A DNA stretch of 64,000 bases from Lytechinus pictus (lineage: Eukaryota). The translations under genes and the position numbers were made by a program. The notes below the pieces were generated by a model. It searched no databases, was not told the origin of the DNA, and saw only the letters and a list, made by a program, of their open reading frames with translations. Positions 1 to 64,000 of this stretch are shown here, piece after piece. Location of the stretch: positions 2,110,001 to 2,174,000 of the forward strand of contig NC_087252.1 in assembly GCF_037042905.1 (NCBI RefSeq), written 5' to 3'. Numbering within the stretch: position 1 is the stretch's first letter; the number at the start of each line of letters is the position of its first letter.

Positions 1-643
1 GGAATCTGACATAAGCATACGGGCCATAATGTTCATCTGATTGGTGTGATGACTTGAGAATATGGATTTTGCAATCATGGAATTTTACGTCAATAAGCTA
101 ATTAGTTTGTTTGCAATACTTAAAAATGACACAAAAAAAGATGATATTTTGTGATTGTGGAAAAAGGAACCCTTTTGTTAAATAAAACAAAAATACGCCA
201 GGTTTTTCTTCATGATCTAAGTGGTTTCAGGTCTACACTAACTACAGTCTGCTTGTTTATTCCGATTTAATAAAAAGAGAAATTTGTGGTACACGATGAT
301 TTCAGGGGAACAACATTAAATATGGTGGATTGTAGTGACTTGAAGGTTCAACAGAATAGTACGTTGTGATGATTTAAAAGTACGAATACAACCTAACTGT
401 CAGAACAAGCCTACATAATATATCGTTTTAATAATGCATGTACTGTATAGGTCCTATTGTACATAGGCATAGGGGGTGGCTAAACAAGGTAAAATCTATC
501 GAATTGTGCCTTGTTTGTCATATTAGACGGTGAATAAATATAAAGATTAGACACAATATATATTTCGTTACTTTGTTCATGAATGTGAATGTACAAAAGA
601 GGCATATATATTATTAAGCACGCTCTAACACGTTTCCTTGCAG

Positions 644-898
644 GCCCTGTATCATTTTATGAACTTAGATCATTAATGTACAACGTGAATACACCTAGCC
701 TAGAGAAGCTAAGAAAAACAATTTGCAAGCTAGACATGCTAGAAGTCGATGCGACGAGTGCAGATAAATTCGGTCCACAACAAATCTACGACTCGCTGTG
801 TCAGTGGAAAGAGGGACACCCTCAGGTAGATCAAGGAAAGATATTACATGATGCACTTTTAAGAGCCAGACATGAGGAAGCATGGTGGAAAATTCTAG
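644..898 (+). CDS. Receptor gene copy 1, death-fold-like exon, type A (A1)
   Basis: tttccttgcag|GC...CTAG|gtaagt; 255 nt, phase 1-1; GPVSFYELRSLMY...LCQWKEGHPQVDQGKILHDALLRARHEEAWWKIL; close paralog at 63342. Confidence 0.85.
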
Positions 899-1190
899 GT
901 AAGTTAATCGTTCAACCTTTATATACATTTTTGTTTTTTTAATTAAATGTCCATATACCGGAATCTCACTTATCAAATATAACACACCGGATTAGTATAC
1001 TGCCATTTCATGTACAAACTCGACAACACAATTTTGACCGAAATTACTCCATCATCGGAGGTTTCATTACCAAAAATCCCACCACACCAATGAAAAATAA
1101 ATAAATGTACTATAATAAATTTAGAAACAGAAGGAACACAAAACAGGCAAATATAATGTAAATACAACAACATGTTCTATCGTATGATCT

Positions 1191-2575
1191 CAGGCGCGTA
1201 GCCAGGGGGGGCGCCCCCCAAAAAAAAACGTCCCCAAAAAGAAAAAAAAAGAAAGAAAAACAAGAGGGGAAAAGGAAAAGCGAAGGGAGGAAAGGGAAGA
1301 AAGGTAGCTTTGTGGGTTTTTTGTATTCTTTTTTTTTTTTTTTTCAAAAGAGAATCTCCTTTACTCTTGCTCTAAATTTATATATGAATTTTGCTTCCGC
1401 GCTGCGCGCGGTTAAATGACAATATTGCAGTTCTCCATTGTTTCCCCCACCTTTTCTCTAAACCTGTTTTTCCACTTCAGCTATATGTGTTTCTTGCCAG
1501 TTAAAGTTCAAATGTGTACATTAGGGCATGGAATTCGAGTAAGGTTAGGCCGAAGTATATGAAGTTACCTTTTTTTAATTCTTTTTTTTTATTGATCGCG
1601 CAACTTATGGTCAGGTCTGCTCCGGGCGGGTAAAATCTTTATATCAATTTCTGCCGTCGCCTCCATATAGGCAACTTCTCCCGCTTTTCAGCTCATTACT
1701 AAGCAATCATAATTTGGGGGGGGGGCAAACAGGTTCCTAATTTAAAAAGAGGAAGGTATAAATTCGTGTCGTATTAAATAAAAAAGTACAATATTTTTTT
1801 TTTCAAATTCTATTAAACTTCCGTGTCATTTCCCTGCACATTCATCTCCTGTTCTTTCTTGCGCACTCAGTTTGAAATTTTGAATGACACTTAAGTTTCG
1901 TTATCATTCAAAATGAAAGCGCTTCAGGATAAGTCAAAGAAATTATACATATCCATTTTAATATAATTTCAATAAATCACATGCAGAAGTTTCAACTTTT
2001 TGCGCACTATTTTCCTTGTAATGAAGTTCAATAATCTTAGAAAATCAATTGAATTAGAGCCGATGGGGTATTAGAGATATCTGCATTTGATGAAACGTCC
2101 ACCCTTTGAAATATCAGAGTTTCATTGCTCTACGCAAGGAGGAATATCTTCCTCCCGGCATATACACTTCTTCTCTGTTTTGCGAGTTAAAAATATGCAC
2201 TGTCGCTAAATTGTTTGTAATCGAATCTGATCTTTCCAAGGGAAGTATTCAATATATTTTAAAGAATGCCCTTTTCTCGGGACCCTTTTCTTTGTAAAAA
2301 AAATTGATAAAACGCTTTAGCTTCCGCGCTTCGCGCGGGGTTATTATTTTAATATCCTCCATTGTATTCCTTTTTCGTGCGTTCACAATGTTCAAAATCA
2401 CAATATAGTCAACTGAATTGGAGCTGATATAGGTACTAGAGACAAGAGAGACGGCTCCTTTTCATTTTAATTTATGAAACACCGAAAGCTTCGCGCTTCG
2501 CGCGCTCTGTAAGTGTTGGCACGCTTCGCGTGCATTTACCGCCCCCTCCAAAATTAAATCCTGGCTACACGGTAG
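1191..2575. mobile_element. TIR element (possibly hAT-like) in copy 1 only
   Basis: CAGGCGCGTAGCCAGG...CCTGGCTACACGGTAG; recurring cgcgcttcgcgcg palindromes; its flanks are contiguous at ~63900 in copy 2. Confidence 0.75.
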
Positions 2576-2760
2576 TATTATGTAGGTGCGATTTTAACGA
2601 ACGAAACATTGTAATTACGTTACGTTATAACAGCCCGTAGGCAGTAGACCTTCTATATAAAAAAAGGCTTATTACTTCCATACAATATGACAATCTACAT
2701 AAACATATATGTTGTTTTTAAAATAGTGAATTAATTTTATGATACATCTTTCCCTTTAAG

Positions 2761-3036
2761 AGCAAAGAAAGGACAAATCAAGTGTATGTGAAAGTATGTT
2801 CAAGAGAATACTCCGTGATATCGAAGACCCAGCAATGATACAGCAGCTCCTGCAAAAGCTAGCCCCAGACTTGGCAAAAGATGTGGGAACCTCACTGGAA
2901 ACAGATTTTATGGAAATAGCCTTGAAAGCACTGAAAGAATGTAATGAAAGTTCTCACAATGAAAATAGGATGATCTTGCTAAGCCGTGCCTTGGAGAAAG
3001 CTAAATGCAAGCCAATTGACAGGACTTTTCTCTCTG
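2761..3036 (+). CDS. Copy 1 death-fold-like exon, type B (B1)
   Basis: tttccctttaag|AG...TCTG|gtaaga; 276 nt, phase 1-1; MFKRILRDI...LLQKL...IALKALKEC...LLSRALEKAKC...TFLS; homologous to exons at 5968 and 62119. Confidence 0.85.
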
Positions 3037-3077
3037 GTAAGAGGTAGTGGATTTAATTCTCTTTCACCCATTTTATT

Positions 3078-3967
3078 GCTGTATCGCCTGCATTGCAGAT
3101 CGAGACTATAGGCGTCGCTTTTCCGACGGCGGCGGTGTCGTCAACATTGAAATCTTTATCTTAGGTTAAGTTTATGCAATGTCATCATAACTTAAAAGGT
3201 ATATGAACCTAGTTCATGAAACCTAGACATAAGAGTAATTAAGTATTACTAAACATCGTGCTTGGTTTTCAGGTCGCATGATCAAGATCAAAGGACATTT
3301 AGGGTCAATGAACCATAAATTACATTTTTCAATTTTTGGGGCATTAGATACATTACCAGAACTTTGAAAGTCACAAGTTATGGATGTAGTTAATGACGAT
3401 CGGTCATACATGTAAGAGTATTCCCCGAAAACCCTGTTCGAGTTTAAGGTCAGATGACCAAGGTCAAATGTTATATATGGTCAATAAAGTTAGATTATGT
3501 TGAGGAAATCAAAAACAAAACTTAACAAAGGTTTAGTTTTGAAACTTTGATAACTTTGAAAGTATAGTAGTTCCTGAAACTTAGGTATAATAATAATCAA
3601 GTATCAGCAAACACCCTAAAAGAGTTTCAGGTCACAAGATCAAGGGTCATTTGGGGTCAGTGAACTTAGACCATGTTGGGAAAACATCAAAATTGTAACC
3701 TAAGCTTAATTTTTGTAAATGTCTTAACTTAAGTTGTACAAACCTTCTTCATGAAACATTGACATAACTGTAATCAAGTACAATAAACATCCTGTCTAAA
3801 TCTTAAGTCTCATGGTCAAGATCAAAAGTTATTGAGGGTCAATAAACATAGTATTTCTATTACCATATGAATGGTGTTTTTTTTTAAATATATCGTTTCC
3901 GGAGTAAGCACTGCTTCTAAAGTAAATTCCTTATGCAGTCAAGACTGCCAAAGGTGTTCCACTTGTT
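3078..3967 (+). mobile_element. Probable Helentron/DINE-1-like non-autonomous element
   Basis: 5' tcgcctgc with a subterminal inverted partner gcagtcaagac near the 3' end; GGC microsatellite; internal ~160-bp tandem units; T-rich flanks; head fragment recurs at ~33157. Confidence 0.55.
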
Positions 3968-4204
3968 TTAATTAGGTAGGTCTTGTAGAGTTTAAATGAA
4001 TAATTTAGCGTAGTACATGTATATACGGGAGTTGTTTTTCTTGATGAATAGAATATCCTTATTCCACCTGGAGACGGACAAAAGATGAATATGAACATGT
4101 ATTATTCCATCAATTTCAAAGATTTGATATATATTTATAGATAAAAACTAAGATCTAAAATTGCTAATTCCTGCAAATTATATTGTCACTTTCTCTAAAA
4201 TCAG

Positions 4205-4453
4205 AAACAATGTCCTTTTTTGAGTTGTGGTCAGTGGGTCATTTCGACTTTGATGCTGGTGTGAAAACGTTACCATTACGTGACGCTTTGAAGGCGATGG
4301 GAATATTTGGTATAGAAGAGACAATTAGTCAGCATGAGCTTTATCATCTTCTTTGTAAATGGAAGGAAGAACACTCTAATTGCGACCAACGTCTGGTGTT
4401 CAAAGTTCATTTGCTTAACGAAGGACTTTACAAGGAATGGGAAAATCTCAGTG
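4205..4453 (+). CDS. Copy 1 death-fold-like exon, type A (A2)
   Basis: ctctaaaatcag|AA...AGTG|gtaagt; 249 nt, phase 1-1; MSFFELWSV...LLCKWKEEHSNCDQ...EW, aligning by eye with A1. Confidence 0.85.
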
Positions 4454-4733
4454 GTAAGTGATATGGATTTATTTCAATTCGAATAAAAAAAACACAAATA
4501 GTTTTTTAAAAACATTTTTTAAAAGGAATTTATTCTAATAACGGCATGCAGGAGGGTGGGGTTATGAAAGATAAGAAATTATAGGTGTAAAGTTAATTTT
4601 CCCACCACGCTTATCGTCGGTGCTCTAGTAATAGACGCCAGGTCTTAGTGGAATTTGCGTAACGCGCGAGTGTGTGTATGATGATTATGTGGAAGGTTCC
4701 ATGACAAAGACAGGCCACAATTTCTCCGTTCTA

Positions 4734-5697
4734 CAGTGCGTATCAAAAAAAGGTTATACTTTGAAAACGCCCTGGGAATTAAAAAATATACAACATGAGG
4801 ATATTTTTTTCACATATAATCTTGGGTTTGGGTCTCATCTATCCAATTAAATAAAAGTTTTGACAGAATGATACATTTGAGTGAGCAATGTCCATTTTTT
4901 GTAAAGCTCGCAGAAATATGTTTGCGCAGAAATGCTCGTTTTCACGCTGTGTCAAGGGAAAAGGGCGAAATCAAACTTACCCTGCGAAACATTTCTCATA
5001 CATTTCCCTTGCTTTTTTAGTCAATTGAAATAAAACGGATACATTCAAGCATTTTGTAACAATTTTCCCACCCAAATTGAAATTTCAACACTTAGTAAGC
5101 ACAACCTTTACCCTTTTTTGTGCCAGTTGGATCTGAGGACATAACTGAATCTGAAGAAAAGTTTATATCAGACATGACCAGCTTTTTTCACTAAGTTTTT
5201 ATCATCTTAAGTGAGACTACATTTTATTTTTAATTTAATACTTGTTTCTCCACACTTTTCCCAAGCTTTATAATGATTACCAAAGTGAAAATCAAGCCTA
5301 AGCCATTTCATGTAAATCACAGCTCAGTGTAAAGCAAATGTCGTCACGATGGCCTCGGTGTGTGGGGGAGTGGGGTGGGGCGCAATGCACTCTTCGAAGT
5401 GTTTTGGGCAAGGAAACAAGTTAAGACAATTTTACTAGCAAAATTCTACGTGTTCTTCATGATTAAGGTCTACTTTTATTCGCATATCTATTTCAAAGTT
5501 CTGCGCAAATCATTTTTCACTAACTTTTCAAAAGTCAATGGTGCTCACTCAAGCGGAAATATTTTTCGAAAGTTATATCGTCATTTGCTTATATCGATAT
5601 GTACCAATCTTAAAATGTGGAAAAACCTTAAGGATATTACAAATATATAATTTTACAGGATTTTTTTCTAAGTGTAAACTTTTTTTGATACGCACTG
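4734..5697. mobile_element. Tc1/mariner-type MITE
   Basis: TA|CAGTGCGTATCAAAAAAA...TTTTTTTGATACGCACTG|TA. Confidence 0.9.
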
Positions 5698-5967
5698 TAT
5701 ATTCCCCACACTAATCAAATGGCCAACTTCAATGTTTAACATTTTACCCTACCCTAACCGTAAACATACCATTAAACCATATTGCAACCCTAACCCAAAT
5801 TTTTTGACGAAATCAATTTGAAGCCTTGAGCAATTGTCGCATAAACAAATGTCATGTCACCGTGGGGAAAGGGGATATGCGGTACTACTTTTATAATTTG
5901 TGTCTATTCTGTAATTAAAATTGGTTGAAGACTTATGAATGACATGGACGCCCCCTCCTTATTTCAG

Positions 5968-6249
5968 ATCTGATGTTTGGAACAGACCGGATCATTTCTA
6001 ATGATACACTGGAACATATCTTGTGGCACTTGAAAACTCCAGGAAAGATCAACCATTTTCTTCATAAGCTGACCAATACCGACCAAGAACCAATACCTGA
6101 AGATTCAAATCTACCAGAGGGCATCGGAATTGCTCTGACTAGATTGGAGCTGTGGAAGAAGGGCCCCATTGATAAACATCCTGTGATTCTATTAAGCGAA
6201 GCGCTGGAGTCGGCAAAGTGCTCTCACGTTGCCATGACCTTCTTTCAAA
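5968..6249 (+). CDS. Copy 1 death-fold-like exon, type B (B2)
   Basis: ccttatttcag|AT...CAAA|gtaatt; 282 nt, phase 1-1; LEHILWHL...FLHKL...IALTRLELWKKGP...LLSEALESAKC...TFF. Confidence 0.85.
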
Positions 6250-6577
6250 GTAATTATATCAAAGAAAGAAGGTTCAGTCTTGTCTATTTATTCAAGCATG
6301 CATTGAGGACATCAGATATCTCATTTGCAAAAACAAGCAAACACAAAAAACGCCTACCGGAGGTGTGTTCCAAGAATATTACATATGAAAAAATTCAGAA
6401 AGTTAAATGAGCAACTAGACCAAAAGCTTCAGTCTCTGTTTTTGGTTGTTCAGCTGCGTTGCGCTTGTCTCTATATCGCTAATTGTTTTGTGCGTCCGTT
6501 CAGAACTTGTCGCTAGCATCGACTGGCCAGGGTATCGAAAATTTTAATCGGAAAACCTTGATAAAAGCCTAACTTAA

Positions 6578-7161
6578 AGGAGAATGAAACTCTTAAAGCA
6601 AGTTAGCTTTTGTGAAAGCAGAAAAATCAAAGACAAAAGTTTGAGTAAAATAGGACTAGCAATAGAAGAGTTATGAGCATTTGAATGTCGAGATCACTAA
6701 TGCTATGGAGATCCTCCAATTGGCAATGTGACCAAGATCTATGATGTCACAGATGAACAACTCTCCCCTTTTGGACACTGAAAATATACCCCAAAACATC
6801 TCTTTTTGCTCATTCTAATCATATACATGTATATGACAAACGATTCATCAATGATATAATGTTGTGAAACCTCTGTACCTGTCCTCTTATAAAGAGAACA
6901 CCTCACCTTGTGATAGAATTTATAAAAGTGAGAATATAAGTGAAATGAGTACTAAAGTAATGAGGGAGTTGTACGTGTGTGACATCACAGATCTTGGTCG
7001 CATTGCCAATGGGAGGATCTACGTGGCATTAGTGATCTCAATATTCAAATGCTCATGACTTTCTTATTATTCATTCAATCTTCCTCAAACTTTCAACAAT
7101 ATGTTTCTTTGATTTTTCTCTTTGATATGGATTCAGCTGGTTTCAAGGGTTTCATTTTCCT
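6578..7161. mobile_element. Palindromic MITE with TTAA TSD (Kolobok-like termini)
   Basis: TTAA|AGGAGAATGAAAC...GTTTCATTTTCCT|TTAA; long imperfect inverted arms. Confidence 0.8.
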
Positions 7162-8353
7162 TTAAGGAACGTAGAGGGCAGCAATACACGACTGCCAGTG
7201 TTTTCTCTCCGGTAATAAAAAGACGAATTAAAGAAGAAAAAAGGAATAAATCATCGGTAACGTATATTTCCGCTATTTCATTTTAAAATGCGTTGTATCA
7301 AAAGAAAGATTAGAGTCTAAAGAAAATAGTGAGCCATTGTTCAAGGTAATGTAATGTCATTTCAACCTAAAAAAAAATCTAGACAAAACACTATAGGCCC
7401 GAATTGGGCAAAATGATTACACATGTCAGCATTTGGGCTCGCACTAACGTGCTACCGTCACACCTTGGGCCGAGGCCAAACAAAAGTGCGCCAAAAGTCA
7501 TTTGTTGGCAATTTCAGATTTTAAATTTTTGTCATGCCCAGCTGAAAGACAACACTTTGAAGAATACTTCAGCAAAATATTTTATTCAGGAATGTACATA
7601 AAGGTTGTTAATTTCCTACCTCAAATTGTAAAATGTGACATTTTGCGAAATGCCGTGTATATGACAACCTAGTTGAAAAACAGGCCATTTCACAGGAGTT
7701 TTTTATGTAGGAGTCTGAAATGGCTCCCACGTAATCCTGATATATTCTTTCTTCGTGTGAAAGGGTTCAAAGTAGATAAAAGACACCTTTCAGGAGGTTT
7801 ATAGGATAAGTATACCTCGTAATAGGCTGATAATCGATGTTTTTTGCATTTACATTAGAAAGGTTTCAATTTCCGTGGACTTCCATCTAAATCCTATCAG
7901 CATCATTTTTTCCAAAGTCTAAGCTTTAAGTTGATACCAAATTTAGCTGCCCGTTTTTGTCCGGTTTTATGTTAGAGCCGATTTTAGTTGACACATCACC
8001 CCGGCACATCACCACCAAAACGATCATTTTTATACCGCGCAGTCATTGCAGCGCACCGTAAGGGGTGTACATTGACATTCATTTTTGCGCGGCGAGGTCG
8101 ATTCCCCTTCCATTCCATGAAAATTACATAAATTCCGGGCAAAATGTAAACGAAATGAAGGTTGATAACGCATATAAGGGCTACCCACCCCTCTTCAAGA
8201 GATAACAGTTGTAGAATCACTTCAGCCAAAAACCCTCCTCACAGTGATATATTCGTGGTGTTATATATACTCTGCGTTTTACCCAATTAAGTCTACACAG
8301 CTTGATAAAGCACGGTTAATATTTTCAGATTTTAGAATATTTTTTCTATTTAA

Positions 8354-8947
8354 AGGGGAATCCAACCCAAATAAATACTTGTTTTTATAAGGAAAAGAAA
8401 AATCAGACAAGTTGATATGTGAAAGTTTGAACAATATTGGACAAACAACAAGAAAGTTATGAATTTTTAAAAGTTTTAAATATTGGTAATCACTATACCC
8501 ATGGAGACTTCAAATTGGCCGCATATGGGATGTCATAGTGATGTAAGGCAAGGACTACTCTTCCATGTACTCCAATACATATTATGGCTAAAATGTCATT
8601 TTTCTCAAAAGTTTTATTTCAAATTATATTTTTCTTTCATGAGGACATAAAACAATATACTACCTGGGTTATATTTAGATTACTGCCCCAGGGAATGGGT
8701 ACTTAGGAGAAAACCACAAATCCCTGATAATAAAGTACATGGCCTATGGGAAAGTTGTCCTTGCCCCTTGTCATAATTTACTTACCCAGTTGCCAATTTG
8801 AAATCTACATAGTATTAGTGATCTCAATTTTAAAACAGCTATAACTTTCTTATTGCTTTTCCGATTTCTTTCAGACTTTCACCATTCTGTTTAATTTATT
8901 TTTCTCCTTCCCAACACAACATTTTATGGCCAAGGCTGGATTCCCCT
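8354..8947. mobile_element. Palindromic MITE with TTAA TSD (Kolobok-like termini)
   Basis: TTAA|AGGGGAATCCA...TGGATTCCCCT|TTAA. Confidence 0.8.
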
Positions 8948-9699
8948 TTAATGATAATTTTGATGCCATAAAAATATTTTTCAGGATCTCATACACACTC
9001 TTTAGGCATGTGAGAACCATAAACCATCATTCACTCATGTCAATCTTAATGTAACACATAACACAAAGGTTATATACTACACATGGTTTAGTGTAATTTG
9101 CCTTTTCACATATAGGTTTTAAGTAGCCAATCAAAATTAGGTATTAAGGTGAAGTCATATCGGCTTTAACTTTTCATCGTACACCTCACCTGTCTAGAGA
9201 GTTTTCTTAAAAACCCATTAAATGAATTTACAGTCTATTTCATGAAAGGGATGGAGGGTGGCAATATTTGAGTTAAACCAGGTGAACCAAATCAAAAGAA
9301 AAAATATAGTCTAAAGTAAACATGTAACAAATAGAGCCACAATAGAAACGCAACGCAATAATATGAGCGAGTCAGGGAAAATAGTTTTGTGCTTATGTAC
9401 CTTGCAAGCAGTGTATTTAATATATAAGACATTTGTTATATGTAGAATCACCTTAGACTCTTCAGTTAGAATTTTTTTTTGTCAAAGACATCCTATTAAA
9501 CATTTGCAAAGCGGCCTTTCCATCTAAGATCATTTTTTGTATGTACATTGTAGATATTATCATACTCAATGTCAGGATATAAATTTAAAACTTTTATATG
9601 AATAGATAAATTTTCACGGGCAAGGCTTTTATTGTAAGATCTTTACAGTGACATTATCAAAATAAATTTTAAACTGAGTCCTTCTTATCCCCCCTTTAG

Positions 9700-9969
9700 T
9701 ACCAGTTTATCTCCAAAAGACTATTGGGGATGAAGAAGTAAGTGAATTCATCCGCAGACTTACGAGTAGGCATCGCAAGCGATTGGCAAACCAGACACCG
9801 GCCACTGAAGACAATAAAATATCCAACTTTGCAGAGGAAAATAATGACATGTTGTTTGATGCAAAATCTATGGTTCGAGACTGGATTGAAAGGGAGCAAT
9901 GCTGCAATTATGAGAAGAGATGTAATCTGGATGACATGTTGATCGAAATTGGTCGACATGATATGACAG
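9700..9969 (+). CDS. Copy 1 death-domain-like exon
   Basis: ccccctttag|TA...ACAG|gtaaat; 270 nt, phase 1-1; ...AKSMVRDWIERE...LDDMLIEIGRHDM fits the death-domain helix 4-6 pattern (MLxxW...LxxxLxxIGRxD). Confidence 0.8.
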
Positions 9970-10402
9970 GTAAATATCCGATCACAAATATTGTGATTGA
10001 CGTATCATATATGTATTTGTGTCACTTGAATAGTCTGTTCTTAAATGAGAAGGACTATCATTTCATTTAATAGTAGCTATTTCCCATCGCGATTGCACAA
10101 ATATTTATAAATATGTGAATTATCACATTTATGGATTTTAAATCTACCTCCTGTTAAGATTAAACTCTCACATTAAAGTAATCTACTTCCCCATAGTGCC
10201 ACATGCAGGTTATTTTATTGTACTGTATACTTCAAATTTGGGAACATAATCATCCTGATTTAAAAATGCACGTCAATAGCTTAGACACTAATAATAATGA
10301 TCATAATGATAACGATAATGATAATAATGATAATGAATAGTGATGATGCAAACGACGACGACAATGATAATTATAATGATAATAATATTTGAAATTATTA
10401 TA

Positions 10403-12836
10403 CGGTGCGCCCCCCCCAAAAAAAAAAAAAAAACTTAACACTCTGAAATGGTTGCCAGATAAAACAAAACCATTACTTTGAGGGAAAGACTTATATATCT
10501 GGAAAGCCAATAAAGTAAACTTTCAAATGACTCAAAACAAGTTGGAAATTTATTCATGTTTGAGTGAACACTGCCCACTTAATAAACCAGGGGCATGACA
10601 ATGAGGCTGGGCAGGAATTAACCTTCCAATTTCTTTCGGTTTTTTTTTGTTTGGAAATTGCAAAGTTGAGGGTTTCGTTAGGGATTAATATGGCACGCCT
10701 ATAGGGAATCAATTCAATATGTATTTCACTTTTTAAAAAAAATTTCTCTTCCACTAAACCATTTCACTCAAAGAAATTTATATTTCACTTTTAAAGATAT
10801 ATTCTACTTTATCAAAGAATGTATTTCACTTAAAAAAAAATGTTTCACTTTTCAAAAAATATGTTTCACTTTTCCAAAAAAAAAAATTCCCTTTTCCTAA
10901 TTAATTTTTCCAAAAAATATTCACTTTTAACAAAATATATATATCACTTTAAAAAAAATATATATTTCACTTTTCAAAAAATATATTTCACTTAAAAAAA
11001 ATATATATTTCATTTTTCAAAAAAATATATTTCACTTAAAAAAAAAAATAAAAAATTCACTTTTCAAAAATATATACTTCACTTTTCCCCCAAAATATGT
11101 TTCACTTTTGAAAAAAATATATTTCACTTTTCAAAAAAAAAAAAAATTTCGAGGAAGAATCATTTCACTTGTTACATTTTAATTTTGAGAGAAAACAAAT
11201 CCTTTCACTTTTGTTGGATAACACATGCGGCTGCCGTATTGGACCGTACGTAAAATTATTTTATCTATCCATCTATCTACCTACTTGATATATCTATCTA
11301 TCTCTATATATTTTGTTTGTGAAATATATATTGTTTGATTCCCTATAGGCGTGCCATAGACTAATGATAAACTGTGATCAGTTTGTTGCTTGAGAAATTT
11401 TCATGAGTTATCGAATTGAAATTTAATCAATGAGTACTCATGCTCATGAATTGCAATTTTTAGTGCAGCATTTCAACTTTATCATGTGGATCTCAGCAAT
11501 GTGTTCATGAAAGTCAGGAGAATAGGGGGTAAGATAGGATTTAAGTAGGTGAAGTACGTTGATGAGATAAAGGTCGACAGAACATTAAGCCACCCCTCCC
11601 TCCATCTCTACCCCTCCACTCCCCCCACACTTCTCTGCTTCTAAGAGACTAAGCTGGGCAGGAATTAGCCTTCCAATTTTTTGAGAGGTTAGTCCTTGGG
11701 AACTTGCAAAGCTAAGAGTGTTATGCTAAATTAATGAGTGAGGTAATTTTTGGTTTCTTAGGCAAATTTTATGAGTTACTAAATTGAAATTTAATGCATG
11801 ACTGAACAAGAATTTCAATTTTAATGTAGCATTTTACGTTTATCTTGTGGACCTCAGCAGTGTGTTCGTGAGAGTCAGAGTAATGTGATGGTTGTACGAG
11901 TTACAAACAAGAGGGCGATATATGGTAATAATTGGTTAAAAGGGCATTCCTTTTCTTTTTTGTTACAAATTACAAATCATATGTCCCCCCCCCCTCAACC
12001 TCCATTTCCCCGGCTCCCTCTCTCTTTGTCTTACATCCTGAAGACTATTCAAAACTTAACTGCCAAGTGACCAGTGGCTGATGGTCAGTTTTTTTCATTG
12101 AATGATTACCATGAAATTGACTGATTGTGATTATTTATGAAATCATTTATTGGAAAAAAAAAATTAATGTTTAATTGATCACATGGCGCATTGAAAGGTT
12201 TATTGATAAATTGTTGATTAAATGATTCAGAATTTATCATTAAATCAACTTTCTGTTCTGGACTTCATTCGTACATGTAATAGCAATCAGTCTCTCAACA
12301 GAAGGGGAGGGCGGGCGGGAGAGAGAGAGAGGGGGGGGGGGCTAAATGTTCTGCTGACCCTTATTTCATCAACCTACTTTCCCCACTTAAGTCCTATCTC
12401 ACCCCCTATTCTCCCGACTCCCATAAACACATTGCTGAGATCGACATGATAAAGTTTAAATGCTGCCCTAAAAAGTATAATTTGTGTTCACTCGCACTCA
12501 TGCATTAAAGTTCAATTTAATAATTCATGAAATTTGCTTAAACAACCAAAACTGGTCACAGTTGATCATGAATTCATCACAACACCCTGAACTTTGGAAG
12601 TTCCAAAGGATTTGCCTTTCAAAATCTGACAGAAATTGGAAGGCTAATTCCGGCCCAGCATAATTTCATACCCTTTGTTTTTAGCAGGCAGTGCTCGCTC
12701 AGGCATGAATAGTTTTCCAACTATTGGTGTCATTGAAAGTTGACTTTATTGGCTTTCATTATGTAGGTGTTTTCCCCAAAAGTGATATATTTTTTTACTT
12801 GGCAGCCATTTCAAAAGTTTTTTTTTGAACGCAATG
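10403..12836. mobile_element. Diverged copy of the same Tc1/mariner-type family
   Basis: TA|CGGTGCG...GAAATGGTTGCC and GGCAGCCATTTC...CGCAATG|TA; internal blocks shared with 40266-50737. Confidence 0.8.
10689..11358. mobile_element. TIR MITE with an internal ~22-bp minisatellite, nested in the 10403 element
   Basis: 24-bp TIR TATGGCACGCCTATAGGGAATCAA; flanks GATTAA/GACTAA; repeated atatttcacttttcaaaaa units. Confidence 0.85.
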
Positions 12837-14199
12837 TATATTTTAATAGAGTGCAACTATTTGTACATATTTTATTGCGCAGCAAGAGTCCCTTATATGT
12901 TATACATAATACCAGAATAAATAGGTTTTTAATTTAGAGTGCATGGAGAATATATCGTCCTAGTCAGGTAGATATGATCGAAATTTCGACATGACCGTCA
13001 AATTGGGTATACATGCAATATTTTTGCTCAGAGTTGTAGTATAGGGTGTATTCTTCAAGAAGCCCACTTGGGGAATTTTTTATATTGACGTCATAAGCCA
13101 CGCCCACTTTTTGGCACAATTTTCTCAATTGTGATTTTTTTTATTTTACATAGTAAACATATCATGTTTGATATCAATTAAATCTTATGACAAATCAAAT
13201 ATAAATATATGATTTATATGGCATTTTGGCCATGTACAGGTCATTTAAATGTCATTTTAAGGTCATAAAAGGACAAATTATGACAAAAAAGGTTATACAT
13301 TATAATAGGGAGACTGTCATGTTCTGAAAGCTTACATAAAGAATATTATTTTTTGTTTTGCTGACGCTTGTAGTCGAGATTGTGTATATTAAAAATCTGA
13401 CAGTTGCCATCTAGGCACTCTGAGGATAGTGTCTTTATTCACATCATAAGCCACGCCCATTTTTTCATATTTCTCTTAATTGCGGCTTTTCTGTTTTACA
13501 GAATAAACATTTGTTTGATTTTGAATTAAATCTTAAGAAAATTAAAAACTAAATACATAAATCTTATGGCATTTAAGACTCGTCAATGTCATTTAAAGGT
13601 CATTACAGGTCGTGAAAGGTCAAATTTGGTCTCAAAAAGTTTTTCACATATTGCAGAACATCTCGTGTTTTAAATACAAAAAAATGAAATATTATATACA
13701 TTGTTACTGAAAGTTGTAGTCGAGGGTGTGTATATTAAGAATTTGATGTGTACTACCTTGTCATCCATGGGCAGTTTTTCATATTTTCTTATTTTAGGAA
13801 CCCTAACCCCAATCCTAACCACTTTTCGCATAGGCATATGTCAAAATTTATACGGAATGCGACATACCGGTATATGAATGAATGAATCTTTATTTCGTTT
13901 CAATTCCGATATTAAACAGCATCAACAGTAAATCATTGCAGTGCAAGTAAATAGCACAGAACAAAATTGAATAATTACAGAATAATATACATAATACATG
14001 CGCTACTTTTTATGGAACATTAGCAACACCCATGAGACAAGATGGAAACAAAACCTGGTGACCTACTTAGAAGATTAGCTTGTGATATGATATGATGTAC
14101 ATGTAACATGGAATAAACATGATCATGTTTGATATCAAATTAGATCTACTGAAAATCATAAATCATACTACTATACAAGATTAGGCATTATGGCATAGG

Positions 14200-15460
14200 A
14201 GGTGTTGCATATAACTGGTTTCAAAACCACCTTTCTGATCGCAAACAATTTACTTTTTAAAAATAATATTAAATCTAATACTGTATTTTGCCAATAACAT
14301 ATGGTGTCCCGCAAGGAAATGTACAATGTCATTTGTTGTTTTTAATTTATGTTAATGACATTATTTATTCCTCTAAAATATCAAAATTTGTACTGTATGC
14401 AGATGATACTAATACTATATTGTCACATTAAAATGAACTAGAATTGATTAAATTAGCTAACAGTGAACTTTTGCCCGTTGCAAATTGGCTTAAAGCAAAT
14501 AATCTGATGATTAACATCAATAAAACCAATTATGTAATATTCCGTTCATTAAAAAACATTTGTCTCCAACTACGCAGTTAATATTGATAATACTGAAATC
14601 GAAAATTTTCACAGCATAAACTTTTCAGTTGTAATAATCGACGAAAGACTAAATTTGGCAGAACATGTTAATAATATCGATGGGAAAATAGGTATGTACA
14701 TAGGTATCATGCGCAAAATTCGTCATTTTATACCTTTAAAAGCCTTATTCATGTTATACGATGCCTTCATCTTGCCGTATTTAAGTCATTGGGGAATAGT
14801 TTGTTCAGGTACTAATTAAAAAACATTAATCGTTAATTTGTTTTGCAAAAGGAAGCAATTCGACTGTGCAGAAAACTCGCATTACCTTGCTTACACTACT
14901 ATTCTTTTAAAAACCTTAAATACATTAAAGCTGTCTGATTTGATTAACCTGAAATTGGTAATCTTTATGTATTCTCATTTTAACGGCTCACTACCTCCTA
15001 TTTTAGATGAGTTATTTTCTAATAGTAAATTCAAGCACTCATTTAATACACGTAATAAGAATAACGCTATCTTGCCACATTGTCGTATAAATCTCACTCA
15101 GCGTAACTCCATCATCTTTAAATGTACTAAGTTATGGAATGCTCGTACATCTGAAATAGAAAAAATACATTGACAATATGCTTTTATATCTAAATATAGA
15201 AAATTTATCATATATGCATATAACAAAACCTATACAAACATGTGTGAGTGTGTGTGTCTGTCTTTTGTTTGTAGTCTGGTTGTAATTGGCCTATTGTAGA
15301 TCGGATTGTTATTTGAAGTTATTGATTTACCATGTCATAATTATGTAAGGGGATCACTGTTTAGCAAGCCATATGCTTTTGTTGTGATTCCCATACACAT
15401 TTCATTGTGTATATATCTGCTTTGCACTTTATGACTTATAAATAAATTAAATTGAAATTG
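14200..15460 (+). pseudogene. Degenerate 5'-truncated LINE reverse transcriptase fragment
   Basis: YGVPQG at ~14299 and LYADDT at ~14393; many stops; ORF 14838-15173 resembles an RT C-terminus; AATAAA plus (attgaa)n tail. Confidence 0.8.
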
Positions 15461-17689
15461 AAAAAATTCAAAAGTACACACATACACGAATCTCATGGCA
15501 TTTAAGAACTGTCCAGGTCAGTTAAAGGGCATTTAAAGTTATGAAAGGTCGAATTCGGTCACAAATGTAAGTCTTTACATAATGCAGAATTATCGTCTTA
15601 GAATACAAACATGTCAAGCATTTGTACTGAAAGTTGTAGGTTGGGGTGTGTGTATATTAAGAATATTTTGGGTGCTACCTTGTCATTCATGAGTTTTTGT
15701 TTTAAATATATTTTCTTCCTTTATGAACCCCAACCACTTTTCACACAGGCATACATGTATATCTAAATTTGGATGGAATATGACATGTAATATGGAATAA
15801 AGGTAGTGAAAATTATAATACAAATAATATGGATCATCATATATTAAAACGTTTGCAGTAATTTCTAGGTAATTTAAGCTCTTTAACTCTTTAAATGCCG
15901 TTGGCAGCTATGCGTGCCCTTAGCCCTCTAATGCCATTGGCACGTATGCGTGCCCAGATAACTTTATTTTTTTAAACCAATTTTACAGCCAGAAAATCAA
16001 CACCATATTCTCTGTTTTTTATGTTGTTATACTGGCCAGGAATTCACAATTCATTTTATCATATAAAAAATAGTGGTTTACATAGACATTTTTTGAGTAA
16101 AATTGTATTTTTGCATCATTATTTTCAAGAGTTGATTTCGGATATTGCTGCGATCTGAATCAAGATTTCCCCTATTGACACGTGTGATATAACGGTTGTG
16201 TGTAGCAATACACGTACTTCTATGGGCAGAGCAAAGGCGAATGTGCGAAGACATTCAGCTCGGAATTGACCAATGACCGAGCGGTACGATGTTCCTCACC
16301 CAACACTACTCGCCCATTCGCTATTGTTACATGAATATTCATGAGCTATCGATCAGGTCTTTTGCAGGCCTGTATGGTAGTATTCTTGTGTCAAGGCTTT
16401 TTTCTGCCTGCAAATGTGCACGGTTTGGGGATTTTTTTTTTTTGGGGGGGGGGGGCGGGGGAAAGGTCTTATACATTGTTTTTAGCATTGTCACAAAATT
16501 GTTCTCGTTATAAATATATTAGTAAAGAAGCCTGTCATTTCCAACTCTCGTCTGCGCACTGCAATCATCACACTCATTATTTATTTATTCATTTATTATT
16601 GTTATTAATATTATCATTATTAGTATTAGTTGAGAACACCAATGATTGATGCAATTTAATGTGTATAATTCTACATGTTTGTTACGTAACATTTATATTT
16701 ATATTTTATTTCTGATTGTAAGCGCTGTGATACTTTTTGTGTATAAATAACCATTATTATTATTATTATTATTATAATTATTATTATCATTATTGTTATT
16801 GTTATTGTTATTATAATTATTATTATCATTATTCTTCTCTTTCACCTTCTTTTTAGTATAAAAGGGATGGTCCCGGCTGAAAGTATTTATAGTTTTATAT
16901 ACAAAGCAGAATTCACTGAGCAAAATACCGAAATTTTCATCAAAATCGGATAACAAATAACAAAGTTATTGAATTTCAAAGTTTAGTAATATTTTGTGAA
17001 AACAGTCATAAATATTATAATTATATATTATGTCATAAAATGATTGTAATCATATCAATTTCATTTCCGCTGCAGCCAAACTCTCTCTTCATAAACTTAA
17101 GATCAGGTAAATAATGGTTCATATTCGTTTGTGTTTTTATAGCCCATACCATTATAAAAAAGAATTATTGATATTGTTACGCTTATTAATATCATATTCA
17201 AACTTCTCACAAAAATATTAATTGTTCAATTTTCTCCTCGAATAAAATAGGACGAAGAAAAAAGAGAGTGATAATTAACCCTTTGCGTGCGGGCCCGCGA
17301 ATCCCGATACCTCTCCCTGCGGCGGAGCCGTTTTGGTACATTGCTGGTATTTGGATCTGTGGCGGTGTTTTCCGAATCAATTGCTAATTGCGCCAAACTA
17401 AAGTATTTTCAGGATTTTTAGTAAATGTAAATATGAAAGAGCAGACATTTTTTTCTTTCTAGAAACAAAGGTATTGCTTCTCAAATCAACAGAATAGTTA
17501 AGAAATTTACGAGGAAAAAGTCGTGTTATTTTGTAAAATCTTCGCTTTTCCCCAAGTCATGATGACCGTTTTGATAGATTTAATTGTGACATACTTAATT
17601 TTTGAGAATAGGACCTCCCGCCTTCGGCACATATACGTTGGAATTATGGAATTCATAAATGGCTCATTATAACCATATTCACTTTATAC

Positions 17690-19020
17690 TCCCTTTATGC
17701 CAGCAAAAAGATGATGGGTAAATTCCCCTACACGCTGAGCTCTTATGTCAAATGTGATATCATTATACTACTAAATGAAAAAAATGAATCAAGCAAATTT
17801 GATAACAACACCAAATAATGTACCAAGTTTGGTGGAAAAAATAAGCATCAAATTTGCATCGGTTACGGAAGAAACCTAAATATTATTTTGATCATCAACA
17901 AAATATATGATGTCAATGTGGCAAGGGCGAAATAAAAAGTATGATGTGTGTAACGAAGAAAAAAAAGAGAAAATGGGAGTGAGCGAATCAAGCGAGTAAA
18001 CGCACTTTTCATGATCTTTTATTTACATAATTCTGTGAATGTCATGCATTTTCCGTAATGCTTTTTTTATTCTTCCTCATTTGTTTTATTAGCGAGAAAT
18101 AATTTATATCAATCAATGCATAATTTCTTCCGATGTTCCGCTTTCTTTTGTTTCTCCCTTTTTGCCAGCAAAACGATGATGGGTAAATTCCCCTACACGC
18201 TGAGCTCATATGTCAAATCTGATATCATATACTACTAAATGAAAAAAAAAATGGATCAAGAAAATTTGATAACAACACCAAATTACGTACCAATTTTGGT
18301 GGAAAAAATAAGCATCAAATTTGCATCAGTTACGGAAAGAAACCTAAATATTATTTTGATATTCAACAAAATATATGATGTCAATGTCTAAATTACAGGG
18401 ATTTAAAATAAGTCTAGATGGATTGTAGTTAGGGACCAATCGATTTCTGGATTTTGTTTTAATCCTAAAGACTTAAATTTAAATCTCAAATGATTTAAAT
18501 TCAAATTAAATTTAAATCTTTCGAGATTTAAAAAAGGAATCTGAAGGATTCAATTAAATCCGGAATTCGATTGGTCCCTAACTACAGTCCATGTGGACTA
18601 ATTTTAAATCCCTGTAATTTAGAGTGATGGCAAGGGCGAAATAAAAAGTATGATGTGTGTAAGGAAGAAAAACAAGAGAAAATGGGAGTGAGCGAATCAA
18701 GCGAGTAAACGCACTTTTCATGATCTTTTCACTTTTCATAATTCTGTGAATGTCAATTCTGTGAATTCTGTGAATGTCATGCATTTTCCGTAATGCTTTT
18801 TTTATTCTTCCTCATTTGTTTTATTAGCGAGAAATAATTTATATCAATCAATGCATAATTTCTTCCGATGTTCCGCTTTCTTTTGTTTCTCCCTTTTTGC
18901 CAGCAAAAAGATAATGGGTATATTCCCCTACACGCTGAGCTCATATGGCAAATCTGGAAGCATAAACTGGATTACTACTAAATGGAAAAAAATATATATA
19001 TATCAAGCAAATTTAATAAT
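17690..19020 (+). repeat. Local tandem duplication, ~460-bp unit, about 2.3 copies
   Basis: gccagcaaaa.gat.atgggta.attcccctacacgctgagctc at ~17699, ~18163 and ~18899. Confidence 0.85.
18387..18623. mobile_element. Small palindromic MITE
   Basis: ~55-bp TIR TCTAAATTACAGGGATTTAAAAT...GTTAGGGACCAATCGA; interrupts one unit of a local tandem duplication. Confidence 0.8.
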
Positions 19021-22000
19021 TGGAAATGTAAATTGTACTAACATATCGAGTATGTTGATTGTGCATAAGTCCTACTGCATGAATATTGACAATGCACGGT
19101 ATAAAGAAATTTAGTGGTGTCACTTATATATCATTTGAACAGCAAATAATGTCCATTTAATTTATTATTTCAGGGAAGGGGAAGTAAAAATAATCCTTAC
19201 TAGATTGATATTTTAATGACGGGGTAATTATAAATATCACAAATAAAGAGGTGTAGAAAATATAATTTCTGATATTGTCGAAAGCAATATCTTACTTTTC
19301 TGATAGATGATCAATTACAAACATATTATTTGAATAAACAATCGTAAGGTTCAACAATTTATAAAGATCTAAATTTCTACAAATTGTTAGTAATTTCTAC
19401 CTTCACACCCCATTGCTTCGTTATTTATGTTCCCTCTTTTATCTTTCAATTTCCTGTATTTTTGATTTGTCAAGGATTATATAGCCTATACATTTCTTCA
19501 ATCTTAAATCTTATCTTTATCCTTTATTTCTAAATTTGCAAAATAGGCTTCAGCTACAAGTTAATTAAATTATTTTAAACTATTTGTTTTTCTTTATGCT
19601 TTTGATAAGTGGAAGTAACAATGCCAGTGTTTGTGCTGGTGGTCGTGGTGGTGGAGGTGTGCTGTTTCCCCGTGATTTCATTCTCGACATTATCCATGCC
19701 ATCTTTACCATCATCACTATCATCATCATCATCATCATTTAGATTACAGGAAATTTGACGCATATTGTCGATGCTAAATGTCTTAAAGTCGAAACAGTGT
19801 TGGGGAAAGAGACAGAGGAATCTTAATCTTGATCTCAACGGAGAGAAAAGCTATTGTGCGTATCGGAACCTTTGAAAGTATTCAATTGTCAAATCAAAAG
19901 ACGCGCGCGTGGCACGATTTCTATGAACATCCTGTGCTAAATTGCTCTCCTCGATAATAGGTCAGGAGGGAGTGCGGATTAGACATTCCTCATGAAAGAG
20001 AGTCTGGGGATCTATTGTTCATGACTTGGTGGAATGAACAATAAAAATGCAGTCGCTATCAGACAGGTGGCTACTTTGCTCGCTTGCGGAATGAATGAAG
20101 CCTAAAGTTTGAAAATAATCAATTATTCAAAGACATAATATGCAATGGGGCCCTTTTTTTGTCTAAAATTTCCATTATATTTTCATATTCATATTGCATT
20201 ATATTATCCACACGAAAAAGAATATCCGGCATGTATTGTCCATTCCTTGGCATGTACGAGATGCATAGTTGGCCCAGATTACAGTCTGTAAATTGTCAGA
20301 ATACCAGTATTATAATGACTGTAATCACAAAATTCTAATTGCGTAATTATTCATTATGTTTATCTTAATTTTGGTTACCCTGGAAGCCGCGGGGGGGGGG
20401 GGTCTCTTACTTCAAAACGGCTCAACATTAACATTTTTTGACAGTTTAAAAATGAGTGTTCACAAATATCAACGTTCATAATATTTTAATACTTTGCCAA
20501 AAACGCCCATATTATTTTGTGGGATTTTACACCCCAAACCTGTTAGTATTGAATCTGTCCGATCCCTCTTTATCTATATTTCGATATATCATCTTTAGTT
20601 TTCTATATTTTGTCTCCTTCTGACTGGCAATAACTTTGTTACAGTCGAAAGCCCGTATAGTATGTACGACGAATCGACCCTGACAAAATATGGCCAAACT
20701 TTTCACTGATTCATGCTTTAGAACGATAGTTGAGTGGGTCGCAAATGTTTGTTGCCGACACTGGATAGAAATCGCCTACATTATCCAAAACAGTATATAG
20801 TTGAGTGCATCGCACACCACAACTCGTATCCAGGTTACGATTTTTCTAAAACATGTTTTGCATTACGACAATATTGACAAGAATTGAAATGACATAAAAT
20901 TTACACTGCGCTAATAATTTTGTTTCCCCAATAGCGGTAGTTTCGGAATACCGCGCATTCTGAAAAATTACAGGGTCTTGTTTTGAAGACTACACGAATG
21001 TAAGGGTACGGTTGGCTGCACTGTGAAGCTACATGGCTCCAATATATTATTGTAGATTGTGTGTGTTTGCGTGGGGATCGCAGCTGTGCTGTGATTGGTC
21101 ACTTGATCGACGACAATGCCCTTTTTTGGAAAGGTCGGTTTCAATTTCGTGTGTATAAACCCTCTCACATTTCAGAGGAAATAACTTGAATAGCAAAATA
21201 GTATTTCATTAAAAAGAGCATTATTTTTCATATTTCTGTTTGTTCAATTTCATCAATAGATACGTCATTTGAAAGGGTAAACATTGAACTTTCATTTTAT
21301 CCTCTTAATTTGTTGGTATCTCTATAATTACTGAGGTTATTTACTCTTTGAAATGTTCATGAAATCATAATTTTCTATGTTTTACTTATTGAAAAAAAAC
21401 GATGTAAAATATTTCATCTTTTCTCATTTTTTCCGATTGCAAATATGAAAGGTCATAACATGATCATAAAGTTCATGAACCATGCATCATTTCATATGTA
21501 GAAGGTTTCATTATACAACGTACGGGTAAAGAGATATGACCGTTTTAAAATCGGTCTCTGCTTACGTTTCGGTCAATTTAGGATTCCCTCGAATATCCCT
21601 GGCACTAGAGGGGTATTGGGCATGGCATAGTAAGAGTTAAATGTCTTATTTGGGCACAAAAAAGAACACAGCATATTATTCTTAACATGTCATATTTTAT
21701 TTCTATATTACTGAATAATCATTTCATCCAGTCTCACCTGCTTTTTTTAAGAGTATTAAAAATGGGCGTGGCGTATGATGTCAATAGGAAGTAGTGCCTT
21801 AGAGTGCCAAAACTGTCAGATTCATAATAAACACACCCTCAACCACAAATTACAGCCAACAAATGCTTATAATTATGCTTTATGTTAGCTTTCGGAACAT
21901 GACAGGCTCCGTATTGTGATGAATTGCCTTTCTGTGTCCTAATTTGACCTCTGATGATCTTCAATTACCTTTAAATAAGCTGTAGGCCTACACGGCAAAA

Positions 22001-23070
22001 TGCCATATCAGTCATATATTTATATTTGATTTGTCATAAGCTTTAATTTGGTACCAAACATAATACATTTATGTAAAATAGAGAAATTATATTTAAGAGG
22101 AATGTGAAAAAAGGGCGCGGCTTATGACGTCAATACAAAAAATTCCCAAGGATGCCCAGGTTGCACCCTTCGGATTCTTGAAGAAGACACCCTATACCAC
22201 GATTTTGGGCAAAAAAAATCATATATACCCAACTTTACGGTCCTGTTGTTTGTTCTACTCGACTATCACGATTTCATGATATGAAAATGAAATGCAACTT
22301 GTTCTTGTCTTTCTGAAAACTCTCAATGTCGACAGATTTTTTCGCCACAGTTCGCTTTCGGCGAAATACAGATCCCGAACTATCGGCAAAATTGTATCCG
22401 GAGACACAAATATTCCGTAAGTGTTTATACCGTATATTTCATTATATCTTCGAGTTCTATTTTGTTTTAAATAAGGCAAATTTGCGACGATAAACATTTG
22501 AAAGACTTTCCTTCAGGAACTATTATCATGTCTAAGAAATATCACAATTTATTTTTTTAATCGTGATGCAGGATCCTTTCTTTATTAGTTCTATATAACC
22601 GAAATGGCTACCCTATTAAAAATGAAATTACTAAACCTTCTTACTCACCTTGTAGAACATATTTATCACATCAATGACAATTATGCAGAATGTCTAAAAC
22701 TTTACACTTTTGAAATTGCTGCAAAATGAAGACGAAACATGATTCTGGGGAGAAAGTTTTTATGTTTGAAAAGCCCATCGTACTCGCCTTTCATTCGACG
22801 TCAATTTGATCAAAAGGTATTTGCCTAAGCACGAGTATTTCTTTTAAAAAAATTAACGAAAATTAGGTTGAGCAGGAATCAATAAAGATTTCAGCATGAA
22901 CAATATTTCCGACCTTTTTATGACAGGTGGAAATAAAGTCATTGAGCTATCAGTATCAAACCTCTTCTCCAGGAATCATGAGTTTGTCATTTAACACTTC
23001 AAGAAAACTTTTGATTTCTTAATGATATTGTGGAAACAACCATGGATTTTATATTAATGCATTATTATAG

Positions 23071-23307
23071 ATCTTGTGACGATCTTCGACGATGACTTAG
23101 TCCAGTTACGGATGCTAATGGCTTGCCTCGACGAACAAATGATGGAAGAATTCTGCAAGAAAGTAGACATACCTTTAGATGTAGTAGGACCAAACAAGCA
23201 GAGACCAGACAATATCGATCTTCGACGATGGAGAGACAATCACTTACAGTATACAGTGAAAGTCGTCTTCTCAGAAATAACTGGATTCATGACGAATAAA
23301 ACTAAAG
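23071..23307 (+). CDS. Copy 1 death-domain-like exon (3' boundary uncertain, 23307 or 23328)
   Basis: attattatag|AT; DLVTIFDDDLVQLRMLM...LRRWRD...; phase-1 donors at 23308 (gtatcg) or 23329 (gtggtt, which would keep an IGRTEL motif). Confidence 0.7.
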
Positions 23308-23554
23308 GTATCGGCCGAACGGAGTTGGGTGGTTTGCAGCTCCAGACTCTTTTTTATGAATAAGTCTGTTTCCATATACTAAAATTGAGTGGTGCGTACA
23401 AGTAAACATATTTATTTCATGCTTAAAAAAAGCAAAACAAGTGTAAATTCCTAACGGTATGTACATGTATAGTCTTAATTGTTGAACATTTTTCGTTTTA
23501 TTGTATACATAAATTTGAAGAACTGTGCTTACAACCTTTCGCAAATAAATACCT

Positions 23555-23725
23555 GGGGGGGGGGGCGTTTCATAAAATTGTTCGTAAGTTCAGAGCGACT
23601 TTAAGAAAGACTGGTGAACCTTTCTTACGCGCTATCGCCAATGAATGTACCTTTTACCACAAGAAATGATCACCAGTCGTTCTTAAAGTCGCTCTTTACT
23701 TAACAGCTTTAGGAAACACCCACCC
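23555..23725. mobile_element. Small palindromic MITE
   Basis: AGAGCGACTTTAAGAAAGACTGGTGA versus TCACCAGTCGTTCTTAAAGTCGCTCT. Confidence 0.7.
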
Positions 23726-23803
23726 GATCAAATTAACCCTCTTTTGATAAGATTCAGATAAGAAAATAAAAAAGAAAATGATACAGATCATATTGCACAT
23801 CTA

Positions 23804-24120
23804 GGCTGTATTCTGAAGTCGGGTTTACATGTAATTTAAACTATGGTTGTAAGTTGTGGTTTAACTATGGAAAGCCAGTTATTACATAAATCTATAACAA
23901 TAGGGGTTCAATGTGTCAGCTCATTTGACTCCCAAAACATTATTAACTGCCTGGGAAGAATAAGTGTGACAATTGTCTTCACCATTAAATAATTAGTAAA
24001 GAGCATAGTAAACATGAGAAGCATTCACTGTTAACAAAATTTCGAAACGTTTGGCTTCCCATGATTTTAGCACAGAGTTATACCATAGTCTATATTAAAC
24101 CTGACTTCAAAATACTGGCC
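23804..24120. mobile_element. Small TIR MITE
   Basis: GGCTGTATTCTGAAGTCGGGTTTA versus TAAACCTGACTTCAAAATACTGGCC. Confidence 0.65.
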
Positions 24121-24217
24121 GTAGTGTAGAAGTGATATAATTAGCTTTCTTAACGGCCTAAATATGAAAATTGAAAAGATGATAATATCGCATTTCAATC
24201 AAACTTCACATTTTCAG

Positions 24218-24331
24218 TAAACTTTGTAACGGATGAAGAACTTGATTGGCTGGTGTTTCAAGTGGCAACCGACGGCAAGGTGGAGAAATGTGTCGGGAAA
24301 AGATCAAAGAAGTTTGCAAAAAAACTAAGGG
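24218..24331 (+). CDS. Copy 1 exon, N-terminal half of a split death-like module
   Basis: cacattttcag|TA; VNFVTDEELDWLVFQV...; phase-1 donor gtgagc at 24332 (alternative gtcagt at 24347); too short for the ORF track. Confidence 0.65.
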
Positions 24332-24694
24332 GTGAGCTAATACATGGTCAGTGATTCTCTTTTTGACGGGGAAAGGGAGAATGGCTTAATATTATGATAA
24401 CGTCAGTATACGAAATGAACATTCGCATTATGGCATTAACTATCATCTACACTTTATATTGAAACTCAGGACCTTATACACATATCACTATATATTTTAC
24501 AATAAAATTCAATTTTAGTAACAATTTATATAAATTAATCGCCCAAAAGAAGATATTTTTTATCGATTTGTGAAAATCGATGTCCTGTTTCATGTTAAAT
24601 GCAAGATGCCATGACTAATTCATCTGCTAAATGTATAGTTGTATATTCTAACGTGTATTTTACATCGAAGTATCATGATTATTATTAAATGAAG

Positions 24695-24937
24695 CTACAC
24701 ACAGCTTATTGGCTGACGAGCGGGATGGAGAGTCTCAACCTAAGTTTGAGCGATTACATTCACAAGAAGGACATGAAGGAGCAGTCGCCGAAACAGCAGG
24801 TTCTCACAAAGAATCGCAGGAGGAAGATACATCATCGGATGCTCTGCTGCAACAGCTCAAGTTATGGAGAAACAACCATAAAGAGAAGAAATGTCGAAAA
24901 TCATTGAGATCAGCTTTGAAGCATGTAGGGCTAGAAG
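24695..24937 (+). CDS. Copy 1 exon, acidic linker plus C-terminal half of a death-like module
   Basis: phase-1 acceptor aag at 24692-24694 is weak; ...ALLQQLKLWRNN...LRSALKHVGLE G|gtaaaa. Confidence 0.65.
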
Positions 24938-25430
24938 GTAAAAGCGATTTGAAGTTACATTAGATCATCCTTTCCCTGTTTTTTTTTCTTCATAGGCTGT
25001 ACACTCATGCGTTTCCTTTTTGTAATAATAGGACACTGGATTCTATGATAAATGAAACCATCAAAACGTAAACAAAAAATATTTTTAATGGATGGTATTT
25101 TAGAGTTTGAATAGATTGAATGTTTGTTATGTTCAGCCCTAATTGTTCGTAGTCCACCCCTAATTGTTTGTAGCTCCATTGATATACTAGTAATTACAAC
25201 ATGATATAATTTATTCATATTTTGTTTGACACACGCTTTCCTTGTCATTCATATTATTCATTGGCTTTTAGTGACATGAATCATGAGATTGATATGATTG
25301 TTATTATAAGTTTAAATAAAATCCTATGATTTGTAAAGAAAAAGGTAAAATTAATTTCAAGTAGGACTATTGAGTTGGGAGTATCACACAAAATAATGAT
25401 CATCTATGCACATTTGATTGATCCCAATAG

Positions 25431-25721
25431 AATGCATCGTAAACAAGACGCCACGGGAAAAGGTGTATGAAGTAGAGATTGTACGAGCAGCCTTTCACAT
25501 ATTGATGAGGGACGTTTACCCCGTCATAGAAGAACTGGGCATTGACCGGAAGACGATCCCGAAGTACATGAGACAGTGTCCTGTTATAGGCAAAGGATCG
25601 TTGGATCTTCTGTTTAAGATCTGCGAAGGGAAGGACAAATCGAAAAGCTACAATCGTCTTGATTTCTGTGTAAAGCTCACAAATATGGGTTATGTCGATG
25701 TTGCAAGATCTATATATTTAG
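25431..25721 (+). CDS. Copy 1 death-domain-like exon
   Basis: atcccaatag|AA...TTAG|gtacga; 291 nt, phase 1-1; ...VIEELGIDRKTI...SLDLLFK...KLTNMGYVDVARSI (LGI and LxxxGxxDVA motifs). Confidence 0.8.
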
Positions 25722-25877
25722 GTACGATATCACTGACACAGGGACTGCGCCAGGGTATTATGATAATGATGGGGAAAGACCTATTATTTCAATCGACTAA
25801 CATGGGTACTGCTCTGAAATAATTCAAGAAATGAAATATGTAATCAATTATATTAGCCTCATATTCCGATTAGTAGA

Positions 25878-26090
25878 GTGGAAGCGCCGTGGTGAAGCGG
25901 TTCCAATTCTCACCTTGTAATCAGAGGGTCTTGTGTTCGAATCCCACCACGGCCTAGCGTGCTTTGGCATGGCGTCAATCCACACTTTGCCATTCTCCAC
26001 TCAGGTGCTAAATGGGTACATTGTAGAATGCGAAAACATATGTAGTATGCTTAGCAATTGAGTCATGGAACTCTCAATGGAATACTTTCC
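25878..26090 (+). mobile_element. tRNA-derived SINE (degenerate)
   Basis: A-box-like GTGGTGAAGCGG and B box GTTCGAATCCC followed by a non-tRNA body (ctcaggtgctaaatgggtac). Confidence 0.65.
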
Positions 26091-26544
26091 AGCAGGGGCA
26101 AATGCAGGATTTTCCAAGGGGGGGGGGGGTTCACATCCCCCCTAAAAAATGACAAGCACAACAGAGGTTTCACTAAAAATGAAGTATTTCGTCCCACGTA
26201 AAATTTGACAAGCACACTTGAATATGAGTGACATATTTACATTTAAAATATTGGGAGGATTACGGGTCTGATGGATCAACGACTGCTCCCCAAGGAGTGG
26301 AAAATGCATACATTTTGGGCGGCCATGGATATAATAATAATAACATAAAGCGATTAGAATCATTAAGTGCTAAATGCGAAAAAATGTTATTACTATTCAT
26401 ATTATTATCAATATTGATTTTTTTATTATTATAATTATCATTATTATTATAATTACTAGTGTCAATTATTACTAGTGTCATTATTTTTTGTTAGTATAAT
26501 TATCATCAAAGTTATTTTGCCTTCTTTTCAAAATATCAATAAAG

Positions 26545-26814
26545 ATCACGAGATGAGTATAAGTGAGTTAGCTAGTATTGCCTCCGTACTGCACAGACGG
26601 GACCAAGCAAAGTTTGAGCCTCTTATTCATAAATTGGATTTGAGACCTGATGAACTTCCAGAAGATCATGGAGCACAGTTTGAGACATACTGTTTAGAAG
26701 TGCTAAGGACTTGGAAGGAGAAGATCAGACCCGTTCCGTACCACTACAGACGTCACATCGTTGAGGGTCTCCAAGCAGTTGAATGTTCTGATCTTGCTGA
26801 TGAAGTTCTGACAG
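26545..26814 (+). CDS. Copy 1 death-domain-like exon
   Basis: aataaag|AT...ACAG|gtagtc; 270 nt, phase 1-1; MSISELASIASVL...CLEVLRTWKEK...IVEGLQAVECSDLADEV, the most canonical death-domain pattern of the set. Confidence 0.85.
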
Positions 26815-27656
26815 GTAGTCTTCGTATTTCATTCAGAATTTTCAGTGACTTATATCGGGGAGGGGCAGTAATCAAATTTGTTTATATGCAAAAAATTACT
26901 TTTGTTCTAAGGTCACATTTAGCTTGGCTGTGAATAAAATTAACATGCTCGATCTGCAATGGAACATACGTATTGTTTCAATGGGAAACACATTAATTTT
27001 TTGAAAGTTTTTTTAATATGGTTAATATTATTTTGCTCAGTTCTTATGCATTAATTTGAATTGACATTATGTCATTTTAAATAAGAATAAATGGACTGAA
27101 CTGAAGACTCTCGCAACACCCATAAACTATGGATTTGTCCCTTAATTTGATTGACTGGATTTATTCCTTTTCATTCAAATTCAACAACAACGTAATATAC
27201 ATAAATAAAAAAAAAAACCCTCTGAATGACAAAGCTGTTTAATGTGGCTTCCCTGCAAAATCGATTAAATATTTTTGTTAAATTTCTATCAAGCAAAATA
27301 TATATTTTGATTCCTAATTGTTGTATCTAATTCAATTTTTATCTTCACGTCCGTTCGGTGATAAGTGTCTATGGATGACAAGGGGAGCGTAAAATTGCTG
27401 AATATTCAGCGTTATAATTTTGAAAGGTGTCAGAATTTGCTTCTATATTTAGATTGTTTCATTTGTCGAATACACCTCCTCCCCCACAAAAAAACACACA
27501 CACGCAAGAAGAAGAAGAAAATAAATCATGAATCGTTTTCAATTGATTAGCCGAATTCTCACATCCTCGGCTTTATAACCTGGAACTAATAGTTTTGGCT
27601 ATTTCTTTCACCAATGCTAATAATTTGCTTGAAATCATTGTTTCCTACTTTCAAAG

Positions 27657-27952
27657 GCCTTTATCGACATGAATATCCCGACGAAGATGTCATTGAAGAT
27701 ATCTGCAGTAGACTTGATGACGGTCAAATACGGAATCTTCTTCGAATCCTGAAACTTAAGCCTGATCATGATGAACAAGATCGGAAAAAAATAAACAAAA
27801 TGATTGTACGCTGGGCGGACAAGTGGATGAGAAAGTATGATTCCTCGGCTATATCATTTAAAGAGAGAAGATCAGTGAACGATGAGCTTGTTAGAGCAGG
27901 GTTTTATGAGTTAGCCCATGAAATCATGGTACTAGAATATTCCAAGTTCTAA
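27657..27952 (+). CDS. Copy 1 terminal coding exon, death-domain-like
   Basis: cctactttcaaag|GC; VIEDICSRL...LLRILKL...KMIVRW...ELVRAGFYELAHEI...EYSKF then TAA; AATAAA at 28236. Confidence 0.8.
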
Positions 27953-29579
27953 TATAGGAACCACATGCTCAGTATTTTTGTCTTTATTGTTAGATATTGA
28001 TGGGTTCTGTTTCATCTGTAAAAATGTGAAATCTACCTTTAATGTATGAATTTGATAGTTTCGTCTGTGTTTTATTTGTTATTCTTCAACAACATGAACA
28101 AGAGATTGCTAGCGTTTCCGTGTTCAAAATGCAGAATTGACGTGCATACTTACACTGTACCAAACAATATTATTGTACGTCATTGTACAATTGCGTGTAG
28201 ACACGAAAATAGGTTCGATCTTTATAAACTTTTGAAATAAACTATTTCATGAAAATTAGAATATAATGAAAAGCATGCATTGATCACTGATCAAATCAAG
28301 TGATGAGTCCAGTGCTTCTCCAGGTAACATTAATCTCTCGATCCATTTGAGCATGAGTAAACATTAATGATTTAATGACAGCTTTTTAAGAACTAACTTA
28401 AATCATGATAGATTCGAAAAATAACCAAAAGAGTGATAAGTTCCGTTATTTGCACTTAGTTGTAATCCAAGTTTTACCGCAGCCGATCCTAGAATGTGAT
28501 GGGATTGAGGACGGAAAGATGAATTGTAGCAGCAGCAGTAGAAGCTATACATGTAAGAAGCGGATATCATAACATGTGCTTTTATAAGAGCCCGGTTTCT
28601 ATGTATTAATGTGCAATTAAAGTGTTTGCTGTATTTTATGGAAAAAAATGCTATCTCAGCTTTCCTATATGAATGTAAGATACTAAAGCACATTAATCAT
28701 TCGAATGCTTAGATTAAGGGTAGGCGTAATATGATTTCAATCAGTATGACTTCACAACTCTCTGCTTTATTTGTGTACATATTGTGTGAAAGACGGTGAG
28801 CGATGATCACTGTGTAATATAAAAATATGTTGTCGTGCGTGCCAAAAATATCCGTACAAAAATAAATAAATAAAACAGGCAATTGTGCATCTCTAAAATA
28901 GGAAAGAAAAACAAACTTTATCTTTTAACTTAACGTTAAATCACCGATTAAAAAGTAGGTAAGTGGTTAGATTGAAGCTGTCTGACTTCAATGTAAGAGC
29001 AAGCCCATGGAATCTAAACTTTTATTAAACTTTTCGATTTCTATTCATTGTGGTCAAGACAATTACCAGCAGACCAAACTTCCGATTTCATCTTTACAGA
29101 CATTCGGAACCTAATACAGAATTCCGTCTAAAGATAATACAAATGCCTACTCTTTGATCGAAGGTAAGGGCATGGTCTAAGTCTGTTTATAAATTATGGA
29201 AGGCCAAACATATCAAAATTTTGCTGATTGTTTCTTCTCATGATGAATGAGGAAGAAAATAAATGTGATTGCATTTTTTTTTCACAATAAGTTTATTGGC
29301 GAATTCGCTGAGTAAAAAAGAAATACATTTATCCTGGTTGGGCACCCTTTTGCTATACACATCAAAGAGTTAGACTGCGGTGTAAGATTGACCTCGGGTC
29401 AAAGGCAAAAGATGTATACCTGTTTGTTGTATATTGTTGGTGTGTGTGGGGTGCGTCTGCATGTGTGTTTCACTCCATTTTGATAGGCCCTGGATGCATG
29501 TTATTTTAATTTCAATGAATTTCTAAATATTACGTTGTATTAACTTCCTGATTTGCAAAGATTGCAGAATCGTTTACTG

Positions 29580-31035
29580 CAAAATGATTATGGAAAGATA
29601 TTGCTGACAAAATCGATCAAAATCAATTCGGTAATATAAGAAATTTGTATATATGTCAGTATCTTATCGGATTACTACATGCTTTATACGGTTACGCTGA
29701 AAAGCCTCTTTCTGTATCCACAATTTTTTTGACTGATTTCTCGAAAGCTTTTGATTGAATTAATCATAATTTGCTCGTCAATAAATTATTAAACCTTCAT
29801 GTTCGACCATGTGTAATCTCTTTGGTAATTGATTTCCTCCCTCGATAGTCGTCAGCAGGTTGTAAAGTATAAAGGCCAATTATCTTATCTTAAACATAAT
29901 GGTGTAGGTGTGCCACAAGGGACTAAACTTGGCCCGATTCTATTTCTAGTTATGATAAACGATGCCTGTAGAGATTCTAGTATGTCATATTTCACATATG
30001 TAGACGATCTGACGATAGTAGAATGTAGATTAAGATCACAAACACCACAGTTGCAAGTTCAGTTACAATGTATTCATTCATGGACCTTGGCAAATAGTAT
30101 GAAATTGAACCCACTAAAATGCTGTTCAATGTCATCTTCTTTCTCTAAGCGACCTTAACAACCATAGTTTTTTTTGTATATTGATGGCATCCCATTACCT
30201 TCTGTTAATAGTCAAGATACTTTGCGTCATGATCCAATCAGACCTAAAATGGAATGCTCATGTTTAAGAAATTATCAAAAAATGTAACAAAAAACTATTC
30301 ATGTTACGTAGATAAAAAATCTACAACCTTCCTGTTTGTGATCTAGTCACCGTTGATATTGGCTACGTAAGACCAACCTTGGAGTACTGTGTACCTCTTT
30401 TTACGTCTGGTCTTACTAGCAGACAGATTAATGATTTGGAATCTATACAAAAAAGAGCTTGTCGAATTATTCTTGGATCATCAAAATACAGTTGATATGA
30501 TGATGCATTGGTTGAGCTGGGATTACCAACTTTATTGTCCCGATGAGAAAAACTTACTCAAGATTTTGCTATTTGTTTTGAAAAAAAATTACTTATGTCA
30601 GTCTTGGTTACCTCCTCAAATAAATAATATTTTCCTTCGAAATGCAAACAAATATACAAAATTCAAATACAAGACAAACAGATTTGAAAACTGGGCCATC
30701 CCTATTCTTGTACGTGTGCTTAACAAATATTACAAATCATAACTGAAATAATTTGAAAATTCTTAAACTTTTGATATAAATGCATGCTTAGAAATTGTGA
30801 ATTATTTTTGATAACCATTGACGTATTGTGTTTTATTAAAAGTTGTATTATGAATGATTTTATCAATCTATCATATATCCATCTTTATAAATAAATTATT
30901 GTGCAAATGTATGTGAATAATTTTGAATGTCTGTATTTTTTACCATGTATTTTTAATTGATACCCTGTAAAGCATGTGTAGTTCAGTTTTTACTGCGAAA
31001 CATGTCTATTGAATAAACCATTAAATGAATAAATG
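29580..31035 (+). pseudogene. Degenerate LINE reverse transcriptase fragment
   Basis: DFSKAFD at ~29735, GVPQGTKLGPILF, YVDD; frameshifted; AATAAA near 31012. Confidence 0.85.
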
Positions 31036-31959
31036 AACATACTGTATGATAAGGTCATAGCATAATTAATTGGTGACGTGATGATTCAAATATTTTTTGA
31101 GTTGACATTTACCGCAGTGATTGCATGTCAGTCTGCTCTAAAATATTAATATAAGTCTATCAGTAATATTCATCAATTATCAATGTCTTTGTAAAGTTTA
31201 GTGTTGAAACACAATAAAGAGAAATTCATGCAGTATCATTTTGTTTCAAGAAGTTGTAATTTTATTGCCTTGTGTGAATAAGATTGCATCTTTGGGATGA
31301 ATATACCGAATGCAAATCTTTGATGCAATATACTCAAATTCTTGTAAATGGCATTATGACACGTGATTTATCGTCTGGTCTCCCTAATAGCGACTAATCG
31401 TGCACCTTCATTATAGTTCAATAAGGTAGTTGACCACTTGACTTTCGGCTAAAATTCATTGAAAAGGAAGAAATGATTTTGTAAAATTTTGTATCAAATT
31501 GTGAATCAAATCATAATTCTCTATCAATATTGTGATCGGCATATTAGAAATAACTGTTAGCATTCATGCTTTTTACAGTGACGCATTAATTACCCTAACA
31601 TGTAGTGATGTAGCATGAGCTCACAACAGTCCGCCACGAGGGGATTCGTTAATTTTGAGAATTCTTTCTAGATATTTCCATTGTTGATGAGGTCTATTAT
31701 CGATTGGTCTAATGCCAACTAAATACCAACTCGTCATTTGGTCTACCATCATTTTGTCCACTATCCACATGGTATAAGTGCCATTTCGTCCACTCACCAT
31801 TTGTAATTAACAAGTTGGTCCAATAGCCATTTAGTCCGTATACCATTTGGTCTAATTGGACTAAGTGCTAATTAGGCGAAATGAAATGGATATTAGACCG
31901 ATTGGTTATGAATATGAATGATAATTGGACAATATGGTTAGACGAAATGTTGATGGACG

Positions 31960-32815
31960 GAATGGCTTTAGACTATTAAAAAGAAGGTAGACCGTGCAAT
32001 GAGTGGACAATTTAGCAATAGACGAATTGGCAATTCACCTTGATAAGGGGCCGATGAGGTTTGTCAACGGTTCATTGAGGTTGAGGTTATGGTCTTTACA
32101 TTTTTTTTTGGGTAGAGGAAGGCAACTGCTATCAGTAGATGGCATTATATGGTAGGGTGTCATTAGTGAAACAAAATATATATTTGTACTAAGAAGAATG
32201 GGCCTATAAAATCCGTTAAAAATTTATGTTATAAGAGAACAATGTTAGTCAACTGAAAATAAATTGATCTAACAAGTTAAAACCAGAATCAATTGCAATT
32301 CAATTCAGAGTCATTAAAACTCATTAAAAGCAATTTGCAACATGAAATCATCTTGAATGGTGCATTGTGATCATGGAAATAGCAAGGTTCCTGTGCAATA
32401 CAATATTGTGCGAAGATTCCAAGACAAACATAATTCATAGTTATTTATGATTATTCGGTAATCACGCATTTCATTTGCATTATAAATCACCCGGTATATA
32501 AATATGGTAATACAAACATTGAACTTGGTTATGTATACATGATTTATGGATATTTGTGTTTGCTTCCTAGTACAAATATATGCTGTTGCACTAATGACAC
32601 GCTACCATATTATGCTATCTACGGATAGCAGTTGCCTTCCTATATATATATATATATATATATAAATATGTATTTACATTAGACGGTATAAAACAAACAA
32701 AAGACCATAACTTCCACCTCAATCAACCTTTAAAAAATACACATCGGCACCCATCAAGGTAAATTGCAAACTCGTCCACTCATCACACGGTCTACCTTCA
32801 TTTAGCCTAATGCAA
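31960..32815. repeat. Imperfect inverted repeat (~230-bp arms)
   Basis: ggaaggcaactgctatcagtagatggcat versus atgctatctacggatagcagttgccttcc; gaaggtagaccgtg versus cacggtctaccttc. Confidence 0.7.
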
Positions 32816-33250
32816 TTTCTTTTGAAAATGATATCCAAACTGTGCTAAAGATATTTTACTTTAACCACATGAGCATGAATGTAAATCAATAAAACCTCCT
32901 TCCATGAGCTTCTTTGTAAGACTGTTCTACATGAAACATGCAATTTGATGTCAACAAAATATGAGCAAAGTAATCATAAACGTTTATCATCTGATCCAGG
33001 GTGGGTATCAAGTTCAAGTGTCTACATTATTGAGTCGCAATGATAACCAACGATGATAAGAATGATAAGAGTTTTTAAGTTCACCCTCTCCATGTAGTCT
33101 CTTTGCCATGTTCACGAAGATGAATTTGAAATTATATTAACGATTGATGTCTAACTTTTGTATCACCTGCATAGCAGAACGAGACTGTAGGTGCTGCTTT
33201 TCCAAGGTTAAGTCTTTGAAATATCATAACTTCCAAAGTGTATGAACCTA

Positions 33251-34765
33251 GAGTGCGTCCCCCAAAACCAATACACTTTTGAAATGGCTGCCAAATAAAA
33301 AATATAGCACTATGGGGAAAAACACTTACATATATGGAAGCCAATAAAGTCAACTCTCAAATGACAACAAAAAGTTTGAAATCTATTTATGCTTGAGCGA
33401 GCACTGCCCACTGAAACAAAGGGTATGAAAATTAGGCTGGGCCGGAATTAACCTTCCTATTTATGTCAGTTTTCGAAAGGCAAATCCTTTGGAACTTGCA
33501 AAGTTAAAGGCGTTGTGATAAATTAATGATCAATCGTGACCAGTTTTGGTTGTTTAAGCAAATTTCATACATTATTAAACTGAACTTTAATGCATTAGTG
33601 AAGACAAATTACACTTTTTGGGCAGCATTTCAACTTTATCACGTGAATCTCAGCAATGTGTTCATGGGAGTCGGGAGAATAAGGGGTGAGATAGGACTTA
33701 AGTTGGAGAAGTTAATTGGTTGATGGAATAAGGGTCAACAGAACATTCAGCCCCCCCCTTCCTGTCTCCCGCTCTCCCGGCCCCTCCTGTTGAGAGACTG
33801 ACAGCTATTGTCATGTACGCGTGAAGTCCAGAGCAGAATTTAATGATACATTCTTAATTGGGACATCAACTTATCCTATATCAATCATTTAATCAACAAT
33901 TTATCAGTAAATCAAGTCATTCAATGTGCAATGTGATCAATCAAACATTGAGGTTTATTTTCAATAAATTATTTCATTAATCATCATAATCATAAATCTT
34001 TTAGAATCGTTGAGTGAAAAAAAAGACCACCAGCCACCGGCCACTTGGCAGTTATGTTTTGAATAGGATACAATCCAGGAAGTGAAAGAGAGAGAGAGAG
34101 AGAAAAAAAGTGGGGAATTGGAGGTGAAGGGGGGCGGATGCCTATGACTATTAATTTGTGAAAGGACGAAAAGAAGAGGAATGCCCTTTTAACCAAGTCT
34201 TAGCATATCTCGCCCTCTTGCTTGTAACATGTACCATCACATTACTCTGACTCTCAGGAAACACACTTCTGAGGTCCACAAGATGAATATGCTACACTAA
34301 AATTACAATTCCTGTTCACTCATACATTAAATTTCAATTAAGTAACTCATGAAATTTGCCTAAGAAACTAAAACATATCTCACTCATTAATTTAGCATAA
34401 CAACCTTAGCTTTGCAAGTTCCAAAGGACTAACCACTCAAAAAACTGTCAGGCTAATTCCTATCCAGCCTAGCCGAGCTTAGTCTCTCAGGTGGACAGAA
34501 GGGGGGAGGGTCGAGATGGAGGGAGGGGTTGCTAAATGTTCCTTTGACCTTTATCCCATCAACGTACTACACCTACCTAAGTCATATTACCCCTATTCTC
34601 CCGACTCTTATGAACACACTGCTGAGATCCACATGAAAAAGTCAAAATGCTGCACTAAAAATTGCAATTCATGATCACTCATGCATTAAATATCAATTTA
34701 ATAACGCATGAAATTTTCTCAAACAACACACTGATCACAATTGATCATTAATTCACCAAATACAA
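33251..34765. mobile_element. Third, one-end-truncated copy of the same Tc1/mariner-type family
   Basis: starts GAGTGCGTCCCCCAAAA...GAAATGGCTGCCAAATAAAAA; shares internal blocks; right TIR not found. Confidence 0.75.
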
Positions 34766-34856
34766 CCTTTAATCTTCACGTGATTGAATAAACAGAAAAC
34801 CTTATATACATAATGCAAACTTTATGTTAACAAGATAAAAATGATCTCGACAGAGG

Positions 34857-34956
34857 ATGGCTAACTACAAGACAGGTACAGCTATACAAATGGCGGTCAA
34901 ACGAATACACCTCTCTCTGTGGATCATATCTGCTTTTGTTATCTACTTCTCTTTAG
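34857..34956 (+). CDS. Receptor gene copy 2, signal-peptide exon
   Basis: ATG 34857; MANYKTGTAIQMAVKRIHLSLWIISAFVIYFSL G|gtatgt; phase 1; joins the 50878 exon to give ...YFSLGIRG-DVP, a plausible cleavage site. Confidence 0.7.
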
Positions 34957-37550
34957 GTATGTAGTGATTTATTTATATTGTATGTAGTATTTTTTAAATG
35001 TCTAATGACCGAGTAGTTACTAGGCTTAACGATGTTACGTATAAGCCTTTAGAGCAGACACATTCATATCAAGGTAGTTTGGCCAAAATTACGTTGTAAC
35101 GCTCCACCCACACATACATATAAAGCTTCGTTTTGCCTCTATCAAATTCGAAAGGGGAAGGGGGTTGTGGAGCCGTGATATGTGATATGTGCAAACGCCG
35201 GGATATGTGCAAACAACGGTATATGTGCAAAATTTCGCCGGGATTTGTGCAAACGCCACGCTGGAAAATGTGCAAATCTGTCAAAATTTATCAACGGCAT
35301 CTGTTCAAACGTGACGACGGGATATGTGCAAATGAACAATTTTCACGGGAAAAGTGCAAACCTCCGGGATATGTGCAAATTACTGTTTTTATCCATATTA
35401 AGGATATTTATCATGAAATGTTTCATAACATTACTGTTAAAATGAGAAACATGCCTGCATAAGGGAGAAGCTACAGCTAGTGTCATCGGCAATGAAACGC
35501 TTTTCAGAGAGGCAGTGGGGGGGGGGGGGGGGCACCAGGCTTAGTGGACATTTGCTCTGGCGACAATTGCTCCGATGGAAATTCTAAACATTAAGCGAAA
35601 CATAAAAGCTAACCTCCAAAACTAAATACACCCTAATCGTAATCATGACAATATTCTGAACCAAAAACTCTATCACAATCCTAAAACTTATCCTATGCCT
35701 TCTGAGATATTAATTGTCGCAATTTTCGCAGGAGTATATGTCGTGTCACCTTAAAGGGACATTTAGTACTGTTTCGAACACTGCATGGGGCAATTATTAA
35801 AGGGGGTGGGAGAGGCAAGCATGATTTCCACTGATGCACACATTGAACTTGATCTGTTGATTTCATTTCCAGATTTCATCAGAAGTTGTCGAATTTCTTT
35901 AAAATTTAATTATAAACCCAAAATGTTTTGATTACTATGCCATTTGATATTAATTTTTTTATGAATCTATGAACATTCAAACAAGACATTGTTTCCTATC
36001 TCTTTTAACACACCCAAAGTGACGTCAGCTTGTGTAATATCAGCCACATGTGTAAAAACACTGTACCCACTAACGTATATAAAAATATTTCCCACACAAT
36101 CATGTCATACTAGCGCACTTTACCAACAAGAGGCATTAATTTTGAACTATATACCCACAAATGCGATGCACTTTACTCTCTAAATGAAATATTTTTAGGT
36201 TGCAATTCATACACCTCGATTTTACAACGAATGTTCCATATGATATGAATGCAGGGGCTGCGATCCGGGGGAAGGGGGGGCAGGGGGTTCACAGTGCCCC
36301 CACTTTTTGAAGCACTAAACAGTTTTCCCTTTTAACCCAAGAACTTTGCCCCTTTCATCTTAGAAGGACCTGTTTATGTGTTAAAGTGTGCCCCTTTACC
36401 TTTTTATAAATATAAGTGCCCATTCTCGTATCAGATAAGTTTCCATTCCTTAAAACCGTTCTTTTCATGCCCTGTCATTGTCCGTTTTCCTTATTTCGCG
36501 TTCTCATCCCTTCTAAAAGTGCATATTTTAATAATAAAAATCATTTTAATATGTTCCTCTCGCCCCTTTAACCCTATCTAAGCCGGGGGGGGGGGGGGGC
36601 CTCGGAGGCCGATGCTGGTAGTCTCCTTTTCCAGACCCAATGCGACCTTACCCTACAAGATGAAGGTTATTAGTTTACTTTTTAATACTCAGTCTTGGCC
36701 ATATATTCTTCCAAACAACAGGATTAACGCTATACCTGGACTAGCTAAGCGTAGTCTTTACTCAGAACCCGGTGGTTAAAAAGAGAAATAAACTTTACAA
36801 TTTAAACCTCACCATCTTCTAAACCATTGCCATGTCATCAAGCATATGGATATAGAGTTATTATTTTCTCCAGACCCAGTCATTTGAAAAAAAAAATCAA
36901 GAATCTTCGAAACGTCAATCCCGTCATCTTCAATACAAGAACCTGTAATGTAGCACATGGGTATACAGCGTAATTATACAGTGGGTGTACAGTGTAGTTT
37001 TTTTAATAAATGGATTTGGAGTAAAGGCTATGCTATAGGTACCCGTGCTTTGTTATACTTATAGACTATTAGTTTGGAAGATGATGGGGTCTTACTATTT
37101 AAGTTTTTTTTATCACCAGGTTTGGAGTAAAGACTACACTCTATATCCATTTTTTTCCCACAGATATGAGACGGTGGGGTCGTCAAATTGAAGATCTCCT
37201 AATTTTTTTTAATAACAGCGTCTGGGGTAAAGACTGTGCTCTTATATCCATGCTTTCTTACAGGGTCTTATTTTTTAAGATTATAACATAATTTTTTTAA
37301 ACGGGTCTGGAGTAAAGACTACGATATGTACCCTTGCTTTATAACGGAGTCTTAGTCTTGGGTATTAATTCTGAAGGTTTTTTAATCAAACCTCTGGAGA
37401 AAAGACAACGCTTTATATCCATCTTTTTCACAGGGATGAGACTGTGGGGTCTTGAAAATTTGTTTAAATAAACGGGTCTGGAGAATTGAGAATACGTTAT
37501 ATACACGTTCTTTATAACAGAGTCTTAGTAGTGGAAGATGGCGGGCCTAA

Positions 37551-39348
37551 AGGAGAAATATATTGATTATGAATGTGGTCTTATTATATATGAATGGAAA
37601 GGTAATGATGTGGGGATTATCAGTGGGTCATTAAAAAAATACCGAAAATAATACATTAGGTGAAAATCGCCGATTAAAAAACGCTAAAATGCCTCTCCGA
37701 AATATGCCTCGCATCGGTCTCTGAATTGACTCAAATTTGATGACGTCAGTGTCTGTACGAAAGGCGTGATTGGCTCTCCCACGTGAAGCTCCACTTGCAT
37801 GCAAAACCAGTTGCGAGGGTACGTTTTCTCCACACTGTCACTGAATACTTCGATCACGAAATGAAAGAAAACCCAGAATTTTATCTAGATTTGGATTTTC
37901 AAATTGATGATTTTGAAGATGAAGAGAATGATGATGAAATGAACAACAAAGTGACATAGTTGGAGGTAAATTGGGGGAATTACGAGGTTTTATCGTAATT
38001 TAAAAAATAATACAAGATGTTACTATATTTTTATATAGATAAATGATTCCCCGAGTTTCGTAATTTTGTAAAATTAATGAGATAAAAATTACATCTAACA
38101 GAACGAGTGACAATCTATCCCAGCCACATGAAGTTTATCGTCGGTGCATACCGTCTGCTGCTATTCGTTGATTTGCCTTCAGGTTCGGATTATATTCACT
38201 TGTTTGTAAGTACAGTTATATCATTATTTTCCTTCTTCATAGTCACAGAGGTAAGAGGGCATGCCGGTAAGAGACTCTGTCTGGACAGTGTGGTAATTCA
38301 TTTTCATGAATTCAATTTGGCCCGCGCGGTGTAGCTAGCACTTTTAGCAGCTACATGAGTTGGTAGCGAATCGGCATGTGATCGTGTTGCAAGTTGAATT
38401 GTCCGACTCATCATCATTTTTGTTTTGAATAATATTTTATTTTCTGTCTCTTTCAAATCAATAGGTTTACAATCACAATTCATATAAATAAAGATTATTT
38501 GTATGTATACAATCAATAAACAATCAAACAAATAAATATATCAATATCAATGAGATTACGAATATTTTTAAAATGATTACAAATGAAATTAAACTGCTAA
38601 ATTTCTCTTCTATAACAATGTGAAAGCAGAGGGGAAAAACCCGTATCAATCGACAAAATAAAAAAAACGTACTTTGTAAAAAATGACTTTTTCCCTGAAT
38701 AGAATAGAAATAATCTCTTTCGCACATATTAATTGTACAAGAAATAAAAAAAGGATAAAAGATTATTTTGAAGGTTAATTAGAGGAAGGTTATCCTAAAA
38801 CGTCCCTACACACTCACCTTACCCCATACCCCCTCCCCCCTCATCTCTCTCCCCAGACACTCACACAAGCTCACTTCAACTCACCACCACTCACAGCTCC
38901 CCCCCCCTCTTCCCCGTCACAAAACTCACACATCCATCTACACACGTACACCCACACACAATCGGCGTAATTCCCCCAATTTACCTCCAACTACGTCACT
39001 TTGTTGTTCACTTCATCATCATTCTCTTCATCTTCAAAATCATCAATTTGAAAATCCAAATCTAGATAAAATGCTGGGTTTTCTTTCATATCGGGATCGA
39101 AGTATTCAGTGACAATGTGGAGAAAACGTACCCTCGCAACAGCTTTTGCATGCAAGTGGAGCTTCACGTGGGAGAGCCAATCACGCCACTCGTACAGACA
39201 GTGACGTCATAAAAAAATCCCCAATTTCGCGGACATAATTCTGCGTGTTTGAAGCATTCAGAGAGAGAACTTTAAACTATCACTAACTGAGTTTCATCGG
39301 TCTCCATGATAAATGATGTACACCATCGTGTTCTTCTTATTTTCTCCT
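37551..39348. mobile_element. Kolobok-like non-autonomous element with ~245-bp subterminal inverted repeats
   Basis: CTAA|AGGAGAAA...TTTCTCCT|TTAA; 37741-37985 is closely matched in inverted form at 38965-39210. Confidence 0.75.
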
Positions 39349-39460
39349 TTAATTTGATATATGATTCTCCATTTTTACGATTTTCAATATATTTCTTAAA
39401 TAGTTTTGAATTTGTTTAATCACCCGGTCTGGAGCAAAAACTACACTCTAAACCCAGTAA

Positions 39461-39546
39461 CCACCGATAGCTCAGTTGGTAGAGCGGAGGACTGTAGATG
39501 ATTGATGATTAACCTTATGTCGCTGGTTCGAATCCGGCTCGGTGGA
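39461..39546 (+). tRNA. tRNA-Tyr(GTA) with a 13-nt intron (39498-39510); may be a variant or pseudogene
   Basis: acceptor stem CCACCGA/TCGGTGG; D arm GCTC-AGTTGGTA-GAGC; anticodon GTA at 39494; T arm GCTGG-TTCGAAT-CCGGC; discriminator A; T-run terminator follows; one A:A mismatch in the anticodon stem. Confidence 0.85.
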
Positions 39547-41179
39547 TGTGTTTTTTTTGGCGCAAATATTCACTACTGAATGACACGCGCCGTATAAGCT
39601 AAAACAACAACAACAACAACTTATTCGATAGGAATTAGACGGTGAGGTATTAAATTATATTTTTTTTTTATTGATACAACAAGGTCTAGGGTAAAGATTA
39701 CATTCTATATTCATTTCTACAAGGTCTTAATTTGGTAAACGGTGAGGTGTTGCAGTTTTTTTTTATTATTTTTGAATGGCTATGCTCCTTATGTATGCTT
39801 TAGTACAGGATCTTAGTTCAGAAGGATCTTCAAATGATTAAATGACCGGGTCTGGAACATTAAAAGACTACACTCTACATCCATGTTATTCCAAACGATA
39901 GTGGGTCTTCAATTTAAGGTTGGTGCCCCCCCCCCCCCCCCCCCCGCCGCCTCTCTGAAAAGCGTTTCATTGCCGATGTCATTGTAGCTTCTTAATACCA
40001 ATGAATAGACCATTTAATTCTCTTTAAAATGATACCCTACTTTATTGATATTGTTTTTCCTACAAGATATATAGGGGTGGTACTTGCATGTGACGTCACA
40101 AATGAAAAGACAAAATTCTCGTAATCTAAGTATTATCTTTGATTCATTTTCCTTAAATTTTCTCCAATATATTTCATGATTTTCTACTAATTTCTACAAT
40201 AAAGTTTAGGTGGCATTCCCCTTCAAAGTTTACCTGACGCTTTAGAAGAGGCATTGCTGTTTCTACAGTGCGTCCCAAAAAAAACTATACACTTTTGAAA
40301 TGGCTGCCAAATAAAAAATATATCACTTTGGGGGAAAACACTTACATACATGGAAGCCTATAAAGTCAACTTTCAAATGACACCAAAAAGTTGGAAAACT
40401 TTTCATGCTTGAGCAAGCACTGCCCACTAAAACAAAGGGTATGAAAATTAGGGTGGGCAGGAATTAGCCTTCCAATTTCTTTCAGTTTTTGAGATGCGAG
40501 TCCCTTGGAACTTGCAAAGTTGAGGATGTTTTGATAAATCAATGATCAAGCATTATCAATTTAGGTTTTTAGAGCAAATTTTAAGAATTATTAAATTGAA
40601 ATTTAATGTATGAGTGAACATGAAATACAATTTTTCACTTTTTAAGTGGATCTCAGCAATGTGTTCATGGAAGTCAGAATAGGGATAGGACTTAGGTGGG
40701 GGAAGTAGGTTGACGGGATATGGGTCAACAGAACACTTAACCCCCCCCCTCTCTCTCTCTACCCCTTTCACCCCTCCTGAGAGACTAGCCTTTGCTAGGG
40801 TGAGCAGGAATTAGCCTTAATTCCTTATTTTTTTTTGAGGTGAGTCCTTTGGAACTTGCAAAGTTAAGGGTGTTATGCTAAATTACTGATAAATGGAGAT
40901 CCGTTTTGGTTTCTTAAGCAAATTTCACGAGTTACTAAATTGAAATGTAATGCATGAGTAAACAGGAATTGTAATTTTAGTGTAGCATTTTTCGTTTATT
41001 ATGTGGATCTTAGCAAGTGTGCTTGTGAGAGTCAGAGTAATGTGATGGTACCTGTTACATGCAAGGGGATGAGATAGGGTAAGACTGGGTTAAAGGGACA
41101 TTCTTCTTTGTGTTCTCTTACAAATTACATGTCATGTACTCACCCCGCCCTCCACCCCTTTCTTTCTCTTGGTTGGTAT

Positions 41180-42779
41180 TGTGGTAAATTGAATTTTCTT
41201 GCAAAATCATTGTTTCTTAGGAGACACCTTACGAGAATTGTAAGCGAAAGTGAATCTATTTTTGGTCGGCATTTTCCGTTGTTTAGTCACCTGTTACGTA
41301 ACGTCAATGATGTTGTTACTCAAGAAAGTAAAAGTAGTTCCTCAGATTTATAGCTGATTATTCTCATAAATACATGATGTGTATGATTTTTGTGTTAAAA
41401 CCATAGTTGTTTCCATTATACTTTCCATTGATACTAAATGTAGTAATATGTCATAAATATTTGTGATGTTGTGGAAGGATATTTATACCAGGTAGCGTTC
41501 AAGTGTAGGTGGCGCGAAAGAATAAGCGTTTTGGTTGTTACGGTGGTAGGATAAATCAGATAGCAATTGGTGACGACAGTGTACGTTAGGGTTACATGTT
41601 CGCTCTTCCAAGTCAAGCTCGACAAGGAGGCATGTAAGTTTGAATCTAAAATATATCGTTTGTCAGTTTAAGATTTTGACTACGTTGATATCATTCTTAA
41701 GAAAAACATTATTACGGAGAGTAGAGTTGAATGTCAATTTAATTTTGTATATCTGATACAAGATCGTTATATGCTTCATGTTATTGTTATAGTCAATTTC
41801 ACATTCTAAAAGAGAAGATTTCTTATGATCAGTTTATAAAATGAAATTATATCATGTTTGTTTTCTATGAGATCGAGTATATTAAGCGAAGTTGATTTTC
41901 TTGTCAGTATTTTGTCATGATCAGATTTGTATACCCCCCCCATTCGCTGTACGTAGAAAATGAATGAACTTTATTTATTTTGATTATATTTGGCGAGTGA
42001 TAGCAGTAGTCTTAGTAATTCAGACTCGATTAAATTAGATGAGTTTTAGGAAAAACCATACTAGTTAATTTTGTTATGTCAATTTTTAGGGAATTGACGT
42101 ACCATGTATGAGCGATGCCGAGTGAAATCTCCGGAGGGTGACTTGGTGGATGTACCCTGTTATCTCTTGGCCTATAGTAGGGTGAGTTAGTTGGTAGGAT
42201 GGCCAAGTTATGGTTATTTTGTTGTGATTTACATGTATAATAAGGCAATAATTGTTTAAATATTATATTGTAATGTACTTAAAAAGAATGATTTTTAATC
42301 TGTGCTGTATTATTGCTATTATCATTGGTTAATTGGAATATATTTTTTTGTAATAATTACGACTTCATTGAAAAGTGATCAATAACTCTTCTTAGTAATG
42401 TTATAGACTTATGAACAAGAAATGAATTTATGTATATTTACATGCAATTTTTGTTGTATAATTTCTGCGGATTATTGAATTAAATTCATGATTACATATA
42501 TTATCATGCATTTGATTAATGAAATACAATTTAATGATTAATGAAATATAATTATCAAAACATGATATGATAATCACGTGATCTTGGATCAGTATTGATG
42601 AACTATTATATTCATTGTATACATATTGTTCCCTTTTTTACAGGGGTTTTTCCTCGTTTTGTACGATCTACCCGGCTGTCAATAAATGGCTGACCCACCC
42701 CTACTTCTTGTCTATGGTTGCATTCCTGACTGTGTAAGGAACCCCAACCCATACTACCGCTCGAGCCCAGTTTACTACA
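41180..42779 (+). repeat. 5' LTR (1600 bp)
   Basis: direct repeat of 48293-49896. Confidence 0.95.
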
Positions 42780-42780
42780 A

Positions 42781-42798
42781 TGGTGTCAGGAGTGGGAT
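42781..42798 (+). promoter_or_regulatory. Primer-binding site complementary to a tRNA-Leu 3' end
   Basis: TGGTGTCAGGAGTGGGAT just after the 5' LTR; reverse complement ATCCCACTCCTGACACCA matches the metazoan tRNA-Leu(CAG)-type 3' end. Confidence 0.85.
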
Positions 42799-43013
42799 CA
42801 CCGGTTTGAGATTGATGCAACCCCCTACTACGTCAGAGGACTCCAGCAGGTCAAGAGGATAAGAAGACACTATTAGATATAGGTTATTTTAAGGTTAGAA
42901 GGTAATCTGGTTAAAATAGTCGAAAGAAGTTAAGAAATTATAATTGTATTTTGTAAGAAGTTGTGTTGTTTTCAAAATTGTCATAGATTTCTTTCCCCAA
43001 ATAAACCAGCAGG

Positions 43014-46000
43014 ATGCCTGGAGATAATGTTGGGACTGAGGCTGGTGCAACCCCTAGCACTAGCCTCGAAGACATGATTGCTTCTATGACTGGTGCGTTC
43101 CGAAGTATGTCCATGGCTAGGTCAATGCCCTCGATGAAGTTGCCTAAGTTTAAGGGTATTCCACAAAAGCCTGGTGATTTGACTGTACGTGAATGGTTTG
43201 ATGAATTCGATGAATACTGCCAATATTACCAGTTATCGGAGAGAGAGAAGGCACAAGTTCTTGTGACTCATCTAAGTGGTCCAGCCAAGGATGAGATCAT
43301 GTGTAGGGAGGCAAGTCTACGTGAAGATCCGACTGGCCTGAGAAGGGTGCTGACGACTCGGTTTGGCTCAAGAGAGAGCGTCCAAAGCTTGAGTAGTGAA
43401 CTTCACAGTCGTGTTCAACTTGACGGAGAATCACTTGCCGATTTCAGCAGTGTTCTTATCCGTTTGCATGATAGAATGGAAGCAGCCGCTTCGATACCTG
43501 AGAAGGAGGCTCTGCAAAGATTGAGAGACATGACCCTCAAGGAAAAATTCGTGAGAGGGGTGCGGGACAAACAAATCCAGAGAGAACTGAGGAGGATCCT
43601 AATTTCTAGCGGATCTGGGACATTCCTGACGATGAGAGAAGAGGTCCTGACTTTATTTCAAGACACAGATACGGTCCCAAGACCAAGGGTGAGAGAATGT
43701 GAAGTAGAGACTGCAAGGGTCGAAGCATCTTCTGAGACAGCTGAGATAAAATCAATGAGGGAGGAAATATCTCTTCTTAAAGAAGGACTTAGTGAAGTTG
43801 TCAAGGAAATTCAGGCCCTACAGTTCCCCCCTCATCTTCGACAAAAGCCAAAGAAGAAAGGAGAGTTACATTGCTTTAACTGCAAACAGAAGGGCCATGT
43901 ACAGAAAAATTGTGTTAAACCACCTAGATGTTATGCCTGTGACAAGCCAGGTCACTTTAAGAAAGGTTGTCCAGAGGTTATGGAAACGGTGAGGAGTAAT
44001 CCTGGAAATCAACTGAGTGAAGGATCCGCTGAAGTCCTCACAGTATCCAACTCCTCAAATTATCTTTCATCGCTAGTATCAGAGAGTCCAAAAGCCATAG
44101 TCAAGATAGCTGGAGTAGAGACTGGATGTATTCTAGACACAGGTGCCGAAGCGAGTCTGGTTCCACTGAGTTACTATGAGAGATGTTTAGAGGGGATCAT
44201 CGGGGATCTCGAAGGTACTGATAGCGGTTTAAGAGTGACTGGCATCTCAGGAGCCGTCCCAATCGTAGGTTACTTCAGGGCACCAGTTACAGCCAATGGG
44301 AAGACTGACGAAGTAGGATTTCTCGTGATTAAGGATGTAGTCCCTAGTAAGAGAAAGGAATACCCAGTTTTATTAGGCTCCAATGCTCTTTATAGCTTTG
44401 TGGGAGATGATGAGTCCCAAAGTAGAAAAAGTGACTGGCAGATGGTTGCGGAGGTCTTAAAGGCATTTCCTAAGCCTGTGTTGAACCAGGAGACTTCAAC
44501 TGTGCTGAAGACAGGAGATAACGATGAGGTGATACCACCACTCACTGTCAGGAGATTAGAGTGTCACGTGGACAATGCAGCCCAGTGGAATGGTCGAGAT
44601 GTTCTTGTCCAAGCTGTACACGATGAGTCAGAAGACATACCAAGACTGAATTCGATTGACCTCTTTGATGGTTGCACTCAGGTGAAGGGAGAAAGACTTC
44701 ATGTGACACTAGCCAACCGGAGTGAGCAGCAACTTGTCATTGAGCCCAATACAATACTGGCATCTGCTACAAGGATTGAAAGAAAGAGTGAAATAGTACT
44801 ACAAGAACAAAACGATACAGTGGAAGTCATGGTCACTGATATAGAAGTTGAGCCTGGCGCAGTTGATAATGAGGCTCCAGTGAGTGATGCGATTGACGGA
44901 CCAGAAACTGATAGCCGAATCCACACTTGCCTGGACGGTCGCAATCTCAAACTACCTATGGGGGTTAATTTAGATGGACTGGAAGCTGAGAAAGCCGATG
45001 TTATTGCTTCGCTTTTGGTCAAGAATGCGGCTGCATTTTCTGAATCAGAGATGGATTTGGGTTGCTGTACAGTCATTCCGCATCAAATCCAGACGTCAGA
45101 AGGTCCACCTATCCGGTTGCCATACCGTCGTGTTCCTCCTAATCAGGCTGCGGAGATGAAGAAGTTACTGCAAGAAATGTTAGATAAAGGAATAATCCAG
45201 CGCTCCAGGAGTCCGTATGCAAGTCCGGTAGTTCCAGTGCGAAAGAAAGATGGCTCGTTAAGGCTTTGTATAGATTACAGACAGTTGAATGCTCGTACAA
45301 TTCGGGATTCCTTTCCCTTACCACGTATAGAGGAAACCCTTGAGGCCCTAGGAGGAGCTTCATATTTCTCCTCCCTAGATTTGGCTAACGGATATTTTCA
45401 GGTAGCCATGGACAAGGATTCCATAGACAAGACGGCGTTTCGTGTTCCTTGGGGGCTGTTTGAGTTCAAGAGGATGCCACAAGGCTTAGTTAATAGCCCC
45501 AGTACATTCCAGAGGGTGATGGAATTGGTCCTTGGAGATTTGAATATGACGCAAGTAATCATATACTTAGATGACATACTTATCTATTCAACCACATTTG
45601 AGGAACATATAGAGAGGCTTCAAGCTGTTTTCACAAGATTGACTGACAACGGTCTTAAGCTCAAAGGGAAGAAGTGCAAGTTCCTTCAGGAAAGGGTGAA
45701 CCATCTTGGTCATGTGGTGACTGCAGAAGGCATATCTGTAGATCCAGGGAAGATTGAACGAATCAGGGACTGGCCAACCCCTAACTCACCTGAGGAACTT
45801 CGGTCATTTTTGGGTTTGGCATCATATTACCGTAGATTTATCACAGGTTTTGCACAGATTGCCTCCCCTCTTCATGCCTTAGTAGGGAAGACACAGAAGT
45901 CATCGAAGAAGTCCAGGCGGTATCAGAAGAAGAAAAGTGACGTATCAGCAAAGTTTGAATGGACAGATGAAGCAGAGAAATCATTTGCCACACTCAAAAG

Positions 46001-48020
46001 ATTGTTGACATCGACACCAGTTTTGAGCTATCCAGTATTCGGGCGTGAATTTGTCGTAGAGATCGACGCTTCACTGAAGGGCTTAGGAGCCTGTCTATCT
46101 CAACATGGCGATGATGGGAAGTTACACCCATTAGCATTTGCTAGTAGAGGTTTGAGAAAGGCCGAGAAGAACTATTCAGATTATTCTAGTTTTAAGATTG
46201 AGTTATTAGGGCTAAAGTGGGCAGTCACGGAGAAGTTTAAGGACTATCTGATTGGGAGCCACACTGTGATACTTACGGATCACAATCCTCTAGCCCATCT
46301 ACAGACAGCCAAGTTAGGAGCAACGGAGCAGAGGTGGATCGCCCAACTAGCTCCCTTTGACTTGGAAATCAGATACAGGTCAGGGCGTTCCAATAGGTGT
46401 GCTGATGCACTTAGCAGGTGTTCAGTTCTTCCAGTGGAGTTGTCGACTGAGTCTCAAAGCAAGAGGAAAGAGTTAAAGGAAGAGCCATTGCAAGCAAGTG
46501 GCCCTGGAATCTTTCCTTCGTTCAGCCTCGAAGAACTGAAGAAACTCCAAGAGCAGGATGAATCACTTGGGATGATTTGGGACTGTTATCGGAAGGGATG
46601 GCAACCAGGTCAAGTAATCTCTGAGGATAGTAAAGAGGTGCGAAGTTGGCTGAAAGAGTGGACACAATTGACTGAGAAGAAAGGAGTACTATATCGACAG
46701 GTCCAAGTGATGGGGAATAACATCTTACAATTGTTAGTTCCTGAGAAGCTTCGGAAGACCATACTTGAATCCGTTCACGACAGATGGGGACACCAAGGAG
46801 TGACACGAACCTTGAGTCTATTGCGTGAACGGTGCTTCTGGCCTGGTCTACATGGAGATGTAAGACGTCATGTGAGGAACTGCTTGAATTGTAATGTGGC
46901 CAAAGCTCCATCACCAACAGTGAAGACACCCATGAGACACCTTATAGCTTTCAGACCATTGGAAGTGTTGGCCATAGATTTCTTGAAGGTTGATAAGGGG
47001 AGAGGAGGATATGAAGATATCCTAGTCATGTCTGATGTCTACACGAAGTACGCCCAAGCTGTTGCGTGTAAGGACCAAACAGCGGTGACAGTAGCAAGAG
47101 TGCTTCGTGACTCATGGTTCTCACATTATGGTATACCACAGAGAGTACACTCTGACCAAGGCAGGGACTTTGAAGGGAAATTGATACAGGAGCTATGTAA
47201 GTTGTACAATATCAGCAAGTCTAGAACCACCCCCTACCACCCAGAGGGAAACGGGCAAATTGAGCGTTTCAACCGCACCTTGTGTACAATGATTAGGTCG
47301 ATGGATCCTAGTGAGCGCAGACGCTGGCCAGAGATGTTATTTCATTTGGTGTACATATACAATAGTACACCACACCGAGTTACTGGTTACTCACCTTACC
47401 GACTGATGTATGGGAGGGTCCCATCAATACCTCTTGATCAACTCTTATCTCAGCAACAAGGAGACTGGGGTCAAGACTATGTTGCAGCTCAAGCTGATGC
47501 TCTTACTAAGATGAATGCAATAGTAGAAAACAACACGAAGAAGGTAGCAGAGTATAACAAGAGTAGGCATGATCTTGGGCTGAAGGAAAAGAAGATCAAG
47601 ATTGGGCAACATGTATTATTGCGAAGGACCGCGTTCAAAGGAAGACATAAGTTAGCTGATCATTATCATAGAGACAAGTATGTCGTAGTTTGGATCAATC
47701 CTGAAGAAGATGTGTGTAGCATCAGACCTTTACATGGAGGCAAAGTACAGACAGTGAACAAGAAGTATCTATTGGATTATCCGAGAGAATCTGAAGAAGA
47801 AGGGGATCCACCAGAATTATGGCCTCCAGTAGAAGATGATGAAATGTCAGACACCTCTAGTAGTGATGAGGATGACGAGAACCATGTTATGCTCCCTAAC
47901 TTCAATGATAGACTTCCAGTTCGGGAGGAAGTAGGTCAGAGGCAACTACGACGCTCGACGAGAGTAACCAAGGGAATGCATAGCAACCCTTATAATCTGC
48001 CCAGGACGGCAGTGAAATGA
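43014..48020 (+). CDS. Gag-Pol polyprotein (1668 aa): Gag with two CCHC knuckles, protease, RT, RNase H, integrase
   Basis: CFNCKQKGHVQKNC and CYACDKPGHFKKGC; ILDTGA; LRLCIDYR, MPQGL, YLDD; EIDAS...TDH...ADALSR; H-x3-GH...C-x2-C, SDQG, NGQIER; RT-RH-INT order is the Ty3/gypsy order. Confidence 0.97.
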   Translation: MPGDNVGTEAGATPSTSLEDMIASMTGAFRSMSMARSMPSMKLPKFKGIPQKPGDLTVREWFDEFDEYCQYYQLSEREKAQVLVTHLSGPAKDEIMCREASLREDPTGLRRVLTTRFGSRESVQSLSSELHSRVQLDGESLADFSSVLIRLHDRMEAAASIPEKEALQRLRDMTLKEKFVRGVRDKQIQRELRRILISSGSGTFLTMREEVLTLFQDTDTVPRPRVRECEVETARVEASSETAEIKSMREEISLLKEGLSEVVKEIQALQFPPHLRQKPKKKGELHCFNCKQKGHVQKNCVKPPRCYACDKPGHFKKGCPEVMETVRSNPGNQLSEGSAEVLTVSNSSNYLSSLVSESPKAIVKIAGVETGCILDTGAEASLVPLSYYERCLEGIIGDLEGTDSGLRVTGISGAVPIVGYFRAPVTANGKTDEVGFLVIKDVVPSKRKEYPVLLGSNALYSFVGDDESQSRKSDWQMVAEVLKAFPKPVLNQETSTVLKTGDNDEVIPPLTVRRLECHVDNAAQWNGRDVLVQAVHDESEDIPRLNSIDLFDGCTQVKGERLHVTLANRSEQQLVIEPNTILASATRIERKSEIVLQEQNDTVEVMVTDIEVEPGAVDNEAPVSDAIDGPETDSRIHTCLDGRNLKLPMGVNLDGLEAEKADVIASLLVKNAAAFSESEMDLGCCTVIPHQIQTSEGPPIRLPYRRVPPNQAAEMKKLLQEMLDKGIIQRSRSPYASPVVPVRKKDGSLRLCIDYRQLNARTIRDSFPLPRIEETLEALGGASYFSSLDLANGYFQVAMDKDSIDKTAFRVPWGLFEFKRMPQGLVNSPSTFQRVMELVLGDLNMTQVIIYLDDILIYSTTFEEHIERLQAVFTRLTDNGLKLKGKKCKFLQERVNHLGHVVTAEGISVDPGKIERIRDWPTPNSPEELRSFLGLASYYRRFITGFAQIASPLHALVGKTQKSSKKSRRYQKKKSDVSAKFEWTDEAEKSFATLKRLLTSTPVLSYPVFGREFVVEIDASLKGLGACLSQHGDDGKLHPLAFASRGLRKAEKNYSDYSSFKIELLGLKWAVTEKFKDYLIGSHTVILTDHNPLAHLQTAKLGATEQRWIAQLAPFDLEIRYRSGRSNRCADALSRCSVLPVELSTESQSKRKELKEEPLQASGPGIFPSFSLEELKKLQEQDESLGMIWDCYRKGWQPGQVISEDSKEVRSWLKEWTQLTEKKGVLYRQVQVMGNNILQLLVPEKLRKTILESVHDRWGHQGVTRTLSLLRERCFWPGLHGDVRRHVRNCLNCNVAKAPSPTVKTPMRHLIAFRPLEVLAIDFLKVDKGRGGYEDILVMSDVYTKYAQAVACKDQTAVTVARVLRDSWFSHYGIPQRVHSDQGRDFEGKLIQELCKLYNISKSRTTPYHPEGNGQIERFNRTLCTMIRSMDPSERRRWPEMLFHLVYIYNSTPHRVTGYSPYRLMYGRVPSIPLDQLLSQQQGDWGQDYVAAQADALTKMNAIVENNTKKVAEYNKSRHDLGLKEKKIKIGQHVLLRRTAFKGRHKLADHYHRDKYVVVWINPEEDVCSIRPLHGGKVQTVNKKYLLDYPRESEEEGDPPELWPPVEDDEMSDTSSSDEDDENHVMLPNFNDRLPVREEVGQRQLRRSTRVTKGMHSNPYNLPRTAVK

Positions 48021-48292
48021 ATTTCACTTTTTCTTCTGTCATTTTTCTTTCCATAATGTTGGATATTTACATTTTTCATTTTGGAGATATCAAAACTACT
48101 CAGATGAGAATTTTTGATTGAAGTTTAGGTATAGATTGAAATATTTCATAATAGGAGCATATTGAATAATTTATATGGTAAAAATGCAATTTTTGTAAAA
48201 ATTGTAATGTTTATTTAAAGAATTGAAAAATAATTCTAGGAGAATGAATATTATCAATAATATTGAGAAAATGTTATTTCGTCAGGATGGAT

Positions 48293-49896
48293 TGTGGTAA
48301 ATTGAATTTTCTTGCAAAATCATTGTTTCTTAGGAGACACCTTACGAGAATTGTAAGCGAAAGTGAATCTATTTTTGGTCGGCATTTTCCGTTGTTTAGT
48401 CACCTGTTACGTAACGTCAATGATGTTGTTACTCAAGAAAGTAAAAGTAGTTCCTCAGATTTATAGCTGATTATTCTCATAAATACATGATGTGTATGAT
48501 TTTTGTGTTAAAACCATAGTTGTTTCCATTATACTTTCCATTGATACTAAATGTAGTAATATGTCATAAATATTTGTGATGTTGTGGAAGGATATTTATA
48601 CCAGGTAGCGTTCAAGTGTAGGTGGCGCGAAAGAATAAGCGTTTTGGTTGTTACGGTGGTAGGATAAATCAGATAGCAATTGGTGACGACAGTGTACGTT
48701 AGGGTTACATGTTCGCTCTTCCAAGTCAAGCTCGACAAGGAGGCATGTAAGTTTGAATCTAAAATATATCGTTTGTCAGTTTAAGATTTTGACTACGTTG
48801 ATATCATTCTTAAGAAAAACATTATTACGGAGAGTAGAGTTGAATGTCAATTTAATTTTGTATATCTGATACAAGATCGTTATATGCTTCATGTTATTGT
48901 TATAGTCAATTTCACATTCTAAAAGAGAAGATTTCTTATGATCAGTTTATAAAATGAAATTATATCATGTTTGTTTTCTATGAGATCGAGTATATTAAGC
49001 GAAGTTGATTTTCTTGTCAGTATTTTGTCATGATCAGATTTGTATACCCCCCCCCCCCATTCGCTGTACGTAGAAAATGAATGAACTTTATTTATTTTGA
49101 TTATATTTGGCGAGTGATAGCAGTAGTCTTAGTAATTCAGACTCGATTAAATTAGATGAGTTTTAGGAAAAACCATACTAGTTAATTTTGTTATGTCAAT
49201 TTTTAGGGAATTGACGTACCATGTATGAGCGATGCCGAGTGAAATCTCCGGAGGGTGACTTGGTGGATGTACCCTGTTATCTCTTGGCCTATAGTAGGGT
49301 GAGTTAGTTGGTAGGATGGCCAAGTTATGGTTATTTTGTTGTGATTTACATGTATAATAAGGCAATAATTGTTTAAATATTATATTGTAATGTACTTAAA
49401 ACGAATGATTTTTAATCTGTGCTGTATTATTGCTATTATCATTGGTTAATTGGAATATATTTTTTTGTAATAATTACGACTTCATTGAAAAGTGATCAAT
49501 AACTCTTCTTAGTAATGTTATAGACTTATGAACAAGAAATGAATTTATGTATATTTACATGCAATTTTTGTTGTATAATTTCTGCGGATTATTGAATTAA
49601 ATTCATGATTACATATATTATCATGCATTTGATTAATGAAATACAATTTAATGATTAATGAAATATAATTATCAAAATATGATATGATAATCACGTGATC
49701 TTGGATCAGTATTGATGAACTATTATATTCATTGTATACATATTGTTCCCTTTTTTACAGGGGTTTTTCCTCGTTTTGTACGATCTACCCGGCTGTCAAT
49801 AAATGGCTGACCCACCCCTACTTCTTGTCTATGGTTGCATTCCTGACTGTGTAAGGAACCCCAACCCATACTACCGCTCGAGCCCAGTTTACTACA
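48293..49896 (+). repeat. 3' LTR (1604 bp)
   Basis: differs from the 5' LTR by a poly-C length change (8 vs 12) and about two substitutions seen by eye. Confidence 0.95.
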
Positions 49897-50877
49897 GTAT
49901 TTAAAACTTAAAATGCCAAGTGACTGATGGTTGATGGGTCTTTCTTTTCCATCGAATGATTTATTAAGAACTTGACTAATTATGATAATTTATGAAATCA
50001 TTTATTGAAAAAGCTGAATGCTTGATTGATAATTTATTGAAAAAGGTGAATATTTGATTGATGACATTGATTGAGTTTATTTACTAACAGATTGTTGATT
50101 GAATGATTGATAGATAAAAGATCTAATTTTCAGAATTTATTATCAAATTGACAGTCCGCTTTGCACTTAATGCGTACATGTAATAGCAATCAGTCTCAAT
50201 CTCAACAGGAGGGGGGAGGGACGGACCTGTAGGAGGGAGGCTAAACGTTGTGTTGACCCTTTTCCCATCAGCTTACTTCACACACTGAAGTCATTTCTTA
50301 CCCCTATTCTCCTGACTCCAATGAACACACTGCTGAGACCCACATTGTAAGTTAAAATGCTTCACTAAAGATTGCAATTCATGCTCACTCATGCATGGAA
50401 TTTCAATTTGATAATTCATGAAATTTGCTCTAACAATTTAAATTGATAATGAATGACCATCAATTCATCAGAACACCCTCAAGTTTGCAAGTTCCAAGGG
50501 ACTCGCCTCTCAAAAACTGAAAGAAACCGAAAGGCTAATTCCTGCCCACCCTAATTTTCATACCCTTTGTTTAAGCGGGTAGTGCTCACTCAAGCATGAA
50601 TAGTTTTCCAACATTTTGGTGTCATTTGAAAGATGACTTTATCGGCTTTCCATATGTATAAGTCTTTTTCCCCAAAGTGATATACTTTTTATTTGGCAGC
50701 CATTTCAAAAGTGTATAGTTTTTTTTGGGACGCACTGTAGAGGCTCAACGGGACCGCGACTCGACTTAACGTTTTACTTACCATAACTACATGCCTTAAC
50801 CGATAGAGTGAAATGAACTGAAACACATAATACTGGAAAAAAAATAGTAGCTTATAAACGTTTTCTGTGTCATTTAG

Positions 50878-51225
50878 GGATACGTGGTGATGTCCCTGAT
50901 GATACTGTCTACACCGAGTTGCACAAAGATGTTAATATAGGAGACAGTGCAGTCTTGACATGTCAGTTTCGAGGTTCACCAATGGCTGTGTACTGGAAGA
51001 AAGGCGATGACCCAAGAAGGGCGCCAAACCTTGTATCATGGATTCCTACTGATGACGTCACTGGTAAATGTGAAGGTCAAAGGCCATGTGAGGTCATGGA
51101 GATGAATGAGAACCGTTCCTTGATCATCAAAGAAGTCAGTATGGCCGAACAAGGTCGATATATCTGCAGAGTTTCTAACTACAAGGGGTATCTAATACAC
51201 AACTTCACATACATCAGACTATTTT
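50878..51225 (+). CDS. Copy 2 IgV-like immunoglobulin domain exon
   Basis: tgtgtcatttag|GG...TTTT|gtaagt; 348 nt, phase 1-1; GDSAVLTC...VYW...SLIIKEVSMAEQGRYICRV (B-strand Cys, C-strand Trp, E-x-G-x-Y-x-C). Confidence 0.9.
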
Positions 51226-51906
51226 GTAAGTAATTTGATTTCCGAGCTGATCATGTCCTCTGCGTTTTACTGCGTAACATCTTAGATTTAAACAGTTTTT
51301 TTTTTAACAAGTGCTTTCATATAAGAGTAAACAGTCCCTAATTCAGAACCCTTTGACCTCCACCAAGAGCTAAACATGAAGGGGGTGGGGTGTCACTCAG
51401 GACTGGAAATAAAATGATTTGACCAGATACAGTTTAATAAGAAAAATGGGACAGGAAGGTTTTGAATTCAAGTTGTGTTATTTGGATGAAACAGCCCTAT
51501 GCATGTTATTTAATTAATTTTCATTCAAACGGTGTCCTGTAGCAATGTAAAAATTAGATTGACTATACTGATTTAACATGTAAGATAACCATTGGTGCAA
51601 TTTATCAGTGCATGGGAGATTTATCATATACAGGTACACGTGTGTGAAAATATAAAGTAATCAAGATTTAATGCAGTAACGTAGTAAACTTTTAGAGGGG
51701 ACATGGTATCATGGGCCTTTCTATTGCATATGAAGATATGAAATGAGAGAAATAAATTCATTTCTATGACAGCGTGAATATAACGGTTTTGAACAAAATA
51801 TTTCTAACCTTTAAAATTCAATGACTCTGCTATTAATTTTGGTCAGATTCATTTCATATATGTATAGCTGTGCAATGAATAATACATTACAATCTCTTAT
51901 ATGTAG

Positions 51907-52305
51907 CTCCTCCTATAGAACCATACCCAATCATCAACCAGTGTCAGAGAAAGGAAGGTTCAATAAATTCTACTTCTCCTCCAAAGGGTTGCAGGATTTC
52001 AACCGACACGATTGTAAACATCACATGCTCAGTCTTTGGATTCTACCCGGATATCAACCTGTTCTTCCTTCATGGGTCTTCAAAGGTAACCAATTTTAAG
52101 AGTAATGAGTGGGAAAATAAAGACGGTTCTAAGAACAAAACCATATTAATTGAAGCTAGAGTCAGTGACCGGCCATACGTATGTATTGCGTCAGATATAC
52201 CTGGTTCAACAGAGGAGAGAGCCTGGGAGATATTCATAGATGAGACAACCTCAGCCAATCCCGAGAAAGGTGATGGAAGTAGCGTCACAAATCCCGTAAA
52301 GATTG
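51907..52305 (+). CDS. Copy 2 second Ig domain exon with C1-like motifs
   Basis: atatgtag|CT...ATTG|gtaagc; 399 nt, phase 1-1; hand translation gives VNITCSVFGFYPDINL...ENKDGSKN...YVCIAS; absent from the ORF track in this frame. Confidence 0.85.
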
Positions 52306-52469
52306 GTAAGCAAGCATTAATTAATCGGTATAGAAATGCATTTTCATGTTTTTATTCATTATAGAAACGTTGCATTTGATTTCAGTAATGATTTGTTTGT
52401 CCATTCAAATTATAACTTATTACGAGCCCACAATGCTAACGTGATATAAACTCCAGGCATTGACGTACA

Positions 52470-55400
52470 TTCTCACTTCTTGAGCAAGTCCATCAAGTCC
52501 CTGGTGTAAAATCAATCGCTGTATCAACAATCATACATAGGTTAAATGAGACGAATCGTCAACATGCTAAAGTTGAGGAGGTGAATGACGCAATTAAACT
52601 TTCAGCCAATCAGCGTAGTTGGTCGGTAATCGACAACAGTAATATCGACCATGTCCTCCATCTGAACGCAGATGGCGTACACCTCAATCCGCGGGGAATA
52701 ATTGCATTCGCGAAAAACATCATTCGATTCCTGCGTAACTTGTCACAAAACTATGATGATGCATTCCCACCTTTAAATCATAGCGAATTACCACACTCAA
52801 AAGCTGATCCAGAATTCGCTCCCTATCCCAGAAGTTACTTTTCAATCGATCCTGAACGAGGAAATCAGATGAACCAGCCTCCCCCTTTTCCGTGGAATGA
52901 GTATTATCCGAGGTCTCGACGCAAAGCAGCAAACAGAGAATTTCCGAGAGACTGGGTAGATTGTCTGTCCACGGCAAGGAAGCTCTTGAACTCCAGACAC
53001 CAATAGATAACCCAACAAATGAATCCACTTCAATCTTAGATCAACAACCCACTCAGAAAATTAATTCCGTTGAAAATGATCCGGTGGAACATATGGATAA
53101 TGAATCATTTCCACCCTACGAACCCGAAGGTGGAATCTCTCTGAACAAATGTCAGACAGAAATGAGATCATGTCATATAAAGGAAACGAAACATGGCTTT
53201 AGAATAGCACAATTAAATATAAGAACTTTATTATCAAACATCGACAATCTACAACTTATGGTTGAAGATCTTAAATTAGACCTGATTGCATTGAATGAAA
53301 CTAGATTAAGCAGTGATATAAATGATGAGCAGTTACGCATTCAAGACTTTTGTATTTATAGGAAAGATCGGAATAACAAAGGTGGAGGAGTGGCAGTATA
53401 CGTCAATGAAAATAAGCTTAGCCACAAATTAAGACCCGATCTTATGAACAAGGATATTGAACTTATAGCTACAGAAGTAAAACAACAAACTTCATCGTCT
53501 ATAATTGTTTTGGCATGGTATAGACCACCTGGATCAAGCATTGAATTGTTTAATGTTATTGATAACGTTCTATCAAAAACTGATGAAGAACAAAAGGATG
53601 TCGTATTTTTAGGAGATTTCAATTGTGATATCAGTGGAAACCCATTGTCTTGTTATACAAAACGATTACTTGATATTTGCCAGAATTATTCTCTTACTCA
53701 AGTGATAGACGAACCAACAAGGGTAACTCTTCATTCATCCACGCTCATTGATTTAATTTATACCTCTAACTGTATGAAAGTTGTCGAAAGTGGCGTCCTT
53801 CACATAGGAATGAGCGACCACTCCCTTGTTTATATTGAATGGGGTAAAATCCGGAAACCATCTTCAAAGCATGTGTATAGAACCTATAGAACTTATAAGA
53901 ATTTCGATGAAAATCTTTTCTTTTCTGATCTACAAGCCATCGATTGGCAAAGTGTATATACATGTAGTGATGTTAATCATTCTCTTCTTCAATTCCAAAC
54001 AATATTTTCTTCATTGTGTAATTTTCATGCCCCTATTAGGAAAAGCCGTATTAAGAAACACCGAAAACCTTGGATAAATACTGAAATTATTGATCTAATT
54101 CGTAAACGAGACAAATTGAAAGATAAAGCGACTCGAAAGCGTACGCGCGCAAATTGGAAAGCTTATAGAAAGAGTAAAAATTATGTCACTTACAAAATAA
54201 AGCAAAACAAACGTAAAACATTCCAAAAGAAAATTAAAGATTCAAAAGGTAATGTGAAGAACACGTGGAAAAACCTTAACATATTGATACCACGTAAGAA
54301 TAAAAATACAAAAATTCAATGCTTGATAGTTGATGAGAAAGAAATTCATGAGACTAAAAAAATTTCACAGACATTGAATGATTTTTTCGTAAAGGTAGGC
54401 CCTAGACTTGCCGATACAATCGACAGTACAGGGTCTGCAAATGAAAATAATAATGCATTGCAATATCACCCGCACTCGTTAGTCCATATCTTTCAACTTG
54501 TCCCAGTAACTGTAAGCGAAATAAAGTAAAAATTATTGAAAATGTCTAGTGGCAAAGCGATGGGATGTGATATGATACCAATGAAACTTATAAAGATAGC
54601 GATACCATGTATAACTGAACCCTTGGCACATATTATAAATGTGTCTATTACTACTGCATGTGTACCTACGGAGTGGAAAAAGGCAAGAGTTAGTGCCTTA
54701 CATAAAGGCGGTGTAAATGAACCTTCTAATTTCAGGCCAATTTCGATATTACCTATTTTATCTAAGCTACTAGAACGTATAGTGTTTGATCAATTGTATG
54801 AATACTTGAACAAAAACAATTTGATTAATGACTACCAATCTGGCTTTCGGCCATTACATTCTACAGCAACGGCATTACTCAATACAACAGATGAATGGCT
54901 AAAAAGCTTTGATGAAGGCAAATTAGTATGCTCTGTCATGCTAGACTTAAAAAAAAGCATTTGACACGGTTGATTTCGAATTGCTTATCCAAAAATTAAA
55001 GCAATATGGAATTGGGGATCACTCAATTGAATGGTTTACAAGTTACTTATATGGAAGATGCCAGAAAACGACAGTGCATGGTATATCATCTGATTTATTA
55101 CCCATTAAATCTGGAATCCCTCAAGGGTCCATTTTAGGGCCGCTTCTTTTCATTTTACATATTAATGATCTACATTTAGTTCTTAGAAATTGCAAAATAA
55201 GTATGTATGCAGATGACACTATTTTATATTATGCAAGTAACAACTACTCTGATCTAGAAAACAAAATCAATGAAGATTTGCAAAATGTAAAACGATGGCT
55301 TGATCACAATAAGCTTAGTGTGAATATCAAAAAAACTGAATATATTGTCCTAGGAACTAGAAATCGACTGAAACTATTCAAAGATGAATCGCTAAATATT

Positions 55401-56750
55401 CACATTGATGGAACCCCCCTAACAAGAGTTACCCAGTGTAAACATTTAGGAGTAATTTTAGATGAAAATCTGTCATGGGGAAAACACATTCAAAATGTGC
55501 AGAAGAAATGTAGTAGCGGTTTGTTTATGCTAAAATCGATACGAAGTATGGTTGACAAGGATACAATGATTCTTGTCTATAACGCCCTGATTTCATCTCA
55601 TTTGTCATATTGTGATATAGTATGGGGAAATTGCGGCAAATGTTTAAAAGATAACCTCCAAAAGATTCAAAATCGGGCAGCTCGCGTTATCAATAATACC
55701 GCCTGTGATTCATCCGGAAACGAAAATCTAAATGAACTAAATTGGGATACACTTGAAAAGAAAAGGAATGAAAGTGTTGCAATAATGATGTTTAACATAC
55801 TCATATCTAATCAATAGATTTTCCCTTAAAGAAAGATCACATAACACAAGAAGTGGGAATCTCAATTTGGAAATAATGCAAATAAAGTCTGAATCTGCAA
55901 AGCGCATGTTTATGTACAGAGGCGCCAGTATGTGGAACTTATTACCCACTAATATTCAAGCGGCACAAACGAAACACAATTTCAAAACAGGTCTAAAGAG
56001 ATTATCTGTGTGATATGGATCACAATGACTATTTTTCTGTTTAATTTTCTGTCCCCAGTACATGTATTATTTTCCAACCATTTCATATGTTTTGCTTTTA
56101 TATGGCATGAGTATTAACTATATAAGTTTTATAATTAATTTCAGTGCATGTTTAGTTATGTTTAGTTATCATAAATTTTCCAGACATTTTTGTATGTTTA
56201 GTTTTTATCATTGATAAATCATGACTTGTATTCATTTTCTTGTACTTGTTTGTCCATTATAGAAACATGTATTTACTTTGACATTTTACTTTACCATGTA
56301 CACATTTACTATTACCATGTATGCACCACTTTGTTCCAATTTACCGATAGATATTTCATGTTGTAAATTATTGATGTTTTTGAAAACGGTATATAATTTC
56401 TTCGTCTTTTTCTTACTATCATTATTATTCTTTTTCTTCTTTTCTTATTCTGTTATCTTCTCTATTGTCTTTTCTCTTTTTCGTCTCCCTCTCACTTTTC
56501 CCTTCTTCTTCTTCCTTTTTTTTCTTTTTTTTTCTTCTCCTCCCCTCCTCTTCACGTTTCAATGATTGTCTTGTAATATTTCATTGATGCTCCTTTTCCA
56601 TATATATTGTTCGTTATACACTGATTTTAAAATGTTTACTTTGTCAATTGTATGTTCCACACGGCCCCAATGGAAATCAGTCTGTGAACTGTTTGGGCTT
56701 TTTAACCGTGTATAAATAAAATAAATCTTATCTTATCTTATCTTATCTTA
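52470..56750 (+). mobile_element. Near-complete CR1/L2-group LINE: esterase-type ORF1 remnant and disrupted APE-RT ORF2
   Basis: ORF1 ...DGVHLNPRG (SGNH DxxH block); APE motifs LNET, GGGVA, GDFN, SDH; RT motifs FRPISIL, QSGFR, PQGSILGP, YADD; nonsense codon at 54527, frameshifts near 54955 and 55800; (ATCTT)n tail at 56725-56750. Confidence 0.92.
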
Positions 56751-57577
56751 TATGAGATACATTATGAAATCAACAAAAACTATGCTCTCACAATCTCTAA
56801 AATCGGTGTTGATTTAAAAGATGACCACTAGCATGACAAATTGTCATTGTTGGTTTATTTCATTTTGACTCAACTCAAATATACAACATAGGAAATAATT
56901 ACACAAATATAAAATGATAATCATACAAATATAAAATGATACAAAGGAATAAACACTGTAAGCAATATGACTATACAAGATAAAAAGGCGAGTGTTTATG
57001 GTAAACACTAAATAATGTGACAATCATATTAATCAATAATGATATACACAATGTAGATAAAACTAAATGTAGAACATTCTGAACTAGAAGCCGAACATTC
57101 GAATAAAATAACTAATCTTTTGGAAGTTTAAGTGGCCGTCATATAATTTCCATTTAACTGAATCTAAGAAAAAAAATGACTGTTGTAGAGAGACCCGATG
57201 CCAACTCTCTAAACATGCTAAATGCAAAGGAGCTAATCTGGTGTCTTATCACACTTCTCTCAGAGTGAGATGAGGGACCAGTCCTGATGGAATAACATTT
57301 TAACTTTCAGGAGTTAGTTTATATCTTTTGTTGAGTGAAAGTGTTAAAAGATTCACACTATGAAATCTCATTCCATTGCATTTAAAGAATAGATTTAAAT
57401 CTAGAACTCTTTACTGTTTTGAACGAGCTAGGTCTATATGTCAGAAAGTGTTATATAATCCTTCAGTTATCTGACAATAACTTCAAGTTCAGGGAGTGAA
57501 CAGGTGATATTCCGGTATACATGTACCAAATAAGGGCTGTAATAAAGATATAAAGTCTGAAACCTATTTTCACACAG

Positions 57578-57670
57578 TGGTACCAATCCTACTGATACTG
57601 GCTGTCGCCACGACAGGCATGGCATTCTTGAGACTGAGATCAAGGAAACGGCAGGCCAGACGTTACAAAG
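57578..57670 (+). CDS. Copy 2 transmembrane exon
   Basis: tattttcacacag|TG...AAAG|gttagc; 93 nt, phase 1-1; (KI)VVPILLILAVATTGMAFL followed by basic stop-transfer RLRSRKRQARRYK. Confidence 0.85.
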
Positions 57671-58195
57671 GTTAGCAAAACCACCATTTATTCTGCGATT
57701 GCTGTAATCATGGTAAGCTCGGTGTATTATTACCACACTCTTTTAGTAGTCACTAGTCACCACTGGCATACCGATTGGGAAGGGGATTCTGTCTTCCAAA
57801 ATGCTCCATACTAGAGTGAAAAGAAAGGAAATGGGTGAAATATGATTAAATCTGTTGAATAATTTGTTAAAATATATTACAAAATTAGATTTCCATATAA
57901 AGGAGGCAAATATTTCGCTTGCTCTTTTCACTCTCTCGCGACGTCTTATAAAATTTTCAACATTCGGGGTGTTGTGCCCAATCAAAATATTTGTCTCATT
58001 ATGCCACCTGTAATCACTACATTATCACGTTAAAGTTGCTTGAAACTGACGGACCAGTCCCACCCATTAGTACCATACGATTGAAATTAATTGTAATATC
58101 TGAAAGGGATTCAATTCATCCATTAGAATTTAATGGCCAACTATAATTTGTAGCAGTCAGAATAAATCAATTTACCATTTTTACACTGTGTATAG

Positions 58196-58252
58196 TAGGT
58201 AAACGTGATGTCGAGGAGTCAAAGCAATTGGTGCAAGAAATGAATGTACAAG
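58196..58252 (+). CDS. Copy 2 short juxtamembrane cytoplasmic exon
   Basis: gtgtatag|TA (or tag|GT at 58199)...CAAG|gtaagt; phase 1-1; GKRDVEESKQLVQEMNVQ. Confidence 0.65.
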
Positions 58253-58828
58253 GTAAGTGTAGTTTGCAAACACATTCGCTAAGCATGACATACGATAAGG
58301 AAGGAGCCTCTTATTAATCACAATTCCACATCACTATTTATTGTTGTCATATCAGGGAGGGAAGCTTTAGAAAATACCCTTCCTGGTATGAATATCACAA
58401 CAACTCCATCAACAATATAAAACAGAAAAGAACGAAAATAGAGACAATAATTCATAAAATTACCTTGACACTTCTTTTATTACGCGAAGGCGCCCCCATG
58501 CGTTGACAAGAATCGCACAGGTACATGACATTGTAATCATAATAGATGACACCACGTCGACGCGCTCGGGGTAAAACAGTGTAATCCAACAATTGTATCT
58601 TTTCAGTAGGAAATGACATAAGCATCGAAAAACGTGTGTTAAATTGACCAAAATCTTGCTCAATGGGAATATATCTATCAAAGCGTAATGCATTGCGATA
58701 TAAAAACGAAAGAACAGGAATTGTCTTAATTAATAAGGGATTATGCATAAAACAAGCATAATTATGTACTATAAACTATACACACTTTAATGTTGTAAAC
58801 TAGTATTATACACATTTCTTATTAACAG

Positions 58829-61800
58829 GGGTTGTCTCTTTTTACCACCTATGGCTACTGGCTTATGGCACTCCAAATGACAAGATGACAAAGGTGTGTG
58901 CTGCCCTCAAAGAGCTTAGTAGTAATAGTCCAGGATAGGCCCCATAGACAAGGGGTCGAACCTTGTTTTTTTAGATATACAATGTTTTTTTATGGTTTCT
59001 TGTCAATTCGAGGGTGCTGATTCCGAATCTGAATGATGCCACTCTTGTAACCTTGAGCATTTTCCGCAAATTGGCAAAATCCAATATGGCCGCCAAAATA
59101 TGCAAATTACCCATGAAAATCATAAAATTGCCAACACATTAGCTATAAAATGCATGTAGTTGTTGTGCAGAAGTGAAATACCAATATGAAAAGCGATATT
59201 TGACAAAATATTTATTTTATTGATATTCAAAATGGCCGCCATAACCCCTGTATACTTTATTATGTAGAATATGAATGGGGAAAATATTTGTTTCAAACAA
59301 GAGCACTATTATTGCATGTGATTGTGACCTGCGAGTGGACTACTGTCTGAAAACATGACTATTAACAAAACTATGTCATTTGTATACTATCTAATGTGAT
59401 AAATGCTGTATTATGATATTCAAAATGGCTGTCATAGACCCCTTATACTGTGTACAATATATAAAAGGGGACAAATAATTTTCACAACCTTTGAATTTGT
59501 TTGACTTTAAAATGCCAATAACTGCGAAATATTGGTGTAACACTGTCTGACAACAAGGATTTCTAACGAAACATATAATTTCCCTTGCAATTTCGGTAAT
59601 TATGCTGCATGTTGACATTCAAAATGGCTGCCATAGGCCCTATCTGTATTATGAACAAAGCGAATGGAGAAACCAATTTTCACAAGAGTAAAAACATTAA
59701 AATGAATGTAATTGTAATCTATACGAGTGAAATATTGTCTAAACACATGATTTCTGGCGAAACATATCATTTCATTTTTCATGCATGAGATAAATGCTGT
59801 ATTGTAAAATTCAAAATGGCCCCTAAGGGCCCTTACAGTATTATCTACAATGTAAATGGGGACAAATACTTTTGAAAGAATTAGGATTTGCCTGACTATG
59901 AAATCCATATAATTCTGTGCTCATTGCCTGACGAAGTCTAGCAGCTTGCAGACGAAACGTCGCTTTCACACTACGTTTGCTACATCGTGAGACAACTGGT
60001 TAATTTCTTCTACTCAAGGAAAATATTGTTTGAAAACGTGATTTTTTTAATGAAATATAATATTTCCTCTCCCATAGGTGATAAATACTGTATTTTGACT
60101 TTCAAAACGGCCGCACAAGCCCCTACAAATTCTGTAATATGCGTATAGGGAAACTAATCATCACCAGAATGAGAACCAAAAACGCACGTAACTATGTGAT
60201 GTATAGGTAAAATTTGGTCTTGAACATGATTTCTGACTAAATACATCACATAATGGTTGAGAAGGTAATGAAATTCAAAATTGCTGCCATAGCCCAAAGT
60301 AGTATGTACATTGTAACTGGGGACAGATAATTTTGACAAAATTTTTACTATGAAAATGGCTTAATTTTGATGTAAGTGTTAAGTATTGTCTAAACCCAAT
60401 GATTTCTAACGAAATATATGATAGCTTGTGTCATAAAGGTGATGAATGCAGCCTTTTAAAAATGAAAAATGGCCGCCATAGTCCCTTATCTTAATATGTA
60501 AAATTTGAATGGGGAAAGATAATTTCCACAAAGAAACATATTGCAGCCATTTTGAAATTTAAATATAGCATTTATCACCTAAATAACATAAGAAATGATC
60601 TATTTGGTTACAAAATCATATTTTCAGACGATATTTCACTCATACATGCAACACCAGTTAGTCAAGCAAAGCCAAATTCTGTTAAAATTATATGTTCCCA
60701 TTCACAAAGTACATAATAGGCCTACCGTTAGGGCCTGTAGCGGCCAGTTTGACTTTCAAAATACATTATTTATCACCTACCTGGCAGAATGAATGGTATA
60801 TCTTGTTAGGAATTATGTTTTCAGACAATATTTTACTCTTAAATCACAATTATATGCATGTTATGGTGCTGACTCATGTGAAAATTGGTTTCCCAGATCG
60901 ATTGTACATAATACAGTCAATGTCTTTTGGCGGCCATTTTGAAAGTCAAAATACAATATTTAACACAAATATGAAACCCGAATAATATATTTCGTTGCAA
61001 ATTATATTTGAAGACAGTATTCCACTAATTTACCACAAAAAAATACGTTTTAGTGCTCACCTTGTAATTGTTTTTGTCCTCTCTCACATCGTAGATCATA
61101 ATTTTAGGGCCTTTGGCGGTCATATTAAATATCAAAATACAGGGTTTATCACGTACATGGCATGTTAAATAATAAATTTCGTTAACAATAATGTTTTTAG
61201 TCAGTATTCCACTCGTTTATCTCAACAAAATGCATTTTAGTGCTCACTCTTGTGATTTTTTTGTGTCACCATTCACATTGTACATAATAGTGTTAGGGCT
61301 TTTGAAGGCCATTTTGAATATCAAAATACAGGATTTATCACATAACTGACATAACAAATGATATATATCGTTAGCAATCATGTTTACAGACATTGCTTCA
61401 CTCATAGATCATAATTACTTGCATTTCAGTGCTAAATTTTGTAAAAATTAATTTTCCCCATTCATATTGTACAGGGGTCTATATGATGGCGGCCATTTTG
61501 ATATCAAGAAAATAAATATTTTGACAAAAATCATTTTTTCAGATATTATTTCACTCCGGCAGCACAATTGCATGTACTTTAAAGCCAATGTGTGGACAAT
61601 TTTATGATTTTCATGGGTAATTTGAATATTTTGGCGGCCATATTGGATTTTGCCAATTTGCAGAAAATGCTCAAGGTTACACGAGTGGCATCATTCAGAT
61701 TCGGAATCAGCACCCTCGAATTGACAAGAAACCATAAAAAAACATTGTATATATAAAAAAACAAGGTTCGACCCCTTCTATCCTGGACTATAAGGACGCC

Positions 61801-61939
61801 GGGGAACAAATAGAAAGAAGTCGTGTGTACGATGTTCTGTGTAAATGGAAAAATAAATCTTACGCACCCGACCAACCACAGATGTTGAGAATTGCGTTGG
61901 AGGTCGTGAACCTTGAGAGTAGATGGCAAGAGATCTGTG
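58829..61939 (+). pseudogene. Copy 2 first death-fold-like exon (type A0), split by a DNA transposon; coding parts 58829-58925 and 61794-61939
   Basis: attaacag|GG; GVVSFYHLWLLAY...LKELSS / KDAGEQ...VYDVLCKWKNK...DQPQMLRIALE...WQEIC G|gtaagt; removing 58926-61793 restores an 81-codon in-frame exon; as it stands, TAG at 58936. Confidence 0.85.
58926..61790. mobile_element. Foldback-type non-autonomous DNA transposon, TAG...CTA termini, 3-bp TAA TSD
   Basis: TAA|TAGTCCAGGATAG...CTATCCTGGACTA|TAA; >300-bp TIRs; interior of ~180-bp units that switch orientation near 60500. Confidence 0.92.
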
Positions 61940-62118
61940 GTAAGTAATTTTCTTCCATTTTATATTAAAATTCAACATTCTAAATTTTCGAAAAATATTA
62001 CCCTTTACCATGTGTTTTCCACGTGTTTCGTTTTGTTCGATACATTTTATGTGATCAAAAACATTCTTTGGGCTACAAAACAAATGTATAAATTCGTTTA
62101 TATTTCTTTACAAATCAG

Positions 62119-62559
62119 ACCAAGTACGTCAGGTCAATGATTCTACCAAAGTACCTGAGGGAATATTCGAACAAATCCTGCTTGACTTAAAAGGCAAAAA
62201 AGCAATTAAAAAATTCCTTAAAAACTTGGTTCAACACGAAAACAAAGATATAGAAACTGAGACAATCAATGACACCCATGACGGTGAAGAGGAAAAGGAA
62301 GAGTCTGCAAGTAAAGGGGATAACATGGACATGGACAAGTCAGCTCCCGTCAAAGAAATCAGAAATGATTGTAAAGGGAACAAGGAAAACTCAGCTCCCG
62401 CCAATGTCATTCAGACAACTGAAGGTACAGCCTACATGGAAGCCATGCGAAATTTGAAGGAATGGAATAAAGGCCCTTTCAAACACAATCCGTTTGTTCT
62501 AGTTAGTCTAGCCCTCGAAAAAGCAGGGTATCACCATATCTCAAAGACCTTCTTTGACG
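62119..62559 (+). CDS. Copy 2 death-fold-like exon, type B (B0), with a long charged insertion
   Basis: tacaaatcag|AC...GACG|gtgagt; 441 nt, phase 1-1; IFEQILLDL...FLKNL [insert] AMRNLKEWNKGP...LVSLALEKAG...TFFD. Confidence 0.85.
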
Positions 62560-63341
62560 GTGAGTCTCTTTCTATTTGACATGTAAGTTACAACTAAAAT
62601 GGTTCGCTGATAAGGTTCATCCGATTGGTGGGATGACTTAAAATAATCACCATATCTCAATGACCTTCTTTGATGGTGAGTCTCTTTCTATTTGACATAT
62701 CTGTTACAACTAAAACGGTTGATCTGATTGGTGTGATGACTTGAGAATATGGTTTTCACAATCATGGAATTTTACTTCAATAAGTTCATTAGTTTTCGTT
62801 TGCAATCATTAAAAATTACCTCCAAAAGATAATGTTGTATGATTTTGGAAAAATAACTATGTTCTTAAAAAAAAAACATACACTGTAATCCAGGTTTTAC
62901 TTCAACAACAGCGTCTTCGTGATCTTAGTAGTTTCAGGACTGCACTAACTAGTGCCTGCTTGTTTATTCCGGATAAATAACATGAGTGGTTTATGGTATA
63001 TGGTGATTTTACGGGTGCAACATTTAATATAGTTGGTTGTATTGACTTGAAGGTTCAACAGAATAGCACGTTGTGATGATTGACAAGTCCGAATGCAACC
63101 TGTAATGGTCGGAAGAAAGCTACATTATACTACCATTTTATCAAGAATCTATGGTCCTATAGCGATGAATAAACAAGGAAAGATATTTTGAATTAGGTAT
63201 TTGTCATTATTCCACGGCCAGTTTTGCACGTTAGACTTGCGTATATTTGGTTTTTGCTATGTTGCCCTTTAACATGTTGAATATGAACAAACTTTAGAAA
63301 GGCATATAGGATTTACCATGGTCTAACACATTCCCCTGCAG

Positions 63342-63593
63342 GTACTGTATCATTTTATGAGCTTAGATCATTAATGTACAACGTAAATACACCTAGCCTA
63401 GAAAAGTTAAGAAAAGCAATCCGCGAGCTAGAAATCGATGCGACGAGTGCAGGTAAATTCAATCCACAACAAATCTACGACTCGCTGTGTCAGTGGAAAG
63501 AGGGACACCCCCAGGTAGATCAAGGAAATATATTACATGATGAACTTTTAAGAGCCGGGCATGAGGAAGCATGGTTGGAAATCCTACTTTCAT
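63342..63593 (+). CDS. Copy 2 exon A1, paralog of 644-898; 3' boundary uncertain
   Basis: cccctgcag|GT; long identical peptide stretches with copy 1; canonical donor missing, weak phase-1 gtacca at 63594, otherwise stop at 63616. Confidence 0.75.
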
Positions 63594-64000
63594 GTACCAG
63601 TATTTGTTTTTGCTAATATAATTGAACATTATCCTAGGACATTATATTAACACGAAAATCCCATGTACCTGAATATGTATTTCAACTTGTATAAGACACC
63701 TGATTGGTCTGCTGCCCTTTTCATGTAATAACTCGACAGTCATCAAAATGTTGACCAAATTACTTCATCATCGGTGAAGGTTGCAATACAAAAATCCCTC
63801 TCTCTACCCCAATAAAAAAACATATATATACTAGATTCAGAAACGGGAAGAAAACAAGACAGGCAAAAAGAATGTAAATTCAACAAGTTCTATCGTATGT
63901 TCGAGGTGCAATTTTAACGAATGAAACCTTTTAATACGCCATTATGACTGTTACAACAGCCCGTAGGCAGTAGACCTTCAATTAAAACAAGTTTATTACT

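Follow-up and report, generated by a model that had tools for sequence, protein, structure and literature searches.

The question raised by this locus is what kind of gene is repeated in it, and what has become of its copies. The window, i.e. the whole analysed stretch of 64,000 nucleotides of Lytechinus pictus DNA, contains the 3' half of one gene (copy 1) and the 5' half of an adjoining paralog (copy 2). A preliminary description had proposed a head-to-tail multigene cluster, repeated with a period of about 62.7 kb and evolving by birth and death. The duplication is real, and the two copies are neighbouring head-to-tail paralogs. In self-BLAST, positions 31-1189 align on the plus strand with 62718-63902 (72.9% identity in 1,238 columns, bit score 666, E reported as 0.0), and 2584-2676 with 63904-64000 (81% over 100 columns, E 6e-16), which confirmed both alignments claimed before. 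The differences reported for exon A1 were also recovered (a 3-codon indel and 12 replacements in 81 codons), as were the end of copy 1, whose last exon closes with TAA at 27952, and the beginning of copy 2, whose first coding exon starts from ATG at 34857 and is 74% identical to the N-terminus of the paralog P0002. The fixed period, on the other hand, found no support. There is a single copy-to-copy distance, and the offset of 61.3-62.7 kb changes across an insertion in copy 1, from 62,687-62,698 bp on its 5' side to 61,320 bp on its 3' side, so a strict 62.7-kb repeat was rejected. This 1.39-kb insertion (1190-2583, unstranded), seen as a gap between the two self-matches, has short inverted ends, lies in an intron of copy 1 and does not occur in copy 2. 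The offset is largely filled with transposons; about 20 kb of transposon and repeat DNA occupies the introns and exon A0 of copy 2. A Ty3/gypsy LTR retrotransposon in intron 1 (41180-49896, plus strand) has LTRs 99.6% identical, a GTAT target-site duplication and one open reading frame of 1,671 amino acids, and a LINE retrotransposon in intron 3 (approximate bounds 52464-56760, plus strand) encodes endonuclease and reverse transcriptase in a frame broken into pieces.

High heterozygosity is typical of sea urchins, and it might be supposed on this ground that the two copies represent unmerged haplotypes or an assembly artefact. We regard this as extremely improbable and rejected it. The introns of the two copies are 80.8% and 82.3% identical, against 91.1% in the exon, which corresponds to about 18-19% intron divergence, and 40 indel events were counted in 904 bp. 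In exon A1, dS is 0.18, dN 0.071 and dN/dS 0.40. Intron identity of 81-82% together with this dS indicates paralogs rather than haplotypes. Moreover, the IgV domains of the two genes are only 46% identical, transposon content differs between the copies, and two more distinct receptor heads exist. The preliminary description had made its reading depend on Ig and transmembrane exons lying upstream of the window; those of copy 1 are present there in the RefSeq model XP_063959098.1.

What is duplicated is a predicted type I receptor, composed of a signal peptide, an IgV and an IgC domain, a transmembrane (TM) helix, and up to 12 helical modules encoded on phase 1-1 exons. The copy 1 gene model has 1,726 amino acids, in which hydropathy alone, with no dedicated predictor, reveals two hydrophobic regions, near residues 10-20 and 280-290; by hydropathy and from the copy 2 exons, the arrangement is a signal peptide and one transmembrane helix followed by basic residues. 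In the window, copy 1 contributes 12 canonical phase 1-1 exons, all on the plus strand, which join in frame into an open stretch of 954 amino acids. These are A1 (644-898, a module of type A, with the death fold assigned by homology, AG/GT bounds and a 100% match to P0001), B1 (2761-3036, type B), A2 (4205-4453), B2 (5968-6249), C (9700-9969, death-domain-like), D1 (22336-22416), D2 (23071-23307, module D, weakly death-fold-like), E1 (24218-24331), E2 (24695-24937, module E), F (25431-25721), G (26545-26814, whose donor at 26814 reproduces P0004) and the terminal exon H with the stop codon (27657-27952). The G-H joint was seen in one contig of run X1, whose record names no library or tissue and which was compared with positions 8600-28500 of the window; contig depth cannot rank genes. 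The gene has three A-B pairs, compared with one in P0016 and P0011, and the tail would have grown by duplication of this exon pair.

The extent of the transcript deserves separate consideration. In three copies RefSeq treats head and tail as distinct genes, with three models of each, an intron of 12.4 kb separates C from D1, and the reading frame past the B2 donor, open in copy 1 until a stop near 6410, is kept in three paralogs; P0002 and P0003 end, according to RefSeq, in this read-through. One could thus imagine two adjacent genes, a receptor whose last exon is B2 or C and a separate cytosolic multi-death-fold adaptor (D-H). However, exon C is common to the head P0001, which splices B2 to C, and to the tails P0005 and P0006, which begin at or inside C and run from C through D1 to H, and P0004 begins within the splice acceptor immediately preceding D1. 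The reading frame continues through all 12 exons, and two homologs are unsplit: P0011 of Strongylocentrotus purpuratus spans IgV to D, and P0016 unites IgC-TM-A-B-C-D-E-F-G-H in one model in the order found here, with 23-46% identity in 12 of 13 segments compared (E2 was misplaced). The two-gene arrangement therefore seems improbable, and from the overlapping models and the unsplit homologs we infer a single transcript from the signal peptide to H. Short isoforms ending after B2 may occur alongside the long form.

For modules A and B, a death fold is predicted from a good model of a homolog. The AlphaFold2 model of P0014 (31-row alignment, pLDDT 81.7, pTM 0.71) contains six-helix bundles superposing on DD, DED, CARD and PYD structures in the VIA comparison, and 46 of the 50 top VIA rows carry titles of such proteins. 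The best VIA Z is 10.0 for module B (rmsd 2.9, 89 aligned) and 9.0 for module A (rmsd 2.0, 74 aligned), values which in helical bundles, being below about 13, can reflect a common arrangement. In the Atlas comparison A1 gave TM 0.66-0.77 in 8 of 10 rows. The prediction is weaker for C (Atlas TM 0.57-0.72; Pfam Death E 7e-4, under the cut-off) and for E (Pfam Death E 4e-4 for P0004 188-231, under the cut-off; hhalign to A, E 1.6e-4), and weakest for D, F, G and H, which link to A/B at E 0.002-0.07 in profile comparison. The profile links A-B, A-E, G-H and F-G reach E 2-4e-4, as against E of at least 0.16 in 18 Ig control pairs. Direct searches were negative at their thresholds: Pfam Death (PF00531, gathering cut-off 22.6 bits) scored at best 20.9 bits among the 6 cluster proteins and 19.0 among 27 relatives, and Foldseek returned nothing at E 0.001 or better with either the P0014 model, for which vFLIP was the top row (E 0.21), or the A1-C model of the window. 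Sequence and profile searches of the PDB found no significant death domain (5 and 3 weak rows, one death-domain protein at E 3.5). The window's own A1-B1-A2-B2-C gave a poor AlphaFold2 model with 3 rows (pLDDT 43.6) and no death-fold match in Foldseek or VIA. Split gene models, together with module scores that all stay under the Pfam cut-off, have kept the family hidden in databases.

Copy 2 follows the same plan on the plus strand, up to the point where its tail is interrupted. Its exon 1 with the signal peptide (34857-34956) is 74% identical to residues 1-35 of P0002 and has the donor GTATGT. The IgV/I-set exon (50878-51225) matches Ig_3 (1e-9), I-set (1e-9) and V-set (2e-6), all above the Pfam cut-offs. 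The second, C-type Ig exon with the stalk (51907-52305) is 90-91% identical to P0002/P0003 and gives C1-set only at E 0.12. The transmembrane exon with a basic stop-transfer sequence (57578-57670) and a juxtamembrane exon (58199-58252) come next. Exon A0 is split into a 5' part (58829-58925) and a 3' part (61791-61939, frame open, donor GTAAGT) by a 2,865-bp terminal-inverted-repeat element (58926-61790, unstranded) with a TAA target-site duplication and nearly identical outer arms; the frame runs into the insertion, where a stop follows within a few codons. Exon B0 (62119-62559) has a 74-amino-acid loop, and just after it a short stretch comprising its 3' end and donor is locally duplicated. 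Exon A1 (63342-63616) is without the donor used by copy 1, and its frame stops at 63616. The last stretch, homologous to the intron at 2584-2676 (63904-64000), ends about 85 bp before the expected start of B1. Judged from these exons, two lesions, the transposon with its stop inside A0 and the lost A1 splice donor, likely cut off the signalling tail, and copy 2 has likely lost it recently and would be either dying or making a membrane-bound receptor without signalling modules.

Whether copy 2 still functions, be it as a decoy without a tail or through splicing that bypasses the insertion and uses an alternative donor after A1, is harder to judge; we consider it possible, though not the favoured reading. 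The bypass could run from a GT donor close by in A0 to an AG at the element's right end. The signal, Ig and TM exons with their splice sites are intact, the Ig exons are 90-91% identical to those of P0002/P0003, the 834 bp of exon past the insertion are free of frameshifts (neutral evolution since the split predicts about 12), and the dN/dS of A1 given above fits the same reading. Yet recent lesions explain the open frames equally well: aligned with each other, the element's outer arms show one gap and a single mismatch in 108 positions. The identity of A0 to paralogs which share 84-91% among themselves is no more than 63-66%, word-based homolog searches found no database protein with the copy 2 tail, and a stop codon followed by many introns, as here, likely triggers transcript decay. 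The window would then show a paralog that had lost its tail not long before. The two lesions fit the 'death' half of birth-and-death evolution. With two adjacent copies, one of them damaged twice, and at least four related heads and three tails in L. pictus, the multigene cluster proposed earlier is supported in part, as head-to-tail paralogs with a damaged copy and not in its fixed period. The preliminary description mentioned neither the death-fold character of the tail nor the lesions of copy 2 nor the IgV mosaicism described below.

The first Ig domain places the family in the Ig superfamily: in copy 2 it scores 39.1 bits with Ig_3 (cut-off 30) and 28.6 with V-set (cut-off 26), and P0001-P0003 behave likewise, whereas the second reaches the C1-set E value quoted above. 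The relatives correspond to uncharacterised L. pictus RefSeq models (LOC135154838/841/842, LOC135154971/972/5022 and LOC135155674), and six models, three heads and three tails, all lie on a contig of 42,376,555 bp; copy 2 was not found among the family models. Further relatives occur in L. variegatus, S. purpuratus and Diadema antillarum, and those named to species are sea urchins in every case. Word-based homolog searches gave the L. pictus cluster only (3 matches each); the other relatives came from a full HMMER scan. The models are annotated as uncharacterised or Ig-like, are mostly fragments, and carry no death-fold call.

Protein identities in IgV include both divergent types and near-identical pairs. 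Between the copy 1 gene and its three paralogs, identity is 46-48% in IgV and 63-87% in the A and B modules, while P0002 and P0003 share a nearly invariant IgV (98%), and one IgV type is 75-81% identical to that of P0011, across Lytechinus and Strongylocentrotus. Such near-identity is unlike the hypervariability of a classic arms-race receptor. For IgV, a clade uniting the four L. pictus genes fails the AU test (p 0.007), and the IgC tree keeps it at 100/99; the AU groups were named after the trees had been seen, and the comparison rests on about 110 columns and long branches. As duplicate or partial rows, P0034, P0035, both P0023 pieces and window rows identical to P0001 were left out of one tree, and P0034 of another. 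The conflict suggests exchange of IgV exons between paralogs. Rate differences or long-branch attraction could produce the same picture: the IgV branches of LOC135154838 and S. purpuratus LOC105438439 were flagged as long (0.74 and 0.32), the alignments have 7-8 rows and 115 columns, and some rows, which represent models predicted on older assemblies, could be chimeric. We find this rather unlikely, as raw identities conflict even without those branches: copy 2 and P0011 share 75% in IgV and 45% in IgC, P0011 and P0013 99% and 51%, and P0011 and P0028 58% and 77%. In the window, moreover, 681 bp separate the two Ig exons of copy 2.

As to function, we favour, with some confidence, a paralog pair of a predicted sea-urchin Ig receptor, likely with up to 12 death-fold modules recruiting adaptors and most likely serving innate immunity. 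Ligand-driven clustering would allow the cytoplasmic death-fold chain to recruit death-domain adaptors, so that the protein would signal in the manner of a death receptor that brings its own scaffold. The immune role is likely, and has to be weighed against a non-immune one of the same architecture, in adhesion, guidance or dependence signalling (UNC5- or p75-like) or in self or gamete recognition, where tandem death folds might act as a scaffold or brake. The PDB sequences nearest to the IgV exon are Robo1, LRIG1, neurofascin, CD276 and contactin, although these adhesion and guidance matches are short generic stretches; the conserved IgV type shared with Strongylocentrotus and the presence of UNC5H2 and p75 death domains among the fold matches point the same way. 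Against this, Pfam found no ZU5, UPA, TSP1 or cysteine-rich repeat, and lineage-restricted multi-copy expansion, variable modules, mosaicism and damaged copies, all paralleled here, are typical of the urchin immune families TLR, NLR, SRCR and Trf. We therefore hold a non-immune role unlikely. A bolder reading of the immune role, which is doubtful and offered tentatively, would be a new receptor class with exchangeable IgV exons, a built-in polymer of up to 12 death folds, truncated decoys and a module number tuned by exon duplication; if true, one receptor would carry its own signalling platform. Adaptive immunity is absent from urchins, which possess numerous unassigned Ig genes, and for variable recognition an Ig receptor that combines swappable IgV exons with a direct death-domain signalling route would make a concrete candidate. 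Tandem duplication is ordinary in an urchin genome; it is the duplicated receptor type that is unusual, and its value depends on the function, here predicted.

We know of no described receptor joining Ig domains directly to a long death-fold array, and such an arrangement is apparently undescribed: literature searches found no paper on the family (0 papers by six locus identifiers), although supplements of earlier urchin Ig/death-domain gene surveys may list its genes. Among known systems, the death receptors of the TNFR superfamily (TNFR1, Fas, DR4/5, p75NTR) are likewise type I membrane proteins with a cytoplasmic death domain, and module B of the predicted model superposes on the death domains of TNFR1, FADD and RIPK1 at VIA Z 8.8-9.3. 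They possess cysteine-rich repeats and one death domain, however, in place of two Ig domains and up to 12 death-fold modules, and membership was rejected by the absence of these repeats in Pfam (TNFR_c6, no match at E up to 1 in P0001-P0003). UNC5 netrin receptors, with the architecture Ig-Ig-TSP1-TSP1-TM-ZU5-UPA-DD, also carry, on a single polypeptide, two Ig domains, a TM segment and a death domain, and the UNC5H2 death domain matches module A of the predicted model at VIA Z 6.5. The present family differs in its tandem array, its multiple copies and its occurrence, so far, in sea urchins only; TSP1, ZU5 and UPA gave no Pfam match in P0001-P0006, where helical modules account for the tail, and UNC5 membership was rejected on this basis. 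NLR or Ig-NACHT membership was similarly rejected, Pfam having found no NACHT domain in P0001-P0006 or 27 relatives. Adjacent death folds in one chain are known from the tandem DED of caspase-8, cFLIP and vFLIP and from the 2CARD of RIG-I, and vFLIP is the best match of module A (at the Z of 9.0 given above); these are cytosolic pairs, unlike the membrane receptor considered here, and the A-B pair, taken whole, does not fit onto them (rmsd 17-18 for both modules together). Within the echinoderms, AjNLRC4 of sea cucumber is, as far as its description goes, a membrane receptor with extracellular Ig domains binding microbes and an innate-immune signalling domain (PMC8699970). The likeness, drawn from that description, lies in an echinoderm membrane receptor coupling extracellular Ig domains to innate-immune signalling, which AjNLRC4 achieves via NACHT and with two TM segments, whereas the family described here has one TM segment and no NACHT match, and would rely on its chain of death-fold modules.

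The gene's front is supplied by copy 2, the downstream paralog, whose exons were observed in the order signal peptide (34857-34956), IgV (50878-51225), IgC (51907-52305), TM (57578-57670) and juxtamembrane (58199-58252), followed by the cytoplasmic helical modules A0, B0 and A1. Its back is supplied by copy 1, which opens the window with 12 exons, A1 to H, having AG/GT ends throughout and phase 1-1 until the terminal exon. Spliced in silico, these exons give a 954-aa open frame that starts as the sequence of P0001, the RefSeq head model of copy 1's gene, and ends as that of the tail model P0004; with the first 772 residues of P0001 added, a 1,726-aa product is obtained. The division of heads and tails into separate RefSeq models is likely to be an annotation artefact, because B2 is spliced to C in P0001, the tail models P0005 and P0006 run on from C to H, and a single model from a different contig, L. 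pictus LOC135155674, reads IgC-TM-A-B-C-D-E-F-G-H. One contig of run X1 joins G and H with the junction falling precisely on the splice sites and differs from the window in two letters, giving VLRG, as in the paralog P0006; with the kind of run unrecorded, it hints weakly at splicing of a transcript from a paralog or allele. The frame also stays open for about 53 codons past the B2 donor (6250-6410), and the conservation of the first 19 or so in P0002 and P0003, the other two head models (LOC135154841 and 842), suggests a short isoform ending after B2.

Exon A1 of copy 1 matches at 100% a part of XP_063959098.1 (P0001; Lytechinus pictus LOC135154838), and the paralogs LOC135154842 and LOC135154841 were found with the same exon; a search with exon G gave three further models (LOC135154971, 972 and 5022). 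All six list one longest contig, of 42,376,555 bp, and adjacency is shown just for copies 1 and 2 in the window. Copy 2 is a fourth head, its Ig exons being 90-91% identical to those of 841 and 842, yet distinct from both. The preliminary description had aligned the two copies, and self-BLAST recovered this match as two same-strand segments, 31-1189 against 62718-63902 (72.9%) and 2584-2676 against 63904-64000 (81%), separated by a 1.39-kb insertion in copy 1; the reported difference in exon A1 likewise stands, as a 3-codon indel and 12 replacements. Over aligned columns, identity reaches 80.8% and 82.3% in the flanking introns and 91.1% in exon A1 (dS 0.18, dN 0.071). Allelic difference in urchins amounts to a few percent, and divergence so far above this level identifies the copies, on their sequence, as paralogs. 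The proposed period of 62.7 kb had to be abandoned: the copies are offset by 62.7 kb ahead of the copy 1 insertion and by 61.3 kb beyond it, and this distance is not meaningful as a period because one gypsy, one LINE and one inverted-repeat element, together with a repeat block, make up about 20 kb of copy 2. The duplication itself is ordinary.

Among these repeats, the Ty3/gypsy element (41180-49896) is very young, with LTRs 99.6% identical, a single 1,671-aa ORF and a GTAT duplication; it is nested in an older repeat, the flanks 40541-41156 and 49898-50739 matching two halves of 11363-12838. A repeat of about 1.5 kb with internal inverted structure occurs in three copies (11362-12818, 33248-34768 and 40262-50741), one of which ends about 90 bp upstream of the copy 2 start codon and could influence its promoter. 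Another element (37736-39214), with 249-bp inverted arms at 95% identity, is enclosed in a larger block that has short inverted arms at its ends (35466-35532 and 39930-39992). Intron 1 of copy 2 holds a tRNA-Tyr(GTA) gene or tRNA-derived repeat (39461-39546, + strand; Rfam 53.7 bits; ARAGORN), and decayed LINE reverse-transcriptase-like fragments appear in the ORF lists at 14553-15173 (C-D1 intron) and 29500-31030 (between genes).

Copy 2 carries two lesions. Exon A0 is interrupted by a 2,865-bp element (58926-61790) that has terminal inverted repeats, is marked by a TAA duplication and introduces a stop within a few codons, and in A1 the donor is absent and the frame closes at 63616. Both look recent, since the element's outer arms hardly differ and no frameshift occurs in the exons after the insertion (against about 12 expected if neutral since the split, a rough figure from one intron alignment). 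Copy 2 may be a pseudogene, a decoy or a splice-rescued gene. In its exon B0, the 3' end has been duplicated together with the splice donor as a 75-bp direct repeat (62530-62720; 116-bp spacing, 92%).

The ectodomain is the most divergent part of copy 1's gene relative to the paralogs, identities being 46-48% in IgV, 58-61% in IgC and 63-87% in the A and B modules. Compared with P0011, the S. purpuratus homolog, copy 2, 841 and 842 are 75-81% identical in IgV and just 42-47% in IgC. With groups chosen after the trees had been inspected, and two long branches, the AU test rejected monophyly of the four L. pictus genes for IgV (p 0.007) and, for IgC, where they form a clade at 100/99, the IgV grouping (p 0.0003-0.0004); exchange of the IgV exon between paralogs is thus likely, short of proof owing to these features of the test. 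Such exchange would stay frame-neutral because intron phase is uniform.

Death folds in the tail are predicted from models. None of the modules reached the Pfam Death cut-off, and sub-threshold matches occur in five of six cluster proteins (E 4e-4 to 9e-3). The A-B pair of L. pictus LOC129267156 (P0014) was modelled at pLDDT 81.7 with a 31-row alignment; on comparison with 48,161 chains, 46 of the 50 top rows were DD, DED, CARD or PYD by title, the others being three unnamed chains from large complexes and one designed protein. Best matches were 2of5_H (Z 10.0), which we take to be the PIDD death domain, TNFR1 (9.3) and FADD (9.2) for module B, and vFLIP (Z 9.0) for module A, values in the range where the tool advises caution with helical bundles, so that the assignment draws on the consistency of the match list rather than on Z height. 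Atlas agrees on A1 and C, with feature scores below 0.9 that make these leads only, and D to H show weak links to A, B or one another. Module-by-module fold and profile evidence therefore leaves six modules well supported (A0, B0, A1, B1, A2, B2), two moderately (C and E) and four weakly (D, F, G, H). One A-B pair is present in P0016 (the unsplit LOC135155674) and P0011, three in the cluster genes here and several in Diadema P0007. In trees, the A1, A2, B0, B1 and B2 modules from the different cluster genes each fall together according to position, strongly supported in every case and somewhat less so for A0 (94/86); therefore, the A-B triplication is older than the gene duplications. In the four heads compared, P0001-P0003 and copy 2 (62119-62559), B0 is interrupted by an acidic loop, low in complexity and partly repeated, that measures 279, 224, 91 or 74 residues.

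The full HMMER scan gave 28 related proteins, 18 of which were looked up, and all 12 relatives with a named species were sea urchins (L. pictus, L. variegatus, S. purpuratus and Diadema antillarum). The near-identical 636-aa tails of L. variegatus LOC121419694 and 729 (P0027 and P0035) share a contig with LOC121419726, and the S. purpuratus accessions XP_011670889 and XP_011670892 (P0011 and P0031) are close in number, which suggests clusters in other urchins too.

The mode of action of the death domains of TNFR1, Fas, PIDD and MyD88 is established. By analogy, ligand binding at IgV would cluster the receptor, and its tandem modules would then nucleate adaptor assembly leading to NF-kB or caspases. 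A role in adhesion or guidance is a real rival to one in immunity; we favour the immune role because of the lineage-restricted expansion and because AjNLRC4, an Ig receptor of echinoderms reported to bind microbes (PMC8699970), sets a precedent. In the open-access literature searched, a scope outside which the main 2006 urchin immune-gene papers fall, no description of an Ig/death-fold receptor family was found. This architecture places the receptor outside the TNFR, UNC5 and NLR families, all three of which were considered for membership. Its predicted likeness to death receptors lies in the mode of working.

Follow-up and report, generated by a model that had tools for sequence, protein, structure and literature searches.

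The window considered here, the whole 64,000-nucleotide stretch of Lytechinus pictus DNA that was analysed, contains two tandem copies of a receptor gene. The exons that start at 644, 2761, 4205 and 5968 are A2-B2-A3-B3 of LOC135154838 (copy 1), an Ig-Ig-TM receptor; copy 1 is the source of the tail modules A2-B3 and C1-C6, and copy 2 of A1-B1-A2. The exons are as follows.

644..898, + strand: copy 1 (LOC135154838) exon A2, putative type A death-fold module, phase 1-1; 100% match to P0001 774-857
2761..3036, + strand: copy 1 exon B2, type B death-fold-like module, phase 1-1; P0001 859-949
4205..4453, + strand: copy 1 exon A3; its end is joined to B3 at GT..AG in X24 contigs
5968..6249, + strand: copy 1 exon B3, joined to A3 in X24 contigs
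9700..9969, + strand: copy 1 exon C1, the module nearest Pfam Death (E 0.001, below cut-off)
23071..23307, + strand: exon C2; probable link to C1, from homologues
24695..24937, + strand: exon C3
25431..25721, + strand: exon C4
26545..26814, + strand: exon C5
27657..27952, + strand: exon C6, last exon, carries the stop codon
34857..34956, + strand: first coding exon of copy 2, resembling a signal peptide and homologous to the LOC135154841/842 N-terminus
50878..51225, + strand: copy 2 first Ig exon (V/I-set), Pfam Ig_3 E 6e-10
51907..52305, + strand: copy 2 second Ig-like exon (C-type-like) and stalk; weak Pfam C1-set match (E 0.1), 87% to P0003
57578..57670, + strand: copy 2 transmembrane exon with a basic stop-transfer stretch
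58199..58252, + strand: copy 2 juxtamembrane exon
58829..61939, + strand: copy 2 exon A1, with an element of 2865 bp at 58926-61790 that has terminal inverted repeats and flanking TAA repeats
62119..62559, + strand: exon B1 of copy 2, the two halves of the fold being separated by a low-complexity insertion
63342..63586, + strand: copy 2 exon A2; strong donor degraded, weak phase-1 GT sites only, at 63594 and 63600

The exons named in the preliminary description were found at the positions claimed; they have AG/GT ends, lengths that are multiples of three and phase 1-1, and contain no stop codon. All ten copy 1 exons (A2-B3 and C1-C6) are open and in phase. The equation of exon 644 with exon 63342 also holds, these being the same exon in copy 1 and copy 2, with a nucleotide identity of 91% over the exon and 81-83% in the flanking intron. 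The segments at 58829 and 61794 form a single A exon, A1 of copy 2, broken by the inverted-repeat element, and the A2 donor of the same copy is degraded. A single gene running across both ends of the window was considered and rejected, 31-1189 and 62718-63902 being tandem copies that are 73% identical. The exon series as first described had been pieced together from two different gene copies; the strict alternation of A and B has been confirmed, with the order A1 B1 A2 B2 A3 B3 present in three RefSeq models. The A3-to-B3 splice at GT..AG is present in two contigs of run X24 (run kind unrecorded), the sole informative one of four read runs, X1, X3 and X5 having covered repeats only and none of the exons. 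At C1 the RefSeq model terminates by reading through the C1 donor, and the short C1-C2 linker of relatives was not found within the window; from homologues we infer that C1 is joined to C2 across a 13-kb intron.

As judged from sequence, the locus belongs to an unannotated sea-urchin family whose predicted architecture is a signal peptide, two Ig-like domains, a TM helix and a chain of divergent death folds, one per phase 1-1 exon. The order of a hydrophobic segment, basic residues and then the modules is that of a single-pass membrane protein with cytoplasmic death folds. The usual form in L. pictus and Strongylocentrotus relatives has eight modules, A-B-C1-C2-C3-C4-C5-C6, and single-cassette relatives with C modules include P0011 (L. 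pictus LOC135155674, A-B-C1..C6), P0051 and P0050 (S. purpuratus), P0007 and P0008. In the L. pictus cluster the membrane-proximal A-B block is present three times, giving a 12-module tail that has two extra A-B cassettes, since relatives carry eight modules. Among relatives the A-B copy number ranges from one to three, while C1-C6 are single in the proteins examined. A word-indexed search with the A2-B3 region returned only three L. pictus paralogues among 4969 candidates, and a search of the open literature by titles and abstract openings found no description of this family.

The division of the modules into A and B is clear from several comparisons. In a shuffle-based comparison of the 12 modules of copy 1, for which the A1 and B1 sequences were taken from RefSeq model P0001, Z values were 9.6 to 18.4 between A modules and 10.6 to 18.7 between B modules, and at most 4.1 between A and B. 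In a leave-out profile test all 70 modules were sorted correctly, scoring at least 31.5 bits with their own profile and at most 16.4 bits with that of the other class; 3 of 43 profile hits are excluded from the module counts, namely P0041 (canonical Death repeats), P0042 and P0043. The B modules form a single starred clade (95/98), and A and B were split in 200 of 200 bootstrap trees; the typing of the preliminary description, and its expectation of separate clades in a tree check set beforehand, are thereby upheld. In the alignments the W/C/Y positions of the core show little or no variation; A finishes with a W-x-x-I/L helix and B with P-x-DRTFF. The idea that recent copying within a single family produced every tail module was rejected, the C modules barely resembling A, B or each other, with the exceptions of A-C3 and C2-C3.

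By sequence and by model, both A and B look like divergent death domains. An AlphaFold2 model of A-B has 6+6 helices (pLDDT 78.7, pTM 0.76), two of five AlphaFold models of the pair being above pLDDT 70. Module A has six helices in both models and superposes on solved death folds, which dominate its match lists; it aligns with the FADD DD (Z 8.4, rmsd 3.1, 82 aligned, model residues 1-88) and the PIDD DD (Z 9.1, rmsd 2.1, 79 aligned), and its top matches are DD-class chains, level with the vFLIP DED. Module B also has six helices in both models, and in model 1 residues 89-176 match the BinCARD CARD (Z 6.4) and the MyD88 DD (Z 6.2); in the second model no death-fold entry was among its best 50 rows. 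The 50 matches listed by a wide structural search are death folds by title or known content, bar a few large assemblies, with maxima among the matches listed of Z 8.4 for A and Z 6.4 for B, and such scores fall in the range that the search tool calls common for helical bundles. Neither model was matched by Foldseek at E 0.001 or better. At the profile level, a match to canonical Death repeats (the four repeats of P0041, used as the outside Death profile) reached probabilities of 61% for A, 65% for B and 84% for A-B, higher in each case than any of 30 column shuffles. The Pfam Death (PF00531) cut-off of 22.6 bits was reached by no module, C1 alone scoring 19.6 and whole proteins 18.7-20.1, and weak matches were seen for 3 of 14 A rows and none of 11 B rows. 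An Atlas feature search gave no death-domain match for module B, and profiles of the pair, of A and of B, searched against the sequences of solved structures, hit no death fold and nothing below E 0.06.

The pair had been likened in the preliminary description to tandem DED or tandem CARD modules. With the tandem DEDs of caspase-8, cFLIP and vFLIP MC159 and the tandem CARDs of RIG-I and MDA5 it shares two unlike death folds set head to tail with a short linker, a conserved order, and one partner with an irregular third helix; that of B is short or disrupted, like the one of DED1. The tDED and tCARD pairs are cytosolic, lie at the N-terminus and occur once per chain; a type I (tDED) or a type II (tCARD) interface makes them rigid (PMC11874512). 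The urchin pair, unlike these, is part of a receptor tail, occurs there in up to three copies and precedes six further modules. That A-B is literally tandem-DED-like or tandem-CARD-like, and recruits caspase-8, FADD DED or MAVS-type partners, would agree with the vFLIP DED being as good a match to A (Z 8.3, rmsd 2.4, 75 aligned) as the best DDs are, and with the cFLIP/caspase-8 tDED chains among the weak top Foldseek rows. It is nevertheless very unlikely, given that tDED and tCARD chains cover just one half of the model, about 70-80 residues (RIG-I tCARD: 78 residues, Z 5.5), that overlay of the whole pair fails (TM-score about 0.3, rmsd 16-18 Å, the inter-domain angle itself being predicted), and that the sequence leads point to Death, A-B being DD-like in sequence. 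The RxDL motif at helix 6, a tandem DED feature, is absent from the A and B ends in the alignments. Both modules are death-fold-like, and the modelled pair overlays neither tandem as a whole.

Whether A and B act as a unit can be approached from their order. The 19 multi-domain proteins contain 25 A modules, three of which end the model; after the other 22, which are informative, comes an HMM-called B in 21 (one a short fragment) and a B-like stretch recognised by eye in one, and A followed by A or by C1 was seen in none of the 22 in the homologues examined. A heterotypic pair had been proposed as the functional unit, and B does follow A wherever any module follows; that the pair is obligate and rigid is less sure, since B-B occurs in Diadema and B-A also folds in the model. 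Prediction confidence for A-B exceeds that for a B-A control, built from another species' sequence, by a modest margin only (pTM 0.76 vs 0.64), and the models support a locked pair only weakly. It is possible, though at rather less than even odds, that A-B is only a duplication unit, in which each death fold acts alone or the chain packs continuously without a special A-B interface, the two neighbouring phase 1-1 exons having been copied together because crossovers fell in the surrounding introns. B without a preceding A is found in P0004 (B-B), P0006 (after C1, partial) and P0034, and the Diadema A-B-B arrangement suggests that B can duplicate alone. Moreover, A-B and B-A junctions are both short, the B-A model is fairly confident, and B1 accommodates inserts of roughly 60 to 260 residues. 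The distances of A and B correlate over 13 pairs (r 0.50, p 0.002), with r -0.19 when Diadema and one close pair are left out, deep lineages showing no such correlation. Against a mere duplication unit speak the lack of A-A and A-C1 junctions, though any phase 1-1 exon could duplicate alone, the probable multiplication of A-B in two lineages with C1-C6 remaining single, and the higher pTM of A-B. Should A-B turn out to be flexible, what remains is a plain case of exon duplication in an uncharacterised family.

Diadema probably multiplied A-B independently, as its cassettes cluster apart (89/92) on long branches; position-by-position orthology between Diadema and Lytechinus was rejected for cassettes 1 and 2 (p-AU 0.027 and 0.030) and not for cassette 3 (p-AU 0.165). 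The triplication claimed for the tail is correct in that two A-B cassettes are extra to the eight-module relatives, but duplication inside one gene was not established, a clade of the three cassettes being neither rejected (p-AU 0.074, or 0.167 when an L. variegatus pair is added) nor recovered. It is quite possible, at a little under even odds, that the cassettes were gathered from diverged paralogues of the tandem cluster by unequal crossing-over and not by in-gene triplication, which would be compatible with the mechanism preferred below. In keeping with such recruitment, the three cassettes are 24-34% identical, no closer to each other than to single-cassette genes, their tree is an open polytomy in which cassette 1 groups with the L. 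variegatus pair (93/91), they share no intron similarity in a self-comparison of the window, and heads and tails have apparently recombined in the family. An old in-gene triplication followed by saturation would, however, yield the same star tree, and with the single clade not rejected the trees cannot tell the two apart.

Ig heads are common across species and tails within species, a mismatch which suggests that tails have been swapped or homogenised between receptors with different Ig heads; this is new here. Between Lytechinus and Strongylocentrotus genes the first A module is 26-32% identical and the first Ig domain 75-82%. A single clade of the four L. pictus Ig heads was rejected (p-AU 0.005).

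Several receptor types resemble the family in part. Fas, TNFR1 and p75NTR are likewise single-pass receptors with a cytoplasmic death domain, and urchin A structurally matches the FADD, PIDD, RIPK1 and Fas DD chains; unlike theirs, the urchin ectodomain in the three full-length members is of Ig type rather than the cysteine-rich TNFR type, and the tail is made up of 8-12 folds instead of one. UNC5 dependence receptors, with the architecture Ig-Ig-TSP-TSP-TM-ZU5-UPA-DD, also have two Ig domains outside and a death domain inside, and the structural matches include the UNC5H2 DD (Z 6.8-7.8). The urchin receptors differ in having many death folds and no match to thrombospondin, ZU5 or UPA (Pfam, E up to 1, in the three full-length members P0001-P0003). 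The 2006 survey of the S. purpuratus genome by Hibino and colleagues reportedly includes sea-urchin V-C1-TM Ig genes, which are similar in their V-type and C-type Ig ectodomain and their multigene clusters; that description is not known to include a death-fold tail.

The best overall explanation, to which a probability of roughly 0.55 may be given, is an Ig receptor family in which A-B was copied and the tail moved by unequal crossing-over, the tail being a putative multivalent death-fold scaffold. Crossing-over at phase-1 introns within the tandem cluster would have copied A-B, and the same process would have moved the tail between different Ig heads. In function, the tail of what would be an innate-immune-type receptor is most likely a multivalent scaffold of death folds: ligand binding would cluster the receptor molecules, whose covalently linked death folds may seed the helical assembly of cytosolic death-domain adaptors, with inflammatory or cell-death signalling as the presumed output. 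A probably packs against B over the six-residue linker between them, and it is proposed that extra cassettes would therefore add adaptor-binding valency. Helical assembly is an established property of death folds (PMC11874512). An unlikely alternative is that the tail is a decoy or sink in which divergent death folds tie up adaptors or pathogen effectors and weaken signalling; the very fast divergence of the tail relative to the first Ig domain and the poor fit of canonical profiles would suit it, whereas the open, in-phase copy 1 exons and the nearly invariant W/C/Y core fit either role. It is doubtful that the modelled A-B represents a third kind of rigid tandem death fold (a tandem DD with a geometry unlike tDED and tCARD), that the tail is a pre-built covalent stretch of death-domain helix whose length, one to three A-B, sets a signalling threshold, and that urchins, having multiplied this unit on two or more occasions, exchange entire tails among diverse Ig heads as mix-and-match immune receptors.

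Known death receptors have one death domain each and must cluster to seed a signalling helix. With 8-12 death folds per chain and natural variants of one, two and three copies of the A-B pair, the scaffold proposed here would offer a ready series on valency versus assembly threshold. Most of the modules are invisible to Pfam, and counts of echinoderm death-domain receptors are therefore probably too low. Taken together, ancient heads on species-specific tails suggest that immune receptors in these animals may diversify by exon-level swapping.

The stretch 644-6249 belongs to copy 1 (the Ig-Ig-TM receptor gene LOC135154838, hereafter 838), and the four exons named there in the preliminary description are genuine (4/4 with an open frame); each encodes one death-fold-like module, and six further exons of like kind (C1-C6) are present.

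Module exons of the two gene copies (the first four are stop-free phase 1-1 exons bounded by AG and GT, each with a length that is a multiple of three; the six C exons are of this kind too, apart from the stop in the last)
644-898: copy 1, exon A2
2761-3036: copy 1, exon B2
4205-4453: copy 1, exon A3
5968-6249: copy 1, exon B3
Starts 9700, 23071, 24695, 25431, 26545 and 27657: copy 1, exons C1-C6, the last stop-terminated
34857 to beyond the window end: tandem copy 2, in the order signal-peptide-like exon, two Ig exons, TM, juxtamembrane exon, A1, B1, A2

Exon 644 matches at 100% the 1249-residue L. pictus RefSeq model of 838 (XP_063959098), and the paralogues LOC135154841 and LOC135154842 (841 and 842) encode Ig-Ig-TM followed by A1-B1-A2-B2-A3-B3. 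A3 is spliced to B3 at GT..AG in two contigs of X24, a sequencing run of unrecorded kind, with a short side of 73 letters; the contigs of three other runs did not reach the exons. Since the window holds two tandem copies, the module series described initially, although composed of real exons, had been assembled from both genes. In copy 2, an inverted-repeat element of 2865 bp interrupts A1 and the strong donor of A2 has decayed, which probably makes this copy a pseudogene or else a damaged allele. The inserted element (58926-61790) is non-coding and ends in perfect 13-bp terminal inverted repeats; its inverted arms are long but imperfect, and TAA repeats flank it. Intron 1 of copy 2 contains a young Gypsy-like LTR element (41178-49896; classed by eye from motifs) with two 1606-bp repeats of 99.6% identity, whose minus strand carries an open frame of 1671 codons (43005-48020), and the intron that links the second Ig exon of this copy to its TM exon contains a frameshifted LINE-like element (52464-55817) whose frames are, by eye, endonuclease-like and reverse-transcriptase-like. 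B1 (62119-62559, and likewise in P0001-P0003, the proteins of 838, 841 and 842) has a low-complexity insertion with internal repeats at the expected position of the third helix, the length of which differs strongly between paralogues (about 60 to 260 residues).

A profile search with the A-B pair against 1.84 billion representatives returned 43 proteins, of which 40 contain A or B modules; an organism was named for 13 of the 20 looked up, and all 13 were from sea urchins (L. pictus, L. variegatus, S. purpuratus and Diadema antillarum). The L. pictus protein P0011 (LOC135155674) has the order TM-A-B-C1-C2-C3-C4-C5-C6, and a single A-B with part or all of the C series is found in P0051, P0050 and P0008 of S. 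purpuratus and in P0007. By homology to these relatives, C1-C6 are assigned to the same tail as A-B in the window gene, which, judged against a common form of eight modules, carries two A-B blocks more. In the P0050 model, the tail of one family member is continued by the Ig-Ig-TM part of its neighbour, a hint that S. purpuratus also has these genes in a tandem cluster. Strict alternation of A and B had been noted; among the relatives, B is the less strict of the two. Junctions were counted in 19 multi-domain proteins, partly non-independent and some plainly incomplete as models, after removal of fragments with a single exon, of two near-duplicates and of three hits outside the family: among 25 A modules, three stood at the model end and 22 had a successor, which was an HMM-called B in 21, a B-like stretch (by eye) in one and another A in none. 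The predecessors of B were looser (B once, C1 once in a partial case, a linker once), and B-B occurs in Diadema P0004 (TM-A-B-B-A-B-A-B-C1). Diadema P0019 reads B-A-B and an L. variegatus model A-B-A.

The C1-C2 intron spans 13 kb (9970-23070), and the C1-C2 linker of about 25 residues seen in several relatives has no match within the window. A short form with a tail ending at C1 may exist, because X24 contigs run past the C1 donor into this intron. The RefSeq models of 841 and 842 read through the B3 donor, with ends homologous to the intron start at 6250-6302, and thus represent either truncated tails or incomplete models.

Among the 12 modules of copy 1, pairwise shuffle-test Z values were 9.6-18.4 for A-A, 10.6-18.7 for B-B and at most 4.1 for A-B, and in leave-out tests 70/70 modules scored higher with their own class, a measure of class separation rather than completeness, the set having been gathered by the A-B profile. 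When the C modules were included in the tree, the anticipated separate clade was recovered for B (starred, 95/98) and the A/B split was present in 200/200 bootstrap trees, but A did not form a resolved clade apart from the C modules. Three A-B cassettes are present, but their duplication order was not recovered, a single clade of the three had a p-AU of 0.074, and they are 24-34% identical to each other, no nearer than to single-cassette genes. Since A1-A3 and B1-B3 of the L. pictus paralogues cluster according to their position, with fragment sequences joining at some distance, the three-cassette state predates the gene cluster. The four Diadema pairs form a separate group (89/92), and position-by-position orthology with Lytechinus was rejected at cassette 1 (p-AU 0.027) and cassette 2 (0.030) but not at cassette 3 (0.165); independent multiplication of A-B in Diadema is the favoured reading of these trees, subject to long-branch effects. 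A/B distances correlated (r 0.50, p 0.002), an effect that vanishes without Diadema and one close pair.

Heads and tails were compared in P0001-P0003, P0007, P0008, P0029, P0032, P0050 and window 50878-51225. In their first Ig domain, 841, 842 and copy 2 share 75-82% identity with S. purpuratus-type heads and just 48-50% with the cluster neighbour 838; the first A module reverses this, with 84-86% between 838 and 841/842 and 26-32% against S. purpuratus genes. We infer a transfer of the three-cassette tail among head types of greater age, which the phase-1 introns throughout the gene would permit, and tails look homogenised within each species. A single clade of the four L. pictus heads was rejected (p-AU 0.005).

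AlphaFold2 predicted for A2-B2 (three sequences) six helices per module, with six residues as the linker between the modules (pLDDT 78.7 and pTM 0.76; of the five models, two exceeded pLDDT 70). Death folds dominate the matches listed in a wide structural search, among which A matched the FADD DD (Z 8.4) and, tied, the PIDD DD and vFLIP DED (8.3), and B the BinCARD CARD (6.4) and MyD88 DD (6.2). Such Z values are in the range common for helical bundles, and weight is therefore placed on the uniform match list and on profile matches, which reached 61% for A and 65% for B against canonical Death repeats and 84% for A against B, each above 30 shuffles; no module reached the Pfam cut-off, and B is the weaker death-fold case. 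The predicted model gave no support for the suggested likeness to tandem DED or CARD pairs: chains of these pairs matched a single half of A2-B2, with whole-pair TM-scores near 0.3. A B-A control (L. variegatus and two Diadema rows) gave pLDDT 73.6 and pTM 0.64; the small gap, between unmatched sequences, points towards A-B packing. Of the heterotypic functional unit first envisaged, a preferred structural pair has about even odds, and an obligate one is less probable than that because B-B occurs.

As described in PMC11874512, helical death-fold complexes assemble via type I, II and III interfaces, the rigid tDED pair using type I and the rigid tCARD pair type II contacts; membership of A-B in either is not supported. 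By ectodomain and tail the receptor is a member neither of the TNF-receptor death receptors nor of UNC5; its working would resemble that of a death receptor with a built-in death-fold multimer. A literature search of titles and abstract openings, with subscription papers outside its scope, found no published description of an Ig-Ig-TM family with death-fold tails. That A-B is a rigid tandem-DD unit whose copy number tunes a threshold on swappable heads seems rather doubtful. We give a probability of roughly 0.55 to a mechanism in which receptor clustering would present a chain of death folds, this chain would seed adaptor assembly, and additional A-B units would raise valency; a putative immune role for the receptor is suggested by its Ig ectodomain and death folds, by the tandem clustering of the genes and by the fast change of the tail.
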